DNA from: Macrostomum lignano
Lineage: Eukaryota
Length of the DNA: 64,000 nucleotides
Direction: 5' to 3'
Assembly: GCA_002269645.1 (NCBI GenBank)
Contig: NIVC01003738.1
Location: 15,621 to 79,620 of the forward strand
Shown: positions 1 to 64,000 of the stretch, in pieces
Layout of the letters: the number at the start of each line of letters is the position of its first letter
How positions within the stretch are numbered: the stretch's first letter is position 1
The notes under the pieces: generated by a model
Seen by the model: the letters and a program-made list of their open reading frames with translations, nothing else
What the model was told of the DNA's origin: nothing
Database searches by the model: none
Translations under genes and position numbers: made by a program

Positions 1-3000
1 TGCTCAGTTCGACTCGCGAATGGCAGCAGGCGAGAGGCTGAGTTGGTGAGCGACTGGCCGGTCTTGACTGACTGATTTTCCACTTTGAGGCTGAGATCTC
101 AGGGCATTCTGTGATTTTCAGTTCAAGATCTCAAGACCGGGCAGTGATCGGATTCGAGTCACCCATTTTGAGTACTTTGTGGAGGAGACGGAAATCCCGC
201 GGACTCTGACCTGCTGGCAGGGGAACCCAGCGGCTCTGCAGATTGAGAGGGAAATCGCTGCGACATGCAAGTCTAGAGATTTGCGGGTGCAGCGGTCATT
301 CAGGGCTCTGTACAGTTGTACACCTATAGATCCATTTGTATGCACTTTTAATTGTAGCTGATAAGGGAAGCTTCACTCTATCGGTCTCTCTGATGTGGGT
401 CTCGGGCAGGAAGGTTCTCTTAGAAGCCGAAGCGCAGCGATTCTTTCCAGAGCCCAGGATTCAGTGTTCGATCAGGGCGGTGACGGAGCAGCCTTTGAAA
501 GTTGAGAGTCAGGTGAGGACAGGTGCACTGTCTTTGAGTGAGCGACACCGCTGACAGCACGAGTTGGTCTACAATCTGACCACCACGCCACAACCCCAAG
601 TTCCCAGTCACCGCGCCACCGCGTCACCGCGGCCTATCCTTACACGAAGCACACGTAAAATGCAGGTACCCCTCATTCGATGTCGTTTAACTTTCAGAAC
701 CGGTCTGTAGTGAAGGACAATAAAAGCAGGGTTCTGCTGTCAGTTCGCTCAAGGTTCAGCTTTCACGCATCGCTCTCAATGCACGGAGGCCAAATTCTGT
801 GCTGGGTGAATTTGACTGGCAGCAAAAATCATGTCACGAGTACTGTGAAAAAAAAATTAAATATAACGCAGATAAGTGGTGAGAAATATGCAAAATTTGA
901 TTTCTATATTTATTCGATATGAGCCACCCCTCACCCAGCCACCCCTCACCCAGTCACCCCTCACCCAGCCACCCCTCACCCAGCCACCCCTCACCTAGTC
1001 ACCCCTCACCCAGCCACCCCTCACCCAGCCACCCCTCACCCAGCCACCCCTCACCCAGCCACCCCTCACCCAGCCACCCCTCACCCAGACACCCCTCACC
1101 CAGCCACCCCTCACCCAGTCACCCCTCACCCAGCCACCCCTCACCCAGCCACCCCTCACCCAGCCACCCCTCACCCAGACACCCCTCACCCAGCCACCCC
1201 TCACCCAGTCACCCCTCACCCAGCCACCCCTCACCCAGCCACCCCTCACCCAGCCACCCCTCACCCAGCCACCCCTCACCCAGCCACCCCTCACACAGCC
1301 ACCCCTCACCCAGCCACCCCTCACCCAGCCACCCCTCACCCAGCCACCCCTCACCCAGACACCCCTCACCCAGCCACCCCTCACCCAGCCACCCCTCACA
1401 CAGCCACCCCTCACCCAGCCACCCCTCACCCAGCCACCCCTCACCCAGCCACCCCTCACCCAGACACCCCTCACCCAGCCACCCCTCACCCAGCCACCCC
1501 TCACCCAGACACCCCTCACCCAGCCACCCCTCACCCAGCCACCCCTCACCCAGCCACCCCTCACCCAGCCACCCCTCACCCAGCCACCCCTCACCCAGCC
1601 ACCCCTCACCCAGCCACCCCTCACACAGCCACCCCTCACCCAGCCACCCCTCACCCAGCCACCCCTCACCCAGCCACCCCTCACCCAGACACCCCTCACC
1701 CAGCCACCCCTCACCCAGCCACCCCTCACACAGCCACCCCTCACCCAGCCACCCCTCACCCAGCCACCCCTCACCCAGCCACCCCTCACCCAGACACCCC
1801 TCACCCAGCCGCCCCTCACCCAGCCACCCCTCACCCAGTCACCCCTCACCCAGCCACCCCTCACCCAGCCACCCCTCACCCAGCCACCCCTCACCCAGCC
1901 ACCCCTCACCCAGCCACCCCTCACCCAGCCACCCCTCACCCAGCCACTCACTCGCACTGCAGAGCCGTGCCAGACGGCCGTAGACCTGGGCTCGAGTCCG
2001 TACTGGGAGGTGGACCAAACCCGCCAGATCGCAGTGACCTCCAGCGCCTGCAGCATCTGGAACGTGAGCCACAGCTGCCGGCTGCTGCAGGCTGATGGCG
2101 CTTCACCCGTGCCGCTCCGCAGAGTTGAAGTACGCTTGCACTGAGATTGGCCAAAGTGCTCAGAGAAGTGCAGAGCCTCACCTGCCCCAATCTGCACCCT
2201 CATTCGCATTGCAGCAGAGCAGCTTCAGCAGCGCTCACCTGCTGCAGGTGAGCAGGTCGATGGCTCACCAGAACTGGTCCGTTCGCTGCAGCGTCAACCA
2301 GTCAGGTGTTGTGTATGATGAGGCTGAGAGTCTGGAGCAGCTGCGACCGCTGATTTTCTGTGAGTGCCGAACAGTGCATGAAGCCAGTCAACTGTGAACG
2401 CTTTGCTTGAATGCGATTTCCAATTTCACTGCAGACCCGGCAAGCATTCAGGTAAATGGCAGCATTGAGAGCTCGCGACTGCACCTGGCTGTGGCTGCCT
2501 CCGACGCTCGGCCTCCGGTGTCATCCGTTGTCTGCCAGATCGCGAATTCTTCTGTGAGTGCTTAATGCGAGCCAGAGATTTGTCTCATTAATACAGGCTA
2601 GAAGCGTGCAATTTCTAATAAAGTTTCATATATTTTTTCTCTAAGTGTCACGAACTTTAAACTTTACATCTTTTCACAAAACTAAAATGGTGCGATGAAA
2701 ACTTAGTTATTAAAAAATGATTCAAGCGAAGAACCACAGGCTAAAGAGATCTGAGACCGGGTTCCGATGGGTCAGCGGGAGCTGATGGTCTGGCACTGGC
2801 ACAAACTCATCGTTGTTGCGCATCTTCAATGTAGATTTGGTGTGCAAGACTAGAGAACCCAGGTGACTGACTAGCGCTTTTCTTACCTTTCGTGACTTTC
2901 CTAGCCTGATTGTAGCCAAGATGCGGCCTCCCACATCCAGCCAGAACTGCATTGACTTAATGGCAGAGCTGTAGTATACATGTGAACCTGTGTGTATCAT

Positions 3001-4850
3001 TATTCTAACGCTGCTGCATCCCAATATTGGTCCGGCAAAGAGTGCAGGAATGAAAACCCCATCGCATCTGCGTCCTAGCCAGCCCCTGTAGGATAATGAG
3101 GAGAAATAGGGATCCTAAACTCGATGTCAACTTGAGCACCGGAATGGAAGCAAATGCTCAACTGTGGACCAAACTGACTCATTGAAAACAAGTTCGTAAA
3201 AATCAGGTTAAATCAAAATTAAAAGTCAACTCTTTCACTGTCCTCATTCACAGAGAGCTGAACTGACGCGGATGCAAAACAGCCACACCTGGAAGGAACA
3301 CGGCAGCATTACACCACCAGCATGTGCATCGCTGAATAACGAATCGACTTTTCTCATCAACTTCACTGCTCAGCAGGACTTCAATGGCTCGACGATTTTT
3401 CAAACAAGCGAACAGGTCTTTCGTAACTGCCCCCCAAAGGAAACAGGTAACTCATTTTTACCGACACATAACAGCCAATCGCAAATAAAATGTCGTTAAA
3501 ATAGTAAAACAGCAAAATATTATGTATTTACCTTTGTCAATTCAAAGCTCTAGACTTTCCAAAGCTGTAAAATTAAAGTACGATTTCCGACCGAAGAGTA
3601 ACCTAAATTTCGCTATAAACTGGTATTGAACACAAAATATTAGTAAACTGCAGCATTTAAAGAAATTGTCCCTGCATTCAACACAGCGTCTCAATAGCTG
3701 GATGCACTTCCAGAGGCCCTCCGTCAGGTCACGTTGTTCTTTATGTCTTCCAGGTCTTCAAATCGGGATCCCTAGAGAGCTATGGGGGACCTGCCAGAAA
3801 TCGCAGGGGGCATGTCTGGTGAATAAGGTGATGGCTCAGCTCAAGCTGATGCGTTGTCGTGATGCAGCGATTGGGCATTGTTGCTCCCGCCGCATCCTCG
3901 GCATGAGCCTCTTCTTAAAGTTCTGATTTACAGCTTGTCCCTGTGGCACAAACTCGTGATTGATGAGGCCCCGCGAATACATTTCTCGCTAGCGCTGGGA
4001 ACCTGGCTAAAGCTCTCTATTTTACTTTTGTTTCAGATGAAGATGGAAGTTTCACTCTATCGGTGTCTCCGGTGTGGATCCCGAGCAGGAAAGTTGAGTC
4101 AACGGGTACGAGGCTTGAGCCAGACTCACTTTGCTTAAATTTTAATTGAGAACATCAGAGGTCATAACAGGAAACTTACCAGCAGGTTCAATTAACTTTG
4201 CAGATCCATTCTCAACCGTGTACGCCTTTCCACTGTCGCACCTGCTCCTTGCATCCGGTTCGGTGATAGCCGTAATTGTGATGGTGGGCATCGCCTCATC
4301 TGTGATTACCTGGGTAATTACGAGCTAAAACCTTTTTTCTGGATAGCTTTTGTCAGTCAGTCAGTCAGTCAGTCAGTCAGTCAATCAGTCAGTCAGTCAG
4401 TCAGTCAGTCAGTCAGTCAGTCAGTCAGTCAGTCAGTCAGTCAGTCAGTCAGTCAGTCAGTCAGTCAGTCAGTCAGTCAGTCAGTCAGTCAGTCAGTCAG
4501 TCAGTCAGTCAGTCAGTCAGTCAGTCAGTCAGTCAGTCAGTCAGTCAGTCAGTAGTCAGCTGTTTACCTTGCAGAGAGTTTCCCGGTCCCGATTAGCCGC
4601 AGTGGCTGCTCAGCGCAGAGGCGGTGGCGCACTTCGGATGCAGCCGCTGGCAGCCGTGGCCTCCGCGGGCGCCGGCAGCAGCGCGTACGACTACCCGTCC
4701 ACGAATGCGACAGCTCAGGGTAGCAGGAGCCACAGCGAGGCCGGAGAGTCCAACAACATACCCAGTGTCTACCTGGTGCTGAGTCCGTCGAGGAGGTCTC
4801 AGCAGCAGCAGCAGCTGGTCAGCAGTTTTGAGCCGAGGCAGCAGAGCTAA
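1..4850 (+). CDS. Receptor family B copy B1 (3' part; 5' exons lie upstream of the window): Ig-like domains, TM, ITIM-bearing tail
   Basis: Hand-spliced exons with consistent phases: <1-45, 122-266 (GC donor), 358-512, 698-878, 1963-2129, 2215-2359, 2435-2553, 3254-3446, 3754-? (3' boundary unresolved; in-frame TGA near 3924 and a 23-nt length difference versus B3), 4037-4105, 4159-4313 (TM: [24 protein letters not shown]), 4575-4850 (RVSRSRL...AYDYPS...SVYLVL...stop). Exons are homologous to B2, B3 and B4. Confidence 0.75.
921..1946. repeat. 15-bp minisatellite (CACCCCTCACCCAGC)n in a B1 intron
   Basis: About 68 near-perfect units; source of the spurious SHPSP/GWVRG ORFs. Confidence 0.97.
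4159..4313 (+). CDS. B1 transmembrane exon
   Basis: Acceptor catcag|AG, hydrophobic run of about 24 aa, donor TGG|gtaatt (phase 0) joins in frame to the basic RVSRSR of the next exon. Confidence 0.75.
4352..4559. repeat. (GTCA)n microsatellite
   Basis: Direct inspection. Confidence 0.98.
4575..4850 (+). CDS. B1 cytoplasmic-tail exon with ITIM-consensus SVYLVL (4764-4781)
   Basis: Acceptor ttgcag|AGA; 91 aa then TAA; S-x-Y-x-x-L fits (S/I/V/L)xYxx(I/V/L); same exon at 47072-47348. Confidence 0.75.
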   Translation, partial: RVSRSRLAAVAAQRRGGGALRMQPLAAVASAGAGSSAYDYPSTNATAQGSRSHSEAGESNNIPSVYLVLSPSRRSQQQQQLVSSFEPRQQS

Positions 4851-4972
4851 GAAATGGCTGAAAGCAGAGAATAATTTGATTTTTTCTACGACCTACTTTG
4901 AAATCGTTTCCAACTAAAAAATTACAATCTAAAACCTTTACTTGGGTAACTTTATTGGTCGATGGGTTATCA

Positions 4973-5270
4973 GGGGTTTAGCTTAGTGGTTAGGGCGTCG
5001 GTCTGACTACTGGAAGGTCGGGGGTTCGATTCTAGATCCTACGGACCCATCTGTGTCCTTGAGCAAGACACTTAACTCTGCATTCCTTCAGTTCACCCAG
5101 CTGTAAAATGGGTGCCAGCATTAGCTGGGGTAATTGAGGCTGTGTTTGGCGACCCCCCAGTCCCTGGACTGAACAGCCGTAAGCAGCCTTCAGATGCGCC
5201 GCGCAATAGCTGAACTGTCGGTTGCACATCTGGCCGTTAGAGCAAGTGTAATCAATTATTATTTACTAAT
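4973..5270 (+). mobile_element. tRNA-derived SINE, family 1 (CORE/V-like central domain)
   Basis: Box A TAGCTTAGTGG, box B GGTTCGATTC, central GTGTCCTTGAGCAAGACACTTAAC...CTGTAAAATGGG, AT-rich tail; second copy at 62180-62500; absent at the paralogous site near 47440. Confidence 0.8.
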
Positions 5271-6138
5271 ATTATTATAATTCAAGCTCTGCCAACGCAT
5301 TGTGATTTAACGTAATTTTATTATCAGTTGTACTCTACGAAAAGGCCTTACAAATTAATTTATTTATCCCGCACTTAACTGATCTAAAGAAATATATGGT
5401 TAATGTTAAAATATTTGATTCGACACCCGAATAGAAAACTAATCAAGCTGTTGAGTTCTCAAAGTAGATCAGTTAATCATAGTCTACTCAAATGAAATGG
5501 TCAACGCTGTTTGTCTCACCACAGATGTTCCCTCTCCAGTCAAACCTTGATTCTAACTCAGACTGCTCTCACTTGACAGCAACGATTAGACCTGATAATT
5601 CAGGCCTGTCTAATCGATGCATGGTAGTCGATATGCATGACTTCTAGGAGAGAGGCTGCTGCTGGCTAAATTCTAAATTTAGAATTCCTTGGCTTGGCTG
5701 ACGAGAAACTTTTGCTCTCAGCTCTGAACTATGCCAAAAGTTACTATCTTCACCAAGCCAAAAAACCCGATTTTAACCATAGACAGCATTGGATTCCTTG
5801 GTTTTGGATTCGAATCCGCAGCCTTGGCTTTCATTTAACTATATCTTATCCTGCTGGCTTTTATGATCCGCCAATTGAAATCACGTACTTTTGTGCTTCT
5901 CTAAATTGATTGTTTTAACAAAAGCATTGGTAAAGTTAATATAACTATAAAATAAAATAGATTTTTGAAGACAAAATTGCTTTCTGCAGACAAAAAGAAA
6001 AGAAAAGAAAATCTGACCAAGAAAGGATCGAGACAGATTCGATCGCAAAATCCAATGTCGCTAACTCCGAGTTCGAGACTGATAGGTATTTAATTATTCC
6101 AGCTGAAGGTGTGTTGAACAGTTTTTTTATTAGAAACA

Positions 6139-6480
6139 GGGGCTGTGTGCACCCTGACGCACTTTAAGCCACATTGTCGCACAACCGGAGAGAGGCATTG
6201 CTGCCCATTCCGCCGACTCAACTGAGTAGGTACACAAGCGCACGGATACGCAGTCATCCGCACAGGAACTCACACAGGAGTGCACAGCGGCCCTGACTTT
6301 ATTTATCGTTAGACATGTACACTTCACTGTGCCTTGGGGGTTGGCCCTCAAGGCAGTTAATTGCACGAGCAGAGCCAAGCCGAGATTCCAATTCAATCCC
6401 AAATTAATGCAACTGCACTTGGAATCGAGCCTGGGTCGCTGGCACATCAGAGCGCCGCGCTAAACCACTAGGCGACAGAC
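6139..6480 (-). mobile_element. tRNA-derived SINE, family 2
   Basis: Reverse complement starts with a tRNA-like head (TCGCCTAGTGG...GGCTCGATTCC); dispersed copies at 39463, 48951, 60339 and a remnant near 59150. Confidence 0.75.
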
Positions 6481-7230
6481 CCCCTTCATTTATACGTATT
6501 CTACAGATCTTTACCTTTTGTGTTTGTCAAGTTAATCTTATCAGAAATATTAAACTGTCGAGTCTTAAAATACCGCTGACTTGTTTTCCAGTATGAAAAA
6601 CAGATACGGCTGTAAAGGATTTTTTAGTTACATAAACACACATTGCACACTGTTTCACGAAGAAAATGAATGCCCAATGTACGAATTTGTGCATAAAATA
6701 CGGACTGCTCATAAAATGGTCAGGTGATCTGAAACGCAAGTCTCGAGGTCAATAAAAATCCATTAAAAGTCCATAACGGAGGTCGGAGGATGTGAGAAGT
6801 CAATAATATAGCATAATATATAATGCATATTTATTTTCTGGTTCATCCTCAAGTCCAGCTGCCATTATGGTAAGTTGATAAGCACTCCTATAAGCATGAA
6901 GGATTCGACTATCTTGAGTAATCTAAAACGATCAAAATGCCTTATAAACCTCTTTTATTCTCTGATTTCGCATGTGTCAGCCAATATGTCTGCTGTCTTT
7001 CGCGACTCATTTAGAACTGATTGATGAATGATGCTCTCAGGTGAGTGCATTTTGGTCCAGTTTGCTGTTCAGTGTTTCAGTATTATTTTATGGTTTCTGC
7101 TTGAGTTATTAGTCACTGCTGATTGTGAACGCATTCATGCTTGGATTTTTAACTATTTTGTTCCTATTTATAGCATTGACTGTTGCGGAGTTCATATTGC
7201 ATAAAAGCGTTATTTATTGTCTGTTTTAGA

Positions 7231-7478
7231 CTTGAGATTCGAGATTGAGATTGAGATTTGAAATTTGAGATATGAGCTTGAGATTAAGATTGAGATTTGA
7301 AATTTGAGATATGAGCTTGAGATTAAGATTGAGATTTGAGAATGAGATTTGAGATTTGAGATTGAGATTGAAATTTGATTGAGCTTTGAGATTGAGATTG
7401 AAATTTTAGATTTTAGATTGAAATTTGTGATTTGAGATTGTTATTGAGATTAGGATTTGAGATTGAGTTTGAGTTTAG
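7231..7478. repeat. Degenerate GAGATT/GAGATTT low-complexity array
   Basis: Direct inspection; longer paralog at 49993-50611. Confidence 0.9.
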
Positions 7479-10344
7479 GGAATTGCTGAGATGTCAAGGC
7501 TGAGGTCAAAAGCTGATTTGACCAGGAAATTAAACAGAAATTTGAGCAGAGTTTTGAGCAGGGATTTGACCTCATGTAGTTTATTTAAAAAAATTATTCC
7601 ACTCTTTGTTGGCTCCCCAACGTGGGGCGCTGATTGCTAGCTTGGGGCTATAGTTACTTACTCTGACAGTACTGACAGCAATGGAGCCCGCTAGGAGCTA
7701 GGCAGACTGCCTTTATTACAAAATCTAATCACTAATCTAATCACTAATCAATCTAATCAATCAATCTAATCACTAATCTAATTACTAATCAGAGTCCGCT
7801 TAGTCCGATTATTCCTAGAAAGTACTTCATGGTGTTCCGAATCCTCGAAGTACGAGCATGTACAGATGTACAAGCAAGTGTCAGTGACTTAGTCAACAAA
7901 ATCACTCGGGGTCATAAAAAGCAGATTTATCAATCTTTATAAGCCTTGTGTACGAGTCCTACAGTTGCCATCTGAGACAAAAACATTGCTCCATCTGGAA
8001 AATAAATCATGGTCAAAGCCAGAAATAGAGCTAGATCAATGTGATTTCTATTCAAAGCCAAATTTCCTGCTCTTGGTAATAACATCAAGCTAAGTTAAGG
8101 GGTCTCTTGAGAAACTGCTGAGACCAGTAACTCTATCTGTCTGTAGCTCAGCACATCAACTTGAGTTGTTTGAATCGCCCAATTGCAGAACTTCCAACGG
8201 TTTTTTCTGTCAGTCGGTCTACTGGTATCAGCTTTGCAGTGAGTAGCGCGAATGCCATCTAGTTTCTAGACACGCAGACACTAGGACAGAAAGACAGACA
8301 CACAGACACTAAGACAGACAGACAGACACTAGGACACTAAGACAGACAGACACTCAGACACTAAGACACGCAGACACTAAGACAGACAGACAGACACTAG
8401 GACACTAAGACAGACAGACACGCAGACACTAGGACAGAAAGACAGACACACAGACACTAAGACAGACAGACAGACACTAGGACACTAAGACAGACAGACA
8501 CTCAGACACTAAGACACGCAGACACTACACAAGACACTAAGACACGCAGACACTAAGACACGCAGACACTAAGACACGCAGACACTAAGACACGCAGACA
8601 CTAAGACACGCAGACACTAAGACACGCAGACACTAAGACACGCAGACACTAAGACACGCAGACACTAAGACACGCAGACACTAAGACACGCAGACACTAA
8701 GACACGCAGACACTAAGACACGCAGACACTAAGACACGCAGACACTAAGACACGCAGACACTAAGACACGCAGACACTAAGACACGCAGACACTAAGACA
8801 CCCAGACACGCAGACACTACACAAGACACTAAGACACCCAGACACGCAGACACTACACAAGGCACTAAGACACCCAGACACTAAGACACTCAGACACGCA
8901 GACACTACACAAGACACTAAGACACCCAGACACTAAGACACTCAGACACGCAGACACTACACAAGACACTAAGACACGCAGACACTAAGACACGCAGACA
9001 CGCAGACACTACACAAGACACTAAGACACCCAGACACGCAGACACTACACAAGACACTAAGACACTCAGACACGCAGACACTACACAAGACACTAAGACA
9101 CTAAGACACGCAGACACTACACAAGACACTAAGACACTAAGACACGCAGACACTACACAAGACACTAAGACACTAAGACACCCAGACACTAAGACACCCA
9201 GACACGCAGACACTACACAAGACACTAAGACACTCAGACACGCAGACACTACACAAGACACTAAGACACGCAGACACTACACAAGACACCCAGACACTAA
9301 GACACCCAGACACGCAGACACTACACAAGACACTAAGACACTCAGACACGCAGACACTACACAAGACACTAAGACACCCAGACACTAAGACACTCAGACA
9401 CGCAGACACTACACAAGACACTAAGACACGCAGACACTAAGACACCCAGACACGCAGACACTACACAAGACACTAAGACACCCAGACACTAAGACACTCA
9501 GACACGCAGACACTACACAAGACACTAAGACACCCAGACACTAAGACACTCAGACACGCAGACACTACACAAGACACTAAGACACGCAGACACTAAGACA
9601 CTAAGACACGCAGACACTACACAAGACACTAAGACACCCAGACACGCAGACACTACACAAGACACTAAGACACTCAGACACGCAGACACTACACAAGACA
9701 CTAAGACACTAAGACACGCAGACACTACACAAGACACTAAGACACTAAGACACGCAGACACTACACAAGACACTAAGACACTAAGACACCCAGACACTAA
9801 GACACCCAGACACGCAGACACTACACAAGACACTAAGACACTCAGACACGCAGACACTACACAAGACACCCAGACACTAAGACACCCAGACACGCAGACA
9901 CTACACAAGACACTAAGACACTCAGACACGCAGACACTACACAAGACACTAAGACACGCAGACACTACACAAGACACTAAGACACTAAGACACGCAGACA
10001 CTACACAAGACACTAAGACACTCAGACACGCAGACACTACACAAGACACTAAGACACCCAGACACTACACAAGACACTAAGACACTAAGACACGCAGACA
10101 CTACACAAGACACTAAGACACTAAGACACGCAGACACTACACAAGACACTGTAGTCTGGCTTGTTGGTGCGCGTGCACTTAGATGTGCACGTCTGGCTGG
10201 TTTGGGGGTTGGGGTTTAGCGCTGCGGCGTGTGCGTGCTTAGGGTGGTTACACCCACCCCAACTTTGGCAATAAATATATTGGCGTGAGCCAGTGAGGTC
10301 TCCTCACGTTTTGATTCTCTGCAATTCAACCCACGGTCTTACAC

Positions 10345-10406
10345 TGGTGGCAGCGGTGGGATCCGAACCCACGCCCTTTCGGACTGGTGCCTCAAACCAG
10401 TGCCTT
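10345..10406 (-). other. Extended primer-binding site: 62-nt copy of the 3' part of tRNA-Leu including CCA
   Basis: Reverse complement reads AAGGC A CTGGT TTGAGGC ACCAG TCCGAAAGGGC GTGGG TTCGGAT CCCAC CGCTGCCA CCA: anticodon arm, variable arm, T arm, acceptor strand and CCA. The 5' end of the tRNA is absent. Confidence 0.9.
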
Positions 10407-10452
10407 TTGAGAAATGTCCGCCATTTCTCAATTTTTTTGCTCAGCCGCCGTC

Positions 10453-11424
10453 ATGAGTGGCAGCCCAAAGCGACTAAACGTGCGCCAACTCAAGGCTGAG
10501 CTGCGAAACAGAGGCCTGCCTACTACGGGCCGCAAACAACAGCTTGCCAAGCGCTTGTCTACTGCACTTGGTTTAGAGCAAGCTGACGAAGACTTCAACA
10601 ACCCCGAGATGACTTCTGCTCCGGACGCCGAAGACGGCATCGGCAGCGCGGGCGAGGCGCCTCCGGGGGCGGGGAGCGACCGGCTGGCTGCGCTGCGGCA
10701 GGAGGTGGAGCTGCTCGAACTGCAAGTCCTGGAAGGCCGTCGTCGTGATCTTCAGCAACGGCTTCACACTCAGCAGCGCTTGACGGCTCAGCCCCAGCCA
10801 GCATCATCATCAGGTGAGCATAACGCACATGCCAGTCTGCAGTTGCCCGAGGTTTTTGAATCTGGGATGAGGGAGGCGGCTCAGCTTCAGGCCGCTAATT
10901 GCCAGGCTCCGACTCGCAAGTTGCGGAAGGTCGCAACTCGCAAGGTGGCGGAGGAGGACCGGTACAAGACGGCTTTCTATTCGACGCGCGGCCTGATGCA
11001 ATTCTGCAAGATGGGCTTCGGGATGTGCAATGCCCCGGCGACGTTCCAGCGGCTCATGGAGCTGGTGATGTCCGGCCTGTCCTGGGAGTCCGTGCTGACT
11101 TATATCGACGACATCATTGTCTTCATCAGGACGTTCGACGAGCACTTAGAGAGGCTGGCGGAAGTTTTTAAGCGGCTGCGAGACGCGGGACTCAAGCTGC
11201 ACAAGGCCAAGAGCGCGTTCGGCCATCGCCGGGTGCTGTACCTGGGACACCTGATCAGCGAGCAGGGCATCGCACCGGATCCCGGCAAGGTCGAGGCCAT
11301 TCGCAGCATGCCCAGCCCAACGACGAACGAGGAGGTGAAGCGGTTTCTTGGAATGCTGGGTTTCTACCGCCGGTTCATCCAGGCTTCAGCCAGACGGCGA
11401 GGGTCCTGCACGACGTCAGCGTGA
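10453..11424 (+). CDS. SAP-domain Gag N-terminus fused by deletion to the C-terminal half of RT
   Basis: LNVRQLKAELRNRGLPTTGRKQQLAKRL matches the SAP motif; junction near 10910-10945 goes directly to VAEEDRYKTAF...PFG-like GFGMCNAPATFQR...YIDD. No capsid, zinc knuckle or protease. Confidence 0.8.
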   Translation: MSGSPKRLNVRQLKAELRNRGLPTTGRKQQLAKRLSTALGLEQADEDFNNPEMTSAPDAEDGIGSAGEAPPGAGSDRLAALRQEVELLELQVLEGRRRDLQQRLHTQQRLTAQPQPASSSGEHNAHASLQLPEVFESGMREAAQLQAANCQAPTRKLRKVATRKVAEEDRYKTAFYSTRGLMQFCKMGFGMCNAPATFQRLMELVMSGLSWESVLTYIDDIIVFIRTFDEHLERLAEVFKRLRDAGLKLHKAKSAFGHRRVLYLGHLISEQGIAPDPGKVEAIRSMPSPTTNEEVKRFLGMLGFYRRFIQASARRRGSCTTSA

Positions 11425-13431
11425 AATCGAGGGACTTCGCGTGGAGCAGCGACTGCGAGCGAGCGTTCGCGAGTTGAAGGACCGGCTGACGACAGCTCCG
11501 GTGCTGAGGCTGCCAGATTTCACCAAGCAGTTTGTGCTCAGCTGCGACAGCAGTCAGTTCGCCGTCGGCGCGGTGCTCAGCCAGCTGCACGGTGACGCCG
11601 AGCTGCCTGTGGCGTTCGCCTCTCGCACCCTCAACAAGGCCGAGCGCAACTACTCGGCGACCGACCGCGAGCTGCTGGCGCTTGTCTGGAGTTTGAAGCA
11701 CTTCAGGACGTACCTGCTGAGTGTTCCGAGCTTTAGAGTCTACTCGGACCACCGGCCACTGCAAGGTCTGCTGGCAACGAAGGACCCGAAGGTCGGCTGG
11801 CGCGATGGCTTTCTACGCTGCAGCAGTTTTCGTTCGAGCTGCTGTACCGGCCTGGCATGGACAACGTCGTGCCGGATGCGCTGAGCCGGGTGGCCGGCAC
11901 GCGCCTGCAGCCTCGGTGGGACGACAGCCGCCTGCACGAGGAGCAACTGCAAGATCCGCTGCTGAGCAAGGCGTTCCAGGCGCTGACCGAAGGGATTGAC
12001 AGCCTGTCCGATTCATGGGCGGCGCAGGTTCGCGAGCTGCTGGACGAGGCCTCGGTGAGCTCGGCGGGAGTCCTGCTGGTCGGTGGCCGGCCAGTCATTC
12101 CCGGTCACCTGCGGCCACATTTCCTGCAGCAGGCGCACTCGTGTGACCAGAGCGGACACCTCGGCGTCGACAAGACCGGAGCGAGATTGTCTGAGCGCTG
12201 CTGGTGGCCTGGTCTGCGACGGGACGTCGAGAACTGGGTGGCCAGCTGTGCGGTCTGCCTGGCCAAGAAGAGTCCAACCAAGCCGCAGAAGGCGCCGCTA
12301 CAGTCGACGTGCCAGCCGACGGCTCCGTGGCAGCTGGTGCAGATCGACATCAAAGGGCCGCTTCCGCGTACGACTGATGGCAAGGCGTACATCCTGAGCA
12401 TGTGCGACGCCTTCTCCAAGTGGATGGAGACGGCAGCCCTGGCGGCGATCGACGCGGTTACGGTGGCGGATGCGCTGCTCAAGTCGGTGGTTCTGCGTCA
12501 CGGCGCTCCTCAGGTGCTGCACAGTGACCAGGGACGGCAATTCGAGAGCGAGGTGTTCGGCCGGCTCTGCGAGAAGCTGGGCGTCGAAAAGACGCGCACG
12601 TCGCCGTTTCATCCGAGCGGCAACGGAATCGTCGAGCGAGGCAACCGGACGCTCGGCGATATGCTGGCGACGACGGTGGCCGAGAACCAGCAGGATTGGG
12701 ACAGCAAGCTGCCATATGTGACCTGGGCCTACAACACCTCCGTGCACAGCACCATCGGCCTCAGTCCGTACCAGGTCCTCCACGGCTGGCCACCGAGGCT
12801 GGATCTCGACAGCTGGCTGATAAGCGGCGACCGGCCGGCAGCCGACGGTGGACATCACGGCTTCCTGCGGCGGACTCAGGAGAACCTGCAGAGCGCCTTC
12901 GACACGGTGCACGGCCGACTGCGGAGCGCCCAGGCCGAGCGCAACCGGCTGGCCAACCAGGACTCTCGGTTTGTGCCGTTCGAAGAGGGCCAGCTCGTGA
13001 TGCTGCGCAACTCCGTCGTCAAGCGCGGCCAGACGCGGTGTTTGAGCGCCAAGTGGAAGGGGCCGTACCGAGTCCTGAGGCGCCTGGGCGAGGTCAATTA
13101 CCGCATCCAGGACGAGACCGGCCGCAGGCGCCGGCTGGTGGTGCACCACGACCGCCTCAAGTGCTTCGTGCAGCGGCGGGCGTCACTGGAGCTTCCGGCC
13201 GCAGCAGACCACCAGCCGCCGGCCGCCGACTTCGACAACGACGGCACCGTCGCTGAGCCGCCCGGGCAGGCGGCCGATCCTGGCGGCGACGCGGTGACCT
13301 TCTGGCCCGAGCTGCAGGCAGACGAGGCACCCGAGGAGCAGCCGGCGGCACCGGCCGAGCCGGTCACGGTTCCGCGGCGGTCGGCGAGAGAGCGGCGGCC
13401 ACCTGACTTGTACATGGCGGGCTTTGCTTGA
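11400..13431 (+). CDS. Gypsy RNase H (frameshifted) and integrase
   Basis: LSCDSSQFAVGAVL...DRELLALVW (RNase H); H..GH...C..C zinc finger, QIDIKGP, HSDQG, VERGNRT (DDE core), WKGPY. Frame breaks near 11390 and 11800. Confidence 0.9.
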
Positions 13432-14327
13432 CTCTGGAACTGTCTTTTGCTTCTAGGGGGAAAGTAGTGTAGTCTGGCTTGTTGGTGCGCGTGCACTTAG
13501 ATGTGCACGTCTGGCTGGTTTGGGGGTTGGGGTTTAGCGCTGCGGCGTGTGCGTGCTTAGGGTGGTTACACCCACCCCAACTTTGGCAATAAATATATTG
13601 GCGTGAGCCAGTGAGGTCTCCTCACGTTTTGATTCTCTGCAATTCAACCCACGGTCTTACAACACTAAGACACTAAGACACGCAGACACTACACAAGACA
13701 CTAAGACACTCAGACACGCAGACACTACACAAGACACTAAGACACCCAGACACTACACAAGACACTAAGACACTAAGACACGCAGACACTACACAAGGCA
13801 CTAAGACACCCAGACACTAAGACACTAAGACACTAAGACACGCAGACACTACACAAGACACTAAGACACTAAGACACGCAGACACTACACAAGACACTAA
13901 GACACCCAGACACTACACAAGACACTAAGACACTAAGACACGCAGACACTACACAAGACACTAAGACACCCAGACACTAAGACACTAAGACACTAAGACA
14001 CGCAGACACTACACAAGACACTAAGACACCCAGACACTAAGACACTAAGACACTAAGACACGCAGACACTACACAAGATACTATGACACCCAGACACTAA
14101 GACACTCAGACACTAAGACACGCAGACACGCAGACACTACACAAGACACTAAGACACCCAGACACTACACAAGACACTAAGACACTAAGACACGCAGACA
14201 CTACACAAGACACTAAGACACTAAGACACTAAGACACTAAGACACGCAGACACTACACAAGACACTAAGACAGGCGCTACCAAAGCAGCAGTAATTTGAA
14301 CTCAAAACTGAACAAAATTTCAATCAG

Positions 14328-15469
14328 AATCGAAGCCGCCAATCACTACTGCGCGAACCAGCTGACGCTAAAAATCAGTCTGGACGATTTCTATCACCGA
14401 GACGAGATTTTGATTCCGCAACTGGCGCACGAGACTGAGGTCAGTCAGGCACGACATCGCAAGTGCAGGTGGATTGTAAGCTTCAACACCGGCAGCAAAT
14501 GCACGCAGATTGTACTGGCTGGGTTGCCAGCTCGGGAGAACTCCAGTTTCAGTTCGACTGACAGTCGTTTAAGATTCACCTCGATGTCGAATGCAATAAC
14601 GACCGTCTTACCTGGAATATTCCACGTCGTCCCTTTGGAGAGCAAGTACGTTACCTGAAGTCAGTGCTTGTCGCTTTATTATCATTATTTCGCCCAACAC
14701 AAGTGAAATGGGAAGTTTGCAATAAAGACCCCCTGCAAGGAGGCGGCCTCTCCTGCGTGCGCCCTGCCCCGTGCTCTGTGCTGATTGGCTGCGGCCAGCC
14801 CGTCTGTGACACGAAGGCTGCGCCCTGCCCCGGGCGGGGTTCTGATTGGCTGGCCTTACGCTCGTATGCGCAAGTTGGCGGGCTTCGCCGATGGGGCCAC
14901 CTACGCCCCCCCCCCCCATTGTAAGGGTTTTCTTTATTATTTATTACTTTTTCGCTTCCTGGTGGGTCTTGGTTCCATGGCGACAGTAGCTGACTTTGGA
15001 GGTCAGGTAAGCAGCCTATTCAGCTGTGTACAAACCGAGGCCAACTCTGCTTAACGTGCAGCGTTAGCGGCACTTCGACTTAATTTAATTTACACGTACA
15101 AAATAAAAATAAATAAACTGATTTCAGTAAAAAAGCATGAGGTGTTCTTAGCTTTAAATCTAAGTTCCTAGGTTACACACCGTTTGCAGCAAAATCTTTC
15201 TAGTGGAGGCCAGCTGGGATCCGCGGACTGATGGCCAAAACGCGGCAAAGTTGAGATTTCTGCTGCCACTTCCCAGCATCTGCAGCCGCGACATGCTGAG
15301 CTACCGGAACAGCTGCTTTGCTGTTGACTCACTTCAGCAGAGCTTGACAGATGCGCTGTCCAGCATCAGGGGTGACGCTCAACTAGCCAGCTTCACCAGT
15401 TGGTCCGAGATAGAGGAGTTCATTGCATCCAGTGAGTGTTTTTCACATGTAGATAGGTAGGTAGATAGG

Positions 15470-15503
<34 letters not shown>

Positions 15504-16306
15504 TATCTATATATATATCTATATCTATCTATCTATATACATACATATATATAGATAGGTTGTGAATTGCAGCCTGCGTCTTTGCGAGTCCAATTCAGCT
15601 CTGGTGGCTCTCGCGCATGGAAAACTGAGGTAGAAGGACTCTACATAAGAATACAACAGCGATAATGGAATTACCCTGGTTTTTAGCAGAGCAAGCATGT
15701 ATTTTGTTTGTTGGATAGGACTAAGTGACTACACTGGGGAGATATGAACTCCTGAAAAATATGCTGGATGGCGGAAAGTTGATAACTCGAAGCTCTAGAC
15801 AGAGAGGTATTGTGAACTGGTGTTAAAAATAGAAATATAGGCTTCCAGTGAAATTTGCACGACTTGCGAGTGCAAAAGCCCTTCTGCTTGAGTTGCTCAT
15901 GCTCTTAACAATGATCTTTATAGTAAGTCCCCAAATAGCTGACCCTCTTTCACACAGAAAGTCGCATCAACATTGCAGTAAGATCGCGAATGCCTTTGAC
16001 GGCAATTGTGTTTCGTTAAGAGCCGACTCAAACGGACCTGTTATTACATTTCTTAACTGCAACATCCCGATGCTGTCGCTAGTCAGCTTCCCAGAGACTC
16101 ATTCCGGTCTCAGCCACTTGGATTGCAATCTACCAGGCAGATTGTCTGACTTGTTCTCCGCAAATGAGGCTGTGAACCAGGTGAAAGCGGATGGTTCAAT
16201 GAAGTTGCAGAGTGACGAAGACGAGCGTGTGCCACCAGGAGTATCAAGTTTCGAGCTCAATGCAGATAAGATAGTGACTGAAAGTCAACCTTCAGCCAGC
16301 AATTAG
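14328..16306 (+). CDS. Family A copy A1: CUB-like plus C-type-lectin-like protein, truncated before its hydrophobic tail
   Basis: Exons 14328-14645 (CRWIVSFNTG, CUB-like), 15190-15431 (CSRDMLSYRNSCF...AQLASFTSWSEIEEFI, CTLD N-half), about 15848-16306 (GNCVSL...FLNC). TAG at 16304 where A3 has CAG. First exon unresolved (candidate near 7020-7040). Confidence 0.55.
15451..15558. repeat. (GATA)n/(TA)n microsatellite
   Basis: Direct inspection. Confidence 0.95.
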
Positions 16307-16748
16307 AAGGTTCCCTTTGCCATACCGGTCATTGCGGCAATACTTTTCGTTTTTACTTTGGTTTTACTTTATACAACCTTTTACTTTCTGAACTATTTCT
16401 ACTGTCAATCGTATTCAAGTACCGCCTCTGCATAGGTAATTCTGCAAACTTAGTTATTTGATTTAGATAAAACTCAAAAGAGACGCTACTTCAGATTAAT
16501 ACGAGTAAGTAGACAACGCGATAGCTCGCACAATACAACAAGCTGGAAAGCACTCAAAAGTCGTACCTGGGATACCTGGTAAAAGGCTAAAATGATTTAT
16601 TTTTTAACGTGTTGATTTTTAATTTTGTATATACAGAATATACCTGTAAAGGCAGTTGTTAATTATCAATATTTTTTCACTGAACACACAACTTCAATTC
16701 ACTTTTACAGCGTAAACTAGTTCACTTTTCTTTTGCATTATGCTCGTA

Positions 16749-17607
16749 TGTGTTCCTTATTACCAGTCCTCAGCTGTAACCAAGGAACAATCACTTCTAG
16801 CTCGGTAGCTAGGCAACCCAGTAAGCCAACAGAAGGTATACAATTACCTTGAGTCCTTATGAGATATCTCTTCAATGTAGATCTCGTCTGTAGTCTCAGT
16901 TGATCTGATAGATCAGGCGCCTTGGTTCTTCAGTTGCTCTGGTCCTGGTTCCTCTTGTACTTCCGATGAAGTTGTTCCGGCCGGTATCTGCAGTCAGGAC
17001 CGATCAGAGGCCTCGTATTAACAATGGGTACCCTGCGCCGAACTGCGGTTTGAATTAAGCCTCCTTCTTCTAGCAGTGCTTTTATGCACTCTAGGTATAG
17101 CTCCGGAAACCACTGATAGTCTTCTAAGATCTATCAGGGGCAGTCCTTCTGGAGACTGCAACCAGTAGAGTCTAAACAGACTCAAGAGTCTCAACAGACT
17201 CACAATAAACTCAAGTCACACTAGACTTGAGCGAGACGTCTCTAACACAACGGGCGCAAATAAGGAAGGCTTAGCGCAACAACTCGACCGAGTCTCGATT
17301 GACTGGGTGATCAGGAAGTCCTCCTAAGACTTCCTCTTTGGAGCTTCTCCTATCGTCGGGAGTTGGCTCCTGGTCCACTTCGGACCGCTTGTATTTATAG
17401 GCGCATTTTCAGTCCAAAATAGCAACACTACAACTCACGTGTTGCGCTAAAAGGGGAACATGGCTCATTGCGTATTTTTCTGGTAACAACTTTTCTGGTA
17501 ACGTGATTCATTTAAAATTTAGGTGCGCATGCGTGTACTTACTTACTTACAGTAGCATCCTACGGTTAACTTCTTTTACCTTTTTTTACGGGAGGTAGAA
17601 CACTACA
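16749..17607. mobile_element. Approximately 860-bp insertion, possible solo LTR
   Basis: Absent from the paralogous region near 55460-55480; TG...CA ends; TATAAATA on the minus strand at 17392-17399; no TSD recognised. Confidence 0.4.
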
Positions 17608-18497
17608 GTTTCAAAGCACTGAGAGAAACCGTACATTGCTACTGTCATTTCGTACTCACGGCCTGTTTACTATCGGGACCAGCATCTGCAGGCAGATGCC
17701 TGAACTAAACCAATTGAATAAAAATGATCTTGATTGCGCCGTGTCAGCTGCTTTGGCTATTGCAAAATGCGAAAGTCACAGAGTATTAAATAAGCCAAAC
17801 TGATTGAAGTCAAATGTTCAAGAAAAAACATTCACATAAATATTTAAAATAGCCTTAAGTAAAAACAGTCCAATTTTCAGGGACATTAACTGTAGCAGCA
17901 GTTCAAGGCAATCGCCAGAGAGCGCCATTTGATGTAAACAAAGCAGGCAGTCATAAAATCTTCAAATCCAAGCTGCATCCATCGCACACAGCATAAAATT
18001 TCTGTCAGAAAAGCAACATCGGTGAAAGTTTTCTTTACCTGAATATTCGACTTTAAATGAAGGATTTTTACAAATTGCTGCAGTTGCTGCTGCTCTGCAA
18101 CACGAAATTTACCGCTGGCAGCCCAGACTGCTCCTCCACGAGTCAAGATGGTGAGGCAAGCGAATTTAGCTCGTAAAATGCATATCAACTCCAGCTTTAT
18201 AAAATGATTGAAAAAAAGCAATATCTACTCTATTTTCAGTGACAGTGCAGCTGAGCAGGGCTGACGTTCTGCGCACCTGGCAACCCAGCGGTGCGCACTG
18301 CCGTTGGTGGGAGAGTCGGCAGTCAGAGACAAACCGATTTCCTGCTGCTGTGCGGTCCGGGCCTCGGTGGCTTGTGATGCAGCTGAGGCAGCCGATGATG
18401 CTGGAGGCGGTGAGCGTACGAGACTGGGGTGAGTGACGCTGACCGACTCATTCTCATGATGCATGATGAGGCATAGGGAGTCTGGGACACACAGCGT

Positions 18498-18677
18498 GAG
18501 ACAGTGTGAGACCAGCTAGCATCTAATTAGCACTCTGAGACAGTGTGAGACCAGCTAGCATCTAATTAGCACTCTGAGACAGTGTGAGACCAGCTAGCAT
18601 CTAATTAGCACTCTGAGACAGTGTGAGACCAGCTAGCATCTAATTGGCACTCTGAGACAGTGTGAGACCAGCTAGCA
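18498..18677. repeat. 39-bp minisatellite (GAGACAGTGTGAGACCAGCTAGCATCTAATTAGCACTCT), about 5 units, B2 intron 2
   Basis: Direct inspection; no spacers. Confidence 0.95.
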
Positions 18678-20145
18678 GCCAAGCACTCGTGTTGCAGATG
18701 GCCAGTGGCTCGCAGCAGCTCCGGTCGGCTCGCCCGTGTCAGCGGTCGGAGCCTCGAGCCTCTCGCTGGAGCTGCAGCTGGAGGATCCGTGCCGCGCCAG
18801 CTGGGAGGCCTTCAACGGTAGCGACCGCTGGCGGAGTCTTGATGGCTCCAGCGGCACCGCCATGGTGAGTGAAAGAGGCAGCTGTTTGCATGCTGCACAT
18901 TTTGCACATTCTGAGGAACTCAGACATTCTGAGCACTCCTCCTTCCAGCTGCCAGTGGCCTTCCTTCTGTTCAGCAGCTCCCAGCAGCTCCAGTGGAGCG
19001 CTCTCAATCTGCTAGGTGAGGTCCTTCAACTCAGTGCTTTGATTGCAGGTCGCTGAGTTCATTTCACCTCCGCATCCTCAGGCCGCACGGCCCCAATGCA
19101 GCTGAAGGAGACCAGAAACCCATTTTGCCTGAACTGCGAGCCCCTCACGTGGAGACCCGGAGATCGCATTGGCTTCTCAGTGAGCAGCTGCGGCTCCCAG
19201 ACTCCGAGCTGCTCAGTTCGACCCGCGGATGGCAGCAGGCGAGAGGATGAGCTGGTGAGCGACTGGCCGGCCTTGACTGACAGATTTTCCTCTTTGAGGC
19301 TGAGAGCTCAGGGCATTCTGTGATTTTCAGCTCAAGATCTCAAGACCGGGCAGTGATCGGATTCGAGTCACCCATTTTGAGTACCTTGTGGAGGAGACGG
19401 AAGTTCCGCGGACTCTGACCTGCTGGCAGGGGAACCCAGCGGCTCTGCAGATTGAGAGGGAAATCGCTGTGATATGCAAGTCTAGAGATTTGCGGGTGCA
19501 GCTGTCATTCAGGGCTCTGTACAGTTTTACACCTATAAATCCATTTGTATGCACTTTTAATTGTAGTTGTGAAGGGAAGCTTCACTCTATCGGTCTCTCC
19601 GGTGTGGGTCTCGGGCAGGAAGATTTTCTTAGAAGCCGAAGCGCAGCGATTCTTTCCGGAGCCCAGGATTCGGTGTTCGATCAGGGCGGTAACGGAGCAG
19701 CCTTTGAAATTTGAGAGTCAGGTGAGGACAGGTGCACTGTCTTTGAGTGAGCGATACCGCTGACAGCACGAGTTGATCTAAAATCTGACCGCCACGCCAC
19801 AACCCCAAGTTCCCAGTCACCGCGCCACCGCGTCACCGCGGCCTATCCTTACACAAAGCACACGTAAAATGCAGGTTCTGCATTCTATGTCGTTTAACTT
19901 TCAGAACCGGTCTGTAGTGAAGGACAATAAAAGCAGGGTTCTGCTGTCAGTTCGCTCAAGGTTCAGCTTTCACGCATCGCTCTCAATGCACGGAGGCCAG
20001 ATTCTGTGCTGGGTTACTCTCACTGGGGATGAAGACTTGGTTGCTATGAAGTACATGTTAAATCACAGTCTAACTCAGATTAGCGGTGAGAAATGCGCGA
20101 ATTGAATTCAGACTTCCATATCTCAGTATTCTGTGTTACCTCTCC

Positions 20146-20286
20146 CATCACCCCTCACCCAGTCACCCCTCACCCAGCCACCCCTCACCCAGCCACCCCT
20201 CACCCAGTCACCCCTCACCCAGCCACCCCTCACCCAGCCACCACCCACCCAGCCACCACCCACCCAGCCGCCCCTCACACAGCCAC
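20146..20286. repeat. Short 15-bp CACCCCTCACCCAGC array in B2
   Basis: About 9 units, paralog of 921-1946. Confidence 0.93.
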
Positions 20287-21033
20287 TCGCTCGCACTGCA
20301 GAGCCGTGCCAGACGGCCGTAGACCTGGGCTCGAGTCCGTACTGGCAGGTGGACCAAACCCGCCAGATCGCAGTGACCTCCAGCGCCTGCAGCATCTGGA
20401 ATGTGAGCCACAGCTGCCGGCTGCTGCAGGCTGATGGCGCTTCACCCGTGCCGCTCCGCATAGTTGAAGTACGCTTGCACTGAGACTGGCCAAAGTGCTC
20501 AGAGAAGTGCAGAGCCTCACCTGTCCCAATCTGCACCCTCATTCGCATTGCAGCAGAGCAGCTTCAGCAGCGTTCACCAGCTGCAGGTGAGCGGGTCGAT
20601 GGCTCATCAGAACTGGTCCGTTCGCTGCAGCGTCAACCAGTCAGGTGTGGTGTATGATGAGGCTGAGAGTCTGGAGCAGCTGCGACCGCCGATTTTCTGT
20701 GAGTGCCGAACAGTGCATAAAGCGAGTCAGCTGTGAACGCTTTGCTTGAATGCGATTTCCAATTTCCCTGCAGATCCGGCAAGCATTCAGGTAGATGGCA
20801 GGATTGAGAGCTCGCGACTGCACCTGGCTGTGGCTGCCTCCGACGCTCGGCCTCCGTTGTCATCTGTTGTCTGCCAGATCGCAAATTTCACTGTGAGTGT
20901 TTGATGCGAGCCCGAAAGAGGGCCGAATAAGCGTGCATGACATTAGCGTGCAGATGCTTCTCTTTGCTATCATCTTTTCTTTTCAAAGTTAAAATGCTGT
21001 GATGAAAACGTAGTTTAAGTGTTTACGAGGCGT

Positions 21034-21461
21034 TGACTAGAGAACCCAGGTGATTGACTAGAGAACCCAAGTGATTGACTAGAGAACCCAGGTGATTGAC
21101 TAGAGAACCCAGGTGATTGACTAGAGAACCCAGGTGATTGACTAGAGAACCCAAGTGATTGACTAGAGAACCCAGGTGATTGACTAGAGAACCCAATTGA
21201 TTGACTAGAGAACCCAGGTGATTGACTAGAGAACCCAGGTGATTGACTAGAGAACCCAGGTGATTGACTAGAGAACCCAAGTGATTGACTAGAGAACCCA
21301 AGTGATTGACTAGAGAACCCAGGTGATTGACTAGAGAACCCAGGTGATTGACTAGAGAACCCAAGTGATTGACTAGAGAACCCAGGTGATTGACTAGAGA
21401 ACACAGGTGATTGACTAGGGATCCCAGGTGATTGACTAGAGAACCCAGGTGATGGACTAGC
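21034..21461. repeat. 21-bp minisatellite (ACTAGAGAACCCAGGTGATTG)n, about 20 units
   Basis: Direct inspection. Confidence 0.96.
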
Positions 21462-22180
21462 ACCCTTCTTACCCAGCCTTATTTAACCTAATATTTTAGA
21501 CTAGTCTGATTCTAGCAAGACTTGAACCGGCCAGGGAGAACTGCACTGACTTGACGGGAAAGCTGTAGCATAGGCCTGTGTCTTATTGTTCTAACTTAAA
21601 GCCGTAGTTTTCAGATGCGCACTTGCGCCAGACTCGTGTGTTTGAGATGTGCGCTTGCGTCGTGAGCGCCAATGTAATCTATTGGTGGGGCAATGAGTGC
21701 AGGATTGAAACCCCATCGCATCTGCTCCCCAGCCAGCCCCTGTAGGACAATGAGGAGAAATGTGAATATTGAACTCGATGTCAACTTGAGCACCGGAATG
21801 GAACCAACCGCTCAGCTGTGGACCAAGCTGACTCATTGAACTAAATTCAAAGTCAAATCTCAATAACTGTCCTCATTTCCAGAGTGTTGAGCTGACGCGG
21901 ATGCAAAACAGCCACACCTGGCAGGCAAATGGCAGCATTACACTACCAGCATGTGCATCGCTGAATAACGAATTGAATTTTCTCATCAACTGCACTGCTC
22001 AGCAGGACTTCAATGGCTCGACGATTTTTCAAACAAGCGAACAGGTCTTTCGTAACTGCCCCCCAAAGGAAACAGGTAACTCATTCTTCCTAACATCAAG
22101 TGATTTTTTCCCGACATTTTGTAACCACTGTTGCATGTTCAAAACTGTATACTTAGATGTAACTGCTCAGTTGCGGGAGA

Positions 22181-25100
22181 TATTGGGAGGTAGATTAGTA
22201 GCATTGATTTTCTTTCCAATTCCACTGCGTGATTTAATGTACGTACGTGTTTATTATTCAATTTTCTATGTACGCTGATTTAGCCCAGGCCCATCTCACC
22301 CACCCCCCTCCACGCTGGCTGATTCTGACTGACTGCAATATATATATCATCGAGAGGGCTTATTAGCCCTGTGTACGGTTTACGCTTTTCGTTTTGTTAG
22401 CGTCCCGCTTGAGCCTCAGCTCCAAAATAGTTTGGCGGACCATCGGTCTTTTCATTTCTACAGTACATTTTGGTAGCACTAAATTGGACAAGCCTAAATT
22501 ACCACTGACGTGGCAAGCAATAGAATCCTACTGTGAAACGAAGGACCAAGATGGACAGTGACGACGCCAATGAACAACAACAGGAAGCCCAAGACGATGC
22601 CGGCGCGCTGCGTTTAGAGAAGCTGCGCTTCGAGAAATCCCGAAAAAAAGCAGCGTTCACTCGTTGCAAAAACAAGCTGTCTTGGCTGCTAAAGACGCGC
22701 GCCTCTGATGACGAAGTGCAAGCTACCTGCGATGCTCTATCCGACCTGCAGGACCTGGTCAGCGCCATCCAGGAAGAACTGCATCAAGGCTACGCCGACG
22801 CCAAGGACAACGAGAGGCGACAGCGCCTACTAGAAGAGATGGAGGAGACTGAGCGCGACTACCAAGCTGCCATTCAGCGCGTCGAAAGTTCCAGAAACCG
22901 GGGATTGCAGCGCGCCCAAGAAGCCCCTCCTGCCGCGAGTTCAAGCGGTGAGAACGCTGCGGGTGACCAAGAAGAAGCAGCTGGTGAGTTAGACAAACTT
23001 TCTGGCAGTGCTGCGTCCAGCAAAGGATCCAACCCGAAGGAGCTTTCAAAGGATTTGTGGAAGATGCTGAAGCGTGTTGAAATCCCAACATTTAGTGGAG
23101 AAAAGCAGAAGTATGAAAACTGGAAGGCAGCCTTTGTTGCGTGCATCGACAGCGCCCCTGCAACACCAGAATTCAAGTTGCTGCAGCTTAGGCAGTACCT
23201 CGGCGGTGAAGCTTTGAAGGTTATAGAACATCTAGGACACTCCGCTGCTGCATATGAGGCTGCAAAAGAGAGACTAGAGAGAGAATTTGGTGGACAGCGT
23301 AGACAACTTGCTCTGCACTTGTAAGAGCTGGACAGCTTCCCGATCGTGCGAAATGGAAACGCCAAGGATCTGAAAAGCTTTGCTAATCTACTGGATGTGG
23401 CTGTCGTTAACCTTGAGGATGCGGGTAAAGAGGCAGAGCTTCAAGATGGGATGTTGTATGTGAGGTTGCAGAAAAAGTTGCCTGAGCAGATGGTTGCCAG
23501 CTACCGGAGGTGGATCTTTGAGCAGCGGAAGCCGGAGAGTGTTAGAAATCTGAGAATTTGGGTGCTGCAAGAAGCAGAGTTTCAGACTGAAGCGTCAGAG
23601 ATTGTGCAGGGCGTTGCCACCATGCAGCAGGAGCGTCAAAAGCGAGAGCAGCGACCAAAGACTTTCGTTACTACGGACAGTGACAAGAAGGTACAGCGAA
23701 AGATTTGCATTGTTTGTCAAGGTGATCACGAGCTGTGGTCCTGCAGTGAGTTCAAGGAGCTTCCGGTGGAAAAACGCTGGGACGCGGCGCAGAGCTCGAA
23801 GTGTTGTTTCCGGTGCTTGGGCCAAGGACATCTTGGCAGCCAATGTCGGCGCGGTCGTCGGTGCGGCATCAACAGCTGCATAAAGTTCCACCATCGCTTG
23901 CTTCATGCAGAAAAAGCGTTGGCCAAGTCTGGTGAAGCGAAGCAGACTGCATCCAAGGACGCTAAATCCGCTTCTAGTTCAGGAAAGACTGGACCGGTGA
24001 CGCTTCTGTCGGCTGGTGAAACGGCAATCTCGTTACGAACGGTGCCTGTAGTCTTACGGAACGGGTCCCGGAAGCTGAAGGTGAACGCCTTGCTCGACGA
24101 TGCCAGTACCAGGAGCTACATCAACATCGGGATAGCAGAAGCGCTTGGAGCGCATGGAGTGCTCGAAAAGGTGAAAGTCGGAGTCATCAATGGCCAAACA
24201 GAGACCTTCATGACAGCCCCAGTCTGCTTTAGCTTGGAAAGTCTGGATGGTCAGACCAGCTCAATGATCGTCGCCTTCACCGCTGATCACGTGACCGGGT
24301 CCCTCAAAGGCGTCGACTGGCACGAAGAAGCGCAGCAGTGGCCTCATCTGAGAAATGTGCCGTTTCCGAAGCTGTGTGAGCCTGCAGTAGTGGACTTGCT
24401 GATTGGTGCTGATCACCCGGATCTTCACGTGTCCTCAAGGAAATCGCCGGACAGCCGCTGGAGCCAAAGGCGCGCCTGACTCCCCTGGGTTGGACGTGCA
24501 TCGGTCGCACAGAGCAGGACAATTCTGAGATGCAGAACGCCCATTTTGCTGCCACTTTCTTCAGCTGCGATTCCGAATCTGGTCAGGTGGCTAAGATCCT
24601 GCGGCAGTTTTGGGAGATCGAGAACGTATCAGAAGGTGCCAATCGAAGTCCGCTGACCGCCGATGAGGAGAGAGCCGTCCAGCAAGCCAAGTCGTCGCTA
24701 AAGTACACGAAGGGCCGTTACCAGATCGGGATTCCATGGAAAAAGGATCGGCTGGCTCCAGCAGGCACTTTCTCAATGGCCTTGAAGCGACTAAAGAACA
24801 CCGAACAGCGGCTGATTAAGGATATGAACGTCTGCAAGCAGTATCAGGAGATCCTTGAAAAGTATGAACAGCAAGGTTATATCCGAAAAGTGTCGCAAGC
24901 TGAGACTGAAGGCCGCTGTTTCCTGCCGCACTTCTCAGTGCTGCGGCCAGACAAGGCTACAACAAAAGTGCGGATAGTCTTTGATGCATCGGCTGCCAGA
25001 TTGAACGACCAGATCCTCCAGGGCCCCAAACTGCAGAGGGATTTGGTTGACGTGCTGCTTCGGTTCCGCCGACACCCGATTGCGATCGCATGCGACGTAG

Positions 25101-27227
25101 CGGAAATGTATCTCCAGATCGAAATGGACCCGAAGGACAGGCCGCTGCACAGTTTCCTTTGGCGGGACGCCGATACTTCAAAGCAACCGGATGTCTACGA
25201 GTTCAACAGAGTGGTGTTCGGCGTCACCAGCTCTCCTTTCTTGGCACAGTTCGTTACCCGCTGCCATGCTGAAAAGTTAAAAGGTGAGCTTCCAGAGGCG
25301 GCCGAGACAGTACTGCACTCTACTTATATGGATGACAGCCTGGACTCTGCGCCCACCGAGGCAGCCGCCTGCAGGCTGTACGATCAACTCAGTGAGCTCT
25401 GGAGGCGCGCCGGCATGCACGCGCGCAAGTGGGTCTCGAACTCGAGAGCTGTGCTCGATAGAATCCCACCTGAAGACCGTGCAGCCGAAGTTACCTTGGA
25501 CAGCAAAGAACTACCAAGCACCAAGACACTGGGTGTCACGTGGCAGAGTGAGCAGGACGAATTTACTTTTAAAGACGAAAACGAGTCGTATCAGGTGACC
25601 ACAAGAAGGAGTTTGCTGACAAAGCTAGCGAGTGTCTTTGATCCACTTGGATTGATCTCCCCGTTTGTCGTGCAGGCGAAGATTCTGATGCAGGAGCTTT
25701 GGCAGTCAATCTGGTCAATTCTGAGGGAGACGGACGTCACCGATGAGGAGCTGCTAAGCGCGTTTGCTGGAGTGGAGGCACTTCTTAATTCAAGGCCGCT
25801 GACGTACCAGACAGCGCATCCGGCTGATGATGTGCCGCTGACGCCGAATCACTTCCTCATCGGGCAAGTCGGCGGGAAGTTTGCACCGAAGGTCGACGCT
25901 GCCATCGCCCGCAGTCCTTCAAGAAGATGGCGTCACGTCCAGCAGCTGGTGTCGCAGATCTGGCGCCGGTGGTTGCGCGAGTGGCTGCCGGGACTCGCAC
26001 CGCGGAGCAAGTGGCGCCGCGAGCTGCCTGACCTACAACCTGGAGACGTGGCGCTGCTGGTGAGCCCGGACTCGCCTCGGGGTCACTGGCCGCTGGCTCG
26101 CGTGCTGGACGTCATGCGCGGTCCTGACGGGCACGTGAGAGTCGCCACAATCAGAGTCGGTGATCGCACAATGACGAGACCAATATCAAAGTTGTGTCCA
26201 ATATCGTCAGGTTAGTTTGCAAACTTTTGTTAGAGAATTAGTCTTTGTCTGGTTTTTGCAATTTTTCTGATGAGTTGTTCAATTTTCCTGCTTGTTGCAT
26301 TGTTCGTAACGTCTTCTTTCCCTTTCATGCTAATAGGAATCACCCTGTTTTTGCCGTCTTAACCCAATTTTCGTTTTCAGTGTTCAACGCGATAAACATT
26401 CATTATTTAGCTATTTATTTTCTTGCGTGAATTTTGCTGAACAGCAGTCGTTACGGTTTAGTGAATTTGTCGGCAAGTTTGTCTTTTGCGTTTTTTGAGT
26501 TTTTTACGAGCGATATTTGCATTCTTTGAGCTCTACTTAACATTGCTTGATTTTGTTCGCTTAGAAGTACCATAGTTTCTGCGCTAGTTACGACCTTTTG
26601 ATAGCCCAATGCTTATAATTTTTTGCTTCAGTTTTTATTTCAGTTGCGGTTGGTGGTGGCGGTAATTTGCGTTAGTATTTAATTTTGAAATTTTACTTGA
26701 CAGCTGACGTACTCTTGCAAAATTTTCGATTGTCATCTACGATCTGCGTACTTATTGTCATCTAATTTTCTACCCGTCACAATGTCACCATTATTTTTCA
26801 TGCAACGTTGTTTTTTTTTGCTTTTTGAGTTTGATTTTACATCACGCATCGTTTTCGAATATTTTCCTATTACCGAATTCGTTTTCATTGTTTCATCCCT
26901 CGAATAGTTTTTGTCATTGTCATGCCAAGGTGGGGGGTATGTTTGGGAGGTAGATTAGTAGCATTGATTTTCTTTCCAATTCCACTGCGTGATTTAATGT
27001 ACGTACGTGTTTATTATTCAATTTTCTATGTACGCTGATTTAGCCCAGGCCCATCTCACCCACCCCCCTCCACGCTGGCTGATTCTGACTGACTGCAATA
27101 TATATATCATCGAGAGGGCTTATTAGCCCTGTGTACGGTTTACGCTTTTCGTTTTGTTAGCGTCCCGCTTGAGCCTCAGCTCCAAAATAGTTTGGCGGAC
27201 CATCGGTCTTTTCATTTCTACAGTACA
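22181..27227 (+). mobile_element. BEL/Pao LTR retrotransposon, internally deleted
   Basis: LTRs of about 288 bp (22181-22467, 26940-27227) appear identical except that the 5' LTR lacks its TG start; PBS TGGTAGCA (22471, tRNA-iMet-like); PPT before 26940; TSD not recoverable. Confidence 0.95.
22533..26215 (+). pseudogene. BEL/Pao gag-pol polyprotein, disrupted
   Basis: DUF1759-like IPTFSG...W..F, three Cys/His knuckles, protease ALLDDAS, RT YMDD, C-terminal RWRHVQ...W...G.DGHVR. In-frame TAA at 23322, frameshift near 24450, and a jump from MQELW to ...EELLSAFAGVEALLNSRPL near 25705 that removes RNase H and most of integrase. Confidence 0.9.
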
Positions 27228-27378
27228 TGAGGCATCGACAGAGCTGAGCAATATCAACAGCTTTGAGTGGTACGGTTTACTGAAACTGAGATGGAACCGC
27301 TCATCTGTGAACGTCTGCTGCTCCAGTTACCAAACCTGCACTGGATTGACCGTCTTTAAGTCTCTGCAGTGCAAATCT

Positions 27379-29644
27379 TTAAAACAGTAGAAAGACCATG
27401 GGGAGTGTAGTTCAAATACACACAGTTTCCGTTGTCTGGATTTCCAAAAATATTTAACCAATTGCCATGACAATCCAGAATGAACGATGAAGCAACTTCA
27501 TTCATTCAGAGAATCACGAAAAATCGGCATCGTCGAGATATTCAGCGATTCTCCTCTGGGTGTCTGGTGGCAAAAACCACCAACATTGGCAAAATTTTTC
27601 TGCTCACGAAATCTAACCATGAAACCACGTCGGCTCACCAAACTATGCATATCAGTCGCAGGGGCTTTTGCTCTCAGCACTCCAGGCACCAGGGTCCCCT
27701 TCATCACCGTCTGGAGCATCGGCGGCGACCGTCGGGACCTTCAACAAAAGCACCCGATCGGCATCTCAGAGACGGCTGCGTTCCCAAAACTGAAAAGGAA
27801 GAATCCTCTTCTGCATGCAGCATTCAGTCAGTAGACATAATCGGTGAATAAAATAGACGATGGCGACCCTCTAGGCTTACCTGCAGACATACAGGCGACC
27901 TTCGGGACCTTCAACGGAGTGCCAACACGCGGCCTTGACGAGCTGGCACCGCCAACATAGTGATTTTTCTATCAAGGCACCAGACCAGGCATGTCTGCGT
28001 ATTATACAATGGTCCTGCACCATGTTCAGCATTCAGCTCTGTCTGGACGACCTTCGGGACCTTCAACGGAGTGCCACCACGCGGCCCTGACGAGCTGGCA
28101 CCGCCAACATCGTGATTTTTCGATCAAGGCACCAGACCAGACAATGCTTTTTCACCATGTTAAATTCGAAACTGCCTAAAATCGCCAGCGGACTGCCGCA
28201 ACGGACAAGCTCTACGGCATCCGACGCCTGTGGGACACCTTTGTCAGTCAGCTGCGCCATCCTGTTCTTTCCGGGCCGTACCTCTGCGTCGACGAAAGTC
28301 TGGTTGTTTACTGGGGTGTGGACTGTGACTTCACGGTATTTCTGAAGGAGAAGCCCGGTCGCAATGCTGCCAAGCTGTTCCTGCTGACATCGGCTGGGAA
28401 TCCAGAGATTCAGGATGACATGGACATCCGCTATGTGTTCAATGTGGAAATCTGCACTGGCAAAGGAACACTGCTGTCCACTACTTTTGCATCACAGGAA
28501 TCCGATGCTCGGCTGGCCAAGGGCTCAGAGGTGTGGAGTGGTGAGCAGGTTCTTTGCCGCTTGGCTGATCCATTCAGAGGACACTGGTGCAACATCACAT
28601 GTGACAGATTCTTCTCGAGTCCTGCGCTGGCCAATCTCTTGTACCGAGAAATGGGATTCACGTTTCTTGGAACAGTGATGCGCACTCATGGTGGTCTGCC
28701 ACCCGATCTCAAGAATTCAACTCAAAGCATGGCACCACACACGAGCGAATTCCGGTTTGTTTTCTGAGGAGCTCACGTGCGTGTCCTACTGCCCCAAGGC
28801 GGGCCGAACCGTGATGTTGCTGTCCACCATGCATCACGACAGACAATTTCTTCCCAATGGCAAGCCTGTAGCAATAGGCACGTACCAAGAGTTGGAGGTG
28901 CCAGCTTGTCAGGGCCGCGTGGTGCCACTCCGTTGAAGGTCCCGAAGGTCGTCCAGACAGAGCTGAATTCTGAACATGGTGCAGGACCATTGTATAATAT
29001 GCAGACATGCCTGGTCTGGTGCCTTGATAGAAAAATCACGATATTGGCGGTGCCAGCTCGTCAGGGCCGCGTGTTGGCACTCCGTTGAAGGTCCCGAAAG
29101 CCTAGAGGTCCCGGTAAGCCTAGAGGGTCGCCATCGTCTATTTCATTCACCGATTATGTCTACTGACTGAATGCTGTATGCAGAAGAGTATTCTTCCATT
29201 TCAGTTTTGGGAACGCAGCCGTCTCTGAGATGCCGATCGGGTGCTTTTGTTGAAGGTCCCGACGGTCGCCGCCGATGCTCCAGACGGTGATGAAGGGGAC
29301 CCTGGTGCCTGGGATGCTGAGAACAAAGGCCTGTACGACAGATGGATCCAGATTATTGAGCCAATATGGATTCACCATAAAGGTTTATACAGTGTACTGT
29401 TGGTTGTCCTTGCCACCAGTGTCTTCGACAAGTATCGTTGAATATCTCGACGATGCTGACGTCGGATGACTTTGAAAGTTAGTTCGTCGAAAAGGGCGGA
29501 AAATTTTGATCCATGTGGTGGACTTTTACGAAAATCGGTAATTCGGTTTGCGAGCTATCGTGAAATGGGTTGTGTGTATTGGTACGAGCTACACCCCCGT
29601 GGTCTTTCCCCATGGGGAAAATAGCGTGGTATTTCTACTGTTAA
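27379..29644 (+). mobile_element. Non-autonomous piggyBac derivative with very long inverted arms
   Basis: TTAA at both ends followed inward by CAGTAGAAA; about 27390-28150 is the reverse complement of about 28880-29640; the centre (about 28180-28900) encodes broken transposase (DKLYGIR, LCVDESL, EKPG, ITCDRFFSS, LGTV, MLLSTMH). Confidence 0.8.
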
Positions 29645-31116
29645 ACCAACAGCCAGTTGGTAAAGATGGTGAGTAGTTGTTTGTGGTTAGTAATTCACAG
29701 TCATCGGGATTAAAAATGAGCAGCATTTGATCGGCTTCTATTAAGAGAACGTCCTAGCTCTGTTGGTAGCCAGCCTTTGGTGATTTTCTAAGAAACGGAG
29801 TGTCCTGTCCCTCTGCCATAGTCGTCTTTGACAGGAAATTCTCAACTGGAAAGATTGGTAGACTGTAGCTGAGATATGTTTTATTAACATGGCCTAATTC
29901 ACGACATGTTTCGTTTTAAAGTTGTAGCTCAGTGGGACGATCGCTCGGCAAGGTTTTTCTCGCTTCTATTGGCTTCTATACTGGCTTCACTAGTTGTGGG
30001 CTTCCTTCTGTCTATAATATACCACAAATCTGGTATGCTTTTTACCTGCGAGAGAAATCCGGTGAGTCATATTTAAGTCATTTCAAAATTCAATTTAAAA
30101 TCTGCCAGAAAGTGTTTCACGTCATTATTTCGTACCATTTACGGTGCTGTGTTCATGCATACTCCATAGATCAAAGTTCATCATGCATATTTTCTTAATG
30201 CTTCGACTATGAAATTGCGATTTTTAATTTATCCTTTATACATGGAATGAATCCTGTACGCTTGCAAAATTTCAGCCACAGAGAGGTCACACTGGACTGC
30301 GAAGTCAGCACAATGCAGGTCAGGCCGTCCCAATGCGAATACGGAACAACTTCGCAGTGCAAAATGACTCACACGGCAGCAGTGAATACGACTATCCAAC
30401 AACCGAGCAGCCAGGAAGCTGCCAAAATGAACAGTTGGGTCAAGAAGGTGCCTACACACAGGTGCTGCTGGTTCCTTTACAACAGGGATCACTGAATGAA
30501 GGTCGGGTTTACGTCAACCAGACTGAAAATGCTACTTGAGTCAGTTGAGCATTTAAGTAAGAACTTGAGAGGCTGTGAGATAGATTTTGACATTGTTGCT
30601 TGCCAAGTGCACCATTGTCCAATATTCAGTCATGTGACCCATAATGAAACACTTCAAACCGATTCTGACTTTGCAACAAGTCGGTACTGCTATGCTTAAT
30701 GATGCGACAATACTGATCACTTTGTGCACTATTTACTAGCTCTGATTTGTAGCTCTTTTTTTAGAAAAAAAGTGATGTCAACTGAGGCCTCGGAGTTTGG
30801 AATTGAGAGACGAGGAATCGATATACGCTCGTATAATCTAATTGTGGTAAAACGAGTGTTAATGCCACGTTTTCTGCTTTTATGCGTCTTGTCCATATAT
30901 ATGCATGGCTGCTGACTGCATAACTTCGAAGAGTGTCTTCAATAACTAGAAAGCAATTCGGAATTCAGTGATCACTTACTGGTGCCAGCTCCTCTACTTT
31001 GTCGGGCAGGTCCGTAGAGCTTGTTTCCTCAATATGGTCTTCCTCCGGAGTTGTCTTCTTGAATTATAAAGTCGGCCGAGTATGAGAGCGTAACAGTTTA
31101 ATCCGTCGACGTCGAT

Positions 31117-32435
31117 ATATTCCTCCAGTACAGAAATCCAATATATCCCTCGAGTGCAGAAATCCAATATATTCCTCGAGTGCAGAAATCCAATATATTC
31201 CTCCAGTACAGAAATCCAATATATTCCTCCAGTACAGAAATCCAATATATCCCTCGAGTGCAGAAATCCAATATATTCCTCGAGTGCAGAAATCCAATAT
31301 ATCCCTCGAGTGCAGAAATCCAATATATTCCTCCAGTACAGAAATCCAATATATCCCTCGAGTGCAGAAATCCAATATATTCCTCGAGTGCAGAAATCCA
31401 ATATATTCCTCGAGTGCAGAAATCCAATATATTCCTCGAGTGCAGAAATCCAATATATCCCTCGAGTGCAGAAATCCAATATATTCCTCCAGTACAGAAA
31501 TCCAATATATCCCTCGAGTGCAGAAATCCAATATCTTCCTCGAGTGCAGAAATCCAATATATTCCTCGAGTGCAGAAATCCAATATATCCCTCGAGTGCA
31601 GAAATCCAATATCTTCCTCGAGTGCAGAAATCCAATATATTCCTCGAGTGCAGAAATCCAATAATCCCTCGAGTGCAGAAATCCAATATATTCCTCGAGT
31701 GCAAAAATCCAATATATTCCTCGAGTGCAAAAATCCAATATATTCCTCGAGTGCAGAAATCCAATATATTCCTCGAGTGCAGAAATCCAATATCTTCCTC
31801 GAGTGCAGAAATCCAATATATTCCTCGAGTGCAAAAATCCAATATATTCCTCGAGTGCAGAAATCCAATATATCCCTCGAGTGCAGAAATCCAATTTATT
31901 CCTCGAGTGCAGAAATCCAATATATTCCTCGAGTGCAAAAATCCAATATATTCCTCGAGTGCAAAAATCCAATATATTCCTCGAGTGCAGAAATCCAATA
32001 TCTTCCTCGAGTGCAGAAATCCAATATATTCTTCCAGTGCAGAAATCCAATAATCCCTCGAGTGCAGAAATCCAATATATTCCTCGAGTGCAGAAATCCA
32101 ATATATTCCTCGAGTGCAGAAATCCAATATATTCCTCGAGTGCAGAAATCCAATATATTCCTCGAGTGCAGAAATCCAATATATTCCTCGAGTGCAGAAA
32201 TCCAATATATTCCTAGAGTGCAGAAATTCAATATATCCCTCCAGTGCAGAAATTCAATATATCCCTCGAGTGCAGAAATCCAATATATTCATCGAGTGCA
32301 GAAATCCAATATATTCCTCGAGTGCAGAAACCAATATATTCCTCGAGTGCAGAAATCCAATTTATCCTTCCAGTGCAGAAATCCAATATATTCCTAGAGT
32401 GCAGAAATCCAATGTATTCCTAGAGTGCAGAAATC
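31117..32435. repeat. 26-bp minisatellite (CCTCGAGTGCAGAAATCCAATATATT)n, about 50 units
   Basis: Direct inspection; source of spurious long ORFs in several frames. Confidence 0.97.
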
Positions 32436-32971
32436 CAAATCAAAGATGCACCCTAATAAAATCAACTCTATAACAATGACGAGGTCTCCAGAAAGGGCAT
32501 CTTCTTCTAGAAATAACAGAATCAGAGCCTTCTGCCCTTATCTGTTACTCTAGGCTACCAAATCAATCAAATCAATAATCCTTTAAGAGTATCGGAATCG
32601 GTCGGCAGATCCTATCCAATCCCTTAGGAATAGGGAGGCCTCACATTCAATAAAAATCGACTGATCAGTAACGGCCGGCAATAACACAGCTCTCAATAAT
32701 CAAACAACAAAGACTCTGACAAAGGCTTACCAATTGGTATTTGTCTCCCTCAGAGACTTAGCCTCGTTTGGCTGCTCTGGCAAAGCCCAAGATCTCTTGA
32801 GGCCGCCCGAGGCTGCTCCGAGTCTGCTCGGATATTTCGCTTGTACACAATTTATACACAATTTAAGTCGACCTTTAACATCTTCAAATCCGATGGTCAG
32901 CGTGGCTGACCATGTATCACTTTAGCTAAAATCCAACTCTTTATGGCCATAGACTCAACTTTTGTCTTCAC

Positions 32972-35268
32972 TTAACAGCATATCGCGAAAACCCATATGG
33001 TCAGCTTGGCTGACCATGGCTGTAAGTAGTCTAAATGAAGTATAATAACGACAAAACATGCATTCAAGCATGTCAAAAACTCAAAAATATCGTCAAAAAT
33101 ATCAAAAACATGAAAATTTATTTCACAAAAAACATGAATTACTAAAATGTAGCATTGCTTTGAGTTCTTTTTTAATAAATTTTGCAAAAGATCCAGTAAA
33201 TGTAGCTTTACTTCTGTTGCTATTACACTACCTAACTTTTATGCAATGTGAGGCAAGACAATAACAGGTAGTCAGCAGGAGTAAAACGAACAACTCTCCT
33301 CTCAGCCTACGAGTGCCAGGCTCGAAAGCAGTCAGGGATGCACAAGCCGGGCTGACCCGGGCACTGCTGACAGACGAAGACGGTACGTTTGGTGATGCCA
33401 TTGCGATAGCAGACTCTGCAGCGACGTGCAGGTCGCTGGTTACCAGGTGTGGCAGGCAGCTTACTGGGCAAGTGAACAGCATCGGCAACAGGACGCGATG
33501 GGTAGACGCACCGTCTTTTTCCAGGCCCTGAGCTGTCTATCAGGGCAACGATCAGTTGTTCCATGAACTTCAGAAAAGTCAGTGAGCCGCCGGAGTGCCG
33601 GAACAAAATCCAGGCATTGTGCGACAGCTGCAATAGGAAATGAATTCCGAGCTTCTGGTGCCAGCGGTACATCTTTCTGCTTGGGTGGTAGGGCTGCAGC
33701 GCAGAGTCAAGGCGGTCGACACCACCCATGGACTTTGAGTAGTCCGTCACAGTCACCGGCTTTCGAACAACCTCCATTTGTCCACCTCGTCTGTACCGTT
33801 GTCGCGCAGTGCTCTGGGCCGTACCGAAGGTGTCAAGCAGGTAGACTGTCTTAATACCGCTTGCTTTTCTGTCTGTCAGCTTCACTGCCAAAACATCACC
33901 GCTTCGCATGTAGCAGTGGGATGGAGGCACTGCTGGCATCTGCCGGAGCTCGACTGGAATGCCGCGGTCACAGCGAACGGTGCCTGTTAGTAAGGTACTG
34001 TGAGCTAGTAGAAACTCGGCCAGTCGTCGGGAGGAGAAATAACTGTCAACAAACACCCTGTAGCCAAGATTTAGCAGGTCCTTCGACAGCTCCACCACTA
34101 TTCGCTCGCTGATGGACAGGTTGTAGTCGACGAATTCGCTGCCAAACTTGCTGTTTTCCTCAGCTGTCGAATGAACGAGGACGTTCCATAAGTAACCGGT
34201 CTTAGAGTCACAAAGACAATAGGTCTTAATTCCATATCTAGCCCGCTTGCTGGGAATATACTGTTTGAACGCTAGTCGTCCTTTGTGCTGAACAAGCTCC
34301 TCGTCAACAGCGATGACCCTGTCAGGCTGAAAATTCTGCTGACAAACTTCCTTTACTGAGTTCAAGAACGGGCGGATTTTGCGAAGCGGATCGTCATTGT
34401 CACCAACGCGACAGTCGTAGAACCTCAGAAAAGATAAGATTTGTTGGAACCGGTTTCGAGACAGGCAGTTTTCACTCAGGAACAACTGGTTGTCATAAAA
34501 CTTTCCAGTGGCCCAGTAGTTTTTTATCTCTGGCTTGCGCACGATTCCCATGTAAAATATTATTGCGATGGTCTTTCTTATCTCATCATCTGCACAGTCT
34601 CTCCAATCGGTCAATCTCGGTGGCAGCTGCTGGTCATCCTCTTCGTTCTCAAAGATTCGCAGCTCCTCCCATGCGCGAGCATTGGTGAATTCTTTCAAAT
34701 GACTAATAATGTCCTTCGTGAATAAGTTGAAAAAGAGTAACGGCTCATTTGCTGGTGCTTGAACACCAGGATTCATACCGTGGACTCCGAGAAACTCGGG
34801 AAGCTGCCCAGCTCTGTCATCTTCTCCGTCGCTGACAATTGTCCATTCGTTTTCCTCATCCTCCATCTCCAAGGTTGGCTCCTCAATTACTTCAATAACT
34901 GAGTCCTGATCTGACTCAGTCGATGAGCTGTTGGACTCGTCGCTTGTAAGAAGTTGATGAAGACTCATTATTACTTATCCGTCGAAATAGCAAATTATAT
35001 GACAATTCTTCTTAAAATGAAGAGGTAAACAATCTAGATTGAATGCAAAGGAGAAAAATCTTACTAGGGATAGTGATACAGTACGAGGAAGGAAGGGCAG
35101 AAGCAGTCCACAGTGATAGGTTCTATGGCTGAAACCCCAAAGCAGGTCACAGAGTGTTCCAAACACACTCTCTCAAGTAACGGGTTTTGGCGATGTTAAA
35201 GCAGCACTATAATTTTACATAGCAGTAGTCTATGGTCAGCCCTGCTGACCATACGGGTTTTCGCTTAA
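32972..35268 (-). mobile_element. piggyBac DNA transposon, apparently autonomous
   Basis: Inverted terminal motif GCGAAAACCCRTATGGTCAGCnnnGCTGACCAT at 32985-33017 and 35232-35264; TTAA at 35265 and 32972; extra TIR-like copies at 32875-32913 and 35180-35199, so exact ends are uncertain. Confidence 0.85.
33307..34968 (-). CDS. piggyBac transposase (553 aa, uninterrupted)
   Basis: Acidic N-terminus, SRNRF..I...LRF, DPLRKIRP, AVDEE, YIPSKRARYGIK, FVDSYFSS, MGGVDRLD, C-terminal Cys-rich domain CRVC...CQQC...LC..DCF. Confidence 0.95.
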   Translation of the reverse strand: MSLHQLLTSDESNSSSTESDQDSVIEVIEEPTLEMEDEENEWTIVSDGEDDRAGQLPEFLGVHGMNPGVQAPANEPLLFFNLFTKDIISHLKEFTNARAWEELRIFENEEDDQQLPPRLTDWRDCADDEIRKTIAIIFYMGIVRKPEIKNYWATGKFYDNQLFLSENCLSRNRFQQILSFLRFYDCRVGDNDDPLRKIRPFLNSVKEVCQQNFQPDRVIAVDEELVQHKGRLAFKQYIPSKRARYGIKTYCLCDSKTGYLWNVLVHSTAEENSKFGSEFVDYNLSISERIVVELSKDLLNLGYRVFVDSYFSSRRLAEFLLAHSTLLTGTVRCDRGIPVELRQMPAVPPSHCYMRSGDVLAVKLTDRKASGIKTVYLLDTFGTAQSTARQRYRRGGQMEVVRKPVTVTDYSKSMGGVDRLDSALQPYHPSRKMYRWHQKLGIHFLLQLSHNAWILFRHSGGSLTFLKFMEQLIVALIDSSGPGKRRCVYPSRPVADAVHLPSKLPATPGNQRPARRCRVCYRNGITKRTVFVCQQCPGQPGLCIPDCFRAWHS

Positions 35269-36703
35269 TGTAGAGAAAATGCGCGGTATGGAACTGGTTA
35301 AGCCCCAAACTGCTTTTATTGATGAGATCAAAAATTGATTCTGTCCTTTGACCGGTGGGGTTTTTGAATAGAAAATGGTGAGACTTGGCTCGCATTTAAG
35401 TTAACATTTACCATATTTGGAAGTAGATGTTTTAAACCGGTTTTTCGAACGATAGAATGATCAGTGGCTGTTTTTGGGATATTTCTGGTATTACTAAAAA
35501 TAGAGTATGACGCATGCTATTTTTAAATATGTGTTCATATTTTTATCTTACTACTTCTAGTAGTCTACTGTGTTTCTGAGATCTCTACACTATTAGAAAT
35601 TTGCTTTTTTAAGGCGACTTATGCTTTACTCCTGTAACAATAATTAAACTCGATTTCTTGGTCAAGAACCCAAATATATTTTTTTCCGATTCAAAATTCA
35701 GTCAACAGGTTTGTTTTCTGATGCAACTGGAAGTACTTGTAGGCCCTCTGTACCTCTGAGACGCTGAATTGATAGATGTGGTCTTTGGTTGCGGTCGGGT
35801 TCTTCGTAGTAGACTGTAGAGCCGGCTTATAGTATTTGTACTTTCAATGGCAGAGGCCCAATGAGATTCTGGGAAATAGCTATGTGCTCCAAGGGAAAAT
35901 GAGAGGACTGCATCAAAACTCAACAATGGGCTGAATAGCCAAGTAGTATAGGTCATTGGTTGCGTAGCTCGTATACGAATGGAGCAGATTCTTAATGTTA
36001 CAGGCGGACTTATTTTTCGACGCAGGAGGGATTAGAAAAAGGATTAGAAAGTCCTGAAGGACTTATCACAGGCTTAAACGTCCTTGGAAGCACTGGGCAC
36101 GCTATAGTGCTCTCCGTAAGTTTCTGTTACTCATTAAGACTGCTTGTTTACAGATGTGATAGGGAAAGTGCTTTCGGCAACCTAGTTTACTGTAAGCGTA
36201 CATGATTGATGCATTTGATTGATTTCAGTTTAGGGGTTCTCTGGGTGCGCACATTATAGTAGAATAAAATTCATGCAACGATTGTTCATGTCGGTTTGTA
36301 AAGGTCAACTGAATGTTTTATTGCTTATGTAAGGCTAACATTAGTCATATTCTATTTTCAGCATTTTTAGATTTACAAACGCATTTTCTTACTTTAATAC
36401 TAGCCATACAAAAACAAATTGAATACCCTGTGCATTATTAATTCGGTTTTTCTGTTGTTACTGCACTCTACATGGGTTTTTCTTGTGCTTTGGCTCGATT
36501 CTTTTCTCTTTTGCTTAAAAATGAGCAGTATATGCTGAAGCTAAGATTGCAAGGTAGAATTTTTGTATAAATTACAGAAAAGCCAGACACTGATACCTGA
36601 TTTATAAAAAAGTAAATTGGTAAAAGCTAATACTAACTAAAATAAAGTACGGCTTTTGGATTCAAGTACGTCTTTAGTTCTTTGCGGCTCGAATCGTTTT
36701 GCA

Positions 36704-38388
36704 ATGTCTGATAAGCTAAACAGCGGAAATTTCAAACTAACATTTGCACTTTTGAATCTGCAAGTCTTCATCTTGTTGTCATTGGTTTCAGAGTAAGAAA
36801 CGAATAGAATGCTTTTTTAATATCGCATCCAATTGTACTAAAGAACTTATTGTTCCGCATTTCAGACACCATGCCGCAAATCACTATTGTGTGAGCGGAC
36901 TGACGCTGAGTCTGCGACTCGACGATTTCTACCACAGGGACGAGCTCATCATTCCGCAGCTGTCAGATGAGTCTGAGCAGAGTTTGATGAAGCGCAGGAT
37001 CTGTAAGTGGGCCGTCAGAGCAGACTCCAGAAGGAGGGATCTTCAACTCGTGCTGGAAGGGCGAACAGCGGGTTTTGGGAAAAACCCTGTCAGTTTAAAC
37101 ATTCGCTACTCGCCAGGTTCAAGAGGATGGGCGACTGTGTCGCCAGGAATGTTTCGCGTTTTTCCGTTGGCAAAAGGGCAAGTCTAATTTTGCTGACGTC
37201 ATGCAGTGTTTGCATGTAGCAGGTCATACCATATATAGATAAACGGCATAGAGTACTAAATATAGAGCTTTGCTTTCATTTTGGATTGCCAATTTAGTAA
37301 AATGACTAGCAAAACGCGTCATAAAAGTGAACTACTAAATGCGTCAACTACTAAAAAGATTTTTAATTTCGATTCCATGCAAAATTTTATTTCCAGCAAT
37401 CAGTTCAATGTGGAGACAAACTGGGATACGAGATATCAGAATAGAAGCATGTCAAACCTGAGGATTGTCCTGCCACTTCCCGGGTTCTGCAGCCGGGAAA
37501 TGCTCAGCTTCAACAGAAAATGCTACGCCGTGAGCTCAGCAAAGCAGAATGCTTCAGCCGCAATGTCCAGCATTGAAGGCGATGCTCAGCTGGCCAGCTT
37601 CTCCAGCATGGCTGAGATCAGCGAGCTCATCGCTGCCAGTGAGTGAGCATCGTCTTAGATTGCAATGTAGGCTATGATTTCGAAATTCAATGATAATTTT
37701 TTCATCATTTCAGACACCAAAAAGCTGCAGGAGTTCCCCTACAGAAGGCCCCTGAGCCTGGGCCAGCCGGTCCGTCTCGGCATGTTTCTGAACGCATCCG
37801 CTGCCACAGTGCTGTCCTTTGTCAGGAGAGACAGCGGTTGCCTGCTGCTACAGCCTGTGACAGATTTCAAGGACTTCTTGTAAACTTTTACTGCATTTAC
37901 TTTGCTATTGAAATGAAAGAATAACGGAGAGAATATGAATAATTGTTCTTCAGACTATCGGACAAAGTGGCGGGACCATGCGTGTCGCTGAGAGTGGCCG
38001 AGTCAGATACAGCGGTGGTCGAGTTCGTTAACTGCAGCAGCCCGATGCTGTCGCTGCTGAGCTTCCCGGAGACTGCGCGCTCCGTGCCGAGCTCAGCGAA
38101 GTGCAGCGGCATCGAGCTTGAGAATCTTATTCGTCTGAGCAGCCGTCGTCGAGACACAGTCTCAGCCACCTCGACAGTAACTGTTGATGCATCAATCCAA
38201 CCTTATTTTTCGACGAATCCCAAGCCTCAGATTTTAGTTTTCAAATCCGGGTTTTGGCATTGTGCTCAATTTTCCTGCTGATTTCGGGCATCGCATACTT
38301 TGTTGTCGCAAAGTCGGACTTTAGCAATACTCGCAAATTTTTCGAAATATTTGTCCGCCGAGATCTCAAAGGCATTGAAAATTTATAG
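36704..38388 (+). CDS. Family A copy A2 (divergent): signal peptide, CUB-like, C-type-lectin-like, TM
   Basis: Exons 36704-36792 (MSDKLNSGNFKLTFALLNLQVFILLSLVS), 36866-37177 (GC donor), 37397-37638, 37714-37879, 37954 onward, with consistent phases. The TM plus short tail (IRVLALCSIFLLISGIAYFVVAK...ENL*) ends at 38388 but lies in a different frame after about 38190, so it needs a small intron or carries a frameshift. Confidence 0.65.
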
Positions 38389-38899
38389 TTAATATAACCA
38401 TGTTGAAAACCTCTAGCTGCATTGTCACTAATGGCATAGGGTTGGGTTGCATTGGGCAATTACCCGTCCGCAAGGAGTTATTTAATGAGTTATTTACCAA
38501 TTGCTCTTATTGTCTTCATTGACGAAATATGGCTTTTGCCTTGTTCGCAATATTATTTTCTCTCAAACCGAAAAAGTTACAAAAATACGATAGTCATTTC
38601 AATTTACCTCATCTTACCTATTTGATTTTCTTATAGCTTTTTTAACTCGCTTTTTCTTGCTACATTCCTTAAACCAGGTCGATGAAGAATATTGAGTTAT
38701 TGCCACGAGCAGATAAACTAATTAAACACTCAGAAAAAATAACTGTACACAATAAGCATTTTGCAGGTATATTTCTTTACTAATCCTTATCCAATGCTTA
38801 TCAAAAATATACTCACTTTAATTTTTTAATTTTTTTAAGGTAAGCGGCACCGCGAAAAAAGTTCGAAATTTCTGTTTGACATTTCTTTATTAGCTGGAC

Positions 38900-39036
38900 A
38901 TTGCTGAGATGTCAAGGCTTACTGGGGGAATTGCTGAGATGTCATGGCTTACGGGGGGAATTGCTGAGATGTCAAGGCTTACTGGGGGAATTTCTGAGAT
39001 TTCAAGGCTTACTGGGGGAATCGCTGAGATGTCAAA
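38900..39036. repeat. 30-bp tandem repeat (TTGCTGAGATGTCAAGGCTTACTGGGGGAA), 4-5 units
   Basis: Direct inspection; the core motif also occurs once at about 7490 and about 50615. Confidence 0.9.
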
Positions 39037-39462
39037 TTCACCCCGGTGTCGAGTCCGCATTTCCGATAAATTGCTTCACTGTTTATTGTGATCTCGTATT
39101 TATTGTGCAATTATTCTATTAAAACATGCATTTTGTATTTACTTACTAATAAAACGCCTGATTAAATTTACTGTTACCTTTGTTCTTTGATACTGCGAGC
39201 GTAGTAGCTCTGCCAATGAAATATTGCTACAAATGGATTTTAAATTGATTCTGAACCAACTACAAATTGGTTTGATACTAGTGGGTAATGCAAACCCGGC
39301 CTTTTCTGGAATTAATCAATCTAGTCTTTGAGCTTAATATCGGTTTATGCTCTATGTACATCATACTTGTCCAGTACGTCTCAGATCTATCTCAGTTTAA
39401 CTCATATTTGTGATTTACACGTACTTAACTTATGGAGAAGGTGCGGGTAAGAGTGCTACAGA

Positions 39463-39707
39463 GTGTCACACAACCGGCGAGAGGCATTGCTGCCCATTCC
39501 GCCGACTCCCCTGAGCAGGCACACAAGCGCGCGATACGTACGCAGTCATACGCACAGGCACACACACGCAAAGGAGTGCACAACGGCCCCTAACTTTATC
39601 TATCGTTAGGCCAAGGACCACTAGGAACTTTTCGTTATATCTGGTCAAGTATAACGACACTTGGAATCGAGCCTGGGCTGCTGGCACATCAGAGCGCCGC
39701 GCTAGAC
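39463..39707 (-). mobile_element. SINE family 2, partial
   Basis: Homology to 6139-6480. Confidence 0.7.
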
Positions 39708-40844
39708 TACTGCTGAATGACTCGCACAGCTGCCGCATGTCTACACATCACAACATATCGTAGTGTAAACTACAAGTTAAAGCAGTACGAGAAGTAGACT
39801 GCACGAGAATTGTATATAAGAAAGAAGTACACTTGTGATGTACATGCAAACGGATTCAAAACCTCACGAACAGCATGCGATTGGCAATCAGTATAAGTTT
39901 ATATTGTTTTAGCCTTTAACTTGACTATTTAATTCCGAATTACTTGTATTTGTGTTTCAGAGTTGATGCCAATGTACAATATACCGATGCAGTATGTCTT
40001 CACAGCTAGAACACCCTAAATTCTCTTTTTCCTTAATTTGTTAAAATCTGCCGGGTCCAACCGGAAGTAGCTTCTTTTAGCAGTTAAAATACAGGGCAAA
40101 CAGGCTCTTCTGTGTTGTTTACCGGGTCGCATGACAGCTACCATTCAAGTGCAGTTTCTACAGTTTAGTGGTAAGAAACCAGAAGCAAGGACAAAACTTG
40201 CATGGAAACCACAAAGAAAGATCGAATAGTGACTGCTACTACAGTTCTGGATTGCGATCTGAGATATGATGGGGCTAAAGTTCTGCAACTGCCGAACTTC
40301 TTCAAGTTATATTTATGACCGTTGAATATAAAATTAAAATACCAAAGCCCTTCAGTTTTAAACTTTCAAATAACAAGCAAGAAACGAAAAAAGCAATTAT
40401 ACCAGCATATACTTAAAATTACTATGAAAAGTACGCTTCGGCAGTTGCTGCCTCTGCTGCTGAGCATGCGAGTTGCTGCATCTTTGGACTGCTCCAATGT
40501 TAATCGCACGGGTGAGTCGGTTGCTTTTAAGAGAAGCTCAAATACCAGCAATGCAAGGCTGAAAATCTTTTGCGATAAATATTTCAGTCACAGTGCAGCT
40601 GAGCAGGGCTGACGTTCTGCGCACCTGGCAACCCAGCGGTGCGCACTGCCGTTGGTGGGAGAGTCGGCAGTCAGAGACAAACCGATTCCCTGCTGCTGTG
40701 CGGTCCGGGCCTCGGTGGCTTGTGATGCAGCTGAGGCAGCCGATGATGCTGGAGGCGGTGAGCGTGCGAGACTGGGGTGAGTGACGTTGACCGACTCATT
40801 CTCATAATGCATGATGATGCAGAGGTAGCCTTGGACACAGAGTG

Positions 40845-41181
40845 TGAGACTGTGTGAGACCAGCTAGCATCTAATTAGCACTCTGAGACAGTGTGAGACC
40901 AGCTAGCATCTAATTAGCACTCTGAGACAGTGTGAGACCAGCTAGCATCTAATTAGCACTCTGAGACAGTGTGAGACCAGCTAGCATCTAATTAGCACTC
41001 TGAGACAGTGTGAGACCAGCTAGCATCTAATTAGCACTCTGAGACAGTGTGAGACCAGCTAGCATCTAATTAGCACTCTGAGACAGTGTGAGACCAGCTA
41101 GCATCTAATTAGCACTCTGAGACAGTGTGAGACCAGCTTGCATCTAATTAGCACTCTGAGACAGTGTGAGACCAGCTAGCA
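40845..41181. repeat. 39-bp minisatellite, about 9 units
   Basis: Same unit as 18498. Confidence 0.95.
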
Positions 41182-42657
41182 GCCAAGCACTCGTGTTGCA
41201 GATGGCCAGTGGCTCGCAGCAGCTCCGGTCGGCTCGCCCGTGTCAGCGGTCGGAGCCTCAAACCTCCCGCTGGAGCTGCAGCTGGAGGATCCGTGCAGCG
41301 TCAGCTGGGAGGCCTTGAACGGTAGCGACCGCTGGCGGAGTCTTGATGACTCCAATGGCACCGCCATGGTGAGTTAAAGAGGCAGCTGTTTGCATGCTGC
41401 ACATTTTGCACATTCTGAAGAACTCAGTCATTCTGAGCACACCTCCTTCCAGCAGCCAGTGGCCTTCCTTCTGTTCAGCAGCTCCCAGCAGCTCCAGTGG
41501 AGCGCTCTCAATCTGCAAGGTGAGGTCTTTCAGCTCAGTGCTTTGATTTGCAGGTCGCTGAGTTCATTTCACCTCCGCACCCTCAGGCCGCACGGCCCCA
41601 ATGCAGCTGAAGGAGACCAGAAACCCAGTTTGCCTGAACTGCGAGCCCCTCACGTGGAGAAACGGAGATCTGATTGGCTTCTCAGTGAGCAGCTGCGGCT
41701 CCCAGACTCCGAGCTGCTCAGTTCGACTCGTGGATGGCAGCAGACGAGAGGCTGAGCTGGTGAGCGACTGGCCGGCCTTGCCTGACTGATTTTCCTCTTT
41801 GAGGCTGAGATCTCATGGCATTCTGCGATTTTCAGCTGTTCTCAAGACCTGGCAGTGATCGGATTCGAGTCACCCATTTTGAGTACCTTATGGAGGAGAC
41901 GGAAATTCCGCGGACTCTGACCTGCTGGCAGGGGGACCCAGCGGCTCTGCAGATTGAGAGGGAAATCGCTGTGGCATGCAAGTCTGGGGCAGCCAATCTG
42001 GGGTTTTGCGAGTTCCCACCCGCAGCTGGCATTCAGGGCCCCGTACAGTTTTGGCCCTGTTTAAACCTCTTTATGTACTTTTATTTGCAGCTTATGGTGG
42101 AAGCTTTACTCTGTCGGTCTCTCCGGTGTGGGTCTCCGGCAGGAAGGTTTTCTTAGAAACTGAAGCGCAGCGATTCTTTCCGGAGCCCAGGATTCAGTGT
42201 TCGATCAGGGCGGTGACGGAGCAGCCTTTGAAAGTGGAGAGCCAGGTGAGGACAGGTGCATTGTCTTTGAGTGAGCGATACCGCTGGCAGCACGAGTTGG
42301 TCTACAATCTGACCGCAACGCCACAACCCCAAGTTCCCAGTCACCGCGGCCTATCCTTACACAAAGCACACGTAAAATGCAGATACCCCTCATTCTGTGT
42401 CGTTTAACTTTCAGAACCGGTCTGTAGTGAAGGACAATAAAAGCCGGGTTCTGCTGTCAGTTCGCTCAAGGTTCAGCTTTCACGCATCGCTCTCAATGCA
42501 CGGAGGTCAAATTCTGTGCTGGGTGAATCTGACTGAGGATGAAAACTTGGTTGCTATGAAGTACAAGTTAATTCACATTGTAACGCAGATTAGCGGTGAG
42601 AAATGAGCGAATTAAATTCAGACTTCCGTATCTCAGTATTCTGTGTTACCTCTCCCA

Positions 42658-43466
42658 TCACCCCTCACCTAGCCACCCCTCACCTAGCCACCCCTCACTC
42701 AGCCACCCCTCACCCAGCCACCCTCATCCAGCCACCCCTCACAAAGCCACCCCTCACCCAGTTACCCCTCACCCAGCCACCCCTCACCCAGCCACCCCTC
42801 ACCCAGCAATCCCTCACCCAGCCACCCCTCACCCAGCCACCCCTCACCCAGCCACCCCTCACCCAGCCACCCCTCACCCAGCCATCACTTACACAGCCAC
42901 CCCTCACGCAGCCACCCCTCACCCAGCCACCCTCATCCATCCACCCCTTACACAGCCACCCCTCACCCAGGCACCCCTCACACAGCCACCCCCCACCCTG
43001 CCACCCCTCACCCAGCCACCCCTCACCCAGCCACCCCTCACCCAGACACCCCTCACCCAGCCACCCCTCACCCAGCCACCCCTCACCCAGGCACCCCTCA
43101 CCCAGCCATCACTTACACAGCCACCCCTCACGCAGCCACCCCTCACCCAGCCACCCTCATCCATCCACCCCTTACACAGCCACCCCTCACCCACGCACCC
43201 CTCACACAGCCACCCCTCACCCAGCCACCCCTCACCCAGCCACCCCTCACCCAGCCACCCCTCGCCCAGCAACCCCTTACACAGCCACCCCTCACCCAGC
43301 CACCCCTCACCCAGCCACCCCTCACCCAGCCACCCCTCACCCAGCCACCCCTCACCCAGCCACCCCTCACCCAGCCACCCCTCACCCAGCCACCGCTCAT
43401 CCAGCCACCCCTCACCCAGCCACCCCTCACCCAGCCACCCCTCACCCAGCCACCCCTCACCCAGCC
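42658..43466. repeat. 15-bp CACCCCTCACCCAGC array with degenerate higher-order blocks
   Basis: Direct inspection. Confidence 0.94.
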
Positions 43467-44213
43467 AATCGCACGCACTGCAGAGCCGTGCCAGACGGCC
43501 GTAGACCTGGGCTCGAGTCCGCACTGGCTGGTGGGCCAAACCCGCCACATCGCAGTGACCTCCAGCGCCTGCAGCATCTGAAATGTGAGCCACAGCTGCC
43601 GGCTGCTGCAGGCTGATGGCGCTTCACCCGTGCCGCTCCGCAGAGTTGAAGTACGCTTGCACTGAGACTGGCCAAAGTGCTCAGAGAAGTGCAGAGCCTC
43701 ACCTGTCCCAATCTGCACCCTCATTCGCATTGCAGCAGAGCAGCTTCAGCAGCGTTCACCAGCTGCAGGTGAGCAGGTCGATGGCTCACCAGAACTGGTC
43801 GGTTCGCTGTAGCGTCAACCAGTCAGGTGTGGTGTATGATGAGGCTGAGAGTCTGGAGCAGCTGCGACCGCCGATTTTCTGTGAGTGCCGGACAGTGCAT
43901 GAAGCGATTCTGTGAACCTTTGTTTGAATGCGATTTCCAATTTCACTGCAGACCCGGAAAGCATTCAGGTAGATGCCAGCATTGAGAGCTCGCTACTGCA
44001 CCTGGCTGTGGCTGCCTCTGACGCTCGGCCTCCAGTGTCATCTGTTGTCTGCCAGATCGCAAATTTCACTGTGAGTGCTTGATGCGAGCCCGAAAGAGGG
44101 CCGAATAAGCGCGCATGACAGTAGCGTGCAGATGCATCTCTTTGCTACCATCTTTAATATCTTTTCAATGTTAAAATGCTGTGATGAAAACGTTGCTTGA
44201 ATTTTTACGAGGT

Positions 44214-44621
44214 GCTGACTAGAGAACCCAGGTGATTGACTAGAGAACCCAGGTGATTGACTAGAGAACCCTGGTGATTGACTAGAGAACCCAGGTGATT
44301 GACTAGAGAACCCAGGTGATTGTCTAGAGAACCCAGGTGATTGACTAGAGAACCCAGGTGATTGACTAGAGAACCCAGGTGATTGACTAGAGAACCCAGG
44401 TGATTGTCTAGAGAACCCAGGTGATTGACTAGAGAACCCAGGTGATTGACTAGAGAACCCAGGTGATTGACTAGAGAATCCAGGTGATTGACTAGAGAAC
44501 CCAGGTGATTGACTAGAGAACCCAGGTGATTGTCTAGAGAACCCAGGTGATCGACTAGAGAACCCAGGTGATTGACTAGAGAACCCAGGTGATTGACTAG
44601 AGAACCCAGGTGATTGACTAG
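44214..44621. repeat. 21-bp minisatellite, about 19 units
   Basis: Same unit as 21034. Confidence 0.95.
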
Positions 44622-46086
44622 CGCCCTTCTTACCCAGCCTTATTTAACCTAATACTTTAGACTAGTCTGATTCTAGCAAGACTTGAACCGGCCAGGGAGA
44701 ATTGCATTGACTTGACGGGAAAGCTGTAGCATAGGCCTGTGTCTTATTATTCTAACTTAAAGCCGTAGCTTTCAGATGCGCACTTGCGCCAGACTCGTGT
44801 ATTTGAGATGTGCGCTTGCGTCGTGAGCGCCAATGTAATCTGTTGTCGGGGCAATGAGTGCAGGATTGAAGCCAGCCCCTGTAGGACAATGAGGAGAAAT
44901 GTGAATCTTGAGCTCGATGTCAACTTGAGCACCGGAATGGAACCAAGCGCTCAGCTGTGGACCAAGCTGACTCATTGGACTAAATTCAAAGTCAAATCTC
45001 AATAGCTGTCTTCATCCACAGAGTGTTGAGCTGACACCGATGCAACACAGCCACACCTGGCAGGCAAACGGCAGCATTACACCACCAGCGTGTGCATCGC
45101 TGAATAACGAATCGAATTTTCTCATCAACTGCACTGCTCAGCAGGACTTCAATGGCTCAACGATTTTTCAAACAAGCGAACAGGTCTTTCGAAACTGCCC
45201 CTCAAAGGAAACAGGTAACTCATTTTTCCCGACGCTTCATGTAATAACAGCCACTCGCAAATAAAATATCGATAAAATATTAAAACAGAAAAATATTGTG
45301 TATTCAATGTCAATTCAAATGTCAATTCAAAATGTCAATTCAAAGCTTTATACTTTCCAAAGCTTTTTTCAAAGCTTTTGGAATTTTTCAAACAAGCGAA
45401 CAGGTCTTTCGTAACTGCCCCCCAAAGGAAACAGGTAACTCATTTTTACCGACACATAACAGCCAATCGCAAATAAAATGTCGTTAAAATAGTAAAACAG
45501 CAAAATATTATGTATTTACCTTTGTCAATTCAAAGCTCTAGACTTTCCAAAGCTGTAAAATTAAAGTACGATTTCCGACCGAAGAGTAACCTAAATTTCG
45601 CTATAAACTGGTATTGAACACAAAATATTAGTAAACTGCAGCATTTAAAGAAATTGTCCCTGCATTCAACACAGCGTCTCAATAGCTGGATGCACTTCCA
45701 GAGGCCCTCCGTCAGGTCACGTTGTTCTTTATGTCTTCCGGGTCTTCAAATCGGGATCCTTTGAGAGCTATGGGGACCTGCCAGAAAACGCAGGGGGCAT
45801 GTCTGGTGAATAAGCTGATGGCTCAGCTCAAGCTGATGCGTTGTCGTGATGCAGCGATTGGGCATTGTTGCTCCCGCCGCATCCTCGGCATGAGCCTCTT
45901 CTTAAAGTGCTCTTCTTTCGTGATTGATGAGGCCTCGAGAATACAATTCTCGCTAGCGCTGGGAACCTGGCTAAAGCTCTTTGTTTTACTTTTATTTCAG
46001 ATGAAGATGGAAGTCTCACTCTATCGGTGTCTCCGGTGTGGGTCTCGGGCATGAAAGTTGAGTCAACGGGTACGGGTTTCTGCCAG

Positions 46087-46113
46087 ACTCACTTTGCTTA
46101 AATGTTAATCTAC

Positions 46114-46167
<54 letters not shown>

Positions 46168-46170
46168 ATC

Positions 46171-46204
<34 letters not shown>

Positions 46205-46256
46205 GGTTAGTTAGTTAGTTTGTTTGTTTGTTTGTTTGTTAGTTAGTTTGTTAGTC

Positions 46257-46301
<45 letters not shown>

Positions 46302-46487
46302 GTTTGTTTGTTTGTTTGTTTGTTTGTCAGTCAGTCAATCACCCACTCAAGTCAGTCAGTCAGTCACCCACTCAAGTCAGTCAGTCAGTCACCCACTCAA
46401 GTCAGTCTGTCAGTCACCCACTCAAGTCAGTCAGTCAGTCACCCACTCAAGTCAGTCAGTCAGTCACCCACTCAAGTCAGTCAGTCA

Positions 46488-46527
<40 letters not shown>

Positions 46528-46652
46528 CCCACTCACTCAAGTCAGTCAGTCAGTCAGTCACCCACTCAAGTCAGTCTGTCAGTCACCCACTCAAGTCAGT
46601 CAGTCAGTCACCCACTCAAGTCAGTCAGTCAGTCACCCACTCAAGTCAGTCA

Positions 46653-46692
<40 letters not shown>

Positions 46693-46733
46693 CCCACTCA
46701 CTCAAGTCAGTCAGTCAGTCAGTCAGTCAGTCA

Positions 46734-46773
<40 letters not shown>

Positions 46774-47057
46774 CCCACTCACTCAAGTCAGTCAGTCAGT
46801 CAGTCAGTCAGTCAGTCAGTCAGTCAGTCAGTCGTCAGTCAGTCAGTCACCCACTCACTCAAGTCAGTCAGTCAGTCAGTCAGTCAGTCACCCACTCACT
46901 CAAGTCAGTCAGTCAGTCAGTCAGTCAGTCACCCACTCACTCAAGTCAGTCAGTCAGTCAGTCAGTCAGTCAGTCAGTCAGTCAGTCAGTCAGTCAGTCA
47001 GTCAGTCAGTCAGTCAGTCAGTCAGTCAGTCAGTCAGTCAGTCAGTCAGTCAGTCAG
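46087..47057. repeat. Compound microsatellite: (CTAT)n, (TTAG)n, (TTTG)n, GTCA/ACCCACTCAA
   Basis: Direct inspection; occupies the position of the B1 TM exon. Confidence 0.95.
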
Positions 47058-47709
47058 CTGTTCACCTTGCAGAGAGTGTCCCGGTCCCTATTAGCCGCAG
47101 TGGCTGCTCAGCGTAGAGGCGGCGGCGCACTTCGGATGCAGCCGCTGGCAGCCGCGGCCTCCGCGGGCGCCGGCAGCAGCGCGTACGACTACCCGTCCAC
47201 GAATGCGACAGCTCAGGGTAGCAGGAGCCACAGCGAGGCCGGAGAGTCCAACAACATACCCAGTGTCTACCTGGTGCTGACTCCGTCGAGGAGGTCTCAG
47301 CAGCAGCAGCAGCTGGTCAGCAGCTTTGAGCCGAGGCAGCAGAGCTGAGAGATGGCTATCTTTTAAATCGTTTCCAACTCAAAAACTACAGTCTAAAAAA
47401 TCTCTACTTGTCAATTTTATAGTTCGACGGGTTATCAGAGGTTGTAGCCGGCGAACGGGGACAAAATTATTTTTATGAGTCTTTAGTGAAATCGAGTACT
47501 TTTCTGCTTCTTTAAAATGATTATTTATAAAAAGTAAATACAATAAAATAAATTATTGCAGAACATTGTCTTTCCTGACAAATAGAGAAGAAAATAAAAG
47601 TCGATCAAGAAAGGAGACAGATTCTATCGCAAAATCAAAGGTGCACAAACTCCAAATTCGGGACTGAAAGCTTATTTAATAATTTCAGCTGAAGGTGCGC
47701 GTTGAACAT

Positions 47710-48900
47710 TTCGTCTGTTACCCTCTGTCAGTAGCAGGCAGCCCTGATTATGCCAGTGTGGTTTTCGTCTATGATTGTGACGTGGTCAGTTTAAGGTGAT
47801 CCCGAAAAGGGCCGCTGGACTATATTTTCCCTTGTAATTTCTCATATTAATTTCTCCAATAGTTTATTTTAACGTTTACTTATAGTAGAGCCCAACGATT
47901 TTGTGGCAATTTCTAATTCACTGTATATTTTGCTATCCTCTCTTGCGACCGTATAAAATTGGCACGATTGATAATTTTAAGTTCTCTCGCCAGCCAATGA
48001 AAACCACTCGTGCTTCGCGCTACCCCCCTCTGCGCTCCTTTATGAAACCCCCCGCCTGGCGGCGGCACTCCTCACCGCCCGTCCTTATCTGTGCTTCTCT
48101 CTTCCTCCCGGCCTGTCCTCGGCCTTGTTTTCCTTCTCTCTGTCTGGACCAGCCTGTTTGCACTGCCTGCCACTGTCTGCCACGGCTAACGCCAATCTCA
48201 CCACTACGCATCTGCCACTGTTGTGCTCATCGCCGTTACTCACCACGTTGCATCGTCTTGCATCACTCGCCTACCACTCAACTACAATCTCTAACTCACC
48301 TTCAATTCAAAACCATTGTTGCAGCCGCCAGTGCCCCAAAAGCGCAATAAGTTCTATATTGATATTAACCGCATCGAATATTGATCTCAACAATAATAAC
48401 CAACTACGGCCAGTTTCCGGCCTTGTATGCCAAGTGCTCCGCTACACAAATCCGCTATCAAGACTTGACTCGATTCATTTGGGACTAAAACGGCCCTTTT
48501 AAGGGTCACGGACAACATCAATAACGTGACAATGATGACAGCAGAAACTTCAATAGTTTTCGTTCGGTAGCGGCAGTTGTGTCCTTTTTTGTTTTTTTGT
48601 TTGTCTGGTTCAGTAACGCAGTGCAGAATTATACATGCGAATGTTTTACATGAGCAGTGCGACAACAAGCCTCAATGTGTCTCAATATTTTGAGTTCTCG
48701 GAGAACACGGTGCTTCCAATAAGCCTCGACTAGAATTCATTTGTCTGGATTTCGGCTTGGAACAGACCAGCCTGTATCTGCACTGAAAATCTGTGCAGTT
48801 TTAATGAGCCGGCGTTAAGAGTACGACATGAATTATGAATATTTTGATGAAACACAAGATTAATGTTTGAGATGTTTAGAGTTAGTTTTGCATGTGGTTT
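47710..48900. mobile_element. Approximately 1.2-kb insertion containing a MITE-like segment
   Basis: Absent at the paralogous site near 6120; imperfect inverted repeat GTGAYCCYKAAAAGGGCCG near 47796 and 48490-48510. Confidence 0.35.
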
Positions 48901-48950
48901 CAGTGTTTTTTTGTTAGAATTATACTCGTACCATATTTTTATTAAAGGCT

Positions 48951-49238
48951 GGGGCTGTGGCGAACTTTAAGCGACATTGTCACACAACCGGAGAGAGGCA
49001 TACAAGCGCGCGGATACGTACACAGATATACGCACAGGCACACACACACACAATTTTATTTATGGTAAGGCATGTACACTTCCCTGTGCCTTGGGTGTTG
49101 GCCCTCAAGGCAATTAATTGCACCAGCAGAGCTAAGCCGAGATTTCAATTTAACCCCAAATTAATGTGACTGCACTTGGAATCGAGCCTGGGCCGTTGGC
49201 ACATCAAAAGCGCCGCGCTAAACCACTAGGCGACAGAC
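48951..49238 (-). mobile_element. SINE family 2 (paralog of 6139-6480, internal deletion)
   Basis: Same position in the duplicated block. Confidence 0.75.
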
Positions 49239-49992
49239 CCCCCTTCATTTATATGTATTCTACAGATCTTTACCTTTTGTGTATGTCAATTTAATCTTAT
49301 CAGAAATATTAAACTGTCGAGTCTTAAAATACCGCTGACTTGTTTTCCAGTATGAAAAAACAGATAAGGCTGTAAAGGATTTTTTAGTTACATAAACACA
49401 CATTGCACACCGTTTCATGAAGAAAGTGAATTCCCAATGCACGAATTTGTGCATAAAATACGGACTGCTCATAACATGGTCAGGTGATTTGAAACGCAAG
49501 TCTCGAGGTCAATAAAAATCCATTAAAAGTCCATAACGGAGGTCGGAGGAGCTGAGAAGTCGATAATATAGCATAAATATATAATGCATATTTATTTACT
49601 GGTTCATCATCAAGTCCAGCAGCCATTTTGGTAAGTTGATAAGAACTATAAGTATGAAGGATTTGACTATCTTGAGTAATCTAAAACGATCAAAATGCCT
49701 GATTAGCCTCTTTTATTCTCTGATTTCGCATGTGTCAGCCAATATGTCTGCTGTCTTTCGCCACTCATTTAGAACTGATTGATGAATGATGCTCTCAGTT
49801 GAGTGCATTTTGGTCCAGTTTGCGTCTGGTTCAGTGGTTCAGTATTATTTTATTGTTTCTGCTTGATTTATTAATCACTGATCGTTGCGAACGCATTTAT
49901 GCTTGGATTTTTTCACTGTTTTGTTCTTATTTATAGCGTATTGACTGTTGTGCTGTCCATATTGCATAAAAGCGTTAATAATTGTTTTTTTT

Positions 49993-50611
49993 GAGATTTG
50001 CGATTTGAAATTTGAGATATGAGATTGAGATTTAAGATTGAGATTTGAGATTTGAGATTGAGATTTAAGATTGAGATTGGAGATTGATATTGAGATTTGA
50101 AATTTGAGATTGAAATTTGAGATTTATAATTTGATACATGAGATTAAAATTTGAGATTGAGATTTGAGATTGAGATTTGAGATTGAGATTTGAGATTTGA
50201 GATTGAGATTGAAACTTTAGATTTTAGATTGAGATTTAAGATTTGAAATTTGAGATTGAGATTGAGATTAATATTTGAGATTTGCGATTGAGATTTGAGA
50301 TTTGAGATTTAAGACTTGAAATTTGAGATGAGATTGAGATTTGAGATTGAGATTTCAGATTTTAAATTGAGATTGGAGAATTGAAATTTGAGATATAAGA
50401 TTGAGATTGAGATTTAGGATTGAGATTGAGATTGAGATTAGAGATTTGAGATTGAGATTTGAGATTTGAAACTTGAGATATGAGATTAAGATTGAAATTT
50501 AGAGTTTAGATTGAGATTTGTGATTTGAGATTTGAAATTTCAGAGTTGGGATTGAAATAGGAGATTACAGATTGTTATTGGGATTAAGATTTGAGATTGA
50601 GATTGAGTTTA
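49993..50611. repeat. Degenerate GAGATT array
   Basis: Direct inspection. Confidence 0.9.
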
Positions 50612-51308
50612 GGGAATTGCTGAGATGTCAAGGCTGAGGTCAAAAGCTGATTTGACCAGGAAATTGAGCAGAGATTTGAGCAGAGATTTGAGCAGAGATT
50701 TGACCACATGTAGTTTATTTTTAAAAAATTTTCCACTCTTTGTTGGCTCCCCTACGTGGGGCGCTCATTGCTGGGCAGACTGCCTTTTTTATTACAAAAT
50801 ATCCAAAAGGCCTCAAGAGTTCAGTACAGGGCCTCACTAGCAAATCGCCCAGACTCCATCATCTCGAGTCTAATCGGAGTCCGCATAGTCCGATTATTCC
50901 TAGAAAGTACTTCATGGTGTTACGAATCCTCGAAGTACGAGTTGTACAAGCAAATGTCAATGACTTAGTCAACAAAATCACTCGGGTTTATAAAAAATGC
51001 AGGTTTATCAATCTTTATAAGCTTCGTGTACGAGTCCTACAGTTGCCACCTGAGACAAAAACATTGCTCCATCCAGAAAATAAAGCATGGTCAAAGTCAG
51101 AAGTAGAGCTATATCATTGTGATTTCTATTCAAAGACCATATTTCCTGCAGAGTCCAGTAACTCTATCTGTCTGTAGCTCAGCACATCAACTTGAGCTGT
51201 TTCAATCGCCCAATTGCAGAACTTCCAACGACTTTTTCTGTCAGTCGGTCTACTGGTATCAGCTTTGCAGTGAGTAGCGCGCATTTCATCAATTCTGTTC
51301 TTGAAAAG

Positions 51309-52382
51309 ACACAGACACGCAGACACTAAAGCAGACAGACAGACACGCAGACACTAAAGCAGACAGACAGACACGCAGACACTAAAGCAGACAGACAGAC
51401 ACGCAGACACTAAAGCAGACAGACAGACACGCAGACACTAAAGCAGACAGACAGACACGCAGACACTAAAGCAGACAGACAGACACGCAGACACTAAAGC
51501 AGACAGACAGACACGCAGACACTAAAGCAGACAGACAGACACGCAGACACTAAAGCAGACAGACAGACACGCAGACACTAAAGCAGACAGACAGACACGC
51601 AGACACTAAAGCAGACAGACAGACACGCAGACACTAAAGCAGACAGACAGACACGCAGACACTAAAGCAGACAGACAGACATGCAGACACTAAAGCAGAC
51701 AGACAGACATGCAGACACTAAAGCAGACAGACAGACATGCAGACACTAAAGCAGACAGACAGACACGCAGACACTAAAGCAGACAGACTGACACGCAGAC
51801 ACTAAAGCAGACAGACAGACACGCAGACACTAAAGCAGACAGACAGACACGCAGACACTATAAAGCAGACAGACAGACACGCAGACACTAAAGCAGACAG
51901 ACAGACATGCAGACACTAAAGCAGACAGACAGACATGCAGACACTAAAGCAGACAGACAGACATGCAGACACTAAAGCAGACAGACAGACACGCAGACAC
52001 TAAAGCAGACAGACAGACACGCAGACACTAAAGCAGACAGACAGACACGCAGACACTATAAAGCAGACAGACAGACACGCAGACACTAAAGCAGACAGAC
52101 AGACACGCAGACACTAAAGCAGACAGACAGACACGCAGACACTAAAGCAGACAGACAGACACGCAGACACTAAAGCAGACAGACAGACACGCAGACACTA
52201 AAGCAGACAGACAGACACGCAGACACTAAAGCAGACAGACAGACATGCAGACACTAAAGCAGACAGACAGACATGCAGACACTAAAGCAGACAGACAGAC
52301 ACGCAGACACTAAAGCAGACAGACAGACATGCAGACACTAAAGCAGACAGACAGACATGCAGACACTAAGACAGACACTGGG

Positions 52383-52417
<35 letters not shown>

Positions 52418-52418
52418 A

Positions 52419-52467
<49 letters not shown>

Positions 52468-52840
52468 CAGACAGACACGAAGACACTACGGCTCTAAGAC
52501 AGACAGACACTAAGACACGCAGACACTACACAAGATAATAAGAGACCCAGACACTAAGACAGCCAGACACTACACAAGATACTATGACACCCAGACACTA
52601 AGACACTCAGACACTAAGACACGCAGACACTACACAAGATACTATGACACCCAGACACTAAGACACTCAGACACTAAGACACGCAGACACTACACAAGAT
52701 AATAAGAGACCCAGACACTAAGACAGCCAGACACTACACAAGATACTATGACACCCAGACACTAAGACACTCAGACACTAAGACACGCAGACACTACACA
52801 AGACACTAAGACACCCAGACACTCCACAAGACACTAAGAC
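51309..52840. repeat. 28-bp satellite (ACACGCAGACACTAAAGCAGACAGACAG)n followed by GACA and GACACTAA blocks
   Basis: Direct inspection; paralogous position to 8270-14271. Confidence 0.95.
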
Positions 52841-53339
52841 AGGCGCTACCAAAGTACCAAAGCTGCAATAATTTCAACGCAAAGCTGAACAAAACTTCAA
52901 TCAGAATCGAAGCCGCCAATCACTACTGCGTGAACCAGCTGACGCTAAAAATCAGTCTGGACGATTTCTATCACCGCGACGAGATTTTGATTCCGCAACT
53001 GCCGCACGAGACTGAGGTCAGTGAGGTGCGCCATCGCAGGTGCAGGTGGATTGTAAGCTTCAACACCGGCAGCAAATGCACGCAGCTGGTACTGGCTGGG
53101 TTGCCAGCTCGGGAGAACTCCAGTTTCAGTTCGACTGACAGCCGTTTAAGATTCACCTCGATGTCGAATGCAAAAACGACCGTCTTACCTGGAATATTCC
53201 ATGTCGTTCCTTTGGAGAGCAAGTACGTTACCTGTAGTCAGTGCTTGTCGCTTTATTACCATTATTTCGCCCAACACAAGTGAAATGGAAAATTTGCAAT
53301 AAAGACTCCCTGCACGGAGGCGGCCTCTCCTGCGTGCGC

Positions 53340-53535
53340 CCTACCCCGTGCTCTGTGCTGATTGGCTGCGGCCAGCCCGTCTGTGACACGAAGGCTGCGC
53401 CCTGCCCCGTGCCCTGTGCTGATTGGCTGCGGCCAGCCCGTCTGTGACACGAAGGCTGCGCCCCGCCCCGTGCCCTGTGCTGATTTGCTGCGGCCAGCCC
53501 GTCTGTGACACGAAGGCTGCGCCCTGCCCTGCGCG
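53340..53535. repeat. 61-bp tandem repeat x3 containing ATTGG (CCAAT) boxes, in an A3 intron
   Basis: Period 61 (53355, 53416, 53477); single unit in A1 at about 14765-14850. Confidence 0.85.
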
Positions 53536-54130
53536 GGGTTCTGATTGGCTGGCCTTATGCGCAGTTGGCGGGCTTCGCTGATGGGGTCGCCTAGTCCCGC
53601 CCTATTGTACGGGTTTTTCTTTATTATTTATTACTTTTTTTGCTTCCTGTTGGGTCTTGGTTCCATGGCGACGAATCATTCACGGTAGCTGACTTTGGAG
53701 GTCAGGTAAGCAGCCTATTCAGCTGTGTACAAACCGAGGCCAACTCTGCTTAACCTGCAGCGTTAGCGGCACTTCAGACTAATTTAATTTACACGTACAG
53801 AATATAAATAAATAAACTGATTACAGTAGAAAAGCATGAGGTGTTCTTAGCTTTAAATCTAAGTTCCTAGGTTACACACCGTTTGCAGCAAAATCTTGGG
53901 ATCCGCGAGCTGATGGCCAAAATGCTGCAAACTACAGATTTCTGCTGCCACTTCCCAGCATCTGCAGCCGCGACATGCTGAGCTACCGGAGCAGCTGCTT
54001 TGCTGTTGTCTCACTTCAGCAGAGCTTGACAGATGCGCTGTCCAGCATCAGGGGTGACGCTCAGCTAGCCAGCTTCACCAGTTGGTCCGAGATAGAGGAG
54101 TTCATTGCATCAAGTGAGTGGTTTTCACAT

Positions 54131-54535
<405 letters not shown>

Positions 54536-55869
54536 TTGATAACTTGAAACTCTAGACAGAGAGGTATTGTGAGCAAGTGTTAAAAATAGAATTATTGGCT
54601 TCCAGTGAAATTTTCACGACTTGCGAGTCCAAAAGTCCTTCTGCTTGAGTTGCTCATGCTCTTAACAATTATCTTTATAGTAAGTCTCCAAATAGCTGAC
54701 CCTCTTTCATACAAAAAGTCACATCAACATTGCAGTAAGATCGCGAATGCCTCTGGCGGCAACTGTGTTTCGTTGAGAGTCGACTCAAACGGACCTGTTA
54801 TTGCCTTTGTTAACTGCAACATCCCGATGCTGTCGCTAGTCAGCTTCCCAGAGACTCATTCCGGTCTCAGCCAGTTGGACTGCAATATATCAGGCAGATT
54901 GTCTGACTTGTTCTCCGCAAATGAGGCTGTGAAACAGGTGAAAGCGGATGCTTCAATGAAGTTGCAGGGTGACGAAGACGATCGTGTGCCACCAGGAGTA
55001 TCAAGTTTCGAGCTCAATGAAGCTATGAGAGGGAGTGAAAATCAACCTTCAGCCAGCAATCAGAAGGCTCCCTTTGCCATACCGGTCATCGCGGCAATAC
55101 TCCAATACTCTTTGTTTTTACTCTGTTTTTACTTTACACAACTTTTTACTTTCTGAACTATTTCTATTGTCAATCGCATTCAAGTACCGCCTCTGCATAG
55201 GTAATTCTGCAAACTTAGTTTTTTTGATTTAGATAAAACTCAAAAACTCTAAGTACTTCAGATTAATAATGATGCCTAGTAAAAGGCTGAAATGATTTGT
55301 GTTTTATTAACGTATTGATTTTCAGTTTAGTGCTAATCATATTTACTATCGATATTATTCATGTATATAAATTGAGTATAAGCCAGTCGGTGTTTATCAT
55401 TATTTTTTAACTAAACACACAAATTGATCAATTCATTTTTACAGTGTAAACGGGTTCAATTTTTTTATTAGCATGAGACATTTTAAAACACTGAGAGGAG
55501 CTATTTACTACCTACCAGGCAGATGCTTGGCTTGAAGTAAATCCTGATTTCTGCGTCAGCTGCTTTGGCTATTACAGAATACAGAGTCACAGAGTAATAA
55601 ATAAGCCAAACTGACTAAATTCAAATGTAAGGATTCAAAACATTCACATAAATGCTTAAAATAGCCTTAGTAAAAACAGTCCATTTTTCAGGGACATTAA
55701 CTGTAGCAGCAGTTCAAGGCAATCGTCGGAGAGGCGGCATATTGATGTAAACAAAGCAGGCAGTCATAAAATCTTCAAGTCCAAGCTGCATCCATCGCAC
55801 ACTGCGTAAAACTTTTAAGTAAAAATCGACATTAGCGAAAGCTTTCTTTAGCTAAATATTAGATTTTCA

Positions 55870-58800
55870 ATGAAGGATTTTTACAAATTGCTGCAGTTGT
55901 TGCTGCTATGCAACACGAGATTCACCGCCAGCAACCCAGACTGCTCCTCCACGAGTCAAGCCGGTGAGGCCAGCGAATTTAGCACGTAAAATGCATATCA
56001 ACTCCAGCTAACACAGAGATTGAAAGTAAGCACTATCTACTCTTTTCCAGTGACAGTGCAGCTGAGCAGGGCTGACGTTCTGCGCACCTGGCAACCCAGC
56101 GGTGCGCACTGCCGTTGGTGGGAGAGTCGGCAGTCAGAGACAAACCGATTCCCTGCTGCTGTGCGGCCCGGGCCTCGGTGGCTTGTGATGCAGCTGACGC
56201 AGCCGATGATGCTGGAGGCGGTAAGCGTGCGAGACTGGGGTGAGTGACGCTGACCGACTCATTCTCATGATGCATGATGAGGCAGAGGGAGCCTTGGACC
56301 CAAAGTGTGAGACAGTGTGATGCTAGCATCTAATTAGCACTCTGAGACAGTGTGAGACCAGCTAGTATCTAATTAGCACTCTGAGACAGTGTGAGACCAG
56401 CTAGCATCTAATTAGCACTCTGAGACAGTGTGAGACCAGCTAGCATCTAATTAGCACTCTGAGACAGTGTGAGACCAGCTAGCATCTAATTAGCACTCTG
56501 AGACGGTGTGAGACCAGCTAGCATCTAATCAGCACTCTGAGACAGTGTGAGATCAGCTAGCATCTAATTAGCACTCTGAGACAGTGTGAGACCAGCTAGC
56601 ATCTAATTAGCACTCTGAGACAGTGTGAGACCAGCTAGCATCTAATTAGCATCTAATTAGCACTCTGAGACAGTGTAAGACCAGCTAGCATCTAATTAGC
56701 ACTCTGAGACACTATGATACCAGCTAGCATCTAATTAGCACTCTGAGACAGTGTGAGACCAGCTAGCATCTAATTAGCACTCTGAGACAGTGTGAGACCA
56801 GCTAGCATCTAATTAGCACTCTGAGACAGTGTGAGACCAGCTAGCATCTAATTAGCACTCTGAGACAGTGTAAGACAAGCTAGCATCTAATTAGCACTCT
56901 GAGACAGTGTGAGACCAGCTAGTATCTAATTAGCACTCTGAGACAGTGTGAGACCAGCTAGCATCTAATTAGCACTCTGAGACAGTGTGAGACCAGCTAG
57001 CATGTAATTAGCACTCTGAGACAGTGTGAGACCAGCTAGCATCTAATTAGCACTCTGAGACAGTGTGAGACCAGCTAGCATCTAATTAGCACTCTGAGAC
57101 AGTGTGAGACCAGCTAGCATCTAATTAGCACTCTGAGACAGTGTGAGACCAGCTAGCATCTAATTAGCACTCTGAGACAGTGTGAGACCAGCTAGCAGCC
57201 AAGCACTCGTGTTGCAGATGGCCAGTGGCACGCAGCAGCTCCGGTCGGCTCGCCTGTGTCAGCGGTCGGAGCCTCGAGCCTCCCGCTGGAGCTGCAGCTG
57301 GAGGATCCGTGCCGCGCCAGCTGGGAGGCCTTCGGCAGCAGCGACCGCTGGAGGCAGATTGGGGTGAACGGAGTAGATCAAGTAAGCTGCTTCATTTGAA
57401 TTATCTTATCATAATAATGAAATTAATAAATCCATCCATTTCACACTTCAGCCCGTAGTTCGTTTCCTTGTGCTAAGTAGCTTGAGAACTGCTGGACTTA
57501 GCTGGAGGGCCGTCTCATTAACAGGTTCCAAAGAGACTTTTAAATTTTATGAAGTTATCACTGAATCATAGCTTATTGTGAATTAAGTGCTTTAGAAGCA
57601 GGTGCAATTTTTCTTGTAGGTCGCTTTCTACCGCTGAGCCTCACAGTAACTGACAACCGTTTTTGCCCTCTGAGAGACCTGTCCGCCTTGCACGATGGAG
57701 TTGAAGCCTGCTTCTCTGTTTCAAGATGTACCAGCGAATCAATTCAATGCTTCTTTAACCTAAGCAATGGCGCAACTCTGGAGCCGAGACTGGTCTGCTC
57801 AACTCTTCTTTATAGCGTGCTATCAATACTTCTTCTTGCACTGACTTGATACAAAATTCGCTTTTTCAGCTACGAAGCCAAAAGCAGCAAGCTGAATTCG
57901 AGTTCACAGCCAATTTCTCGCTGCACGGAGCACTGCTCACCTGTCTTCTGCCTGATCGGCCAGGGATTCGAATCGAGCAGACCATTGGAATCGTTGGTGA
58001 GAAAGAAGTGTCTGCCTGAGTTAAAAAATGTATTTTAAGTCCGCTTTGAAGATTACAAAGCGAAACATGCACTTTTCAGTCACACCAAGTGTTGAACTGT
58101 CGTTATCAACCGTGTGGGTGATTGGTCGCAGAGCCAAGGTGCACTTTTTCTCAAGCCCAGCTTATCCTCCTCAGCAGCACAGGTGCCAAATTATCTCTGG
58201 CAGCAGCACCTGGGAACTGAATGAGCATTTTAGTAAGGTAAGTAGTATTATATTATTGTTGAAAATGCTGTACCTTGCCCAATCATGTACTTTTCCATGA
58301 AATAAACTTCCAGACTAGACAGGCTTATATCAGGAACAGCATCAACATGTCGCTAACTGAAGTAAAGTCTGAATTTGTTGTCACAGTCACGTCAGACATG
58401 CTGAATGGCACCGTGAGATGCAGTAGCAGCTATAAAAGTACAAGTCAAGGAGAAGTCATGAAAGATATCGATATTTCAAGCATCAGCGGTAAGTGCTTGC
58501 ATTAGAGAATCTCCTATACGCCCGATTGGAAGAGCCATAAAATCTCCTCATTTCAGAGCCTTGCACAACTGCCATTCATGTAGACAACATCCAGTACTCG
58601 TATCAGGTTGTACAAGTGACGTCACTGAAGTGCAGCATTTGGAATGTTCAGCACAGCTGCTGGCTTGTCAAGCCCAAAGAAGATGTCCTGGAGCATCTAA
58701 TTAAGCTTGCTGTACGGTTCTTTGATTTTGTAATAATGCTTTTTATTCAGAAGTTACTGCAACAATATCTGATGTCTTCTATTGCAGCAAGACGGCTTCA

Positions 58801-61119
58801 GCAGCACTCACAGGTTGAATATTATGAAACAAGAGCAGAAAAGAGACTGGCTAGTGAGATGCAGCGTTAATCAGTCGGGAGTGACATACCCGGATGTGGA
58901 AATTGAGTTAGCAAGCGATGCTGACAGTGAGTCAAACGATGCATTCAATCACTGTTAATTGTTCCAATGCAAGTTCAAAGGTTTTTTACCACTTAAATCT
59001 ACACTACACGTTGCTACATTTGTACTCGTATTAATACGAGCGTAATGCAAGAGACCTGCGAGCACCCCGACGCTACGTCTTCGGCGACCTTGTCCGCAAT
59101 CAGCTGCCCGTTCCGCTCACTCCTGATCACATACGAGCGTACGAGCGCCTCAATACTGCACACAGGCACGCACTCATACGCACGCTCCCACAAGGTGTAC
59201 TGCGGCCCTGACTTTCTAAGCGTCAGGCATGTACCTCTCTGGGCCTTAAGGGCTGGTCCTCATGAGCACTGAGCACGTTTGCTCTACTCACCTCCAGAAT
59301 AAAAACAAATGAGCGTTTTTAATATTATAAACTGTACTCGTTCGTATTCTGTTGGCTGCCATTAAAGCGACTTTTGATAACAGTCAACCCACAGCCAGCG
59401 TGGAGTCGACCCAAATTAATTGGTCATTCCACATGTAAGCACTCGAGAGTGCTTACTTAAGCAACTATTCTTAATCGTTAAATTTTCAGGTAGTGTATCT
59501 TCATTTGCTTATTACCCCTCGTAACTTTGAGGTTGTAACTGTTGCGAGCCTAAGTGTTCGATGTGTAACTACTCTGCCACTTACTAACCCCACTTTCTTC
59601 AGCTTTCTACTATCAGTGTGGACTGAGTTGCATAATTTTGCCGATTTTATCTGCCCTCGGCCTCATCCTGAGCTGCATGATTATTCGAAGAATTCGCCGC
59701 GCTAAATCAGCAAAGCCAAACTCGACTTCAAGTAGAAGTTCGACATTTAGAGGACGACGTACCCTCCTCTCGAGTGCGGCCACCTCGCCGCAGGCACAGG
59801 TAGGGTTAGCCACAGATTTAGTTTGTACATTAGGGCACGCATGTAAGTGTCAAATACTGGTGTTTTGATGAAGAATAGCTTTAAACTTAAAAGAAAATTC
59901 TAGCTACCCGGGGTTGTTTTGGCTATTCGCTCAAGCACTTTTGCTATTGGCTTTTGCCTGAAACTGAAGCTATTTCTTAGATTAGCCTGGACACAGATTG
60001 CCTGGTAAATAGCGCTGCTTATCTGATCAGATTTCAGGTGTGCACAGAAGCACAGTTCTAATTAGAACTTCCCTCAGCCTGAACGGCAATATTACATAAG
60101 TCCATGTGACTAAAATTTAGCAGTGAATTTCGGTGCATCTAATACCAGCTTTTCTAGAGCTAGATCCACTTTTGTTTCTTTAAAAGTTTAATTCCCATTC
60201 TAAATAGCAATATAGTAGAGATATTCTGTTGAGTTTGTGAAATGAATTGCGATCGCTTTCAATCAAGCGTGCTATGGCCTGCACGAGTATTCTATGAAGC
60301 CGTAGCCCATTGGTCAATCATGGATGAATAAAACCTTTGGTCTAGTGCGGCGCTCTGATGTGCCAGCGGCCCAGGCTCGATTCCAAGTGCAGTCATTAAT
60401 TTGGGGCTAAATTGGAATCTCGGCTTGGCTCTGCTCGTGCAATTAACGCCCCTGATCAGGGCCAACCCCCAAGGCACAGTGAAGTGCACATGTCTAAGAT
60501 AAAGTTAGGGCCGCTGTAAACTCCTGTGTGAGTGAGTGCCTGTGCGTATGACTGCGTACGTATCGCGCGCTTGTGTGCCTGCTCAGGGGAGTCGGGGGAA
60601 TGGGCAGCAATGCCTCTCGCCGGTTGTGACAATGTCGCCTAAAGTGCATCATGGGTGCAAACAGCTCCTTGCCTGTAACAAAAAAATGGCCCTTATATTC
60701 CGTAGCCCAGAATCATGAGCAGGCTGAACTGCTAGATAGACAAGGAAGAAGCTGGCGTGATCAAAGCAATCTGTTAACTTTCTCACCTTTAAGGCCTATT
60801 AAAGTATCATGTTAAAATTCTTCAAAAGAAATGACTCTGAATAACAGAAATCAATCGTTTCCACCCCCAGCGAGCGGCACCACAGCTCACTCATCATCAG
60901 GTTGATTCCTCGGCGTCAGTGAGCACAGGTGGTCCACCACCTGCAGAAAGCAGCAGCCGCGGCAATGAAAACAAGTCAATTAGCAGTCAAGAGACCGACC
61001 CAGTGTACGAAGAAGTATCTTTGTGTGTCTACAGGCCGGTGCACCCGCTGCCACGGTACTCACGGCAGTTCTCAGAAAAAAATTGTCGACGCGCCCACGA
61101 CTCCAGTCGGTTTGATTGA
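55870..61119 (+). CDS. Family B copy B4: intact 630-aa type I membrane receptor (signal peptide, discoidin-like, 3 Ig-like, TM, Tyr-motif tail)
   Basis: Twelve GT-AG exons, all phases consistent and no stops: 55870-55963, 56051-56239, 57218-57381, 57452-57524, 57620-57792, 57870-57996, 58080-58237, 58314-58488, 58557-58711, 58788-58926, 59603-59799 (TM GLSCIILPILSALGLILSCMII then RRIRR), 60871-61119 (PVYEEVSLCVYRPV). Total 1893 nt. Confidence 0.82.
56322..57197. repeat. 39-bp minisatellite, about 22 units
   Basis: Same unit as 18498. Confidence 0.96.
60339..60645 (+). mobile_element. SINE family 2 in the last intron of B4
   Basis: Reverse complement of 6139-6480. Confidence 0.75.
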
Positions 61120-62179
61120 AACTCTTGATCACATTCTGTAGGAACCATTGAATAGAATGCACTGCAAACGGCACTTCGAGTATGTTCAGTAAACATTCTG
61201 ATTCTACAAAAATAGGGATTGCTTCATCACTATTTGTATTACTAATATTATCATTATTAAATGCACACACCCAGTGTTTTGAGTTTATTTTTTACGATAT
61301 TATTTGAGGCAACCTTATAAACACAGCGAAATAAGAAATTAAAAAAAGCTAGTGCGCAACGTTTTTTGGCGCAAATCGAAATTTAAAATAGAATCTCATA
61401 TGCGCAAACAAATTATTCGAGATTCTTTTCGGTACCGATATGAAGCCTCAGGGCAGTTGCATTCTGGCCTGCGTCATGCCTTTGATGTATTTTTTGGGAT
61501 TTCCATTATAAGAAGGGCCAGATAGAGAATCTAGCGCATTACTGTGGAGAGAGGAGAGGGAGAGAAAGAAAAGGGAGAGAAAAAGAGAAGAGATAATACA
61601 GTTGAGAGAGACAAGCTTTGTGCGGACTGCATTGCTATTTTGAAGTTTCAAAGGACCAGATGCGTATTAGATAGAGAGACTTCGCAGGTCGCATGTTACC
61701 TGGGAACCGCAGTTTGCCAACCCCTGTTTTAGAGTTATTACGTAAAGTACTTTATCCTCTGTAGGAAGTCGCTGTTAAATTCGAAACTTTATCCATGATT
61801 TCCTGTTCAAACTTATAACAGGAGCACAATAAAAGTTCCCACTACACCTAAGCAGGAAACGAACTTCACTTCCTACACAGCACCCACATGGCATTTTGGG
61901 CAGGTCCTGTTCTCATAAGATATCTTTGGTCTCGCAGTCCTCATATATTGCTTTGCAGGCCAGTTTGTGGTTCGCTAATCTAAACTGTAACAGGGTGTGC
62001 TTAAATTCAATTCCAGCTCAAAAGCCAGCTCTGTGTGCTCTGATTGATTTTGCTACTCGTCCATGCTGACAGTTTCGCATCATTTTGCTGTTGACTTTAG
62101 CTGCAATGCCAGCCTCTGTAGCTATATTGTTGACTATATATGGTTAGCTATATATGGTTAGCTATATATGGTTAGCGTT

Positions 62180-62500
62180 GTAGTTTTAGTGGTTAGGGTT
62201 TCAGACTCACGACTTGAAGGTTGGGGGTTTGATTCCCGATCGGACTGGAACAATTTGTGTCGCTTGATTGAATTTGAATTTTGAATTTGAATTTTGCATT
62301 GCTTCATAGTTCACCCAGCTGTAAAATGGGTGCCAGCATTACTGGGGTAATTGAGGGTGTGTGGCGACCCCCAGTCCTTGGACTGAACAGCCGTACGCAG
62401 CCTTCAGATGCACCGCGAAATAGCTGCGGCTGAGCTGTCGGTTGCACATCTGGCCCCATTGGGGCAGGTGTAGTCAATAGTTATTGTTATTATTTATTTA
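62180..62500 (+). mobile_element. SINE family 1
   Basis: Shares AGTTCACCCAGCTGTAAAATGGGTGCCAGCATT...GTTGCACATCTGGCC with 4973-5270. Confidence 0.8.
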
Positions 62501-63109
62501 TTACGCAGTTATATGTAGTATTCACTGCTATCTGAAGACTTAGCAACTGAATAACTTTTTTCAAGTTTTTGCAAAATCTATTGTACATTCAATTGTATCG
62601 TCTAAAACTTTCGCTGTACTGTAAATAAAAAAATCGTAAAATGGTAAGTTGTACTTGCTTTAGGATTAGATAATTTAGACTCATACCTCGTTTCTGCGGA
62701 ATCTGAATTTAAAATTATAGAGAAGTTGATTTCAGTAGTCCCGAAGGAACATGCACGATCGTCTTTGCAACTATAGAATCATCCTGACGCATCTGAAACT
62801 TGTAATTTTAGCTTCAATATTGCAAACTAGACAGCGCAACGGCGACTATAATCAAATTCATAACTACAAAAAAGCGTACAACCAGAAATTCAGTTTGGGT
62901 TGTTCCTGCCTCGATGCTGCTTTCGAATTAAAGGTTACATAATGATCTGGCTGTCACAAACAGTAAGCATCTGTGACGGCAAGAAACACTGAACTTCGCT
63001 AGCTGCAGGTAAATTTAAGGCGTGATAAATTTCTGCCATCCAACAATATTATCAGCTGAAAGCATAATCCAAGCCAAGTTGCTCAACAAGAAACGAAAAA
63101 GAATACCAG

Positions 63110-63750
63110 ATGGATCACAATCTTGTATGCATTCTGGTGCTGTTACTGAGCTCAAGAATTGCATGCAATGCTCTGCTCTGCACTGATGCAAGTCACGAGA
63201 AGGGTCAGCTGAGTTACTTACTGCCTTTTGAGCCTTTCATTCATGCCTCAGAAAATTTAGCGAATCCTTTGCGATAAATGTTTTAGTGACAGTGCAGCTG
63301 AGCAGGGCTGACGTTCTGCGCACCTGGCAACCCAGCGGTGCGCACTGCCGTTGGTGGGAGAGTCGGCAGTGCTGGAGGCGGTGAGCTTGCGAGACCGGGG
63401 TGAGTGACGCTGACCGACTCATTCTCATGATGCATGATGAGGCAGAGGGAGTTTGAGACACAAAGTGTGAGACAGTGTGAGACCAGCTAGCATCTACGAG
63501 CGTAATTAGCACTCTGAGACAGTGTGAGACCAGCTAGCAGCCAAGCACTCGTGTTGCAGATGGCCAGTGGCGCCAAACACTCGTGTTGCAGATGGCCAGT
63601 GGCTCGCAGCAGCTCCGGTCGGCTCGCCCGTGTCAGCGGTCGGAGCCTCGAGCCTCCCGCTGGAGCTGCAGCTGGAGGATCCGTGCCGGCCAGCTGGAGG
63701 CCTTCGGCAGCAGCGACCGCTGGAGGCACCTTGGAAGATCTTACAACAAG
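63110..63750 (+). pseudogene. Family B copy B5 (5' part), frameshifted
   Basis: Signal exon 63110-63203 (MDHNLVCILVLLLSSRIACNA); exon 2 at 63287-63399 is 113 nt instead of 189 nt (76-nt deletion); exon 3 has a duplicated acceptor (63560 and 63592) and small deletions. Confidence 0.75.
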
Positions 63751-64000
63751 GTAGCAATGTTTACTCGAACCCGTTGTGTATCTTTGCGGGATCGGTATTT
63801 TTAATAAAAGCAAGATCGAGGGAAATTTTTGTTCAGGGTAAGGTCCGGTACATACTGGTCAGGAGCTGGACGAATGTTCGCTAAGTTGGAGGCCATGAAA
63901 CTGTCAGGTCTTTTATTAAATTATTAAATCATCCTACTTATAATGGATGCGTTAAATTTTGTGACAATCGAGGCGCAAGACTAGTGAGTTATCTTTTTTA

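Follow-up and report, generated by a model that had tools for sequence, protein, structure and literature searches.

What kind of gene family occupies this locus, and what would its products do? The 64,000-nt stretch of Macrostomum lignano DNA analysed here, called the window below, holds a five-copy tandem array of an uncharacterised membrane-receptor family. The paralogues, B1 to B5, are all on the + strand and are assembled from short exons (67-276 nt), and the original prediction that five such genes lay hidden from the list of open reading frames is borne out. The introns that were defined are GT-AG throughout. One copy, B4, is complete, B1 is intact within the window, and B2, B3 and B5 are disrupted. 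The first two are laid out as follows.

55870-61119, + strand: B4, complete predicted gene of 12 exons, encoding a type I membrane protein of 630 aa
55870-55963, 56051-56239, 57218-57381 and 57452-57524, + strand: B4 exons 1-4, the first encoding the signal peptide
57620-57792, 57870-57996, 58080-58237 and 58314-58488, + strand: B4 exons 5-8
58557-58711, 58788-58926, 59603-59799 and 60871-61119, + strand: B4 exons 9-12, the last two being the transmembrane (TM) exon and the tail exon (DPVYEEV)
1-4850, + strand: B1, 3' part, the 5' end of the gene being outside the window
1-45, 122-314, 358-512, 698-878, 1963-2129 and 2215-2359, + strand: B1 exons, the first being part of exon 5
4204-4313 and 4575-4850, + strand: B1 TM exon and tail exon, with the stop at 4848
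about 2437-2550 and 3240-3400, + strand: candidate extra Ig-module exons of B1, indicated by tblastn with P0031 and by open reading frame segments

The B4 reading frame is open over 1,893 nt and 12 exons, with correct phases and GT-AG introns. The donors of exon 4 (GTTCCA) and exon 5 (GTCTGC) are weak, and exons 4-5 or the TM exon are skipped in several database models (P0003, P0004, P0006, P0007, P0008, P0012 and P0015). Six B4 exons are matched by the database protein P0008 at 93-100%, and the B4 protein shares 43% identity with P0025, an RNA-based model (E 1e-109). The B1 exons, in the arrangement of P0001, form an open reading frame. Exon by exon, P0001 matches B1 and P0008 matches B4 at about 88-100%, and the tail exons at 100%. 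The spliced B3 peptide matches 21 database proteins with E values down to 1e-113, which is far beyond chance.

The landmarks placed earlier from the letters alone were all found again on the + strand, with minor corrections. The signal-peptide exons have their ATG starts at 18057, 40424, 55870 and 63110, and tail exons with tyrosine motifs are present at 4575-4850, 47073-47348 and 60871-61119. The TM exon at 59603 was exact and the one expected near 29922 corresponds to a TM-like open reading frame at about 29930-30000, but for the B1 TM exon the acceptor is 4204 rather than 4159. The exon 2/3 junction, which had been read as RDWGDGQW, is actually RDW-D-GQW, and P0025 uses the same junction as the window genes.

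The three remaining copies show what has happened to the array.

18057-22182, + strand: B2 5' body, exons 1-10 and then a fourth Ig-module, without a TM exon of its own
18057-18150, 18240-18428, 18698-18864, 18949-19015 and 19082-19254, + strand: B2 exons 1-5
19331-19523, 19567-19721, 19905-20085, 20302-20468 and 20554-20698, + strand: B2 exons 6-10
about 20800-20890 and 21910-22060, + strand: B2 fourth Ig-module
22183-27228, + strand: BEL/Pao LTR retrotransposon inside a B2 coding exon, between NCSVAGD and EASTELSN
27229-30010, + strand: 3' remnant fused to B2, from another paralogue (P0035/P0020-type)
27229-27387 and about 29900-30010, + strand: exon remainder and TM-like exon of this remnant
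40424-47348, + strand: B3, pseudogene
40424-40511, 40588-40776, 41202-41368, 41453-41519 and 41587-41759, + strand: B3 exons 1-5
41836-42058 (weak donor), 42091-42245 and 42415-42595, + strand: B3 exons 6-8
43484-43650 (in-frame stop, CSI*NVSHSC), 43736-43880 and 47073-47348, + strand: later B3 exons, the last encoding the tail
63110-63750, + strand: B5, pseudogene 5' end, with the signal exon from 63110

Exons 1-10 of B2 are open when exon 5 is taken as 19082-19254, with bounds set from AG/GT positions, and the downstream part seen in B1 and B3 is replaced in B2 by other sequence. The retrotransposon has LTRs of 286 bp each that are 100% identical, and it carries RVT_1, Peptidase_A17 and DUF5641. 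The homeologous locus L002 is uninterrupted at the corresponding place (25795-25832). The remnant downstream of the element is 98% identical to L002 25832-29474 and 89% identical to P0035 by tblastn; P0020 also matches it. B3 lacks its TM exon, and B1 4146-4352 has no counterpart there, with (GTCA)n in its place. In B5 a 77-nt deletion has affected exon 2 (63289-63399) and two 1-nt deletions exon 3 (63592-63726); its signal peptide is 63% identical to that of P0005. Chimeric junctions and transposable element insertions set the window apart from L002, and judging from this comparison the array is rapidly rearranging and unstable. The picture of a tandem complex with many chimeric and broken copies thus holds.

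These observations raise the possibility that the array is mostly decaying junk, that is, a dead or dying gene family. The retrotransposon in a B2 exon, the stop and lost TM exon of B3 and the frameshifts of B5 would all fit, as would introns that are crowded with micro- and minisatellites and dN/dS values that are raised in some pairs, although the values among B1-type copies (0.16-1.58) come from only 154 codons and are too noisy to inform. However, B4 holds its long open frame with correct phases across all 12 exons, there are RNA-based GenBank models for complete paralogues, and the cysteines and motifs of the Ig-modules are conserved across paralogues that are about 30% identical. We therefore regard wholesale decay as improbable.

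The family is restricted to one species in the databases. A profile search of 5.8 billion proteins gave 33 matches, all from M. lignano, and an exhaustive profile scan of 1.84 billion representatives gave 37 relatives, of which the named ones are all from M. lignano; when the 10 weakest of the 37 were looked up, nine were M. lignano proteins. A word-indexed search with the head profile gave no more than 13 proteins, all from M. lignano; P0045, P0050 and P0055 were not among them. Wherever the source of a match could be checked, the profile searches gave no Hydractinia Alr protein and no other homologue from outside Macrostomum. Searches of the literature for the family gene identifiers, or for Macrostomum together with immunoglobulin, allorecognition or lectin, found nothing relevant. 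With no Pfam match either, the suspicion that the family was undescribed appears to be right. Four of the relatives (P0025, P0026, P0029 and P0030) belong to the GenBank BOX15 models, the product of an RNA-seq-guided assembly (PMC5730564). The 77-kb span of P0029 might suggest protocadherin-like long-range splicing, but this span is a duplicate-mapping artefact, because the last exon also adjoins the gene at L002 17781-17990, where it is 98.6% identical.

The predicted protein would run from a signal peptide through a head of about 140 aa (exons 2-4) and a series of Ig-like domains to a single TM helix and a cytoplasmic tail of 55-130 aa. The B4 intron phases (1,1,0,1,0,1,0,1,0,1,0) confirm the expected modules of about 100 aa, in which a pair of exons is flanked by phase-1 introns, and the same is true of B1 to B3; each gene has three or four of them. 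Pfam, including its Ig families, gave zero matches for B3, B4 and 10 close paralogues, and only distant members of the family reach the C2-set_2 cut-off of 21 bits (P0044 with 21.4 and P0055 with 21.0). The fold was examined on P0025, which at 43% identity to B4 stands in for the window protein. Its AlphaFold2 (AF2) model has a pLDDT of 80-90 over residues ~280-600, followed by a TM helix at 608-638. Foldseek with this model gave 478 PDB matches at E<=1e-3, and the best 50 of the 478 are nearly all multi-Ig receptors, headed by SYG-2 (E 7.5e-13) and including KIT, PirB/LILRB3, SIRP-alpha, ICAM-5, CD22 and nectin, with probability 1.0. The modules are Ig-like beta-sandwiches, as had been supposed from their exon pattern.

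The head is more difficult to place. It had been assigned to the F5/8-type-C (discoidin) class, but this assignment is weakly and indirectly supported: a galactose-binding-like fold is predicted only for a sister subfamily, and the window head itself gave no fold and no Pfam or PDB match. The window-type head on P0025 has an AF2 pLDDT below 35, the heads of B3, B4 and paralogues have no Pfam or PDB sequence match, and when the window-type head was used by itself as a profile against PDB, only noise was returned (EP3 receptor, DDX52). In the wider family the best scores against PF00754 or related Pfam profiles are those of P0055, 15.5 and 16.5 bits against gathering scores of 28.2 and 27.8. The sister head of P0062, modelled with pLDDT 55-78, has Foldseek matches that are nearly all of the galactose-binding-like class (the EphA2 ligand-binding domain at 2.7e-4, the fucolectin 1k12, SUN, CBM32 and the F5/8C structure 2kd7), and the sister head has borderline sequence matches to F5_F8_type_C and FBP32. 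The window head occupies the same position in the protein and shares the W-L-x-h-x-L ... h-x-L-x-G pattern, and hhalign aligns it with the sister head at E 0.003 and a probability of only 10%. By eye, in an uncertain alignment, FPA of the window head lies opposite FHT of the sister head and VRDWDGQW opposite the fucolectin NRGDCCxER; in this uncertain alignment the His of the fucose triad and the second Arg (H-x24-R-x-D-x4-R/K) are not evident in the window head. From the models of its relatives, the window head is possibly a divergent galactose-binding-type jelly roll. In Foldseek, P0062 and P0055 give only the fold class of the F-type lectin, F5/8C and Eph ligand-binding heads (fucolectins AAA 1k12, FBP32 3cqo). 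Unlike discoidin-domain and Eph receptors, these proteins have no kinase domain, and the window head has no confident model.

The same head also shows a pattern at the DNA level. Its first ~100 aa are near-identical among paralogues, and this identity extends to the DNA of a sharply bounded cassette, which consists of exon 2, intron 2 with its 39-bp minisatellite and the first 127 of the 167 nt of exon 3.

18240-18824, + strand: B2 head cassette, 4.6 copies of the 39-bp minisatellite in intron 2
40588-41328, + strand: B3 head cassette, 8.6 minisatellite copies at 40845-41181
56051-57344, + strand: B4 head cassette, 22.2 minisatellite copies at 56322-57197

The cassette DNA is 93-97% identical in 12-13 copies at four loci, as against about 35-43% in the flanks. 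As mean pairwise DNA identity over 12 copies at four loci, the values are 35% for intron 1, 96.8% for exon 2, 94.8% and 90.8% for the two ends of intron 2, 93.4% for the first 127 nt of exon 3 and 43% for its last 40 nt, and 40% for intron 3. The 5' edge of identity coincides with the splice acceptor of exon 2, and the 3' edge lies within exon 3. Between B4 and P0025, identity is about 95% in the head and, by our estimate, about 30% in the other ~350 aligned residues.

One could argue that purifying selection at the protein level alone has produced this pattern, or that the exon pair is a mobile unit that spread recently. A head nearly invariant in protein would be expected under the former, and the 5' edge at a splice acceptor has the appearance of an exon-defined unit. 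However, identity in intron 2, minisatellite included, is 91-95%, against a random level in introns 1 and 3, a contrast that protein selection cannot explain, and the 3' edge lies inside exon 3, away from any exon edge. Nor is the head domain unable to diverge, because the P0045 head is only 35% identical. As for a mobile exon pair, an Rfam scan of the window, cassette region included, found no family and no other element was found at the cassette. The cassette is always in frame and at the same position in highly diverged genes, so that any mobile spread would amount to homologous replacement, which is conversion. Both explanations together appear to us to have little chance of being correct. 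The identities point instead to gene conversion, which would hold the head uniform while stalks and tyrosine-motif tails diverge. In B2 the body of one L002 gene type follows the 5' part of another, and the switch is near the shared cassette, as expected from exchange within it. The exon 3 L/H variant forms a patchwork across body types (wB4 vs L2d). Conversion or unequal exchange would likely homogenise the region from the exon 2 acceptor to the middle of exon 3, with the intronic minisatellite as the probable recombination substrate.

The other end of the protein varies. The tails that go with the TM segments scanned are 38-130 aa long, and the tyrosine motifs differ by subfamily (SVYLVL, DPVYEEV, EDPDxYxxI, DEDGGYINW, and VVYAQV with TEYTEI), although EDPDxYxxI is common to two otherwise different tail types. 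SVYLVL, in the B1/B3-type tails, fits the ITIM consensus, which we estimate to occur by chance at about 6% per tyrosine, and VVYAQV and TEYTEI in the P0050 tail fit the ITIM and ITSM consensus, short motifs with a by-chance rate of a few per cent per tyrosine. Signalling through these tyrosines is therefore putative.

A near-identical head with different tails, in clustered paralogues, brings to mind the paired immune receptors of vertebrates, in which inhibitory (ITIM) and activating members would share a head kept alike by conversion. In Siglec-5/Siglec-14 and Siglec-11/16 the ligand-binding domain is homogenised by gene conversion, and KIR, LILR/PirB and SIRP are looser parallels. Like these receptors, the B proteins are type I TM proteins with tandem Ig-like domains, encoded in clusters with pseudogenes and chimeras, with near-identical N-terminal DNA (the conversion signature includes an intron), differing stalks and tails and ITIM-type motifs; PirB/LILRB3, SIRP-alpha and CD22 are among the Foldseek matches. 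However, the analogy is not supported as originally drawn, since among about 20 TM segments scanned there is no charged TM residue with a short tail of the kind that marks adaptor-coupled activating members. Nor is the head a V-set Ig domain, and the matches to immune receptors, at 8-13% identity, come from the general geometry of tandem Ig domains. There is no sequence homology, the organism is a flatworm, and the head is common to about 30 or more members, which goes beyond pairs. We consider a classical paired-receptor system unlikely here.

The other analogy in the original prediction was to Hydractinia Alr1/Alr2, that is, an allorecognition or self/non-self (mate or gamete) locus where polymorphic homophilic ectodomains decide compatibility. 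Both are invertebrate, lineage-specific tandem clusters of degenerate Ig-like TM proteins with pseudogenes, chimeras and tyrosine-motif tails that standard domain searches miss, and the rapid rearrangement between the window and L002 would fit, as would dN/dS at or above 1 in some pairs (154 codons, noisy). The membrane-distal domain is the specificity determinant in Alr and most recognition systems, and in Alr it is hypervariable. Here the N-terminus is instead the most conserved part, homogenised between paralogues, which runs contrary to what that analogy would lead one to expect. M. lignano is moreover solitary and non-fusing, and no homology to Alr was detected. An Alr-like function seems to us very improbable.

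A second lineage-specific gene family, A, alternates with the B genes.

14299-16399, + strand: A1, upstream of B2, C-type-lectin-like by eye, with a C-terminal hydrophobic segment
36861-38200, + strand: A2, divergent A-type gene upstream of B3
52876-55153, + strand: A3, upstream of B4, its last open reading frame ending about 700 nt before the B4 ATG

By eye the A family looks C-type-lectin-like. A Pfam scan of the A genes gave no match, and their only PDB sequence match is the NKG2A C-type-lectin-like domain at E 0.45. A first impression of a CUB domain in the A genes found no support in Pfam. Nkrp1 and Clr are a linked pair in the rodent NK complex, and A and B might by analogy form a genetically linked pair, as ligand and receptor or as co-receptors. 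A more far-reaching and rather doubtful proposal is that a flatworm-specific two-gene module, a C-type-lectin-like A followed by a jelly-roll-plus-Ig B, was amplified into arrays, that minisatellite-driven conversion forces an identical head on about 30 or more B receptors, and that the system is an independent counterpart of paired or multi-output immune receptors.

Taking these results together, we somewhat favour the view that the array encodes lineage-specific type I TM receptors with a homogenised head, a recognition and signalling family with one head and many outputs. All members would show the same head, as the presumed ligand-binding part, to the same ligand or partner, and the shared head would be coupled to stalks of differing length and to differing phosphotyrosine docking sites. 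In Biomphalaria FREPs and amphioxus VCBPs, which are secreted, it is the Ig or lectin part that is diverse. The B family is like them in being a lineage-specific expanded family with Ig-like and possibly carbohydrate-binding domains, and unlike them in that its members are TM proteins whose head is invariant and whose tails are putatively signalling.

Work on stem cells and regeneration uses free-living flatworms as models, and we know of no immune-type or recognition receptor family in these animals. The family described here is species- or genus-restricted, is missed by domain databases, fills arrays of >90 kb and is RNA-supported at other loci. The bounded homogenised head, intron included, offers a clean natural case of concerted evolution confined to one region of a gene family's members. 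If the one-head reading is true, the head of every member would bind the same partner, and the outputs would differ between members. M. lignano is amenable to RNAi, in situ hybridisation and transgenesis (PMC5730564), and so the question is open to direct experiment.

Self-comparison of the window shows segmental repeats in five plus-strand copies, the B genes, listed here with two features of their coding exons.

B1: 1-4850, plus strand
B2: from 18057, plus strand
B3: from 40424, plus strand
B4: from 55870, plus strand
B5: from 63110, plus strand
BEL/Pao LTR retrotransposon within a coding exon behind B2: 22183-27228, 286-bp LTRs, 100% identical
Transmembrane (TM) exon of B4: 59603-59799, plus strand

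The tandem set of five paralogues in the original prediction is real. Two database proteins match exon by exon, P0001 to B1 and P0008 to B4 (about 88-100% identity, tail exons 100%), which identifies the window as M. lignano DNA. The predicted exon coordinates were correct overall, with small changes: the B1 TM exon begins at 4204, and the junction of exons 2 and 3 reads RDW-D-GQW. Seven exons of B3 were spliced by hand, and the five introns with defined boundaries are all GT-AG with GTGAG donors. Taken as a whole, the observation is confirmed and its interpretation is supported in part.

The array is chimeric and rich in pseudogenes, as had been claimed. The B1 frame is open from exon 5 to the stop codon. 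Exons 1-10 of B2 should be intact once exon 5 is placed one base over, on a reading of the splice site. The 3' end of B2 itself is lost; fused on in its place is a 3' remnant of another paralogue type, and the BEL/Pao element interrupts the first exon of this remnant. This insertion is missing from the homeologous M. lignano locus L002 and looks very recent. In B3, exon 9 contains an in-frame stop codon and the TM exon is absent; B5 has lost 77 nt from exon 2 and a single nucleotide at each of two places in exon 3. In L002, where the array has a duplication period of about 68 kb, the GenBank gene model of P0029 extends over 77 kb (10001-87216) because the model takes as its last exon a duplicate at 87004 with 100% identity; another copy, 98.6% identical, adjoins the gene at 17781.

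B4 can be assembled from 12 exons into an uninterrupted 1,893-nt coding sequence (630 aa), which runs from a signal peptide through the head (exons 2-4) and three modules of two exons each to the TM exon and a 120-aa tail, the end of which reads ...ETDPVYEEVSLCVYRPV... Its intron phases (1,1,0,1,0,1,0,1,0,1,0) agree with the earlier statement that phase-1 introns bound the modules. Exons 4 and 5 have weak donors, and these two exons or the TM exon are missing from several database models. In P0008, P0007, P0012 and P0015, GTGAGA donors lie inside B4 exons 8 and 10 (58412/58413, 58853/58854); these models go directly to the tail exon, skipping the TM exon and keeping the frame. Such models might reflect an actual isoform that is secreted or otherwise not membrane-spanning, or might be an artefact of prediction.

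The family appears to be confined to one animal. A search with the spliced B3 peptide found 21 proteins (E 1e-113 to 2e-13), all from the free-living flatworm Macrostomum lignano, and so were all 33 found by a profile search of a word-indexed database. When 1.84 billion cluster representatives were scanned exhaustively with HMMER, only 37 proteins came up at E<=1e-3; nine of the weakest 10 are from M. lignano, and the other is an unnamed ENA protein (E 2.9e-4). Four members are GenBank BOX15_Mlig models, which come from an RNA-seq-guided transcriptome assembly (PMC5730564), and therefore spliced transcripts exist for the family. One of these, P0025, has the same exon 2/3 junction as the B genes. 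The suggestion that the system is undescribed agrees with the lack of a Pfam match to the family and of any literature found on it. The automatic UniProt names of P0002, P0007, P0011-14, P0019-21, P0023, P0028 and P0034 (SRCR, Vitellogenin, PLAT, SHR-BD, RHD, VWFD, Agenet, VASt, Spatacsin_C, protein kinase, Bgal_small_N and DUF2531) contradict one another; none was backed by a Pfam hit in the members scanned, and they should be disregarded.

Structure modelling was done on paralogues, with P0025 (43% identical to B4) standing for the window type. Its AF2 model reaches a pLDDT of 80-90 over the region matching modules 2-4 and is less confident over module 1; the TM helix is clearly modelled. 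Foldseek against the PDB gave 478 hits at E<=1e-3, and the top 50 are nearly all tandem-Ig receptors, including SYG-2, KIT, PirB/LILRB3, SIRP-alpha, ICAM-5, CD22 and nectin. On this model the modules are Ig-like, as originally proposed.

The discoidin identity proposed for the head fared less well. In P0025 the head (residues 13-172) has a pLDDT below 35, and a sequence-profile search with the window-type head found nothing credible. More distant M. lignano relatives (P0050, P0055, P0048, P0052 and P0062) have Ig modules in common with the B genes and a different-looking head, which gives Pfam F5_F8_type_C hits below threshold and a borderline PDB profile hit to fucolectin FBP32 (E 0.059). The AF2 model of this head is moderately confident, and in Foldseek it matches almost exclusively jelly rolls of the galactose-binding-domain-like class (Eph LBD, eel fucolectin 1k12, SUN, CBM32 and one F5/8C domain). 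The two heads have position and motif pattern in common, but profile-profile comparison links them with a probability of only 10% (E 0.003). A discoidin identity of the window-type head is plausible, not established.

A new observation is that the head contains a homogenised cassette. Twelve full-length copies of exon 2 (189 nt), from the window and three other M. lignano loci (L001-L003), match that of B3 at 95-100% identity; the B5 copy is only partial. This identity persists where the remaining protein is only about 30% identical, as estimated from the alignment.

Mean pairwise DNA identity of the 12 copies, aligned with their flanks
Intron 1, last 70 nt: 35%
Exon 2: 96.8%
Intron 2, start: 94.8%
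Intron 2, end: 90.8%
Exon 3, first 127 nt: 93.4%
Exon 3, last 40 nt: 43%
Intron 3: 40%

It is at the level of DNA that the head is nearly invariant. Selection on the protein or a mobile exon might be invoked to explain it, but the identical tract takes in intron 2 and has its 3' boundary inside exon 3, and the sequence variants form a patchwork over the body types. In addition, the head of P0045 is clearly homologous and only 35% identical, so the head domain can diverge. These results point to gene conversion or unequal exchange. A 39-bp minisatellite within intron 2 (4.6 copies in B2, 8.6 in B3 and 22.2 in B4) is a likely hotspot of exchange. Compared with L002, B2 switches as a chimera between 18688 and 19504, which fits exchange at or near the cassette.

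The B genes alternate with a second, lineage-specific family, the A genes.

A1: 14299-16399, plus strand, upstream of B2
A2: 36861-38200, plus strand, upstream of B3
A3: 52876-55153, plus strand, upstream of B4

A3 ends only about 700 nt ahead of the B4 start codon. The A-then-B order on the same strand repeats in L001 (A genes at ~5738 and ~23900) and L002 (~32288, 45626-48106 and ~78941), and several UniProt models are fusions of A and B. An A gene and its B neighbour may form one unit of duplication, or even of transcription. By eye, the A ectodomain resembles a C-type lectin domain; Pfam gave no hit on the A genes, and the sole PDB sequence hit, the NKG2A CTLD, is non-significant (E 0.45).

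The remainder of the window is transposons and micro- and minisatellites, consistent with the repeat-rich, partly duplicated M. lignano genome (PMC5730564).

10150-13661: LTR retrotransposon with RT, integrase and SAP domain; 194-bp LTRs, 100% identical
33307-34968, minus strand: intact piggyBac-type transposase ORF, 553 aa (DDE_Tnp_1_7, E 1e-67)
31115-32438: 26-bp satellite, 51 copies
922-1947, 20139-20290 and 42659-43467: 15-bp unit AGCCACCCCTCACCC, intron after exon 8
4352-4559 and 46326-47057: (GTCA)n, between TM and tail exons
21033-21460 and 44216-44621: 21-bp minisatellite, fourth-module intron

The LTR retrotransposon, which looks to be missing gag, protease and part of pol, sits in a (AGACACTA)n-type satellite that extends on both sides (8268-10150 and 13662-14272). 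The piggyBac-type ORF lies between B2 and A2. The 26-bp satellite is read by automatic ORF calling as long ORFs on both strands, all of them spurious. The large intronic repeats of the B genes keep their positions and vary in copy number between paralogues.

Several classes of tail can be told apart in the B family by the sequence around the tyrosines: SVYLVL, a fit to the ITIM consensus, in B1 and B3; ETDPVYEEV in B4; EDPDxYxxI in two otherwise unrelated tails; DEDGGYINW in another class; and VVYAQV plus TEYTEI in the sister subfamily with the different-looking head. The B proteins would be surface receptors that all present one common head on a stalk of three or four Ig domains and feed different phosphotyrosine docking sites. 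The common head may mean a common ligand, and the tyrosine motifs may serve in signalling. Allorecognition of the Hydractinia type, the analogy first drawn, is unlikely because the distal domain of the B family is the invariant part. Nor do the TM segments examined point to classical pairing of inhibitory and activating receptors: none has the charged residue by which activating receptors couple to adaptors. Tandem arrays of Ig-type receptors are familiar, and the B family is a lineage-restricted variant of them that is undescribed; the homogenised head cassette is what makes it unusual, and it is well defined.

Follow-up and report, generated by a model that had tools for sequence, protein, structure and literature searches.

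A tandem array of Ig-like receptor genes with modular cytoplasmic tails in the flatworm Macrostomum lignano

Introduction

Clustered families of Ig-like receptors with ITIM/ITAM-type tails have originated independently in vertebrates, tunicates and cnidarians. A comparable family has not been reported from flatworms, and full-text literature searches on Macrostomum in combination with such receptors were without match. A locus of Macrostomum lignano raises the question whether one kind of receptor surface has been combined with different intracellular outputs in this lineage. A preliminary description had noted similar ectodomains on three different signalling tails in the gene copies B1 to B4, and it recognised in their near-identical N-terminal domains the logic of inhibitory/activating paired receptors. 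The analysis presented here covers a window of 64,000 nucleotides (contig NIVC01003738.1, positions 15,621 to 79,620), the features of which are listed in Table 1.

Gene content of the array

The window covers a section of a tandem array of M. lignano that encodes a lineage-specific family of Ig-like, membrane-bound receptors. The array contains three gene types (alpha, beta, gamma), and the combination of an own ectodomain with an own tail is the norm. B1, B2 and B4 encode intact type I membrane proteins (740, 748 and 548 aa) on 10-14 exons. The full model of B1 comprises 14 exons with GT-AG borders at every intron and an intact ORF, and its TM-to-tail join is identical to that of the UniProt model P0003. 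This model also uses the weak donor (ACA/GTTTTA) that keeps the frame at the exon 6/7 junction of B2, and exons 2-6 as well as the tail exon of B4 are supported by the UniProt model P0036. A 15-bp repeat that is open in three frames (PSHPS, ATPHP, LTQPP) was considered as a mucin-like coding stalk and rejected; it represents an intronic pyrimidine tract, because the frame conserved with B4 begins at an acceptor just past the repeat. Tail-less 'A' genes alternate with the B genes in the array, a pairing that is positional only, and an apparent resemblance of these neighbours to C-type lectins found no support in Pfam.

Table 1. Features of the receptor array in the window; splice joins are marked by a slash
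Feature	Position	Strand	Remarks
B1, alpha type, 3' part	1..4850	+	gene start 1277 bp upstream of the window; tail motifs YDYPS and SVYLVL
B1 exons in the window	..45, 122-314, 358-512, 698-878, 1963-2129, 2215-2359, 2435-2553, 3254-3446, TM 4204-4313, tail 4575-4850	+	
B1 TM-to-tail join, predicted	4313/4575		..ATTACCTGG/AGAGTTTCC..
B2, chimera of alpha ectodomain and beta TM/tail	18057..30539	+	intact 748-aa ORF; tail motifs EYDYPT, AYTQVL, VYVNQ
B2 exons 1-7	18057-18150, 18240-18428, 18698-18864, 18949-19015, 19082-19254, 19331-19523, 19567-19721	+	
B2 exons 8-14	19905-20085, 20302-20468, 20554-20698, 20774-20892, 21883-22075, TM 29922-30061, tail 30276-30539	+	
B2 TM-to-tail join, predicted	30061/30276		..GAAATCCG/CCACAGAGAGG..
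N-terminal cassette of B2	18239..18825	+	exon 2, intron 2 with 39-bp minisatellite, first ~125 nt of exon 3
Equivalent cassettes	B3 40587-41330; B4 56050-57345	+	
Recombination junction in B2	22090..22161	+	alpha homology ends at ~22090, beta intron homology begins at ~22161
Pao/BEL-type LTR retrotransposon in B2 intron	22183..27228	+	LTRs 22183-22468 and 26943-27228, 100% identical
B3, alpha type, pseudogene	40425..47348	+	
B4, gamma type	55870..61119	+	intact 548-aa ORF, introns all GT-AG; tail motifs VYEEV, VYRPV
B4 exons	55870-55963, 56051-56239, 57218-57381, 57870-57996, 58080-58237, 58314-58488, 58557-58711, 58788-58926, TM 59603-59799, tail 60871-61119	+	
B4 TM-to-tail join, predicted	59799/60871		..GCACAG/CGAGCGGCA..
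B5, fragment of a further copy	63286..63689	+	truncated exon 2 (28 codons) and exon 3

B3 had been taken for a further receptor with the tail of B1. Its tail exon (47073-47348) remains open, contains the same motifs and is 97% identical, but the gene is a pseudogene: exon 6 is disrupted by a 22-nt insertion (about 41990-42012), exon 9 contains a TGA (43579-43581), and microsatellites (46108-47057) are found in place of the TM exon. The pseudogenes B3 and B5, the damaged copies elsewhere (one alpha copy with a TAG, one frameshifted beta copy) and the many transposon insertions would fit a recently amplified array that is falling into decay and has little function, if any, the conservation of its tails reflecting the young age of the copies; the non-coding flanks frequently reach the same similarity as the tail exons. 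This scenario is opposed by the intact ORFs of B1, B2 and B4 across all their exons, by the full-length NCBI models of the paralogues P0007, P0010 and P0012, and by paralogues that retain the architecture and the cysteine pattern at only 35% identity. Moreover, the pN/pS ratio is significantly below 1 in the tails of the alpha (~0.18, p = 4e-4) and the beta type (0.35, p = 0.011); it amounts to 0.70 in the gamma type (not significant), where the constraint is weak. Altogether, we regard a mere decay of the array as very unlikely.

A Macrostomum-restricted family with predicted Ig-like ectodomains

HMMER detected no relatives outside Macrostomum, to which all 24 matches among 1.84 billion representative proteins belong, and all 19 matches of a word-index protein search originate from M. 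lignano. A Pfam scan of the exon translations and eight full-length paralogues revealed no family above the threshold (best C2-set_2, E = 0.024), and the label "Ig-like domain-containing" of family members is UniProt's own automatic annotation. The AlphaFold2 model of the paralogue P0007 exhibits all-beta sandwich domains from residue 200 to 600 (pLDDT 60-90), and its Foldseek matches, which are led by receptors with multiple Ig domains, comprise SYG-2, BCR, CEA, KIT, ICAM, SIRP-alpha, LILRB and CD22 at about E = 1e-10 to 1e-6 (best 4e-10). The ectodomains are accordingly predicted by modelling to consist of tandem Ig-like domains, and each protein is composed of a signal peptide, an N-terminal module of ~105 residues, two to four Ig-like beta-sandwich domains, a single TM helix and, on the cytoplasmic side, a tail of 80-120 residues (97 aa in B2). 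The N-terminal module reached a pLDDT below 50 in both AlphaFold2 models (P0007, 13 rows; P0025, 16 rows), which are based on shallow and nearly invariant alignments, and we assume that it serves as ligand-binding surface. Its "PRWLVMQL" motif appears discoidin-like by impression.

The natural tail swap of B2

The claim of similar ectodomains on different tails is illustrated by B1 and B2, whose genes are located 13 kb apart. Their ectodomains are identical in 521 of 583 residues (about 89%) and align without gaps. The TM segment and tail of B2 match, at 94% identity, the corresponding parts of a beta-type gene (C3274:96257-96872), the ectodomain of which shows only about 33% identity. The transition from alpha to beta homology is located 15-85 bp past exon 12, and the same chimera with the same junction is present on a second contig (C1776, 355868-365075) that lacks the retrotransposon, the homeologous site being empty. 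The tail swap of B2 is a genuine product of recombination. Through unequal exchange in the intron that follows exon 12, a beta TM/tail module would have come to lie behind an alpha ectodomain, and B2 would have arisen in this way as a neighbour of the alpha gene B1. B4, which had been regarded as another tail variant on the same ectodomain, represents a different gene type.

The homogenised N-terminal cassette

The near identity of the N-terminal domains that had been proposed for the family is valid for ~105 residues (exon 2 and the beginning of exon 3; 93-94% among B1, B2 and B4), but it does not extend further into B4: beyond this module B1 and B2 are still 88.5% identical, whereas B4 shares only 35% with B2. 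The nucleotide identity of the cassette between the gene types ranges from 95 to 100%, intron included, and intron 1, just upstream of the cassette, is unalignable between them. At least 55 copies of exon 2 with an amino-acid identity of 95-100% are present in the genome. The near identity of this cassette, which spans intron 2 as well, is probably maintained by gene conversion across all members of the family.

TM segments and tyrosine motifs of the tails

The tail motifs and TM segments of the preliminary description proved to be correct, including their positions. The tail of B1 contains AYDYPS and the ITIM SVYLVL, the tail of B2 harbors GSSEYDYPTT followed by EGAYTQVLLVPL and the terminal GRVYVNQTENAT, and the tail of B4 carries the tandem motif DPVYEEVSLCVYRPVHPLPRY. 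The B4 tail is unrelated to those of B1 and B2, which are distant homologues of each other (35% over 49 aa, E = 2e-5). The TM segments of B2 (FFSLLLASILASLVVGFLLSII) and B4 (GLSCIILPILSALGLILSCMII) are located, as in B1, on a separate exon. Splicing of the TM exons to the tail exons is in agreement with canonical splice sites and a phase 0 match in all three types, but existing gene models back this join in the alpha genes only (P0003, P0005); none of the annotated proteins combines a TM segment and tail of the B2 or B4 type, and the beta/gamma models P0011, P0024, P0036 and P0037 skip the TM exon.

Chance matches in shuffled tails are common for the ITIM (12.5% per tail) and YxN (32%), and both assignments are therefore weak on their own. 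The corresponding rates are 0.6-2% for Y[DE]xP, 0.1% for YEE[IVL] and 0.4% for the pair YxxV-x4-YxxV. The ITIM SVYLVL is kept in all eight alpha-type tails of the genome. Within the tail types, the conservation of motifs, which had been suggested as a check among paralogues, is weakly above background in the alpha type (p = 0.016), but neither in the beta (p = 0.26-0.73) nor in the gamma type (p = 0.28). Across unalignable tail classes we found a recurrence of Y[DE]xP (alpha, beta, P0007 [YDVP], P0010 and P0021 [YEDP]) and of a C-terminal Y[VI]N (beta, P0007, P0010, P0012). The genome harbors about 150 SH2 matches, among them an SHP-2 orthologue with tandem SH2 and PTP domains (E = 3e-62 to PTPN11; C522:344.6-349 kb) and, on C2977 and C529, Syk/ZAP-70-like tandem SH2 domains (E = 1e-40) that are assigned to Syk orthologues.

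Possible functions of the tails

The tails may function as phosphotyrosine docking modules for SH2 proteins. The alpha tail would offer YDYP (Crk/Nck/Abl-type pY-D-x-P) together with the ITIM SVYLVL as a site for SHP-2; the beta tail would retain YDYP, have lost the -2 residue of the ITIM (GAYTQV) and end with YVNQ (Grb2-type pYxN); and the gamma tail would combine YEEV of the Src-family type with YRPV. One ligand-binding surface could thereby be coupled to different intracellular outputs in a paired-receptor-like manner, albeit without a classical adaptor-based activating partner. The receptor family with its modular tails is real and undescribed, and judged from the sequences its role in signalling is plausible. 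The whole reading, i.e., a Macrostomum-restricted array with a converted N-terminal cassette, TM/tail exchange and tails that act as phosphotyrosine docking modules, has in our estimation an even chance of being right.

The proposed logic of paired receptors is supported in part by the like ectodomains and unlike TM segments and tails of B1 and B2, the conserved ITIM tail, the SHP-2 and Syk genes and the homogenised cassette, but an activating partner is not recognisable, because no tail in the window carries an ITAM and no TM helix a charged residue. In a stricter version of this idea, true inhibitory/activating pairs, ITIM-bearing alpha genes such as B1 would inhibit via SHP-2, and B2, perhaps also B4, would activate on the same ligand. 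The maintenance of cassette identity by conversion, for which Siglec-11/16 and the CEA family provide parallels (PMC5701461, PMC2832619), and hemITAM-like tails (YEDPD[VE]YxxI), which are confined to paralogues outside the window, are compatible with such pairs. However, neither an ITAM (YxxL/I-x6-12-YxxL/I) nor a hemITAM ([DE][DE][DE]xYxxL) is present in the tails of the window, including those of B2 and B4; the B4 motif YEEV-x4-YRPV differs from an ITAM in its too short spacing and in V instead of L/I; K, R, D and E are absent from the TM cores of all three intact genes; and the tails are long. In addition, GAYTQV of B2 departs from the ITIM at position -2 only and could still be inhibitory or ITSM-like. 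True inhibitory/activating pairs appear rather unlikely to us.

Another explanation is that the proteins are adhesion or recognition molecules and that the tyrosine motifs represent YxxΦ endocytic/sorting signals for AP-2 binding, so that the tails would set trafficking or turnover. YLVL, YTQV, YEEV and YRPV all match YxxΦ just as well, and the closest folds include the adhesion molecules SYG-2, nectins, ICAM and contactin. Nevertheless, the two motifs with the widest conservation, Y[DE]xP and Y[VI]N, do not conform to YxxΦ but represent classical consensus sites for SH2 domains, and chance seldom produces Y[DE]xP. We consider sorting signals an improbable alternative to docking of SH2 proteins.

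Comparison with known receptor systems

The mammalian paired receptors Siglec-5/14, Siglec-11/16 and CEACAM are held similar through gene conversion (PMC4042635, PMC5701461, PMC2832619). Common features are linked genes with a near-identical N-terminal domain or ectodomain, differing TM segments and tails, and an ITIM in one member. However, the M. lignano family lacks sequence homology to the mammalian receptors, its non-ITIM member has neither a charged TM residue nor an ITAM, its N-terminal module is not recognisable as V-set Ig, and the cassette is common not to one pair but to at least 55 copies from several gene types.

The Alr genes of Hydractinia are clustered and confined to their lineage, and they encode single-pass proteins whose tandem Ig-like domains are barely seen by Pfam; their tails are too diverse for alignment, some contain an ITIM or ITAM, and homologues of Syk and SHP are present in the genome (PMC9546547). 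The M. lignano family is equally clustered, lineage-restricted and Pfam-poor, with tandem Ig-like domains, diverse tails and Syk/SHP genes in the genome. There is no homology between the two families, and the N-terminal domains are variable in Alr, whereas the cassette of M. lignano is constant. Furthermore, no allorecognition phenotype is known in M. lignano, which is a solitary flatworm.

Fester/FcoR of Botryllus are Ig-like receptors whose genes form polymorphic tandem arrays, diversify by intergenic recombination and are organised in neighbouring pairs, and their tails contain ITIM, hemITAM and paired VYxxV "core" motifs, with ITIM and hemITAM being swappable (PMC12582321). The tandem array of Ig-like genes, recombination and tails with tyrosine motifs are shared with M. 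lignano, where A genes alternate with B genes. The systems are not homologous, and the swap is accomplished via alleles and alternative splicing in Botryllus but via recombination of paralogues in M. lignano.

Significance

The locus documents the mechanics of receptor modularity unusually clearly, with a mapped junction at which TM segment and tail have been swapped behind an unchanged ectodomain, and with a cassette of sharp boundaries whose homogenisation extends over at least 55 copies. M. lignano is amenable to RNAi, in situ hybridisation and transgenesis, and the relation between the identity of the tail and the sign of signalling is therefore directly testable in an invertebrate. It is a doubtful proposition that Platyhelminthes possess an independent paired-receptor-like system with a constant recognition cassette kept by conversion in dozens of genes, variable Ig-like stalks, and interchangeable ITIM, Grb2-/Src-type and hemITAM-like tails shuffled by recombination inside tandem arrays. 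If true, this system would serve the recognition of self/non-self, of pathogens or of mating partners in a regenerating flatworm.

Architecture of the receptor array

Gene models were built from the self-alignment of the window, tblastx between diverged copies, the reading of splice sites and existing UniProt models; genome counts were taken on the 764-Mb assembly of 5269 contigs (window, C3738:15621-79620). The receptor genes B1 (14 exons, intact ORF of 740 aa, start 1277 bp upstream of the window), B2 (14 exons, 748 aa) and B4 (10 exons, 548 aa) have GT-AG borders at all introns, and in each of them the end of the transmembrane (TM) exon and the start of the tail exon are in phase 0. Three lesions make B3 a pseudogene: exon 6 is shifted in frame by a 22-nt insertion, TGA stands in place of TGG at 43579-43581 and the TM exon is missing, with microsatellites in its place. 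A fifth, truncated B copy starts at 63286. A second gene family, the A genes, alternates with the B genes, so that the array repeats as A-B pairs. A proteins have a TM segment of their own and almost no tail; A2 carries a TAG directly before this segment (16304-16306), A4 a frameshift within it, and the UniProt model P0015 is a fusion of an A and a B gene. No Pfam match was obtained for the A genes, though they look C-type-lectin-like by eye.

Microsatellites and minisatellites abound in the window, which also contains Pao-type and gypsy-type LTR elements and a piggyBac-like transposase (see table); the insertion in the beta-type intron of B2 is probably another mobile element. The 15-bp repeat (CACCCCTCACCCAGC)n, all three frames of which are open and whose copy number varies greatly among paralogues, was rejected as a Pro/Thr/Ser-rich coding stalk: it only mimics one and forms the intron 8 pyrimidine tract. 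B1 and B3 contain, between exon 12 and the TM exon, a short relic that copies the beginning of exon 7; its splice-like borders, in phase 1 at both ends, suggest that it could be an optional exon.

Location of sequence features in the window
Feature	Position	Strand	Details
Cassette	18239-18825, 40587-41330, 56050-57345		also at genomic loci L036-L045
A genes	14278-16400, 36816-38320, 52855-55156	+	alternate with B genes
Exon 7 relic	4037-4107 (B1), 46001-46070 (B3)		between exon 12 and TM exon
15-bp repeat (CACCCCTCACCCAGC)n	922-1947, 20149-20286, 42659-43467		intron 8; 68, 9 and 54 copies, respectively
Gypsy-type LTR remnant	10150-13661		partial RT, RNase H, integrase; identical 194-bp LTRs; inside (AGACACTA)n-type satellite
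Pao/BEL-type LTR retrotransposon	22183-27228		B2 intron, ~20 bp from alpha/beta junction; 286-bp LTRs 100% identical
Insertion of ~2.2 kb	27387-29640		breaks beta-type intron homology of B2; inverted repeat 27524-28108 vs 29459-28891, 87% identical
PiggyBac-like transposase	33307-34974	-	intact 555-aa ORF; DDE_Tnp_1_7, E = 1e-67

Gene types and the chimeric origin of B2

The tail ORFs of B1/B3, B2 and B4 read exactly as quoted in the preliminary description, and hydropathy and motif scans recovered three TM segments that differ as it had claimed, with LLLAS common to B1 and B2. The B4 tail, described there as unrelated, indeed has no homology to the tails of B1 and B2, which are distant homologues of each other (E = 2e-5, match centred on GSSxYDYPxT). 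The claim of near-identical N-terminal domains holds for ~105 residues (exon 2 plus the beginning of exon 3), with 93-94% identity among B1, B2 and B4; beyond them B1 and B2 are still 88.5% identical, but B4 and B2 only 35%. The observation of similar ectodomains joined to different tails is real and more structured than could be seen at first reading.

Each tail type has 7-9 genomic copies spread over five contigs, two of which overlap or duplicate the window haplotype, while two others represent diverged homeologues or alleles. From the window together with its continuation on contig C3274 and its homeologous counterpart on C1776, three gene types were defined: alpha, combining a B1-like ectodomain with the YDYP plus SVYLVL tail; beta, with a separate ectodomain (~33% identical) and the TM segment and tail of the B2 type; and gamma, which is B4-like. 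B2 departs from this rule, being alpha sequence to ~15 bp beyond exon 12 (22090) and beta-type intron from ~22161. The C1776 copy is collinear and 95-98% identical, and it retains the alpha-to-beta order and lacks the Pao element. The chimera is thus real and older than the Pao/BEL insertion, which is recent, as indicated by the empty homeologous site.

Concerted evolution of the N-terminal cassette

Exon 2 is present in at least 55 genomic copies on at least 13 contigs, with an amino-acid identity of 95-100%. Stretches of the cassette show 87-100% nucleotide identity when alpha, beta, gamma and a fourth, P0010-like type (overall identity 37%) are compared, and cassette DNA is 95-100% identical between gene types with only ~35% protein identity elsewhere. 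In the 189 nt of exon 2, the types differ at 2-6 sites, most of them third positions of codons. Similarity is just as high in the initial ~125 nt of exon 3 and in the unique sequence at either end of intron 2, around a 39-bp minisatellite with 4.6 to 22 copies. The edges are sharp, namely the exon 2 acceptor on one side, with the directly upstream intron 1 unalignable between types, and a position within exon 3 on the other, where divergence is abrupt past EDPCRASWEAF. The conservation of intron 2 to the same extent as the exons identifies this as concerted evolution by gene conversion and not protein-level selection alone, possibly with selection on the protein reinforcing it.

Tyrosine motifs and their putative signalling context

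Purifying selection acts on the tail exons of alpha and beta (pN/pS 0.18 and 0.35, respectively); the gamma tail showed no significant constraint in this test. Five tail classes that are otherwise unlike each other contain Y[DE]xP (YDYPS/T, YDVPT, YEDP), and three have a C-terminal Y[VI]N. As to the motif conservation among paralogs on which the signalling interpretation had been made to depend, this recurrence across tail classes speaks for meaningful motifs, as does the selection on alpha and beta tails; against it, the motifs within one type are no better kept than their surroundings. In shuffled tails Y[DE]xP, YEE[IVL] and paired YxxV are rare (0.1-2%), whereas matches to ITIM and YxN are frequent by chance; a reading as YxxΦ sorting signals fits most tyrosine sites. 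Among SH2 ligands, phosphorylated Y-D-x-P belongs to the Crk/Nck/Abl type, pYxN to the Grb2 type, pYEEI/V to the Src-family type and [ILVS]xpYxx[ILV] to the SHP-1/2 type. The genome harbors ~150 SH2 matches, among them a clear SHP-2/corkscrew orthologue (C522:340000-349999, locus L048) with N-SH2, C-SH2 and a PTP domain containing HCSAGIGRTG, and Syk/ZAP-70-like tandem SH2 domains at two loci (L046 on C2977, L047 on C529). In the genes of the window, a motif scan of the tails revealed neither an ITAM nor a hemITAM, and the TM segments contain no charged residue.

Further tail classes occur in protein models from other contigs (P0010, P0012, P0021, P0030, P0008, P0023, P0027): one has a hemITAM-like YEDPD[VE]YxxI, and in another GHYDLDGxTFVxY comes after an acidic Ser-rich stretch. 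Both are kept across divergent paralogues. In public beta and gamma models (P0036, P0024, P0037, P0011) the tail exon is joined straight to ectodomain exons and the TM exon is skipped, with GTGAGA donors inside family-conserved VRC codons (58416-58422, 58851-58857). Such models count against a signalling reading of the tails; they are either mis-predictions or secreted isoforms, and we read them as probable prediction errors.

Family identity and relation to known receptor systems

All protein relatives found belong to Macrostomum lignano, a free-living flatworm. A Pfam scan of the exon translations and eight full-length paralogues returned no family match, and HMMER retrieved 24 hits from 1.84 billion representative proteins; all of those inspected were members of the Macrostomum family. 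For the full-length paralogue P0007, AlphaFold2 predicted a signal helix, all-beta domains (residues 200-600, moderate to good confidence), a single TM helix and a disordered tail, and Foldseek grouped the region of the beta domains with cell-surface receptors of the multi-Ig kind. No fold was assignable to the N-terminal module (pLDDT < 50 in two prediction attempts).

The proposed logic of inhibitory/activating paired receptors is partly supported, as an analogy and not as a mechanism, by the same ectodomain with different tail modules, the presence of an ITIM and the encoded reader enzymes. Unlike classical paired receptors, the Macrostomum family has no recognisable activating partner. The logic is close to that of mammalian paired receptors in which gene conversion maintains the similarity of the ectodomains (PMC5701461, PMC4042635, PMC2832619), and the array resembles those of lineage-restricted Ig-like receptors in Hydractinia (PMC9546547) and Botryllus (PMC12582321). 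In Botryllus the receptor genes are arranged as neighbouring pairs, and ITIM and hemITAM are swapped via alleles and alternative splicing (PMC12582321). The Macrostomum family has no homology to any of these three systems and differs from them in that the constant element is the N-terminal part. Full-text literature searches found no description of it; it is a flatworm-specific, not previously described family representing a known kind of system.

Follow-up and report, generated by a model that had tools for sequence, protein, structure and literature searches.

Probable recurrent gene conversion and unequal crossover behind exon mosaicism in a tandem array of Ig-like receptor genes of the flatworm Macrostomum lignano

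Gene conversion homogenises the N-domain exon of paired immune receptors in some families. In the CEACAM1-related genes, which comprise paired and decoy receptors, the affected exon encodes the ligand-binding N-domain (PMC2832619, PMC7042247), and in the Siglec-11/16 pair the N-domain exon is likewise homogenised (PMC5701461). N-domain conversion has also been attributed to the paired receptors Siglec-5/14 (Angata et al. 2006, as cited in PMC2832619). The locus described here resembles these pairs: the genes are clustered and encode type-I membrane receptors of the Ig superfamily, and a short membrane-distal N-terminal region is far more similar between paralogs than the remaining gene. Furthermore, the putative conversion tract hardly enters the flanks, the tails and their signalling motifs differ, and pseudogenes participate. 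Unlike those pairs or few recent duplicates, the flatworm set comprises at least 14 copies that belong to five or six deeply diverged subfamilies and are spread over five contigs. Its homogenised domain is an orphan without detectable Ig fold, a hypervariable minisatellite lies in an intron inside the tract, and the family has no evident ITAM partner or charged transmembrane residue.

In tandem arrays, non-allelic homologous recombination (NAHR) gives rise to segmental duplications and chimeric genes, with the opsin, globin and KIR/LILR clusters as examples. The present array has in common with them direct-orientation duplicates of tens of kilobases, one boundary in a short segment of high identity, a fusion gene at the junction and a related array without the duplication. 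Unlike in those examples, the substrate would be a module of ~0.4-1.3 kb that itself appears to be maintained by conversion among otherwise unalignable paralogs. The human minisatellites MS32 and CEB1 are associated with hotspots of recombination and conversion. Here, too, a GC-rich minisatellite of very unstable copy number sits in the middle of a frequently exchanged region. Unlike MS32/CEB1, it may be a passenger; the 39-bp repeat is not unique to the module and also occurs in the intron of another, apparently non-family gene (L001 510-1578).

The window, a stretch of 64,000 nucleotides of contig NIVC01003738.1, covers part of a tandem array with five gene copies, B1 to B5 (Table 1). The predicted proteins have a signal peptide, an N-terminal domain of ~107 residues, Ig-like domains, a single transmembrane (TM) segment and a tail with tyrosine motifs. 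Homologues of the family were found in M. lignano only (27 matches, all so named by their sources); a second library of 1.84 billion representatives, which carries no organism names, returned 24, and the identifiers recurring from the first search are those of M. lignano proteins. Neither the family proteins nor the N-terminal domain matched Pfam or PDB sequences, apart from a lone sub-threshold DUF6353 match of P0010. In the AlphaFold2 model of P0008, residues ~160-410 form beta-sandwiches (pLDDT ~80), whose top structural matches are the ectodomains of SIRP, nectin-like proteins and CD22. The N-terminal domain is modelled at a pLDDT of ~30, and neither an Ig fold nor another known fold is detectable in it. 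Sequences and models together identify the family as predicted Macrostomum-specific 'Ig-like domain-containing' type-I receptors (public models P0001-P0038).

At least five or six subfamilies can be distinguished (X, Y, V, Z, P0010/11-type and P0006-type), with about 30-45% identity between them outside the N-terminal domain; the domain itself is almost invariant across all the public models. The X-type tail carries the motifs SVYLVL (ITIM-like) and YDYP, the Y-type tail VYEEV, and the Z-type tail YDYP and VYVNQ; by inspection, no charged TM residue or ITAM was seen in the family proteins. Following the signal-peptide exon, the N-terminal domain (VTVQLSRADVLRTWQPSGAHCRWWES...LELQLEDPCRASWE) is intact in B2, B3 and B4 and damaged in B5. 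The 5' end of B1, including its N-terminal domain, lies outside the window. B1 retains intact TM and tail exons, the TM exon is gone from B3, and B2 has no in-frame TM exon.

Table 1. Features of the receptor array, in coordinates of the window
Feature	Position	Strand	Remark
Upstream duplication copy (B1, gene C1, B2 leader, module)	1-18831	+	matches 41715-57351 (B3, C3, B4 leader, module), 87-97%
B1, X-type gene, cut by window start	1-4850	+	frame open throughout; best match to public model P0002
B1 exons 5-8	1-45, 122-266, 358-512, 698-878	+	
B1 exons 9-12	1963-2129, 2215-2359, 2435-2553, 3254-3446	+	
B1 TM exon; last exon	~4200-4315; 4575-4850	+	
B2 exon 1	18057-18150	+	Y-type (B4-like) leader MKDFYKLLQLLLLCNTKFTAGSPDCSSTSQD
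B2 module	18234-18831	+	exon 2 18240-18428; minisatellite 18497-18677, 4.6 units; exon 3 up to ...GGAGGCCTT
B2 X-type body, end of exon 3 to exon 12	18832-22085	+	exon 12 at 21883-22075
X/Z junction	22086-22182	+	unrelated intron, then start of Z-type exon 12' (~22157); exon 12' resumes 27229-27360
BEL/Pao-type LTR retrotransposon inside exon 12'	22183-27228	+	286-bp LTRs, 100% identical
Z-type last (cytoplasmic) exon downstream of B2	30279-30539	+	93% identical to P0027 C-terminus
B3 exon 1	40424-40511	+	X-type leader MKSTLRQLLPLLLSMRVAASLDCSNVNRT
B3 module	40582-41335	+	exon 2 40588-40776; minisatellite 40845-41181, 8.6 units; exon 3 from 41202
B3 X-type body and 3' end, pseudogene	41336-47348	+	last exon 47073-47348
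B4 exon 1	55870-55963	+	Y-type leader MKDFYKLLQLLLLCNTRFTASNPDCSSTSQA
B4 module	56044-57351	+	exon 2 56051-56239; minisatellite 56322-57197, 22 units; exon 3 from 57218
B4 Y-type body	57352-61119	+	exons ~57449-58937; last exon 60871-61119
B5, V-type leader and damaged module	63110-63723	+	leader 63110-63203; module 63281-63723; remainder cut by window end

The homogenised module consists of exon 2, intron 2 with its minisatellite and about 134 nt from the start of exon 3, and measures ~410 bp without the minisatellite. Its 14 copies on five contigs are 92-100% identical at the nucleotide level, values that short-read polishing could have inflated slightly. The median pairwise identity of the 14 copies amounts to 97.9% in exon 2, 96.4% in nt 1-110 of exon 3, and 95% and 100% in the left and right unique flanks of intron 2. 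The sequences flanking the module on both sides have medians of 47-61% and are unalignable between subfamilies. In the alignment the edges are sharp, located at the intron-1 acceptor and at the codon ...SWEAF in exon 3. The copy number of the minisatellite ranges from about 2.5 to 33 units. An earlier note on this DNA had described exons 2 and 3 as near-identical in B2 to B5. This holds for B2, B3 and B4 (94-99%) as far as the first ~134 nt of exon 3 only; in B5 the module is present but damaged by a 76-nt deletion in exon 2, the loss of the intron-2 acceptor together with the 12 nt that open exon 3, and two further deletions of 1 nt each within this exon.

Upstream of the module, the leaders and intron 1 are subfamily-specific and have diverged as much as the bodies. 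The X-type leader is found in B3, L2c, L2f and P0005, the Y-type in B4, L2d and P0031, and the V-type in B5, L2e and P0032. The proposed common lineage of the B2 and B4 leaders was borne out: leader and upstream region are 90% identical over 745 bp, and both encode MKDFYKLLQLLLLCNT. The case for a second lineage uniting B3 and B5 is weak. Their regions from -200 to -21 are 62% identical, the same as for B3 against B2 (61%) and against B4 (62%), and their signal peptides differ. Of the sequences said to be shared upstream and in intron 1, an exact upstream 14-mer (at 40378 and 63087) was recovered, as was the 11-mer TTGCGATAAAT, with which intron 1 ends on its 3' side; the quoted 13-mer is exact in B5 only.

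Downstream of the module, exons 4-12 of B1, B2 and B3 are 93-98% identical per exon, for which 'near-identical' is slightly generous. The switch of B4 at about 57355 is clear, with no blastn match after 57351/57355 and a protein identity of only 27-53%. The B4 body is 93-100% identical to the public models P0017/P0026 and collinear with L002 45543-49442. The 3' ends of B1 and B3, described as equal, match at 94-97% (3395-4859 and 45383-47357), except that the TM exon of B3 has been replaced by an ATCT/TTAG microsatellite (46108-46325) and the end of its exon 12 is tandemly duplicated (45163-45301 and 45383-45513, a local duplication of ~220 bp). B3 also has a TGA stop in exon 9 (43579-43581); both B3 and B5 are pseudogenes. 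Along the X-type bodies, sliding-window identity is heterogeneous, and in exon 8 a patch of 14 consecutive informative sites unites B2 and B3 against B1 and L2f.

The leader and the body of B2 belong to different subfamilies, and this pairing of a Y-type leader with an X-type body is found in B2 only. Exons 1-12 form an open frame of 598 codons, with a GC-AG intron 6. The join of leader and body falls within repeat-rich sequence in which the copies share 97% identity, and an assembler could have jumped from one paralog to another there. In a masked self-BLAST, the similarity of the two duplicates stops at the 3' edge of the module. The mixture of leader and body is thus located exactly at the end of the segmental duplication, which is absent from NIVC01001776.1, in agreement with the unequal crossover suggested earlier. 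These comparisons support B2 as a crossover chimera of a B4-type leader on a B1/B3-type body. The genes C1 and C3 are 94.6% identical to each other and 88-91% identical to the L002 copy, and the B2 and B4 leaders are 86-90% identical to each other and 82-88% to that of L2d; since the two duplicates in the window resemble each other more than they resemble L002, the duplication would postdate the split from L002. The L002 array (L2b-C-L2c-C-L2d-L2e) is collinear with B2-C2-B3-C3-B4-B5 and has no B1-C1 unit. Its L2b differs in the 5' part, which is P0011-type up to exon 6; hence, one of the two lineages must have undergone at least one further event. B1 is cut by the window start, and neither the other end of the duplication nor the reciprocal product can be seen.

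The divergence of the B2 3' end from about 22085 was reproduced, with similarity lost ~10 nt into intron 12 (22085-22090). The Z-type exon 12' that follows is out of frame with the X-type exon 12, and B2 is probably truncated. On sequence comparison, B2 switches here, apparently long ago, to an exon from a third subfamily, and the collinear array on another contig has the same junction. The LTR retrotransposon inside exon 12' encodes a Pao peptidase, a reverse transcriptase and an integrase-associated domain (PF05380, PF00078 and PF18701). No clear target-site duplication of this element was found, and its empty site is present in L002.

Most probably, the mosaic results from several processes acting jointly: recurrent conversion of the module, unequal crossover, an older X/Z fusion and short patches in the bodies. 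Recurrent non-crossover gene conversion would homogenise the module across paralogs, within and between arrays on different contigs. The edges of the conversion tracts would coincide with the ends of homology, which would make the module self-perpetuating, and the minisatellite may initiate the exchange. The identical module would double as a crossover substrate: an unequal crossover between the B4 module and that of the ancestral B2 would have created a duplication of about 38 kb, with B1 and C1, copies of B3 and C3 respectively, and the chimeric B2 as products. The 3' switch of B2 would go back to an event older than the split from the collinear array, in which an X-type gene was joined, directly downstream of exon 12, to the 3' portion of a Z-type gene; a young LTR retrotransposon would later have split the Z-type exon in the window. 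Short conversion patches would scramble the X-type bodies too. Gene decay has proceeded in parallel, leaving B3 and B5 as pseudogenes and B2 without an in-frame TM exon and tail.

An artefact, either an assembly chimera of paralogs or homeologs in a neopolyploid genome or a false consensus from multi-mapping reads, is very unlikely. The genome of M. lignano, a recent hidden tetraploid, is rich in repeats and difficult to assemble (PMC5704211, PMC10733133). Moreover, the B2 leader/body join lies inside the near-identical module with its minisatellite; no second sequence with a B2-like chimera was found, and the join of Y-type leader and X-type body was seen in this window only. However, positions 22085, 40580 and 57355, where misassembly would have refuted the reading of the earlier note, are read through without a break on NIVC01001776.1, an independent contig. 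Between the duplicated segments the differences amount to 3-13%, so these are distinct loci; each module copy has private variants, and the same invariant domain occurs on different bodies in public models from more than one source (UniRef/metaclust, NCBI).

It is likewise very unlikely that the module with its unstable minisatellite is a built-in recombination cassette and not a passive product of conversion. If this were true, a cassette hotspot would copy the 'constant' N-terminal domain onto all paralogs and let neighbours swap leaders and bodies; such swapping in the germline, and possibly in somatic cells, would amount to a diversity-generating system for flatworm recognition receptors.

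Extreme purifying selection on the N-terminal domain, of its protein sequence or of a nucleotide element embedded there, could in principle act without any DNA exchange while the rest diversifies, and the near invariance of the domain in all public family proteins and the match of the boundaries to a splice site and a fixed codon would fit. This reading is, however, most improbable. Synonymous sites (pS = 0.039 among the 14 copies) and the intron-2 flanks are conserved like replacement sites, the pN/pS ratio is 0.70 among the few differences, minisatellite units are 97-99% identical across loci, and no Rfam family matches the module region. The module is also kept in pseudogenes (B3, L2c and the frame-broken B5 and L2e), which together with the conserved intron and synonymous sites points to non-crossover gene conversion and not to protein-level selection. 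Furthermore, the B4 module resembles L2d, its collinear counterpart (97/95/97%), no more than it resembles paralogs, so the orthology signal is erased there; the flanks of the two differ by 10-18%. Module variants are common to different subfamilies and contigs, and the B4 intron flank is 100% identical to that of L2f, which is X-type and lies on a different contig.

Repeated recent unequal crossovers or exon shuffling of a young 5' cassette, or a mobile exon-carrying element, would account for the chimeras that do exist in the family (B2, L2b in L002, the X/Z junction), but such a course without conversion is most improbable as well, as the leader and upstream region would travel with the module and are instead subfamily-specific, all 14 modules occupy one in-frame position with conserved intron phases, and the edges have no terminal repeats or target-site duplications. 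The patch is internal and the leaders are subfamily-specific; an internal patch must hence have been exchanged, and crossovers alone cannot keep its identity. The gene conversion suggested earlier agrees with such a patch, which has subfamily-specific flanks on both sides and includes intron and synonymous sites.

The evolutionary process is a known one, of which these flatworm receptor genes are a clean new example. Concerted evolution at multiple loci is here unusually cleanly limited to one domain, a patch of ~0.4 kb including an intron in at least 14 paralogs, and the same patch would also serve as the substrate of crossovers from which chimeric genes and a ~38-kb duplication arise. Annotators should beware that public gene models in this region are often fused or fragmentary and that several copies are pseudogenes. 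The analysis flags an uncharacterised, lineage-specific family of Ig-like receptors in a laboratory flatworm, and through the shared module all its members could be reached with one RNAi or CRISPR target. The orphan N-terminal domain must serve something common to all members.

Four of the five receptor-gene copies in the window, B2, B3, B4 and B5, turn near-identical only a few bases from the intron-1 acceptor, as visible in the 5' alignment and in a masked self-BLAST. The near-identity covers exon 2, the unique flanks and 39-bp minisatellite of intron 2 and some 134 nt of exon 3, and stops abruptly after ...GGAGGCCTT (codons SWEAF). The earlier note had described exons 2-3 as near-identical in these copies: this holds for exon 2 and for the first ~134 nt of exon 3, and the B5 copy of this module is damaged (76 nt deleted in exon 2, intron-2 acceptor absent, two 1-nt deletions in exon 3).

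Features of the window, with positions on its forward strand
Feature	Position	Description
B1	1-4850	X-type; 5' end beyond the window start; frame open; TM and tail intact
B2	18057-22075 and 3' remnants	Y-type leader, X-type body, Z-type 3' end
B3	40424-47348	X-type pseudogene
B4	55870-61119	Y-type; 93-100% identity to the public protein models P0017/P0026
B5	63110 to window end	V-type leader, damaged module
C1	14320-16099	gene 'C', unrelated to the B genes
C2	36864-38104	gene 'C'
C3	52876-54916	gene 'C'
X-type intron 6	267-357 (B1); 19476-19566 (B2); 41978-42090 (B3)	GC-AG (donor GCAAGT)
Intron 8 minisatellite	922-1947 (B1); 20149-20286 (B2); 42659-43467 (B3)	15-bp unit; 68, 9 and 54 copies
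Intron 11 minisatellite	21033-21460 (B2); 44216-44621 (B3)	21-bp unit; 20 and 19 copies; none in B1
(GTCA)n between TM and last exons	4352-4559 (B1); 46326-47057 (B3)	52 and 179 units
TE-rich stretch	22183-35000	
BEL/Pao-type LTR retrotransposon	22183-27228	286-bp LTRs, 100% identical; gag/pol ORFs
Inverted repeats	27663-29331	near the piggyBac-like ORF
26-bp minisatellite	31115-32438	51 units
piggyBac-like ORF	33307-34968 (-)	intact 553-aa transposase (PF13843, E = 1e-67)
Ty3/gypsy-like fragment	10151-13661	RT, RNase H and integrase ORFs between 193-bp identical direct repeats
AGACAC-rich satellites	8268-10150; 13662-14272; 51311-52841	in intergenic regions

Four loci of assembly GCA_002269645.1 encoding family members were fetched, and eleven further module copies were found in them. 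One, L2c, has no alignable exon 3 and was kept out of the module statistics, which cover 14 copies on five contigs. The median pairwise identity among these is 47% at -400..-201 and 58% at -200..-21 upstream, 97.9% in exon 2, 95% in the unique left flank of intron 2, 100% in its right flank, 96.4% in nt 1-110 of exon 3, and 53-61% in the downstream flanks; the flanking values are those of unalignable sequence, save within one subfamily. In the coding part of the module, pS is 0.039 and pN/pS 0.70: what differences there are look nearly neutral, and homogeneity is equal at synonymous and replacement sites. The minisatellite units are 97-99% identical between loci, with a copy number of about 2.5 to 33. 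The module is retained in frame-broken or otherwise dead copies (B5, L2e, B3 and L2c). Furthermore, the B4 module is no closer to that of its collinear counterpart L2d than to those of paralogs: the B4 intron flank is identical to that of L2f, which is X-type and lies on a different contig, and the B4 and L2d flanks are 10-18% different.

Judged from the sequences, this pattern is the hallmark of non-crossover gene conversion that recurs. Gene conversion had been proposed before, and the homogeneity of the module, synonymous and intron sites included, together with the subfamily-specific leaders, supports it. A polishing artefact is unlikely, because each module copy has private variants and because both the UniRef/metaclust and the NCBI protein models combine one invariant domain with different bodies. 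Crossovers alone, or a mobile cassette, do not fit the pattern: leader exon and intron 1 have stayed specific to each subfamily, therefore the exchanged patch was internal. Nor does protein-level selection fit the homogeneous synonymous and intron sites and the retention in dead copies. Under gene conversion, the tracts would end where homology ends, which would give the module its sharp edges, and the minisatellite is a plausible initiator of the exchange. The same 39-bp repeat also fills an intron of a neighbouring, non-family-looking gene at another fetched locus (L001, 510-1578); hence, it is dispersed and not specific to the module.

The leaders had been sorted into two lineages, of which only one stands. 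B2 and B4 share a leader with 90% identity across 745 bp. B3 and B5, on the contrary, have unrelated signal peptides and are 62% identical at -200..-21, a value equal to that of B3 with B2 or B4; what they have in common is one 14-mer in the upstream region and TTGCGATAAAT at the intron-1 3' end. A broken exon-1 donor in B5 was ruled out, as comparison with L2e and P0032 reveals a usable GTCAGC donor.

The segment 1-18831 (B1, C1 and the B2 leader-module) matches 41715-57351 (B3, C3 and the B4 leader-module) with 87-97% identity, and this match stops at the 3' edge of the module. Contig NIVC01001776.1 (locus L002) runs collinear with the B2-B5 part of the window: L2b, L2c, L2d and L2e are the counterparts of B2, B3, B4 and B5, C genes separate them, and the B1-C1 unit is absent. 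C1 and C3 are 94.6% identical, against 88-91% to L002, and the duplicated leaders are 86-90% identical to each other, against 82-88% to L002. Y-type leaders are elsewhere encountered only on Y-type bodies (B4, L2d, P0031), and X-type leaders only on X-type bodies (B3, L2c, L2f, P0005, P0034).

The simplest reading is a single unequal crossover between the B4 module and an ancestral-B2 module, which would have duplicated ~38 kb and created the B2 chimera. The unequal crossover suggested in the earlier note thus gains support from a duplication that ends in the module and from a B2 with a Y-type leader on an X-type body. A simple crossover between B3 and B4 was rejected: it would give B2 a B3-type 3' end, followed by C3/B4 as neighbour, whereas in the window, just as in L002, the 3' end is Z-type and C2 and B3 come next. 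Given the recent, hidden tetraploidy of M. lignano (PMC5704211, PMC10733133), L002 is probably a homeologous array. Its L2b (L002 15725-25055) is a three-part chimera: P0011-type from the leader to exon 6, with a break at the window equivalent of ~19490, X-type in exons 7-12, and Z-type at the 3' end. The P0011-type 5' part implies that a further rearrangement is needed in one lineage, and the three-part structure shows that such events are common in the receptor family. L002 also contains an internal duplication: a P0010-type gene followed by L2b (6-16 kb) recurs at 76-89 kb, where a partial P0010/11-type gene precedes the X-type L2f.

Exons 4-12 are, broadly as claimed previously, highly similar in B1, B2 and B3 (93-98% identity, for which 'near-identical' is a little strong) and divergent in B4, the body of which is unalignable with them at the nucleotide level and shows 27-53% protein identity. 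The divergence of the B2 3' end from about 22085 was likewise found: similarity to B1/B3 is lost ~10 nt into intron 12, at 22085-22090. Both the 97 bp past 22085 and the stretch beyond the right end of the LTR element match L002 21076-25474 with 96-98% identity; the uninterrupted site there reads ...GCGGGAGAT directly followed by GAGGCATCG... The interrupted sequence in B2 is a coding exon from the Z-type, a third subfamily (CNCSVAGDEASTELS...), 80% identical to P0001 aa 377-431, and a Z-type last exon lies at 30279-30539. B2 is thus an old X/Z fusion directly after exon 12, older than the split between the window and L002, because L002 continues collinearly through the 3' switch. The fusion does not preserve the reading frame: the phase is 1 at the end of exon 12, and the Z-type exon requires phase 2. 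Exons 1-12 of B2 form an open frame of 598 codons, after which no in-frame TM exon was found.

Misassembly at 22085, 40580 and 57355, which would have undone these switches, fails as an explanation: all three junctions are continuous on the independent contig L002. The junction between the B2 leader and body is seen only in the window.

The BEL/Pao element that splits the Z-type exon of B2 has an empty site in L002, near 21795, and is young, with identical LTRs. Its ORFs carry a Pao peptidase, RT and DUF5641; no clear target-site duplication was found for the element, and an exact-protein look-up of its pol ORF returned no record. The Ty3/gypsy-like fragment lies in a (AGACACTA)n satellite between B1 and B2, and the duplicated B3-B4 copy of this intergenic region lacks it.

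In the X-type bodies, informative sites change partners blockwise (in exon 8, 14 consecutive sites join B2+B3 against B1+L2f), and sliding-window identity is patchy; therefore, short conversions act outside the module too. The 3' half of exon 8 (~19990-20085 in B2) comes in two markedly distinct versions, the distribution of which does not track the duplication history: ...VTLTGDEDLVAMKYML... in B2, B3 and L2b, and a different 18-residue stretch in B1, L2f and P0002. Intronic minisatellites at orthologous positions of B1, B2 and B3 vary widely in copy number. B3 has decayed: exon 9 contains a TGA stop (43579-43581), ~220 bp of the exon 12 end and intron 12 start are tandemly duplicated (45163-45513), and the TM exon is replaced by an (ATCT)n/(TTAG)n microsatellite (46108-46325).

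The window has a eukaryotic character, with short GT-AG introns and numerous mini- and microsatellites; Rfam gave no match anywhere in it. Several of its exons match the public models P0002 and P0017 with 98-100% identity, and the DNA therefore comes from M. lignano or an extremely near relative. The X-type intron 6 junction is treated inconsistently by public gene models: the intron is retained or the exon skipped. Gene 'C' sits upstream of B2, B3 and B4, resembles P0014 aa 1-276 and has no Pfam match. The models P0014, P0001 and P0005 join C-like upstream genes to B-type genes and are either mis-annotations or read-through transcripts.

The receptor gene family is undescribed, and literature searches turned up nothing relevant to it, to its locus tags or to gene conversion in Macrostomum. 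The 18057-22077 copy, roughly translated, matched only M. lignano proteins (27, at 25-94% identity, mostly 'Ig-like domain-containing'). An exhaustive HMMER scan of 1.84 billion representatives, a library that carries no organism names, yielded 24 relatives, and those shared with the 27 matches are from M. lignano. The family consists of type-I membrane proteins built, in order from the N-terminus, of a signal peptide, a ~107-aa N-terminal domain, beta-sandwich domains, a TM segment and a tail bearing tyrosine motifs. Pfam gave nothing above threshold for full-length proteins or for the N-domain alone, the only match listed being DUF6353 on P0010, far under its cut-off. The N-domain has no match in a PDB sequence search and no confident AlphaFold2 structure (pLDDT ~30); its columns are invariant in the alignment available for the prediction. 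For the modelled beta-sandwich domains (AlphaFold2), the top structural matches are the SIRP, nectin-like and CD22 ectodomains.

In mammalian paired and decoy receptors, gene conversion keeps the N-domain exon alike while the tails differ, as described for CEACAM1-related genes (PMC2832619, PMC7042247) and Siglec-11/16 (PMC5701461). These are the closest analogues: they too are clustered Ig-superfamily receptors with a short N-terminal tract that hardly reaches the flanks, with tails that differ between genes and with pseudogenes taking part. In contrast, the Macrostomum patch is shared by 14 or more copies, which belong to five or six old subfamilies and are spread over several contigs, its domain is an orphan, the tract holds a hypervariable minisatellite, and activating/inhibitory pairing is not evident. 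The mechanism is ordinary, and the Macrostomum example of it is unusually clear.

Follow-up and report, generated by a model that had tools for sequence, protein, structure and literature searches.

An intact twelve-exon gene of Macrostomum lignano probably encodes a three-Ig membrane glycoprotein and carries a head-domain cassette near-identical across its family

The gene B4 spans positions 55870–61119 on the forward strand of the window, the 64,000-nucleotide stretch of DNA that was analysed as a whole. Rebuilt from the sequence, the model comprises 12 exons with a coding sequence of 1893 nt, corresponding to 630 amino acids and a TGA at 61117–61119, and contains no internal stop codons. 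All 11 introns are bounded by GT and AG, three of the donors being weak (GTTCCA, GTCTGC and GTACGG), and the phases after exons 1–11 are 1,1,0,1,0,1,0,1,0,1,0. This reproduces exactly the complete 12-exon, 630-residue gene that an earlier note on this DNA had proposed, including its phases and the stop at 61117. A naive splice-site search of the same DNA returned a different stop-free chain of 16 exons; as stop-free chains of short exons can arise by chance, support for the B4 model was taken from outside the window.

A word search with the B4 protein among 5.8e9 proteins returned 25 matches, all from M. lignano, with HMMER E-values from 1e-196 to 1e-28. A search of 1.84e9 proteins gave 40 representatives at E ≤ 0.001; nine of the 10 that were looked up by name are from M. 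lignano, and the tenth, frog VCAM-1, is a weak HMMER match (E 6e-6) and the only one outside the family. Judged by these sequence matches, B4 belongs to a multigene, tandemly clustered and uncharacterised family that is confined to M. lignano in the databases searched; a literature search found no paper on it. All B4 exons align to family proteins, and the invariant Cys, Pro, His and Trp residues are retained. The relatives most useful for comparison are public M. lignano models: P0001 (UniRef 'Ig-like domain-containing protein' A0A1I8G4X5), P0006 (NCBI BOX15_Mlig007224g1) and P0009 (NCBI BOX15_Mlig025426g1). The last two are 35–38% identical to B4 and have its architecture and intron map, together with a fourth module. 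Measured as alignment columns, the intron positions of their NCBI-annotated genes agree with those of B4, as do the phases, the sole difference being the absence of intron 3 from the P0006 gene.

Exon 1 (55870–55963; 94 nt, ending in phase 1; this and all following features are on the forward strand) provides the ATG, also present in the closest paralogous copy at locus L002, and a hydrophobic leader, MKDFYKLLQLLLLCNTRFTA; it shows 90% amino acid identity to exon 1 of B2 (18057–18146). A hydrophobic N-terminal stretch followed by a conserved Cys is common to all aligned family members, and the leader is a probable signal peptide. Exon 2 (56051–56239; 189 nt, phase 1 to 1) encodes the first part of a conserved head domain; its DNA is 93–98% identical to that of 11 further members of the family, located within the window and in L001–L003. 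The head continues in exon 3 (57218–57381; 164 nt, phase 1 to 0) and ends with the strands encoded by exon 4 (57452–57524; 73 nt, phase 0 to 1; PVVRFLVLSSLRTAGLSWRAVSLTG), which aligns to the P0006 segment ISFIRL...LSWQALSITG and also to P0009 and P0016. The phase-0 intron that splits exons 3 and 4 recurs in the P0009 gene; in the P0006 gene both exons are fused.

Six exons follow that encode three modules in pairs. The first half of module 1 lies in exon 5 (57620–57792; 173 nt, phase 1 to 0; weak donor GTCTGC), which aligns to P0006, P0009 and P0016 and is 97% identical in the L002 copy, where the donor GT is retained. The second half, with the family-invariant Cys256, lies in exon 6 (57870–57996; 127 nt, phase 0 to 1), which is included in the database models P0001 and P0002. 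Module 2 is formed by exon 7 (58080–58237; 158 nt, phase 1 to 0), with the invariant residues P303, H307 and C309, and exon 8 (58314–58488; 175 nt, phase 0 to 1), with C362 and an internal cryptic GTGAGA donor that is used by WormBase-type models. Module 3 begins in exon 9 (58557–58711; 155 nt, phase 1 to 0; EPC, LKCSIWNVQHSCW; donor GTACGG), whose boundary and donor type are readable in B2 too, and is completed by exon 10 (58788–58926; 139 nt, phase 0 to 1), which shows 48–52% amino acid identity to B1–B3. Exon 11 (59603–59799; 197 nt, phase 1 to 0) encodes the transmembrane (TM) helix, the stop-transfer sequence RRIRRAK and a Ser-rich juxtamembrane region. The cytoplasmic tail, with Y594 (YEEV), Y602 (YRPV) and Y611, is encoded by exon 12 (60871–61119; 249 nt), which ends with the TGA; its product and the P0001 C-terminus are 100% identical. 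Intron 11 harbours a dispersed repeat (60338–60686) with inverted copies at 6122–6467, 39469–39707 and 48996–49225 and a fragment in intron 10 (59168–59262); no Rfam or tRNA match was found in the 60338–60686 copy.

The three modules of B4 thus correspond to exon pairs 5+6, 7+8 and 9+10. The introns at the module borders (4, 6, 8 and 10) are all in phase 1, and a phase-0 intron lies inside each module; with phase-1 introns on both flanks, a whole module can be added or removed without disturbing the reading frame. The proposal that ectodomain length varies within the family holds, with three modules in B4 versus four in B1–B3, read with P0025 as a guide, and in other members, the second half of module 4 being weakly detected in B2 and B3 (E 0.21 and 0.009, respectively).

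No Pfam match was found for B4, P0006, P0009, P0016 or P0025, even at E ≤ 10. The fold was computed on paralogues and covers B4 through its alignment to them. AlphaFold models of P0006 contain four all-beta modules at pLDDT 75–90 and a TM helix, and module 1 of P0027 is modelled as a beta sandwich. The best Foldseek matches of the paralogue models in the PDB are SYG-2 domains D1–D4, KIT, ICAM-5, nectin and CD22, with E-values from 1e-12 to 1e-7. These predictions support an Ig-like fold for the B4 modules, and the term 'Ig-like' in the earlier note is borne out by structure models of paralogues, not by sequence profiles. Cysteine pairs with a spacing in the range of ~50–55 residues that characterises Ig domains are found in module 2 (C309...W318...C362, 53 residues apart), in module 3 (C410...W413/W420...C461, 51 residues apart) and, lacking the Trp, in module 1 (C204...C256, 52 residues apart); their putative assignment to the B and F strands comes from the sequence and not from a model of B4.

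The putative TM segment covers residues ~486–510 and is followed by RRIRRAK. On the Kyte-Doolittle scale it reaches a 19-residue maximum of 2.69 at residues 492–510, no other segment downstream of the leader being strongly hydrophobic, and its sequence, CGLSCIILPILSALGLILSCMII, contains no charged residues. Other family members likewise have one TM segment, which lies C-terminal to the Ig-like modules and is followed by a tail. The interpretation of B4 as a receptor is compatible with these sequence features, namely the hydrophobic leader, one strong TM segment with RRIRRAK, five N-glycosylation sequons in the ectodomain and a tail bearing tyrosine motifs. That tail carries YEEV-x4-YRPV, in which the two motifs lie too close together for an ITAM and the residue at position -2 does not suit an ITIM; no canonical ITIM ([SIVL]xYxx[IVL]) or ITAM (YxxL/I-x6-8-YxxL/I) was found in it. 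The YEEV motif resembles pYEEI, a docking motif for Src-family SH2 domains. B1-type relatives have the ITIM-like tail motif SVYLVL, and the motifs across the family comprise SVYLVL, YEEV/YRPV, YSQI and GHYDLDG..FVxY.

The public models of B4-type loci differ from this gene structure. Over exons 2, 3, 6, 7, part of 8, and 12, P0001 matches B4 at ~99% identity, and it lacks exons 1, 4, 5 and 9–11 and the end of exon 8. P0001, P0002 and P0029 all skip exons 4–5 and 9–11 and splice from cryptic donors within exons 8 and 10. That three independent models agree on these junctions, all in frame, is what would be seen if the locus were expressed mainly as such shorter products, with the TM exon skipped and secreted, truncated proteins as the result. 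We regard this as very unlikely, because the junctions cut through F strands and remove conserved cysteines, the codons GTG AGA TGC for VRC mimic a donor, the NCBI-annotated models of P0006 and P0009 include the exons in full, and the exons left out stay conserved, with open frames, in B4 as well as in the L002 copy. The public models of B4-type loci would be truncated or mis-spliced, and the 630-residue model would be the first complete one; the protein search found no public protein equal to it, an identical NCBI model included. The genome of M. lignano is neopolyploid and difficult (PMC10733133), and the intron map and module logic of B4 offer a template for re-annotating the whole family.

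Coding integrity was assessed against the closest paralogous locus (L002, 48893–53095), which is collinear with B4 and keeps 22 of 22 splice dinucleotides. Exons are 95.1% identical between the two copies and introns ~90.8%, so that exons diverge at about half the intron rate. None of the 93 exonic substitutions creates a stop codon, where ~4 would be expected (P ~ 0.016), and dN/dS is 0.57 (bootstrap 0.38–0.84; upper bound 0.84–0.90), which points to constraint that is real but weak. Purifying selection, which the earlier note had argued from conserved frame and intron positions, is therefore weakly supported; the dN/dS comparison with B2 that it proposed is uninformative because dS is saturated.

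These data also bear on whether B4 might be an unexpressed or recently silenced young pseudogene, its perfect phases reflecting recent descent and not present function. An omega of 0.57 with an upper bound of 0.84–0.90 leaves room for this, and decay is seen in other copies: exon 6 of the L002 copy has lost 11 nt and is frameshifted, the neighbouring B3 has an in-frame TGA, from which it follows that pseudogenes do occur in the family, and B5 has lost 75 nt of exon 2. Nor did the protein search return a B4-identical NCBI model, and the L002 gene calls list none at the paralogous locus. The absence of stops, the intact splice dinucleotides, the slower divergence of exons and the retention of all family-invariant residues argue against it, and we consider silencing unlikely.

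Exons 2–4 encode a separate, Trp-rich, non-Ig head domain of ~143 residues. The near-invariant family head sequence, VTVQLSRADVLRTWQPSGAHCRWWESRQSETNRFPAAVR.GPRWLVMQL.QPMMLEAVSVRDWDGQW...SSLPLELQLEDPC.ASWE, is present in B4, and few positions differ between residues 32–141 of B4 and nine other copies. The domain has no Pfam match at E ≤ 10, a PDB profile search gave only chance matches to a GPCR (E ≥ 0.036), and its pLDDT is below 50 in the AlphaFold runs of both P0006 and P0027. These searches showed no profile similarity to a galactose-binding-like/discoidin (F5/8 type C) jelly-roll, which had been considered as a candidate fold for the head. Neither the separate head domain nor the homogenised cassette within it appeared in the earlier note.

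This cassette (56045–57355) runs through exon 2 and intron 2 into exon 3, of which it takes in the first ~137 nt. A near-identical exon 2–intron 2–exon 3 cassette at every family locus is the new observation here: DNA identity is 90–98% at all family loci examined and 94–98% within the shared intron, and homogenisation involves 12 or more copies, which are spread over no fewer than four contigs. The borders are sharp, the 5' one at the exon-2 acceptor and the 3' one inside exon 3. Within the cassette dS among 10 copies averages 0.06 with a maximum of 0.094, and the remaining exons of these copies are saturated; GC3 is 0.77 versus 0.51 in exons 4–12 of B4. Intron 2 holds a 39-bp minisatellite (56322–57197) with 22.2 copies of the unit GCTAGCATCTAATTAGCACTCTGAGACAGTGTGAGACCA, which is also present in B2 (4.6 copies) and B3 (8.6 copies). 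The high identity, sharp borders, low dS and raised GC3 together argue for concerted evolution of the head domain. The pattern indicates that the cassette is probably kept near-identical by gene conversion, and the conversion appears to be GC-biased. The strong divergence of exons 4–12 from B1–B3 described earlier was confirmed: DNA similarity ends at ~57355, dS is saturated, and tblastn of these exons against B1–B3 gave matches from exons 9–10 only, at 37–52%. In the Ig stalk, the TM region and the tail, divergence between members is ancient. A cassette so sharply bounded and bearing a minisatellite is a clean natural system in which to study GC-biased gene conversion.

Taken together, B4 is probably an intact protein-coding gene of M. 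lignano, or of a very close relative, encoding a type I single-pass membrane glycoprotein with a head and three Ig-like modules. The predicted order is signal peptide (exon 1), head (exons 2–4), Ig-like modules (exons 5–10), TM helix (exon 11) and a tail of ~120 residues (exon 12). Conversion of the cassette between family loci would maintain the near-identical head as stalk, TM region and tail diverge. We infer that the gene is expressed and that its product may act as a cell-surface receptor, presenting a binding head common to the whole family on a three-Ig stalk and signalling when tyrosines in its tail are phosphorylated. In other members the same head would be joined to other tails, such as the SVYLVL tail of the B1 type. 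Macrostomum is a model for regeneration and reproduction. The family is a concrete candidate for recognition, for example in immunity, self/non-self discrimination, or gamete and mating interactions.

It is also possible, though we would not favour it, that the B4 protein works in adhesion or recognition as an IgCAM-type molecule and not as a signalling receptor; its head would then make homophilic or family-wide heterophilic contacts and its tail motifs would be incidental. Structurally, the closest matches are to adhesion molecules (SYG-2, ICAM-5, nectins and VCAM-1), a head that does not differ between paralogues could serve them all as a contact surface, and B4 uses two exons per Ig module, as do neural IgCAM genes. 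The tails, however, vary strongly from one subfamily to another and contain short tyrosine motifs, SVYLVL among them, a pattern more typical of signalling receptor families. Like the ectodomains of IgCAMs (SYG-2/nephrin-like proteins, ICAM-5, VCAM-1, nectins and KIT), those of the B4 family would form a rod of tandem Ig-like sandwiches, with Foldseek E-values of 1e-12 to 1e-8, and B4 resembles IgCAMs in the Cys–Cys spacing of 51–53 in modules 2 and 3 and in phase-1 introns at module borders. Sequence identity to them is ~10%, and the B4 family differs in lacking a Pfam Ig match, in having an additional head that is not Ig, and in its unrelated tail.

The receptor reading can be compared with two known systems. 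Hydractinia Alr is an unusual IgSF gene family in the allorecognition complex (PMC9546547), and the B4 family is alike in being invertebrate, lineage-restricted and tandemly clustered and in encoding single-pass membrane proteins. The Ig-like domains of the B4 family are missed by sequence profiles and come to light only in predicted structures, and its tail motifs vary. Both features are reportedly found in Alr as well, in which the membrane-distal domain is said to be the variable one, whereas the membrane-distal head is the invariant part in the B4 family. No cnidarian proteins occur among the named B4 relatives (25 of 25 word-search matches and nine of 10 looked-up representatives are from M. 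lignano), and we know of no allorecognition biology in Macrostomum.

More tentatively, the family might be the flatworm counterpart of vertebrate paired immune receptors, with a common head copied among dozens of loci and diversified stalks and tails. GC-biased conversion, possibly initiated by the minisatellite, would copy the head cassette that bears it between dispersed and clustered loci, so that all members would see the same ligand; Ig-stalk length (two to four modules) and signalling tails would diversify, with B4 an intact three-Ig member bearing a YEEV tail. Unlike paired receptors of the KIR, LILR, Siglec and CEACAM type, B4 has no canonical ITIM or ITAM and no charged TM residue of the kind with which activating members pair with adaptors. 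In Siglec-11/16 (PMC5701461) and the CEACAM family (PMC7042247, PMC2832619), which are vertebrate paired or multigene Ig-like receptors, gene conversion homogenises the ligand-binding domains. The B4 family has no sequence homology to either, and its homogenised head is non-Ig; homogenisation is not limited to pairs but reaches 12 or more copies across four or more contigs, and the tract holds a minisatellite-bearing intron. In common with both systems are clustered genes for type I Ig-like receptors, near-identical exons for the membrane-distal binding domain with sharp tract borders, and TM and cytoplasmic parts that differ between paralogues, some members having an ITIM-like tail (B1 type). 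The B4 family would thereby extend the evolutionary pattern of paired receptors outside the vertebrates.

The model of B4, a candidate membrane receptor gene on the forward strand, was rebuilt from the window sequence with splice-junction tests and is identical to that of the earlier note, whose twelve exons, 630 residues, intron phases and stop at 61117 were reproduced exactly from the sequence. Exons 1–4 lie at 55870–55963, 56051–56239, 57218–57381 and 57452–57524, exons 5–8 at 57620–57792, 57870–57996, 58080–58237 and 58314–58488, and exons 9–12 at 58557–58711, 58788–58926, 59603–59799 and 60871–61119. All 11 introns are of the GT-AG type, with phases 1,1,0,1,0,1,0,1,0,1,0, and the CDS of 1893 nt (630 aa) closes with TGA at 61117–61119. 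Nine introns measure 68–95 nt; intron 2 (978 nt) contains a 39-bp minisatellite of 22 copies, and introns 10 and 11 (676 and 1071 nt) both contain copies of a dispersed repeat. A stop-free exon chain alone is weak evidence, because a naive search on splice scores yields a different ATG-to-stop chain, of 16 exons and 547 aa; this chain includes implausible micro-exons, and the homology-supported model is preferred. The B4 model therefore requires outside support. No long ORF was found on the minus strand, and when the window was scanned for Rfam families and tRNAs, no match fell in the B4 region. By eye, AGTAAA (61188–61193) and ATTAAA (61256–61261), respectively 69 and 137 nt 3' of the stop, are candidate polyadenylation signals.

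Such support comes from relatives of the gene. A protein search with the concatenated B4 exons returned 25 proteins, all from Macrostomum lignano and most named merely 'Ig-like domain-containing protein' or 'hypothetical protein', while a profile search against 1.84 billion representatives gave 40 proteins at E<=0.001; of the ten looked up by name, nine are from M. lignano and one is a frog VCAM-1 (E 6e-6). All B4 exons can be aligned with family members, even exons 4 and 5, which are skipped by the nearest public model, and B4 keeps the family-invariant Cys, Pro, His and Trp positions. For intron comparison, two NCBI-annotated family proteins, P0006 (BOX15_Mlig007224g1) and P0009 (BOX15_Mlig025426g1), were mapped exactly to their own genomic loci. 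The P0009 gene has phases 1,1,0,1,0,1,0,1,0,1,0,1..., and B4 introns 1–10 fall in the same alignment columns (within 0–5 columns) with the same phases. The phases of the P0006 gene are 1,1,1,0,1,0,1,0,1,0,1,0, and the sole difference from the B4 map is the absence of intron 3; an intron at this position is also found in the window paralogues B2 and B3 and in the gene for P0016, so that it belongs to the family pattern and was lost from the P0006 gene. B4 is a complete, new member of an uncharacterised, M. lignano-restricted family of IgSF-like receptors, for which no Macrostomum paper turned up in literature searches. As called by NCBI, the P0009 gene spans 77 kb (10001–87216 of NIVC01001776.1), with twelve exons within 4.5 kb that a GC donor links, across several other family copies, to three exons at 82–87 kb; this is likely to be a mis-join that results from the repeated cassette described below.

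The public models of B4-type loci differ from this structure. In P0001 (A0A1I8G4X5, ~99% identical to B4), P0002 and P0029, exon 3 is spliced straight to exon 6 or exon 8, the transmembrane (TM) exon is skipped, and exons 8 and 10 are cut short at GTGAGA sites within them, where a conserved V-R-C is encoded as GTG AGA TGC. Such junctions would disrupt Ig F strands and are not used by the NCBI models of paralogues, and we regard those of all three models as probable prediction artefacts.

The predicted protein begins with a hydrophobic leader, MKDFYKLLQLLLLCNTRFTA, followed by a Trp-rich head of ~143 aa (aa 32–174, exons 2–4) and three modules of ~100 aa, each encoded by two exons (aa 175–273, 274–384 and 385–482). 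Five N-glycosylation sequons lie in the ectodomain. A single strong hydrophobic segment (aa 486–510, Kyte-Doolittle 2.69) precedes RRIRRAK and a Ser-rich tail of 120 aa with YEEV (Y594), YRPV (Y602) and Y611. Pfam gave no match, even at E<=10, for B4, the head alone or four paralogues, nor for the fused models P0007, P0008, P0012, P0021 and P0023. The fold was instead assessed on AlphaFold models of the paralogues P0006 (with the family alignment as input) and P0027, not of B4 itself. The P0006 model is all-beta with pLDDT 75–90 at residues 172–600 and a TM helix at 607–639, and that of P0027 is likewise all-beta for module 1. Foldseek matched a paralogue model to tandem IgSF ectodomains in the PDB, with SYG-2 D1–D4 at 1e-12 and further matches to IgM BCR, KIT, ICAM-5, nectins and CD22. 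Modules 2 and 3 of B4 carry the classical Cys...Trp...Cys, their cysteines lying 53 and 51 residues apart. Fold and key residues, though not sequence profiles, thus support the predicted Ig-like nature of the modules. With pLDDT < 50 in both models, the head remains an orphan, non-Ig domain; Pfam gave nothing for it, and a profile search of the PDB gave only chance hits. A resemblance of the head to discoidin-like jelly rolls, considered as a candidate, therefore has no support.

The dN/dS comparison with B2 that the earlier note suggested is uninformative: against the window paralogues B1 and B2 dS is saturated or undefined (for exons 9–10 against B2, amino-acid identity is 40–43% and dS is saturated), and a paralogue at another locus, L002 (Mlig_3_7 NIVC01001776.1, the contig that also carries the P0009 gene), was therefore used instead. 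This copy matches the B4 locus over its full length (48350–53865) and lies in a segment collinear with 39.8–64 kb of the window at 84–97% identity. When the B4 exons were projected onto it, 22/22 splice dinucleotides were kept, exons were 95.1% identical (93 substitutions) and introns ~90.8%, and no stop occurred in the B4 frame where ~4 would be expected if neutral (P~0.016). At a dS of 0.077, dN/dS (NG86) is 0.57 (bootstrap 95% CI 0.38–0.84), and 0.57 for exons 4–12 alone (CI 0.36–0.90). Kept splice sites, the lack of stops and this ratio point to purifying selection on B4, as proposed in the earlier note, that is detectable but weak. That note's wider interpretation is supported, with qualifications as to the weak constraint, the 'Ig-like' label resting on fold, the extra non-Ig head, and expression. 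At 50213–50328 the L002 copy has lost 11 nt of exon 6, which shifts the frame, and exon 8 is short of 3 nt, with no stops elsewhere in the B4 frame; the copy could represent a pseudogene or reflect an assembly variant. Exon 6 is intact in P0002. That the copy is a homeologue from whole-genome duplication is unproven, as 4.9% exon and ~9% intron divergence exceed the published figures for M. lignano subgenomes, 1.1% in CDS and 2.2% across the genome (PMC10733133). It is more likely an older segmental paralogue and, because of this excess, the pair probably predates the genome duplication; P0001 is closer in kind to a subgenome copy of B4.

Each B4 module has phase-1 introns at its borders and a phase-0 intron inside, and gain or loss of an exon pair therefore preserves the frame. 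A fourth, membrane-proximal module is present in P0006, P0009 (exons of 107+121 nt) and P0025, and the window paralogues B1, B2 and B3 have at least its first exon, with weak matches to the second in B2 and B3. In B4 and the L002 copy the TM exon directly follows module 3, and P0003, P0004 and P0005 likewise are without module 4, which bears out the claim that ectodomain length varies within the family.

Several features of the neighbouring paralogues were also recorded. In B3 (+), the first module-3 exon has an in-frame TGA at 43579–43581 in place of the Trp that the family conserves in its CSIWNV motif, a position at which B1 and B2 are open; B3 may be a pseudogene in this assembly. B5 (63285–63734, cut by the window end) is without 75 nt of exon 2 matching B4 56135–56209, an in-frame loss of 25 head-domain codons, and 32 bp of its exon-3 acceptor region are duplicated at 63540–63603. 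The intron directly 5' of the module-3 'EPC' exon holds a 15-bp repeat, AGCCACCCCTCACCC, in B1, B2 and B3 (922–1947, 20149–20286 and 42659–43467; 68, 9 and 54 copies); the equivalent B4 intron 8 is 68 nt and repeat-free. Further downstream, B2 and B3 also contain a 21-bp repeat (21033–21460 and 44216–44621). The 39-bp minisatellite unit contains the palindrome CTAATTAG, with a homeodomain-type TAATTA core, in ~22 tandem copies in B4 intron 2 (56322–57197); minisatellites bearing it also occur at 18497–18677 and 40845–41181. A dispersed repeat of ~350 bp (74–96% identity, no Rfam match) is found at 60338–60686, as a fragment at 59168–59262, and at 6122–6467(-), 39469–39707(-) and 48996–49225(-), that is, in B4 introns 10 and 11 and three other places; a tRNA-Cys-like call at 48371–48457(-) lies fairly near one copy. 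Long intergenic arrays (8268–10150, 13662–14272, 51306–52841 and 31115–32438) consist of AGACAC-type repeats of 8/28/36/44 bp and a 26-bp repeat (51 copies), which account for strong AT and GC skews there. A second coding unit, without a Pfam match but with 27–53% identity to the first 290 aa of the fused model P0007, is repeated 5' of B2, B3 and B4 (14320–15436, 36864–38104 and 52876–54916), which gives the window the look of two-gene units arrayed in tandem.

As a single gene B4 is ordinary, and the more interesting feature, missed by the earlier note, is found at the level of the family. B4 DNA can be aligned to the window paralogues solely from 56045 to ~57355 (from 55555 against B2), at 90–97% identity. 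This cassette comprises exon 2, the complete minisatellite-bearing intron 2 and the first ~137 nt of exon 3; it is bordered on the 5' side by the exon-2 acceptor and ends 3' at exon-3 nt ~136–143. All family loci retrieved carry it at 90–98% identity (L001, L002 with seven copies and L003 with two). Mean dS among ten copies is 0.06 (maximum 0.094), GC3 is 0.77 versus 0.51 in B4 exons 4–12, and the intron is conserved too, although exons further downstream in these genes are 30–48% identical in protein; protein-level constraint cannot explain this. The simplest reading of these patterns is concerted evolution of the cassette through gene conversion, apparently GC-biased, with the minisatellite as a plausible initiator. 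Within the family it is thus the membrane-distal domain that stays invariant, and the stalks and tails that diverge.

Tail motifs differ between subfamilies: an ITIM-like SVYLVL in the B1 type, YEEV/YRPV in B4, YSQI in the P0009 type, and GHYDLDG..FVxY in the P0003 and P0016 types. By the ITIM/ITAM and charged-TM definitions of vertebrate paired receptors, B4 falls outside that group. The head cassette finds its parallel, in evolutionary pattern only and not in homology, in the gene-converted ligand-binding domains of those receptors, such as Siglec-11/16 (PMC5701461) and the CEACAMs (PMC7042247, PMC2832619).
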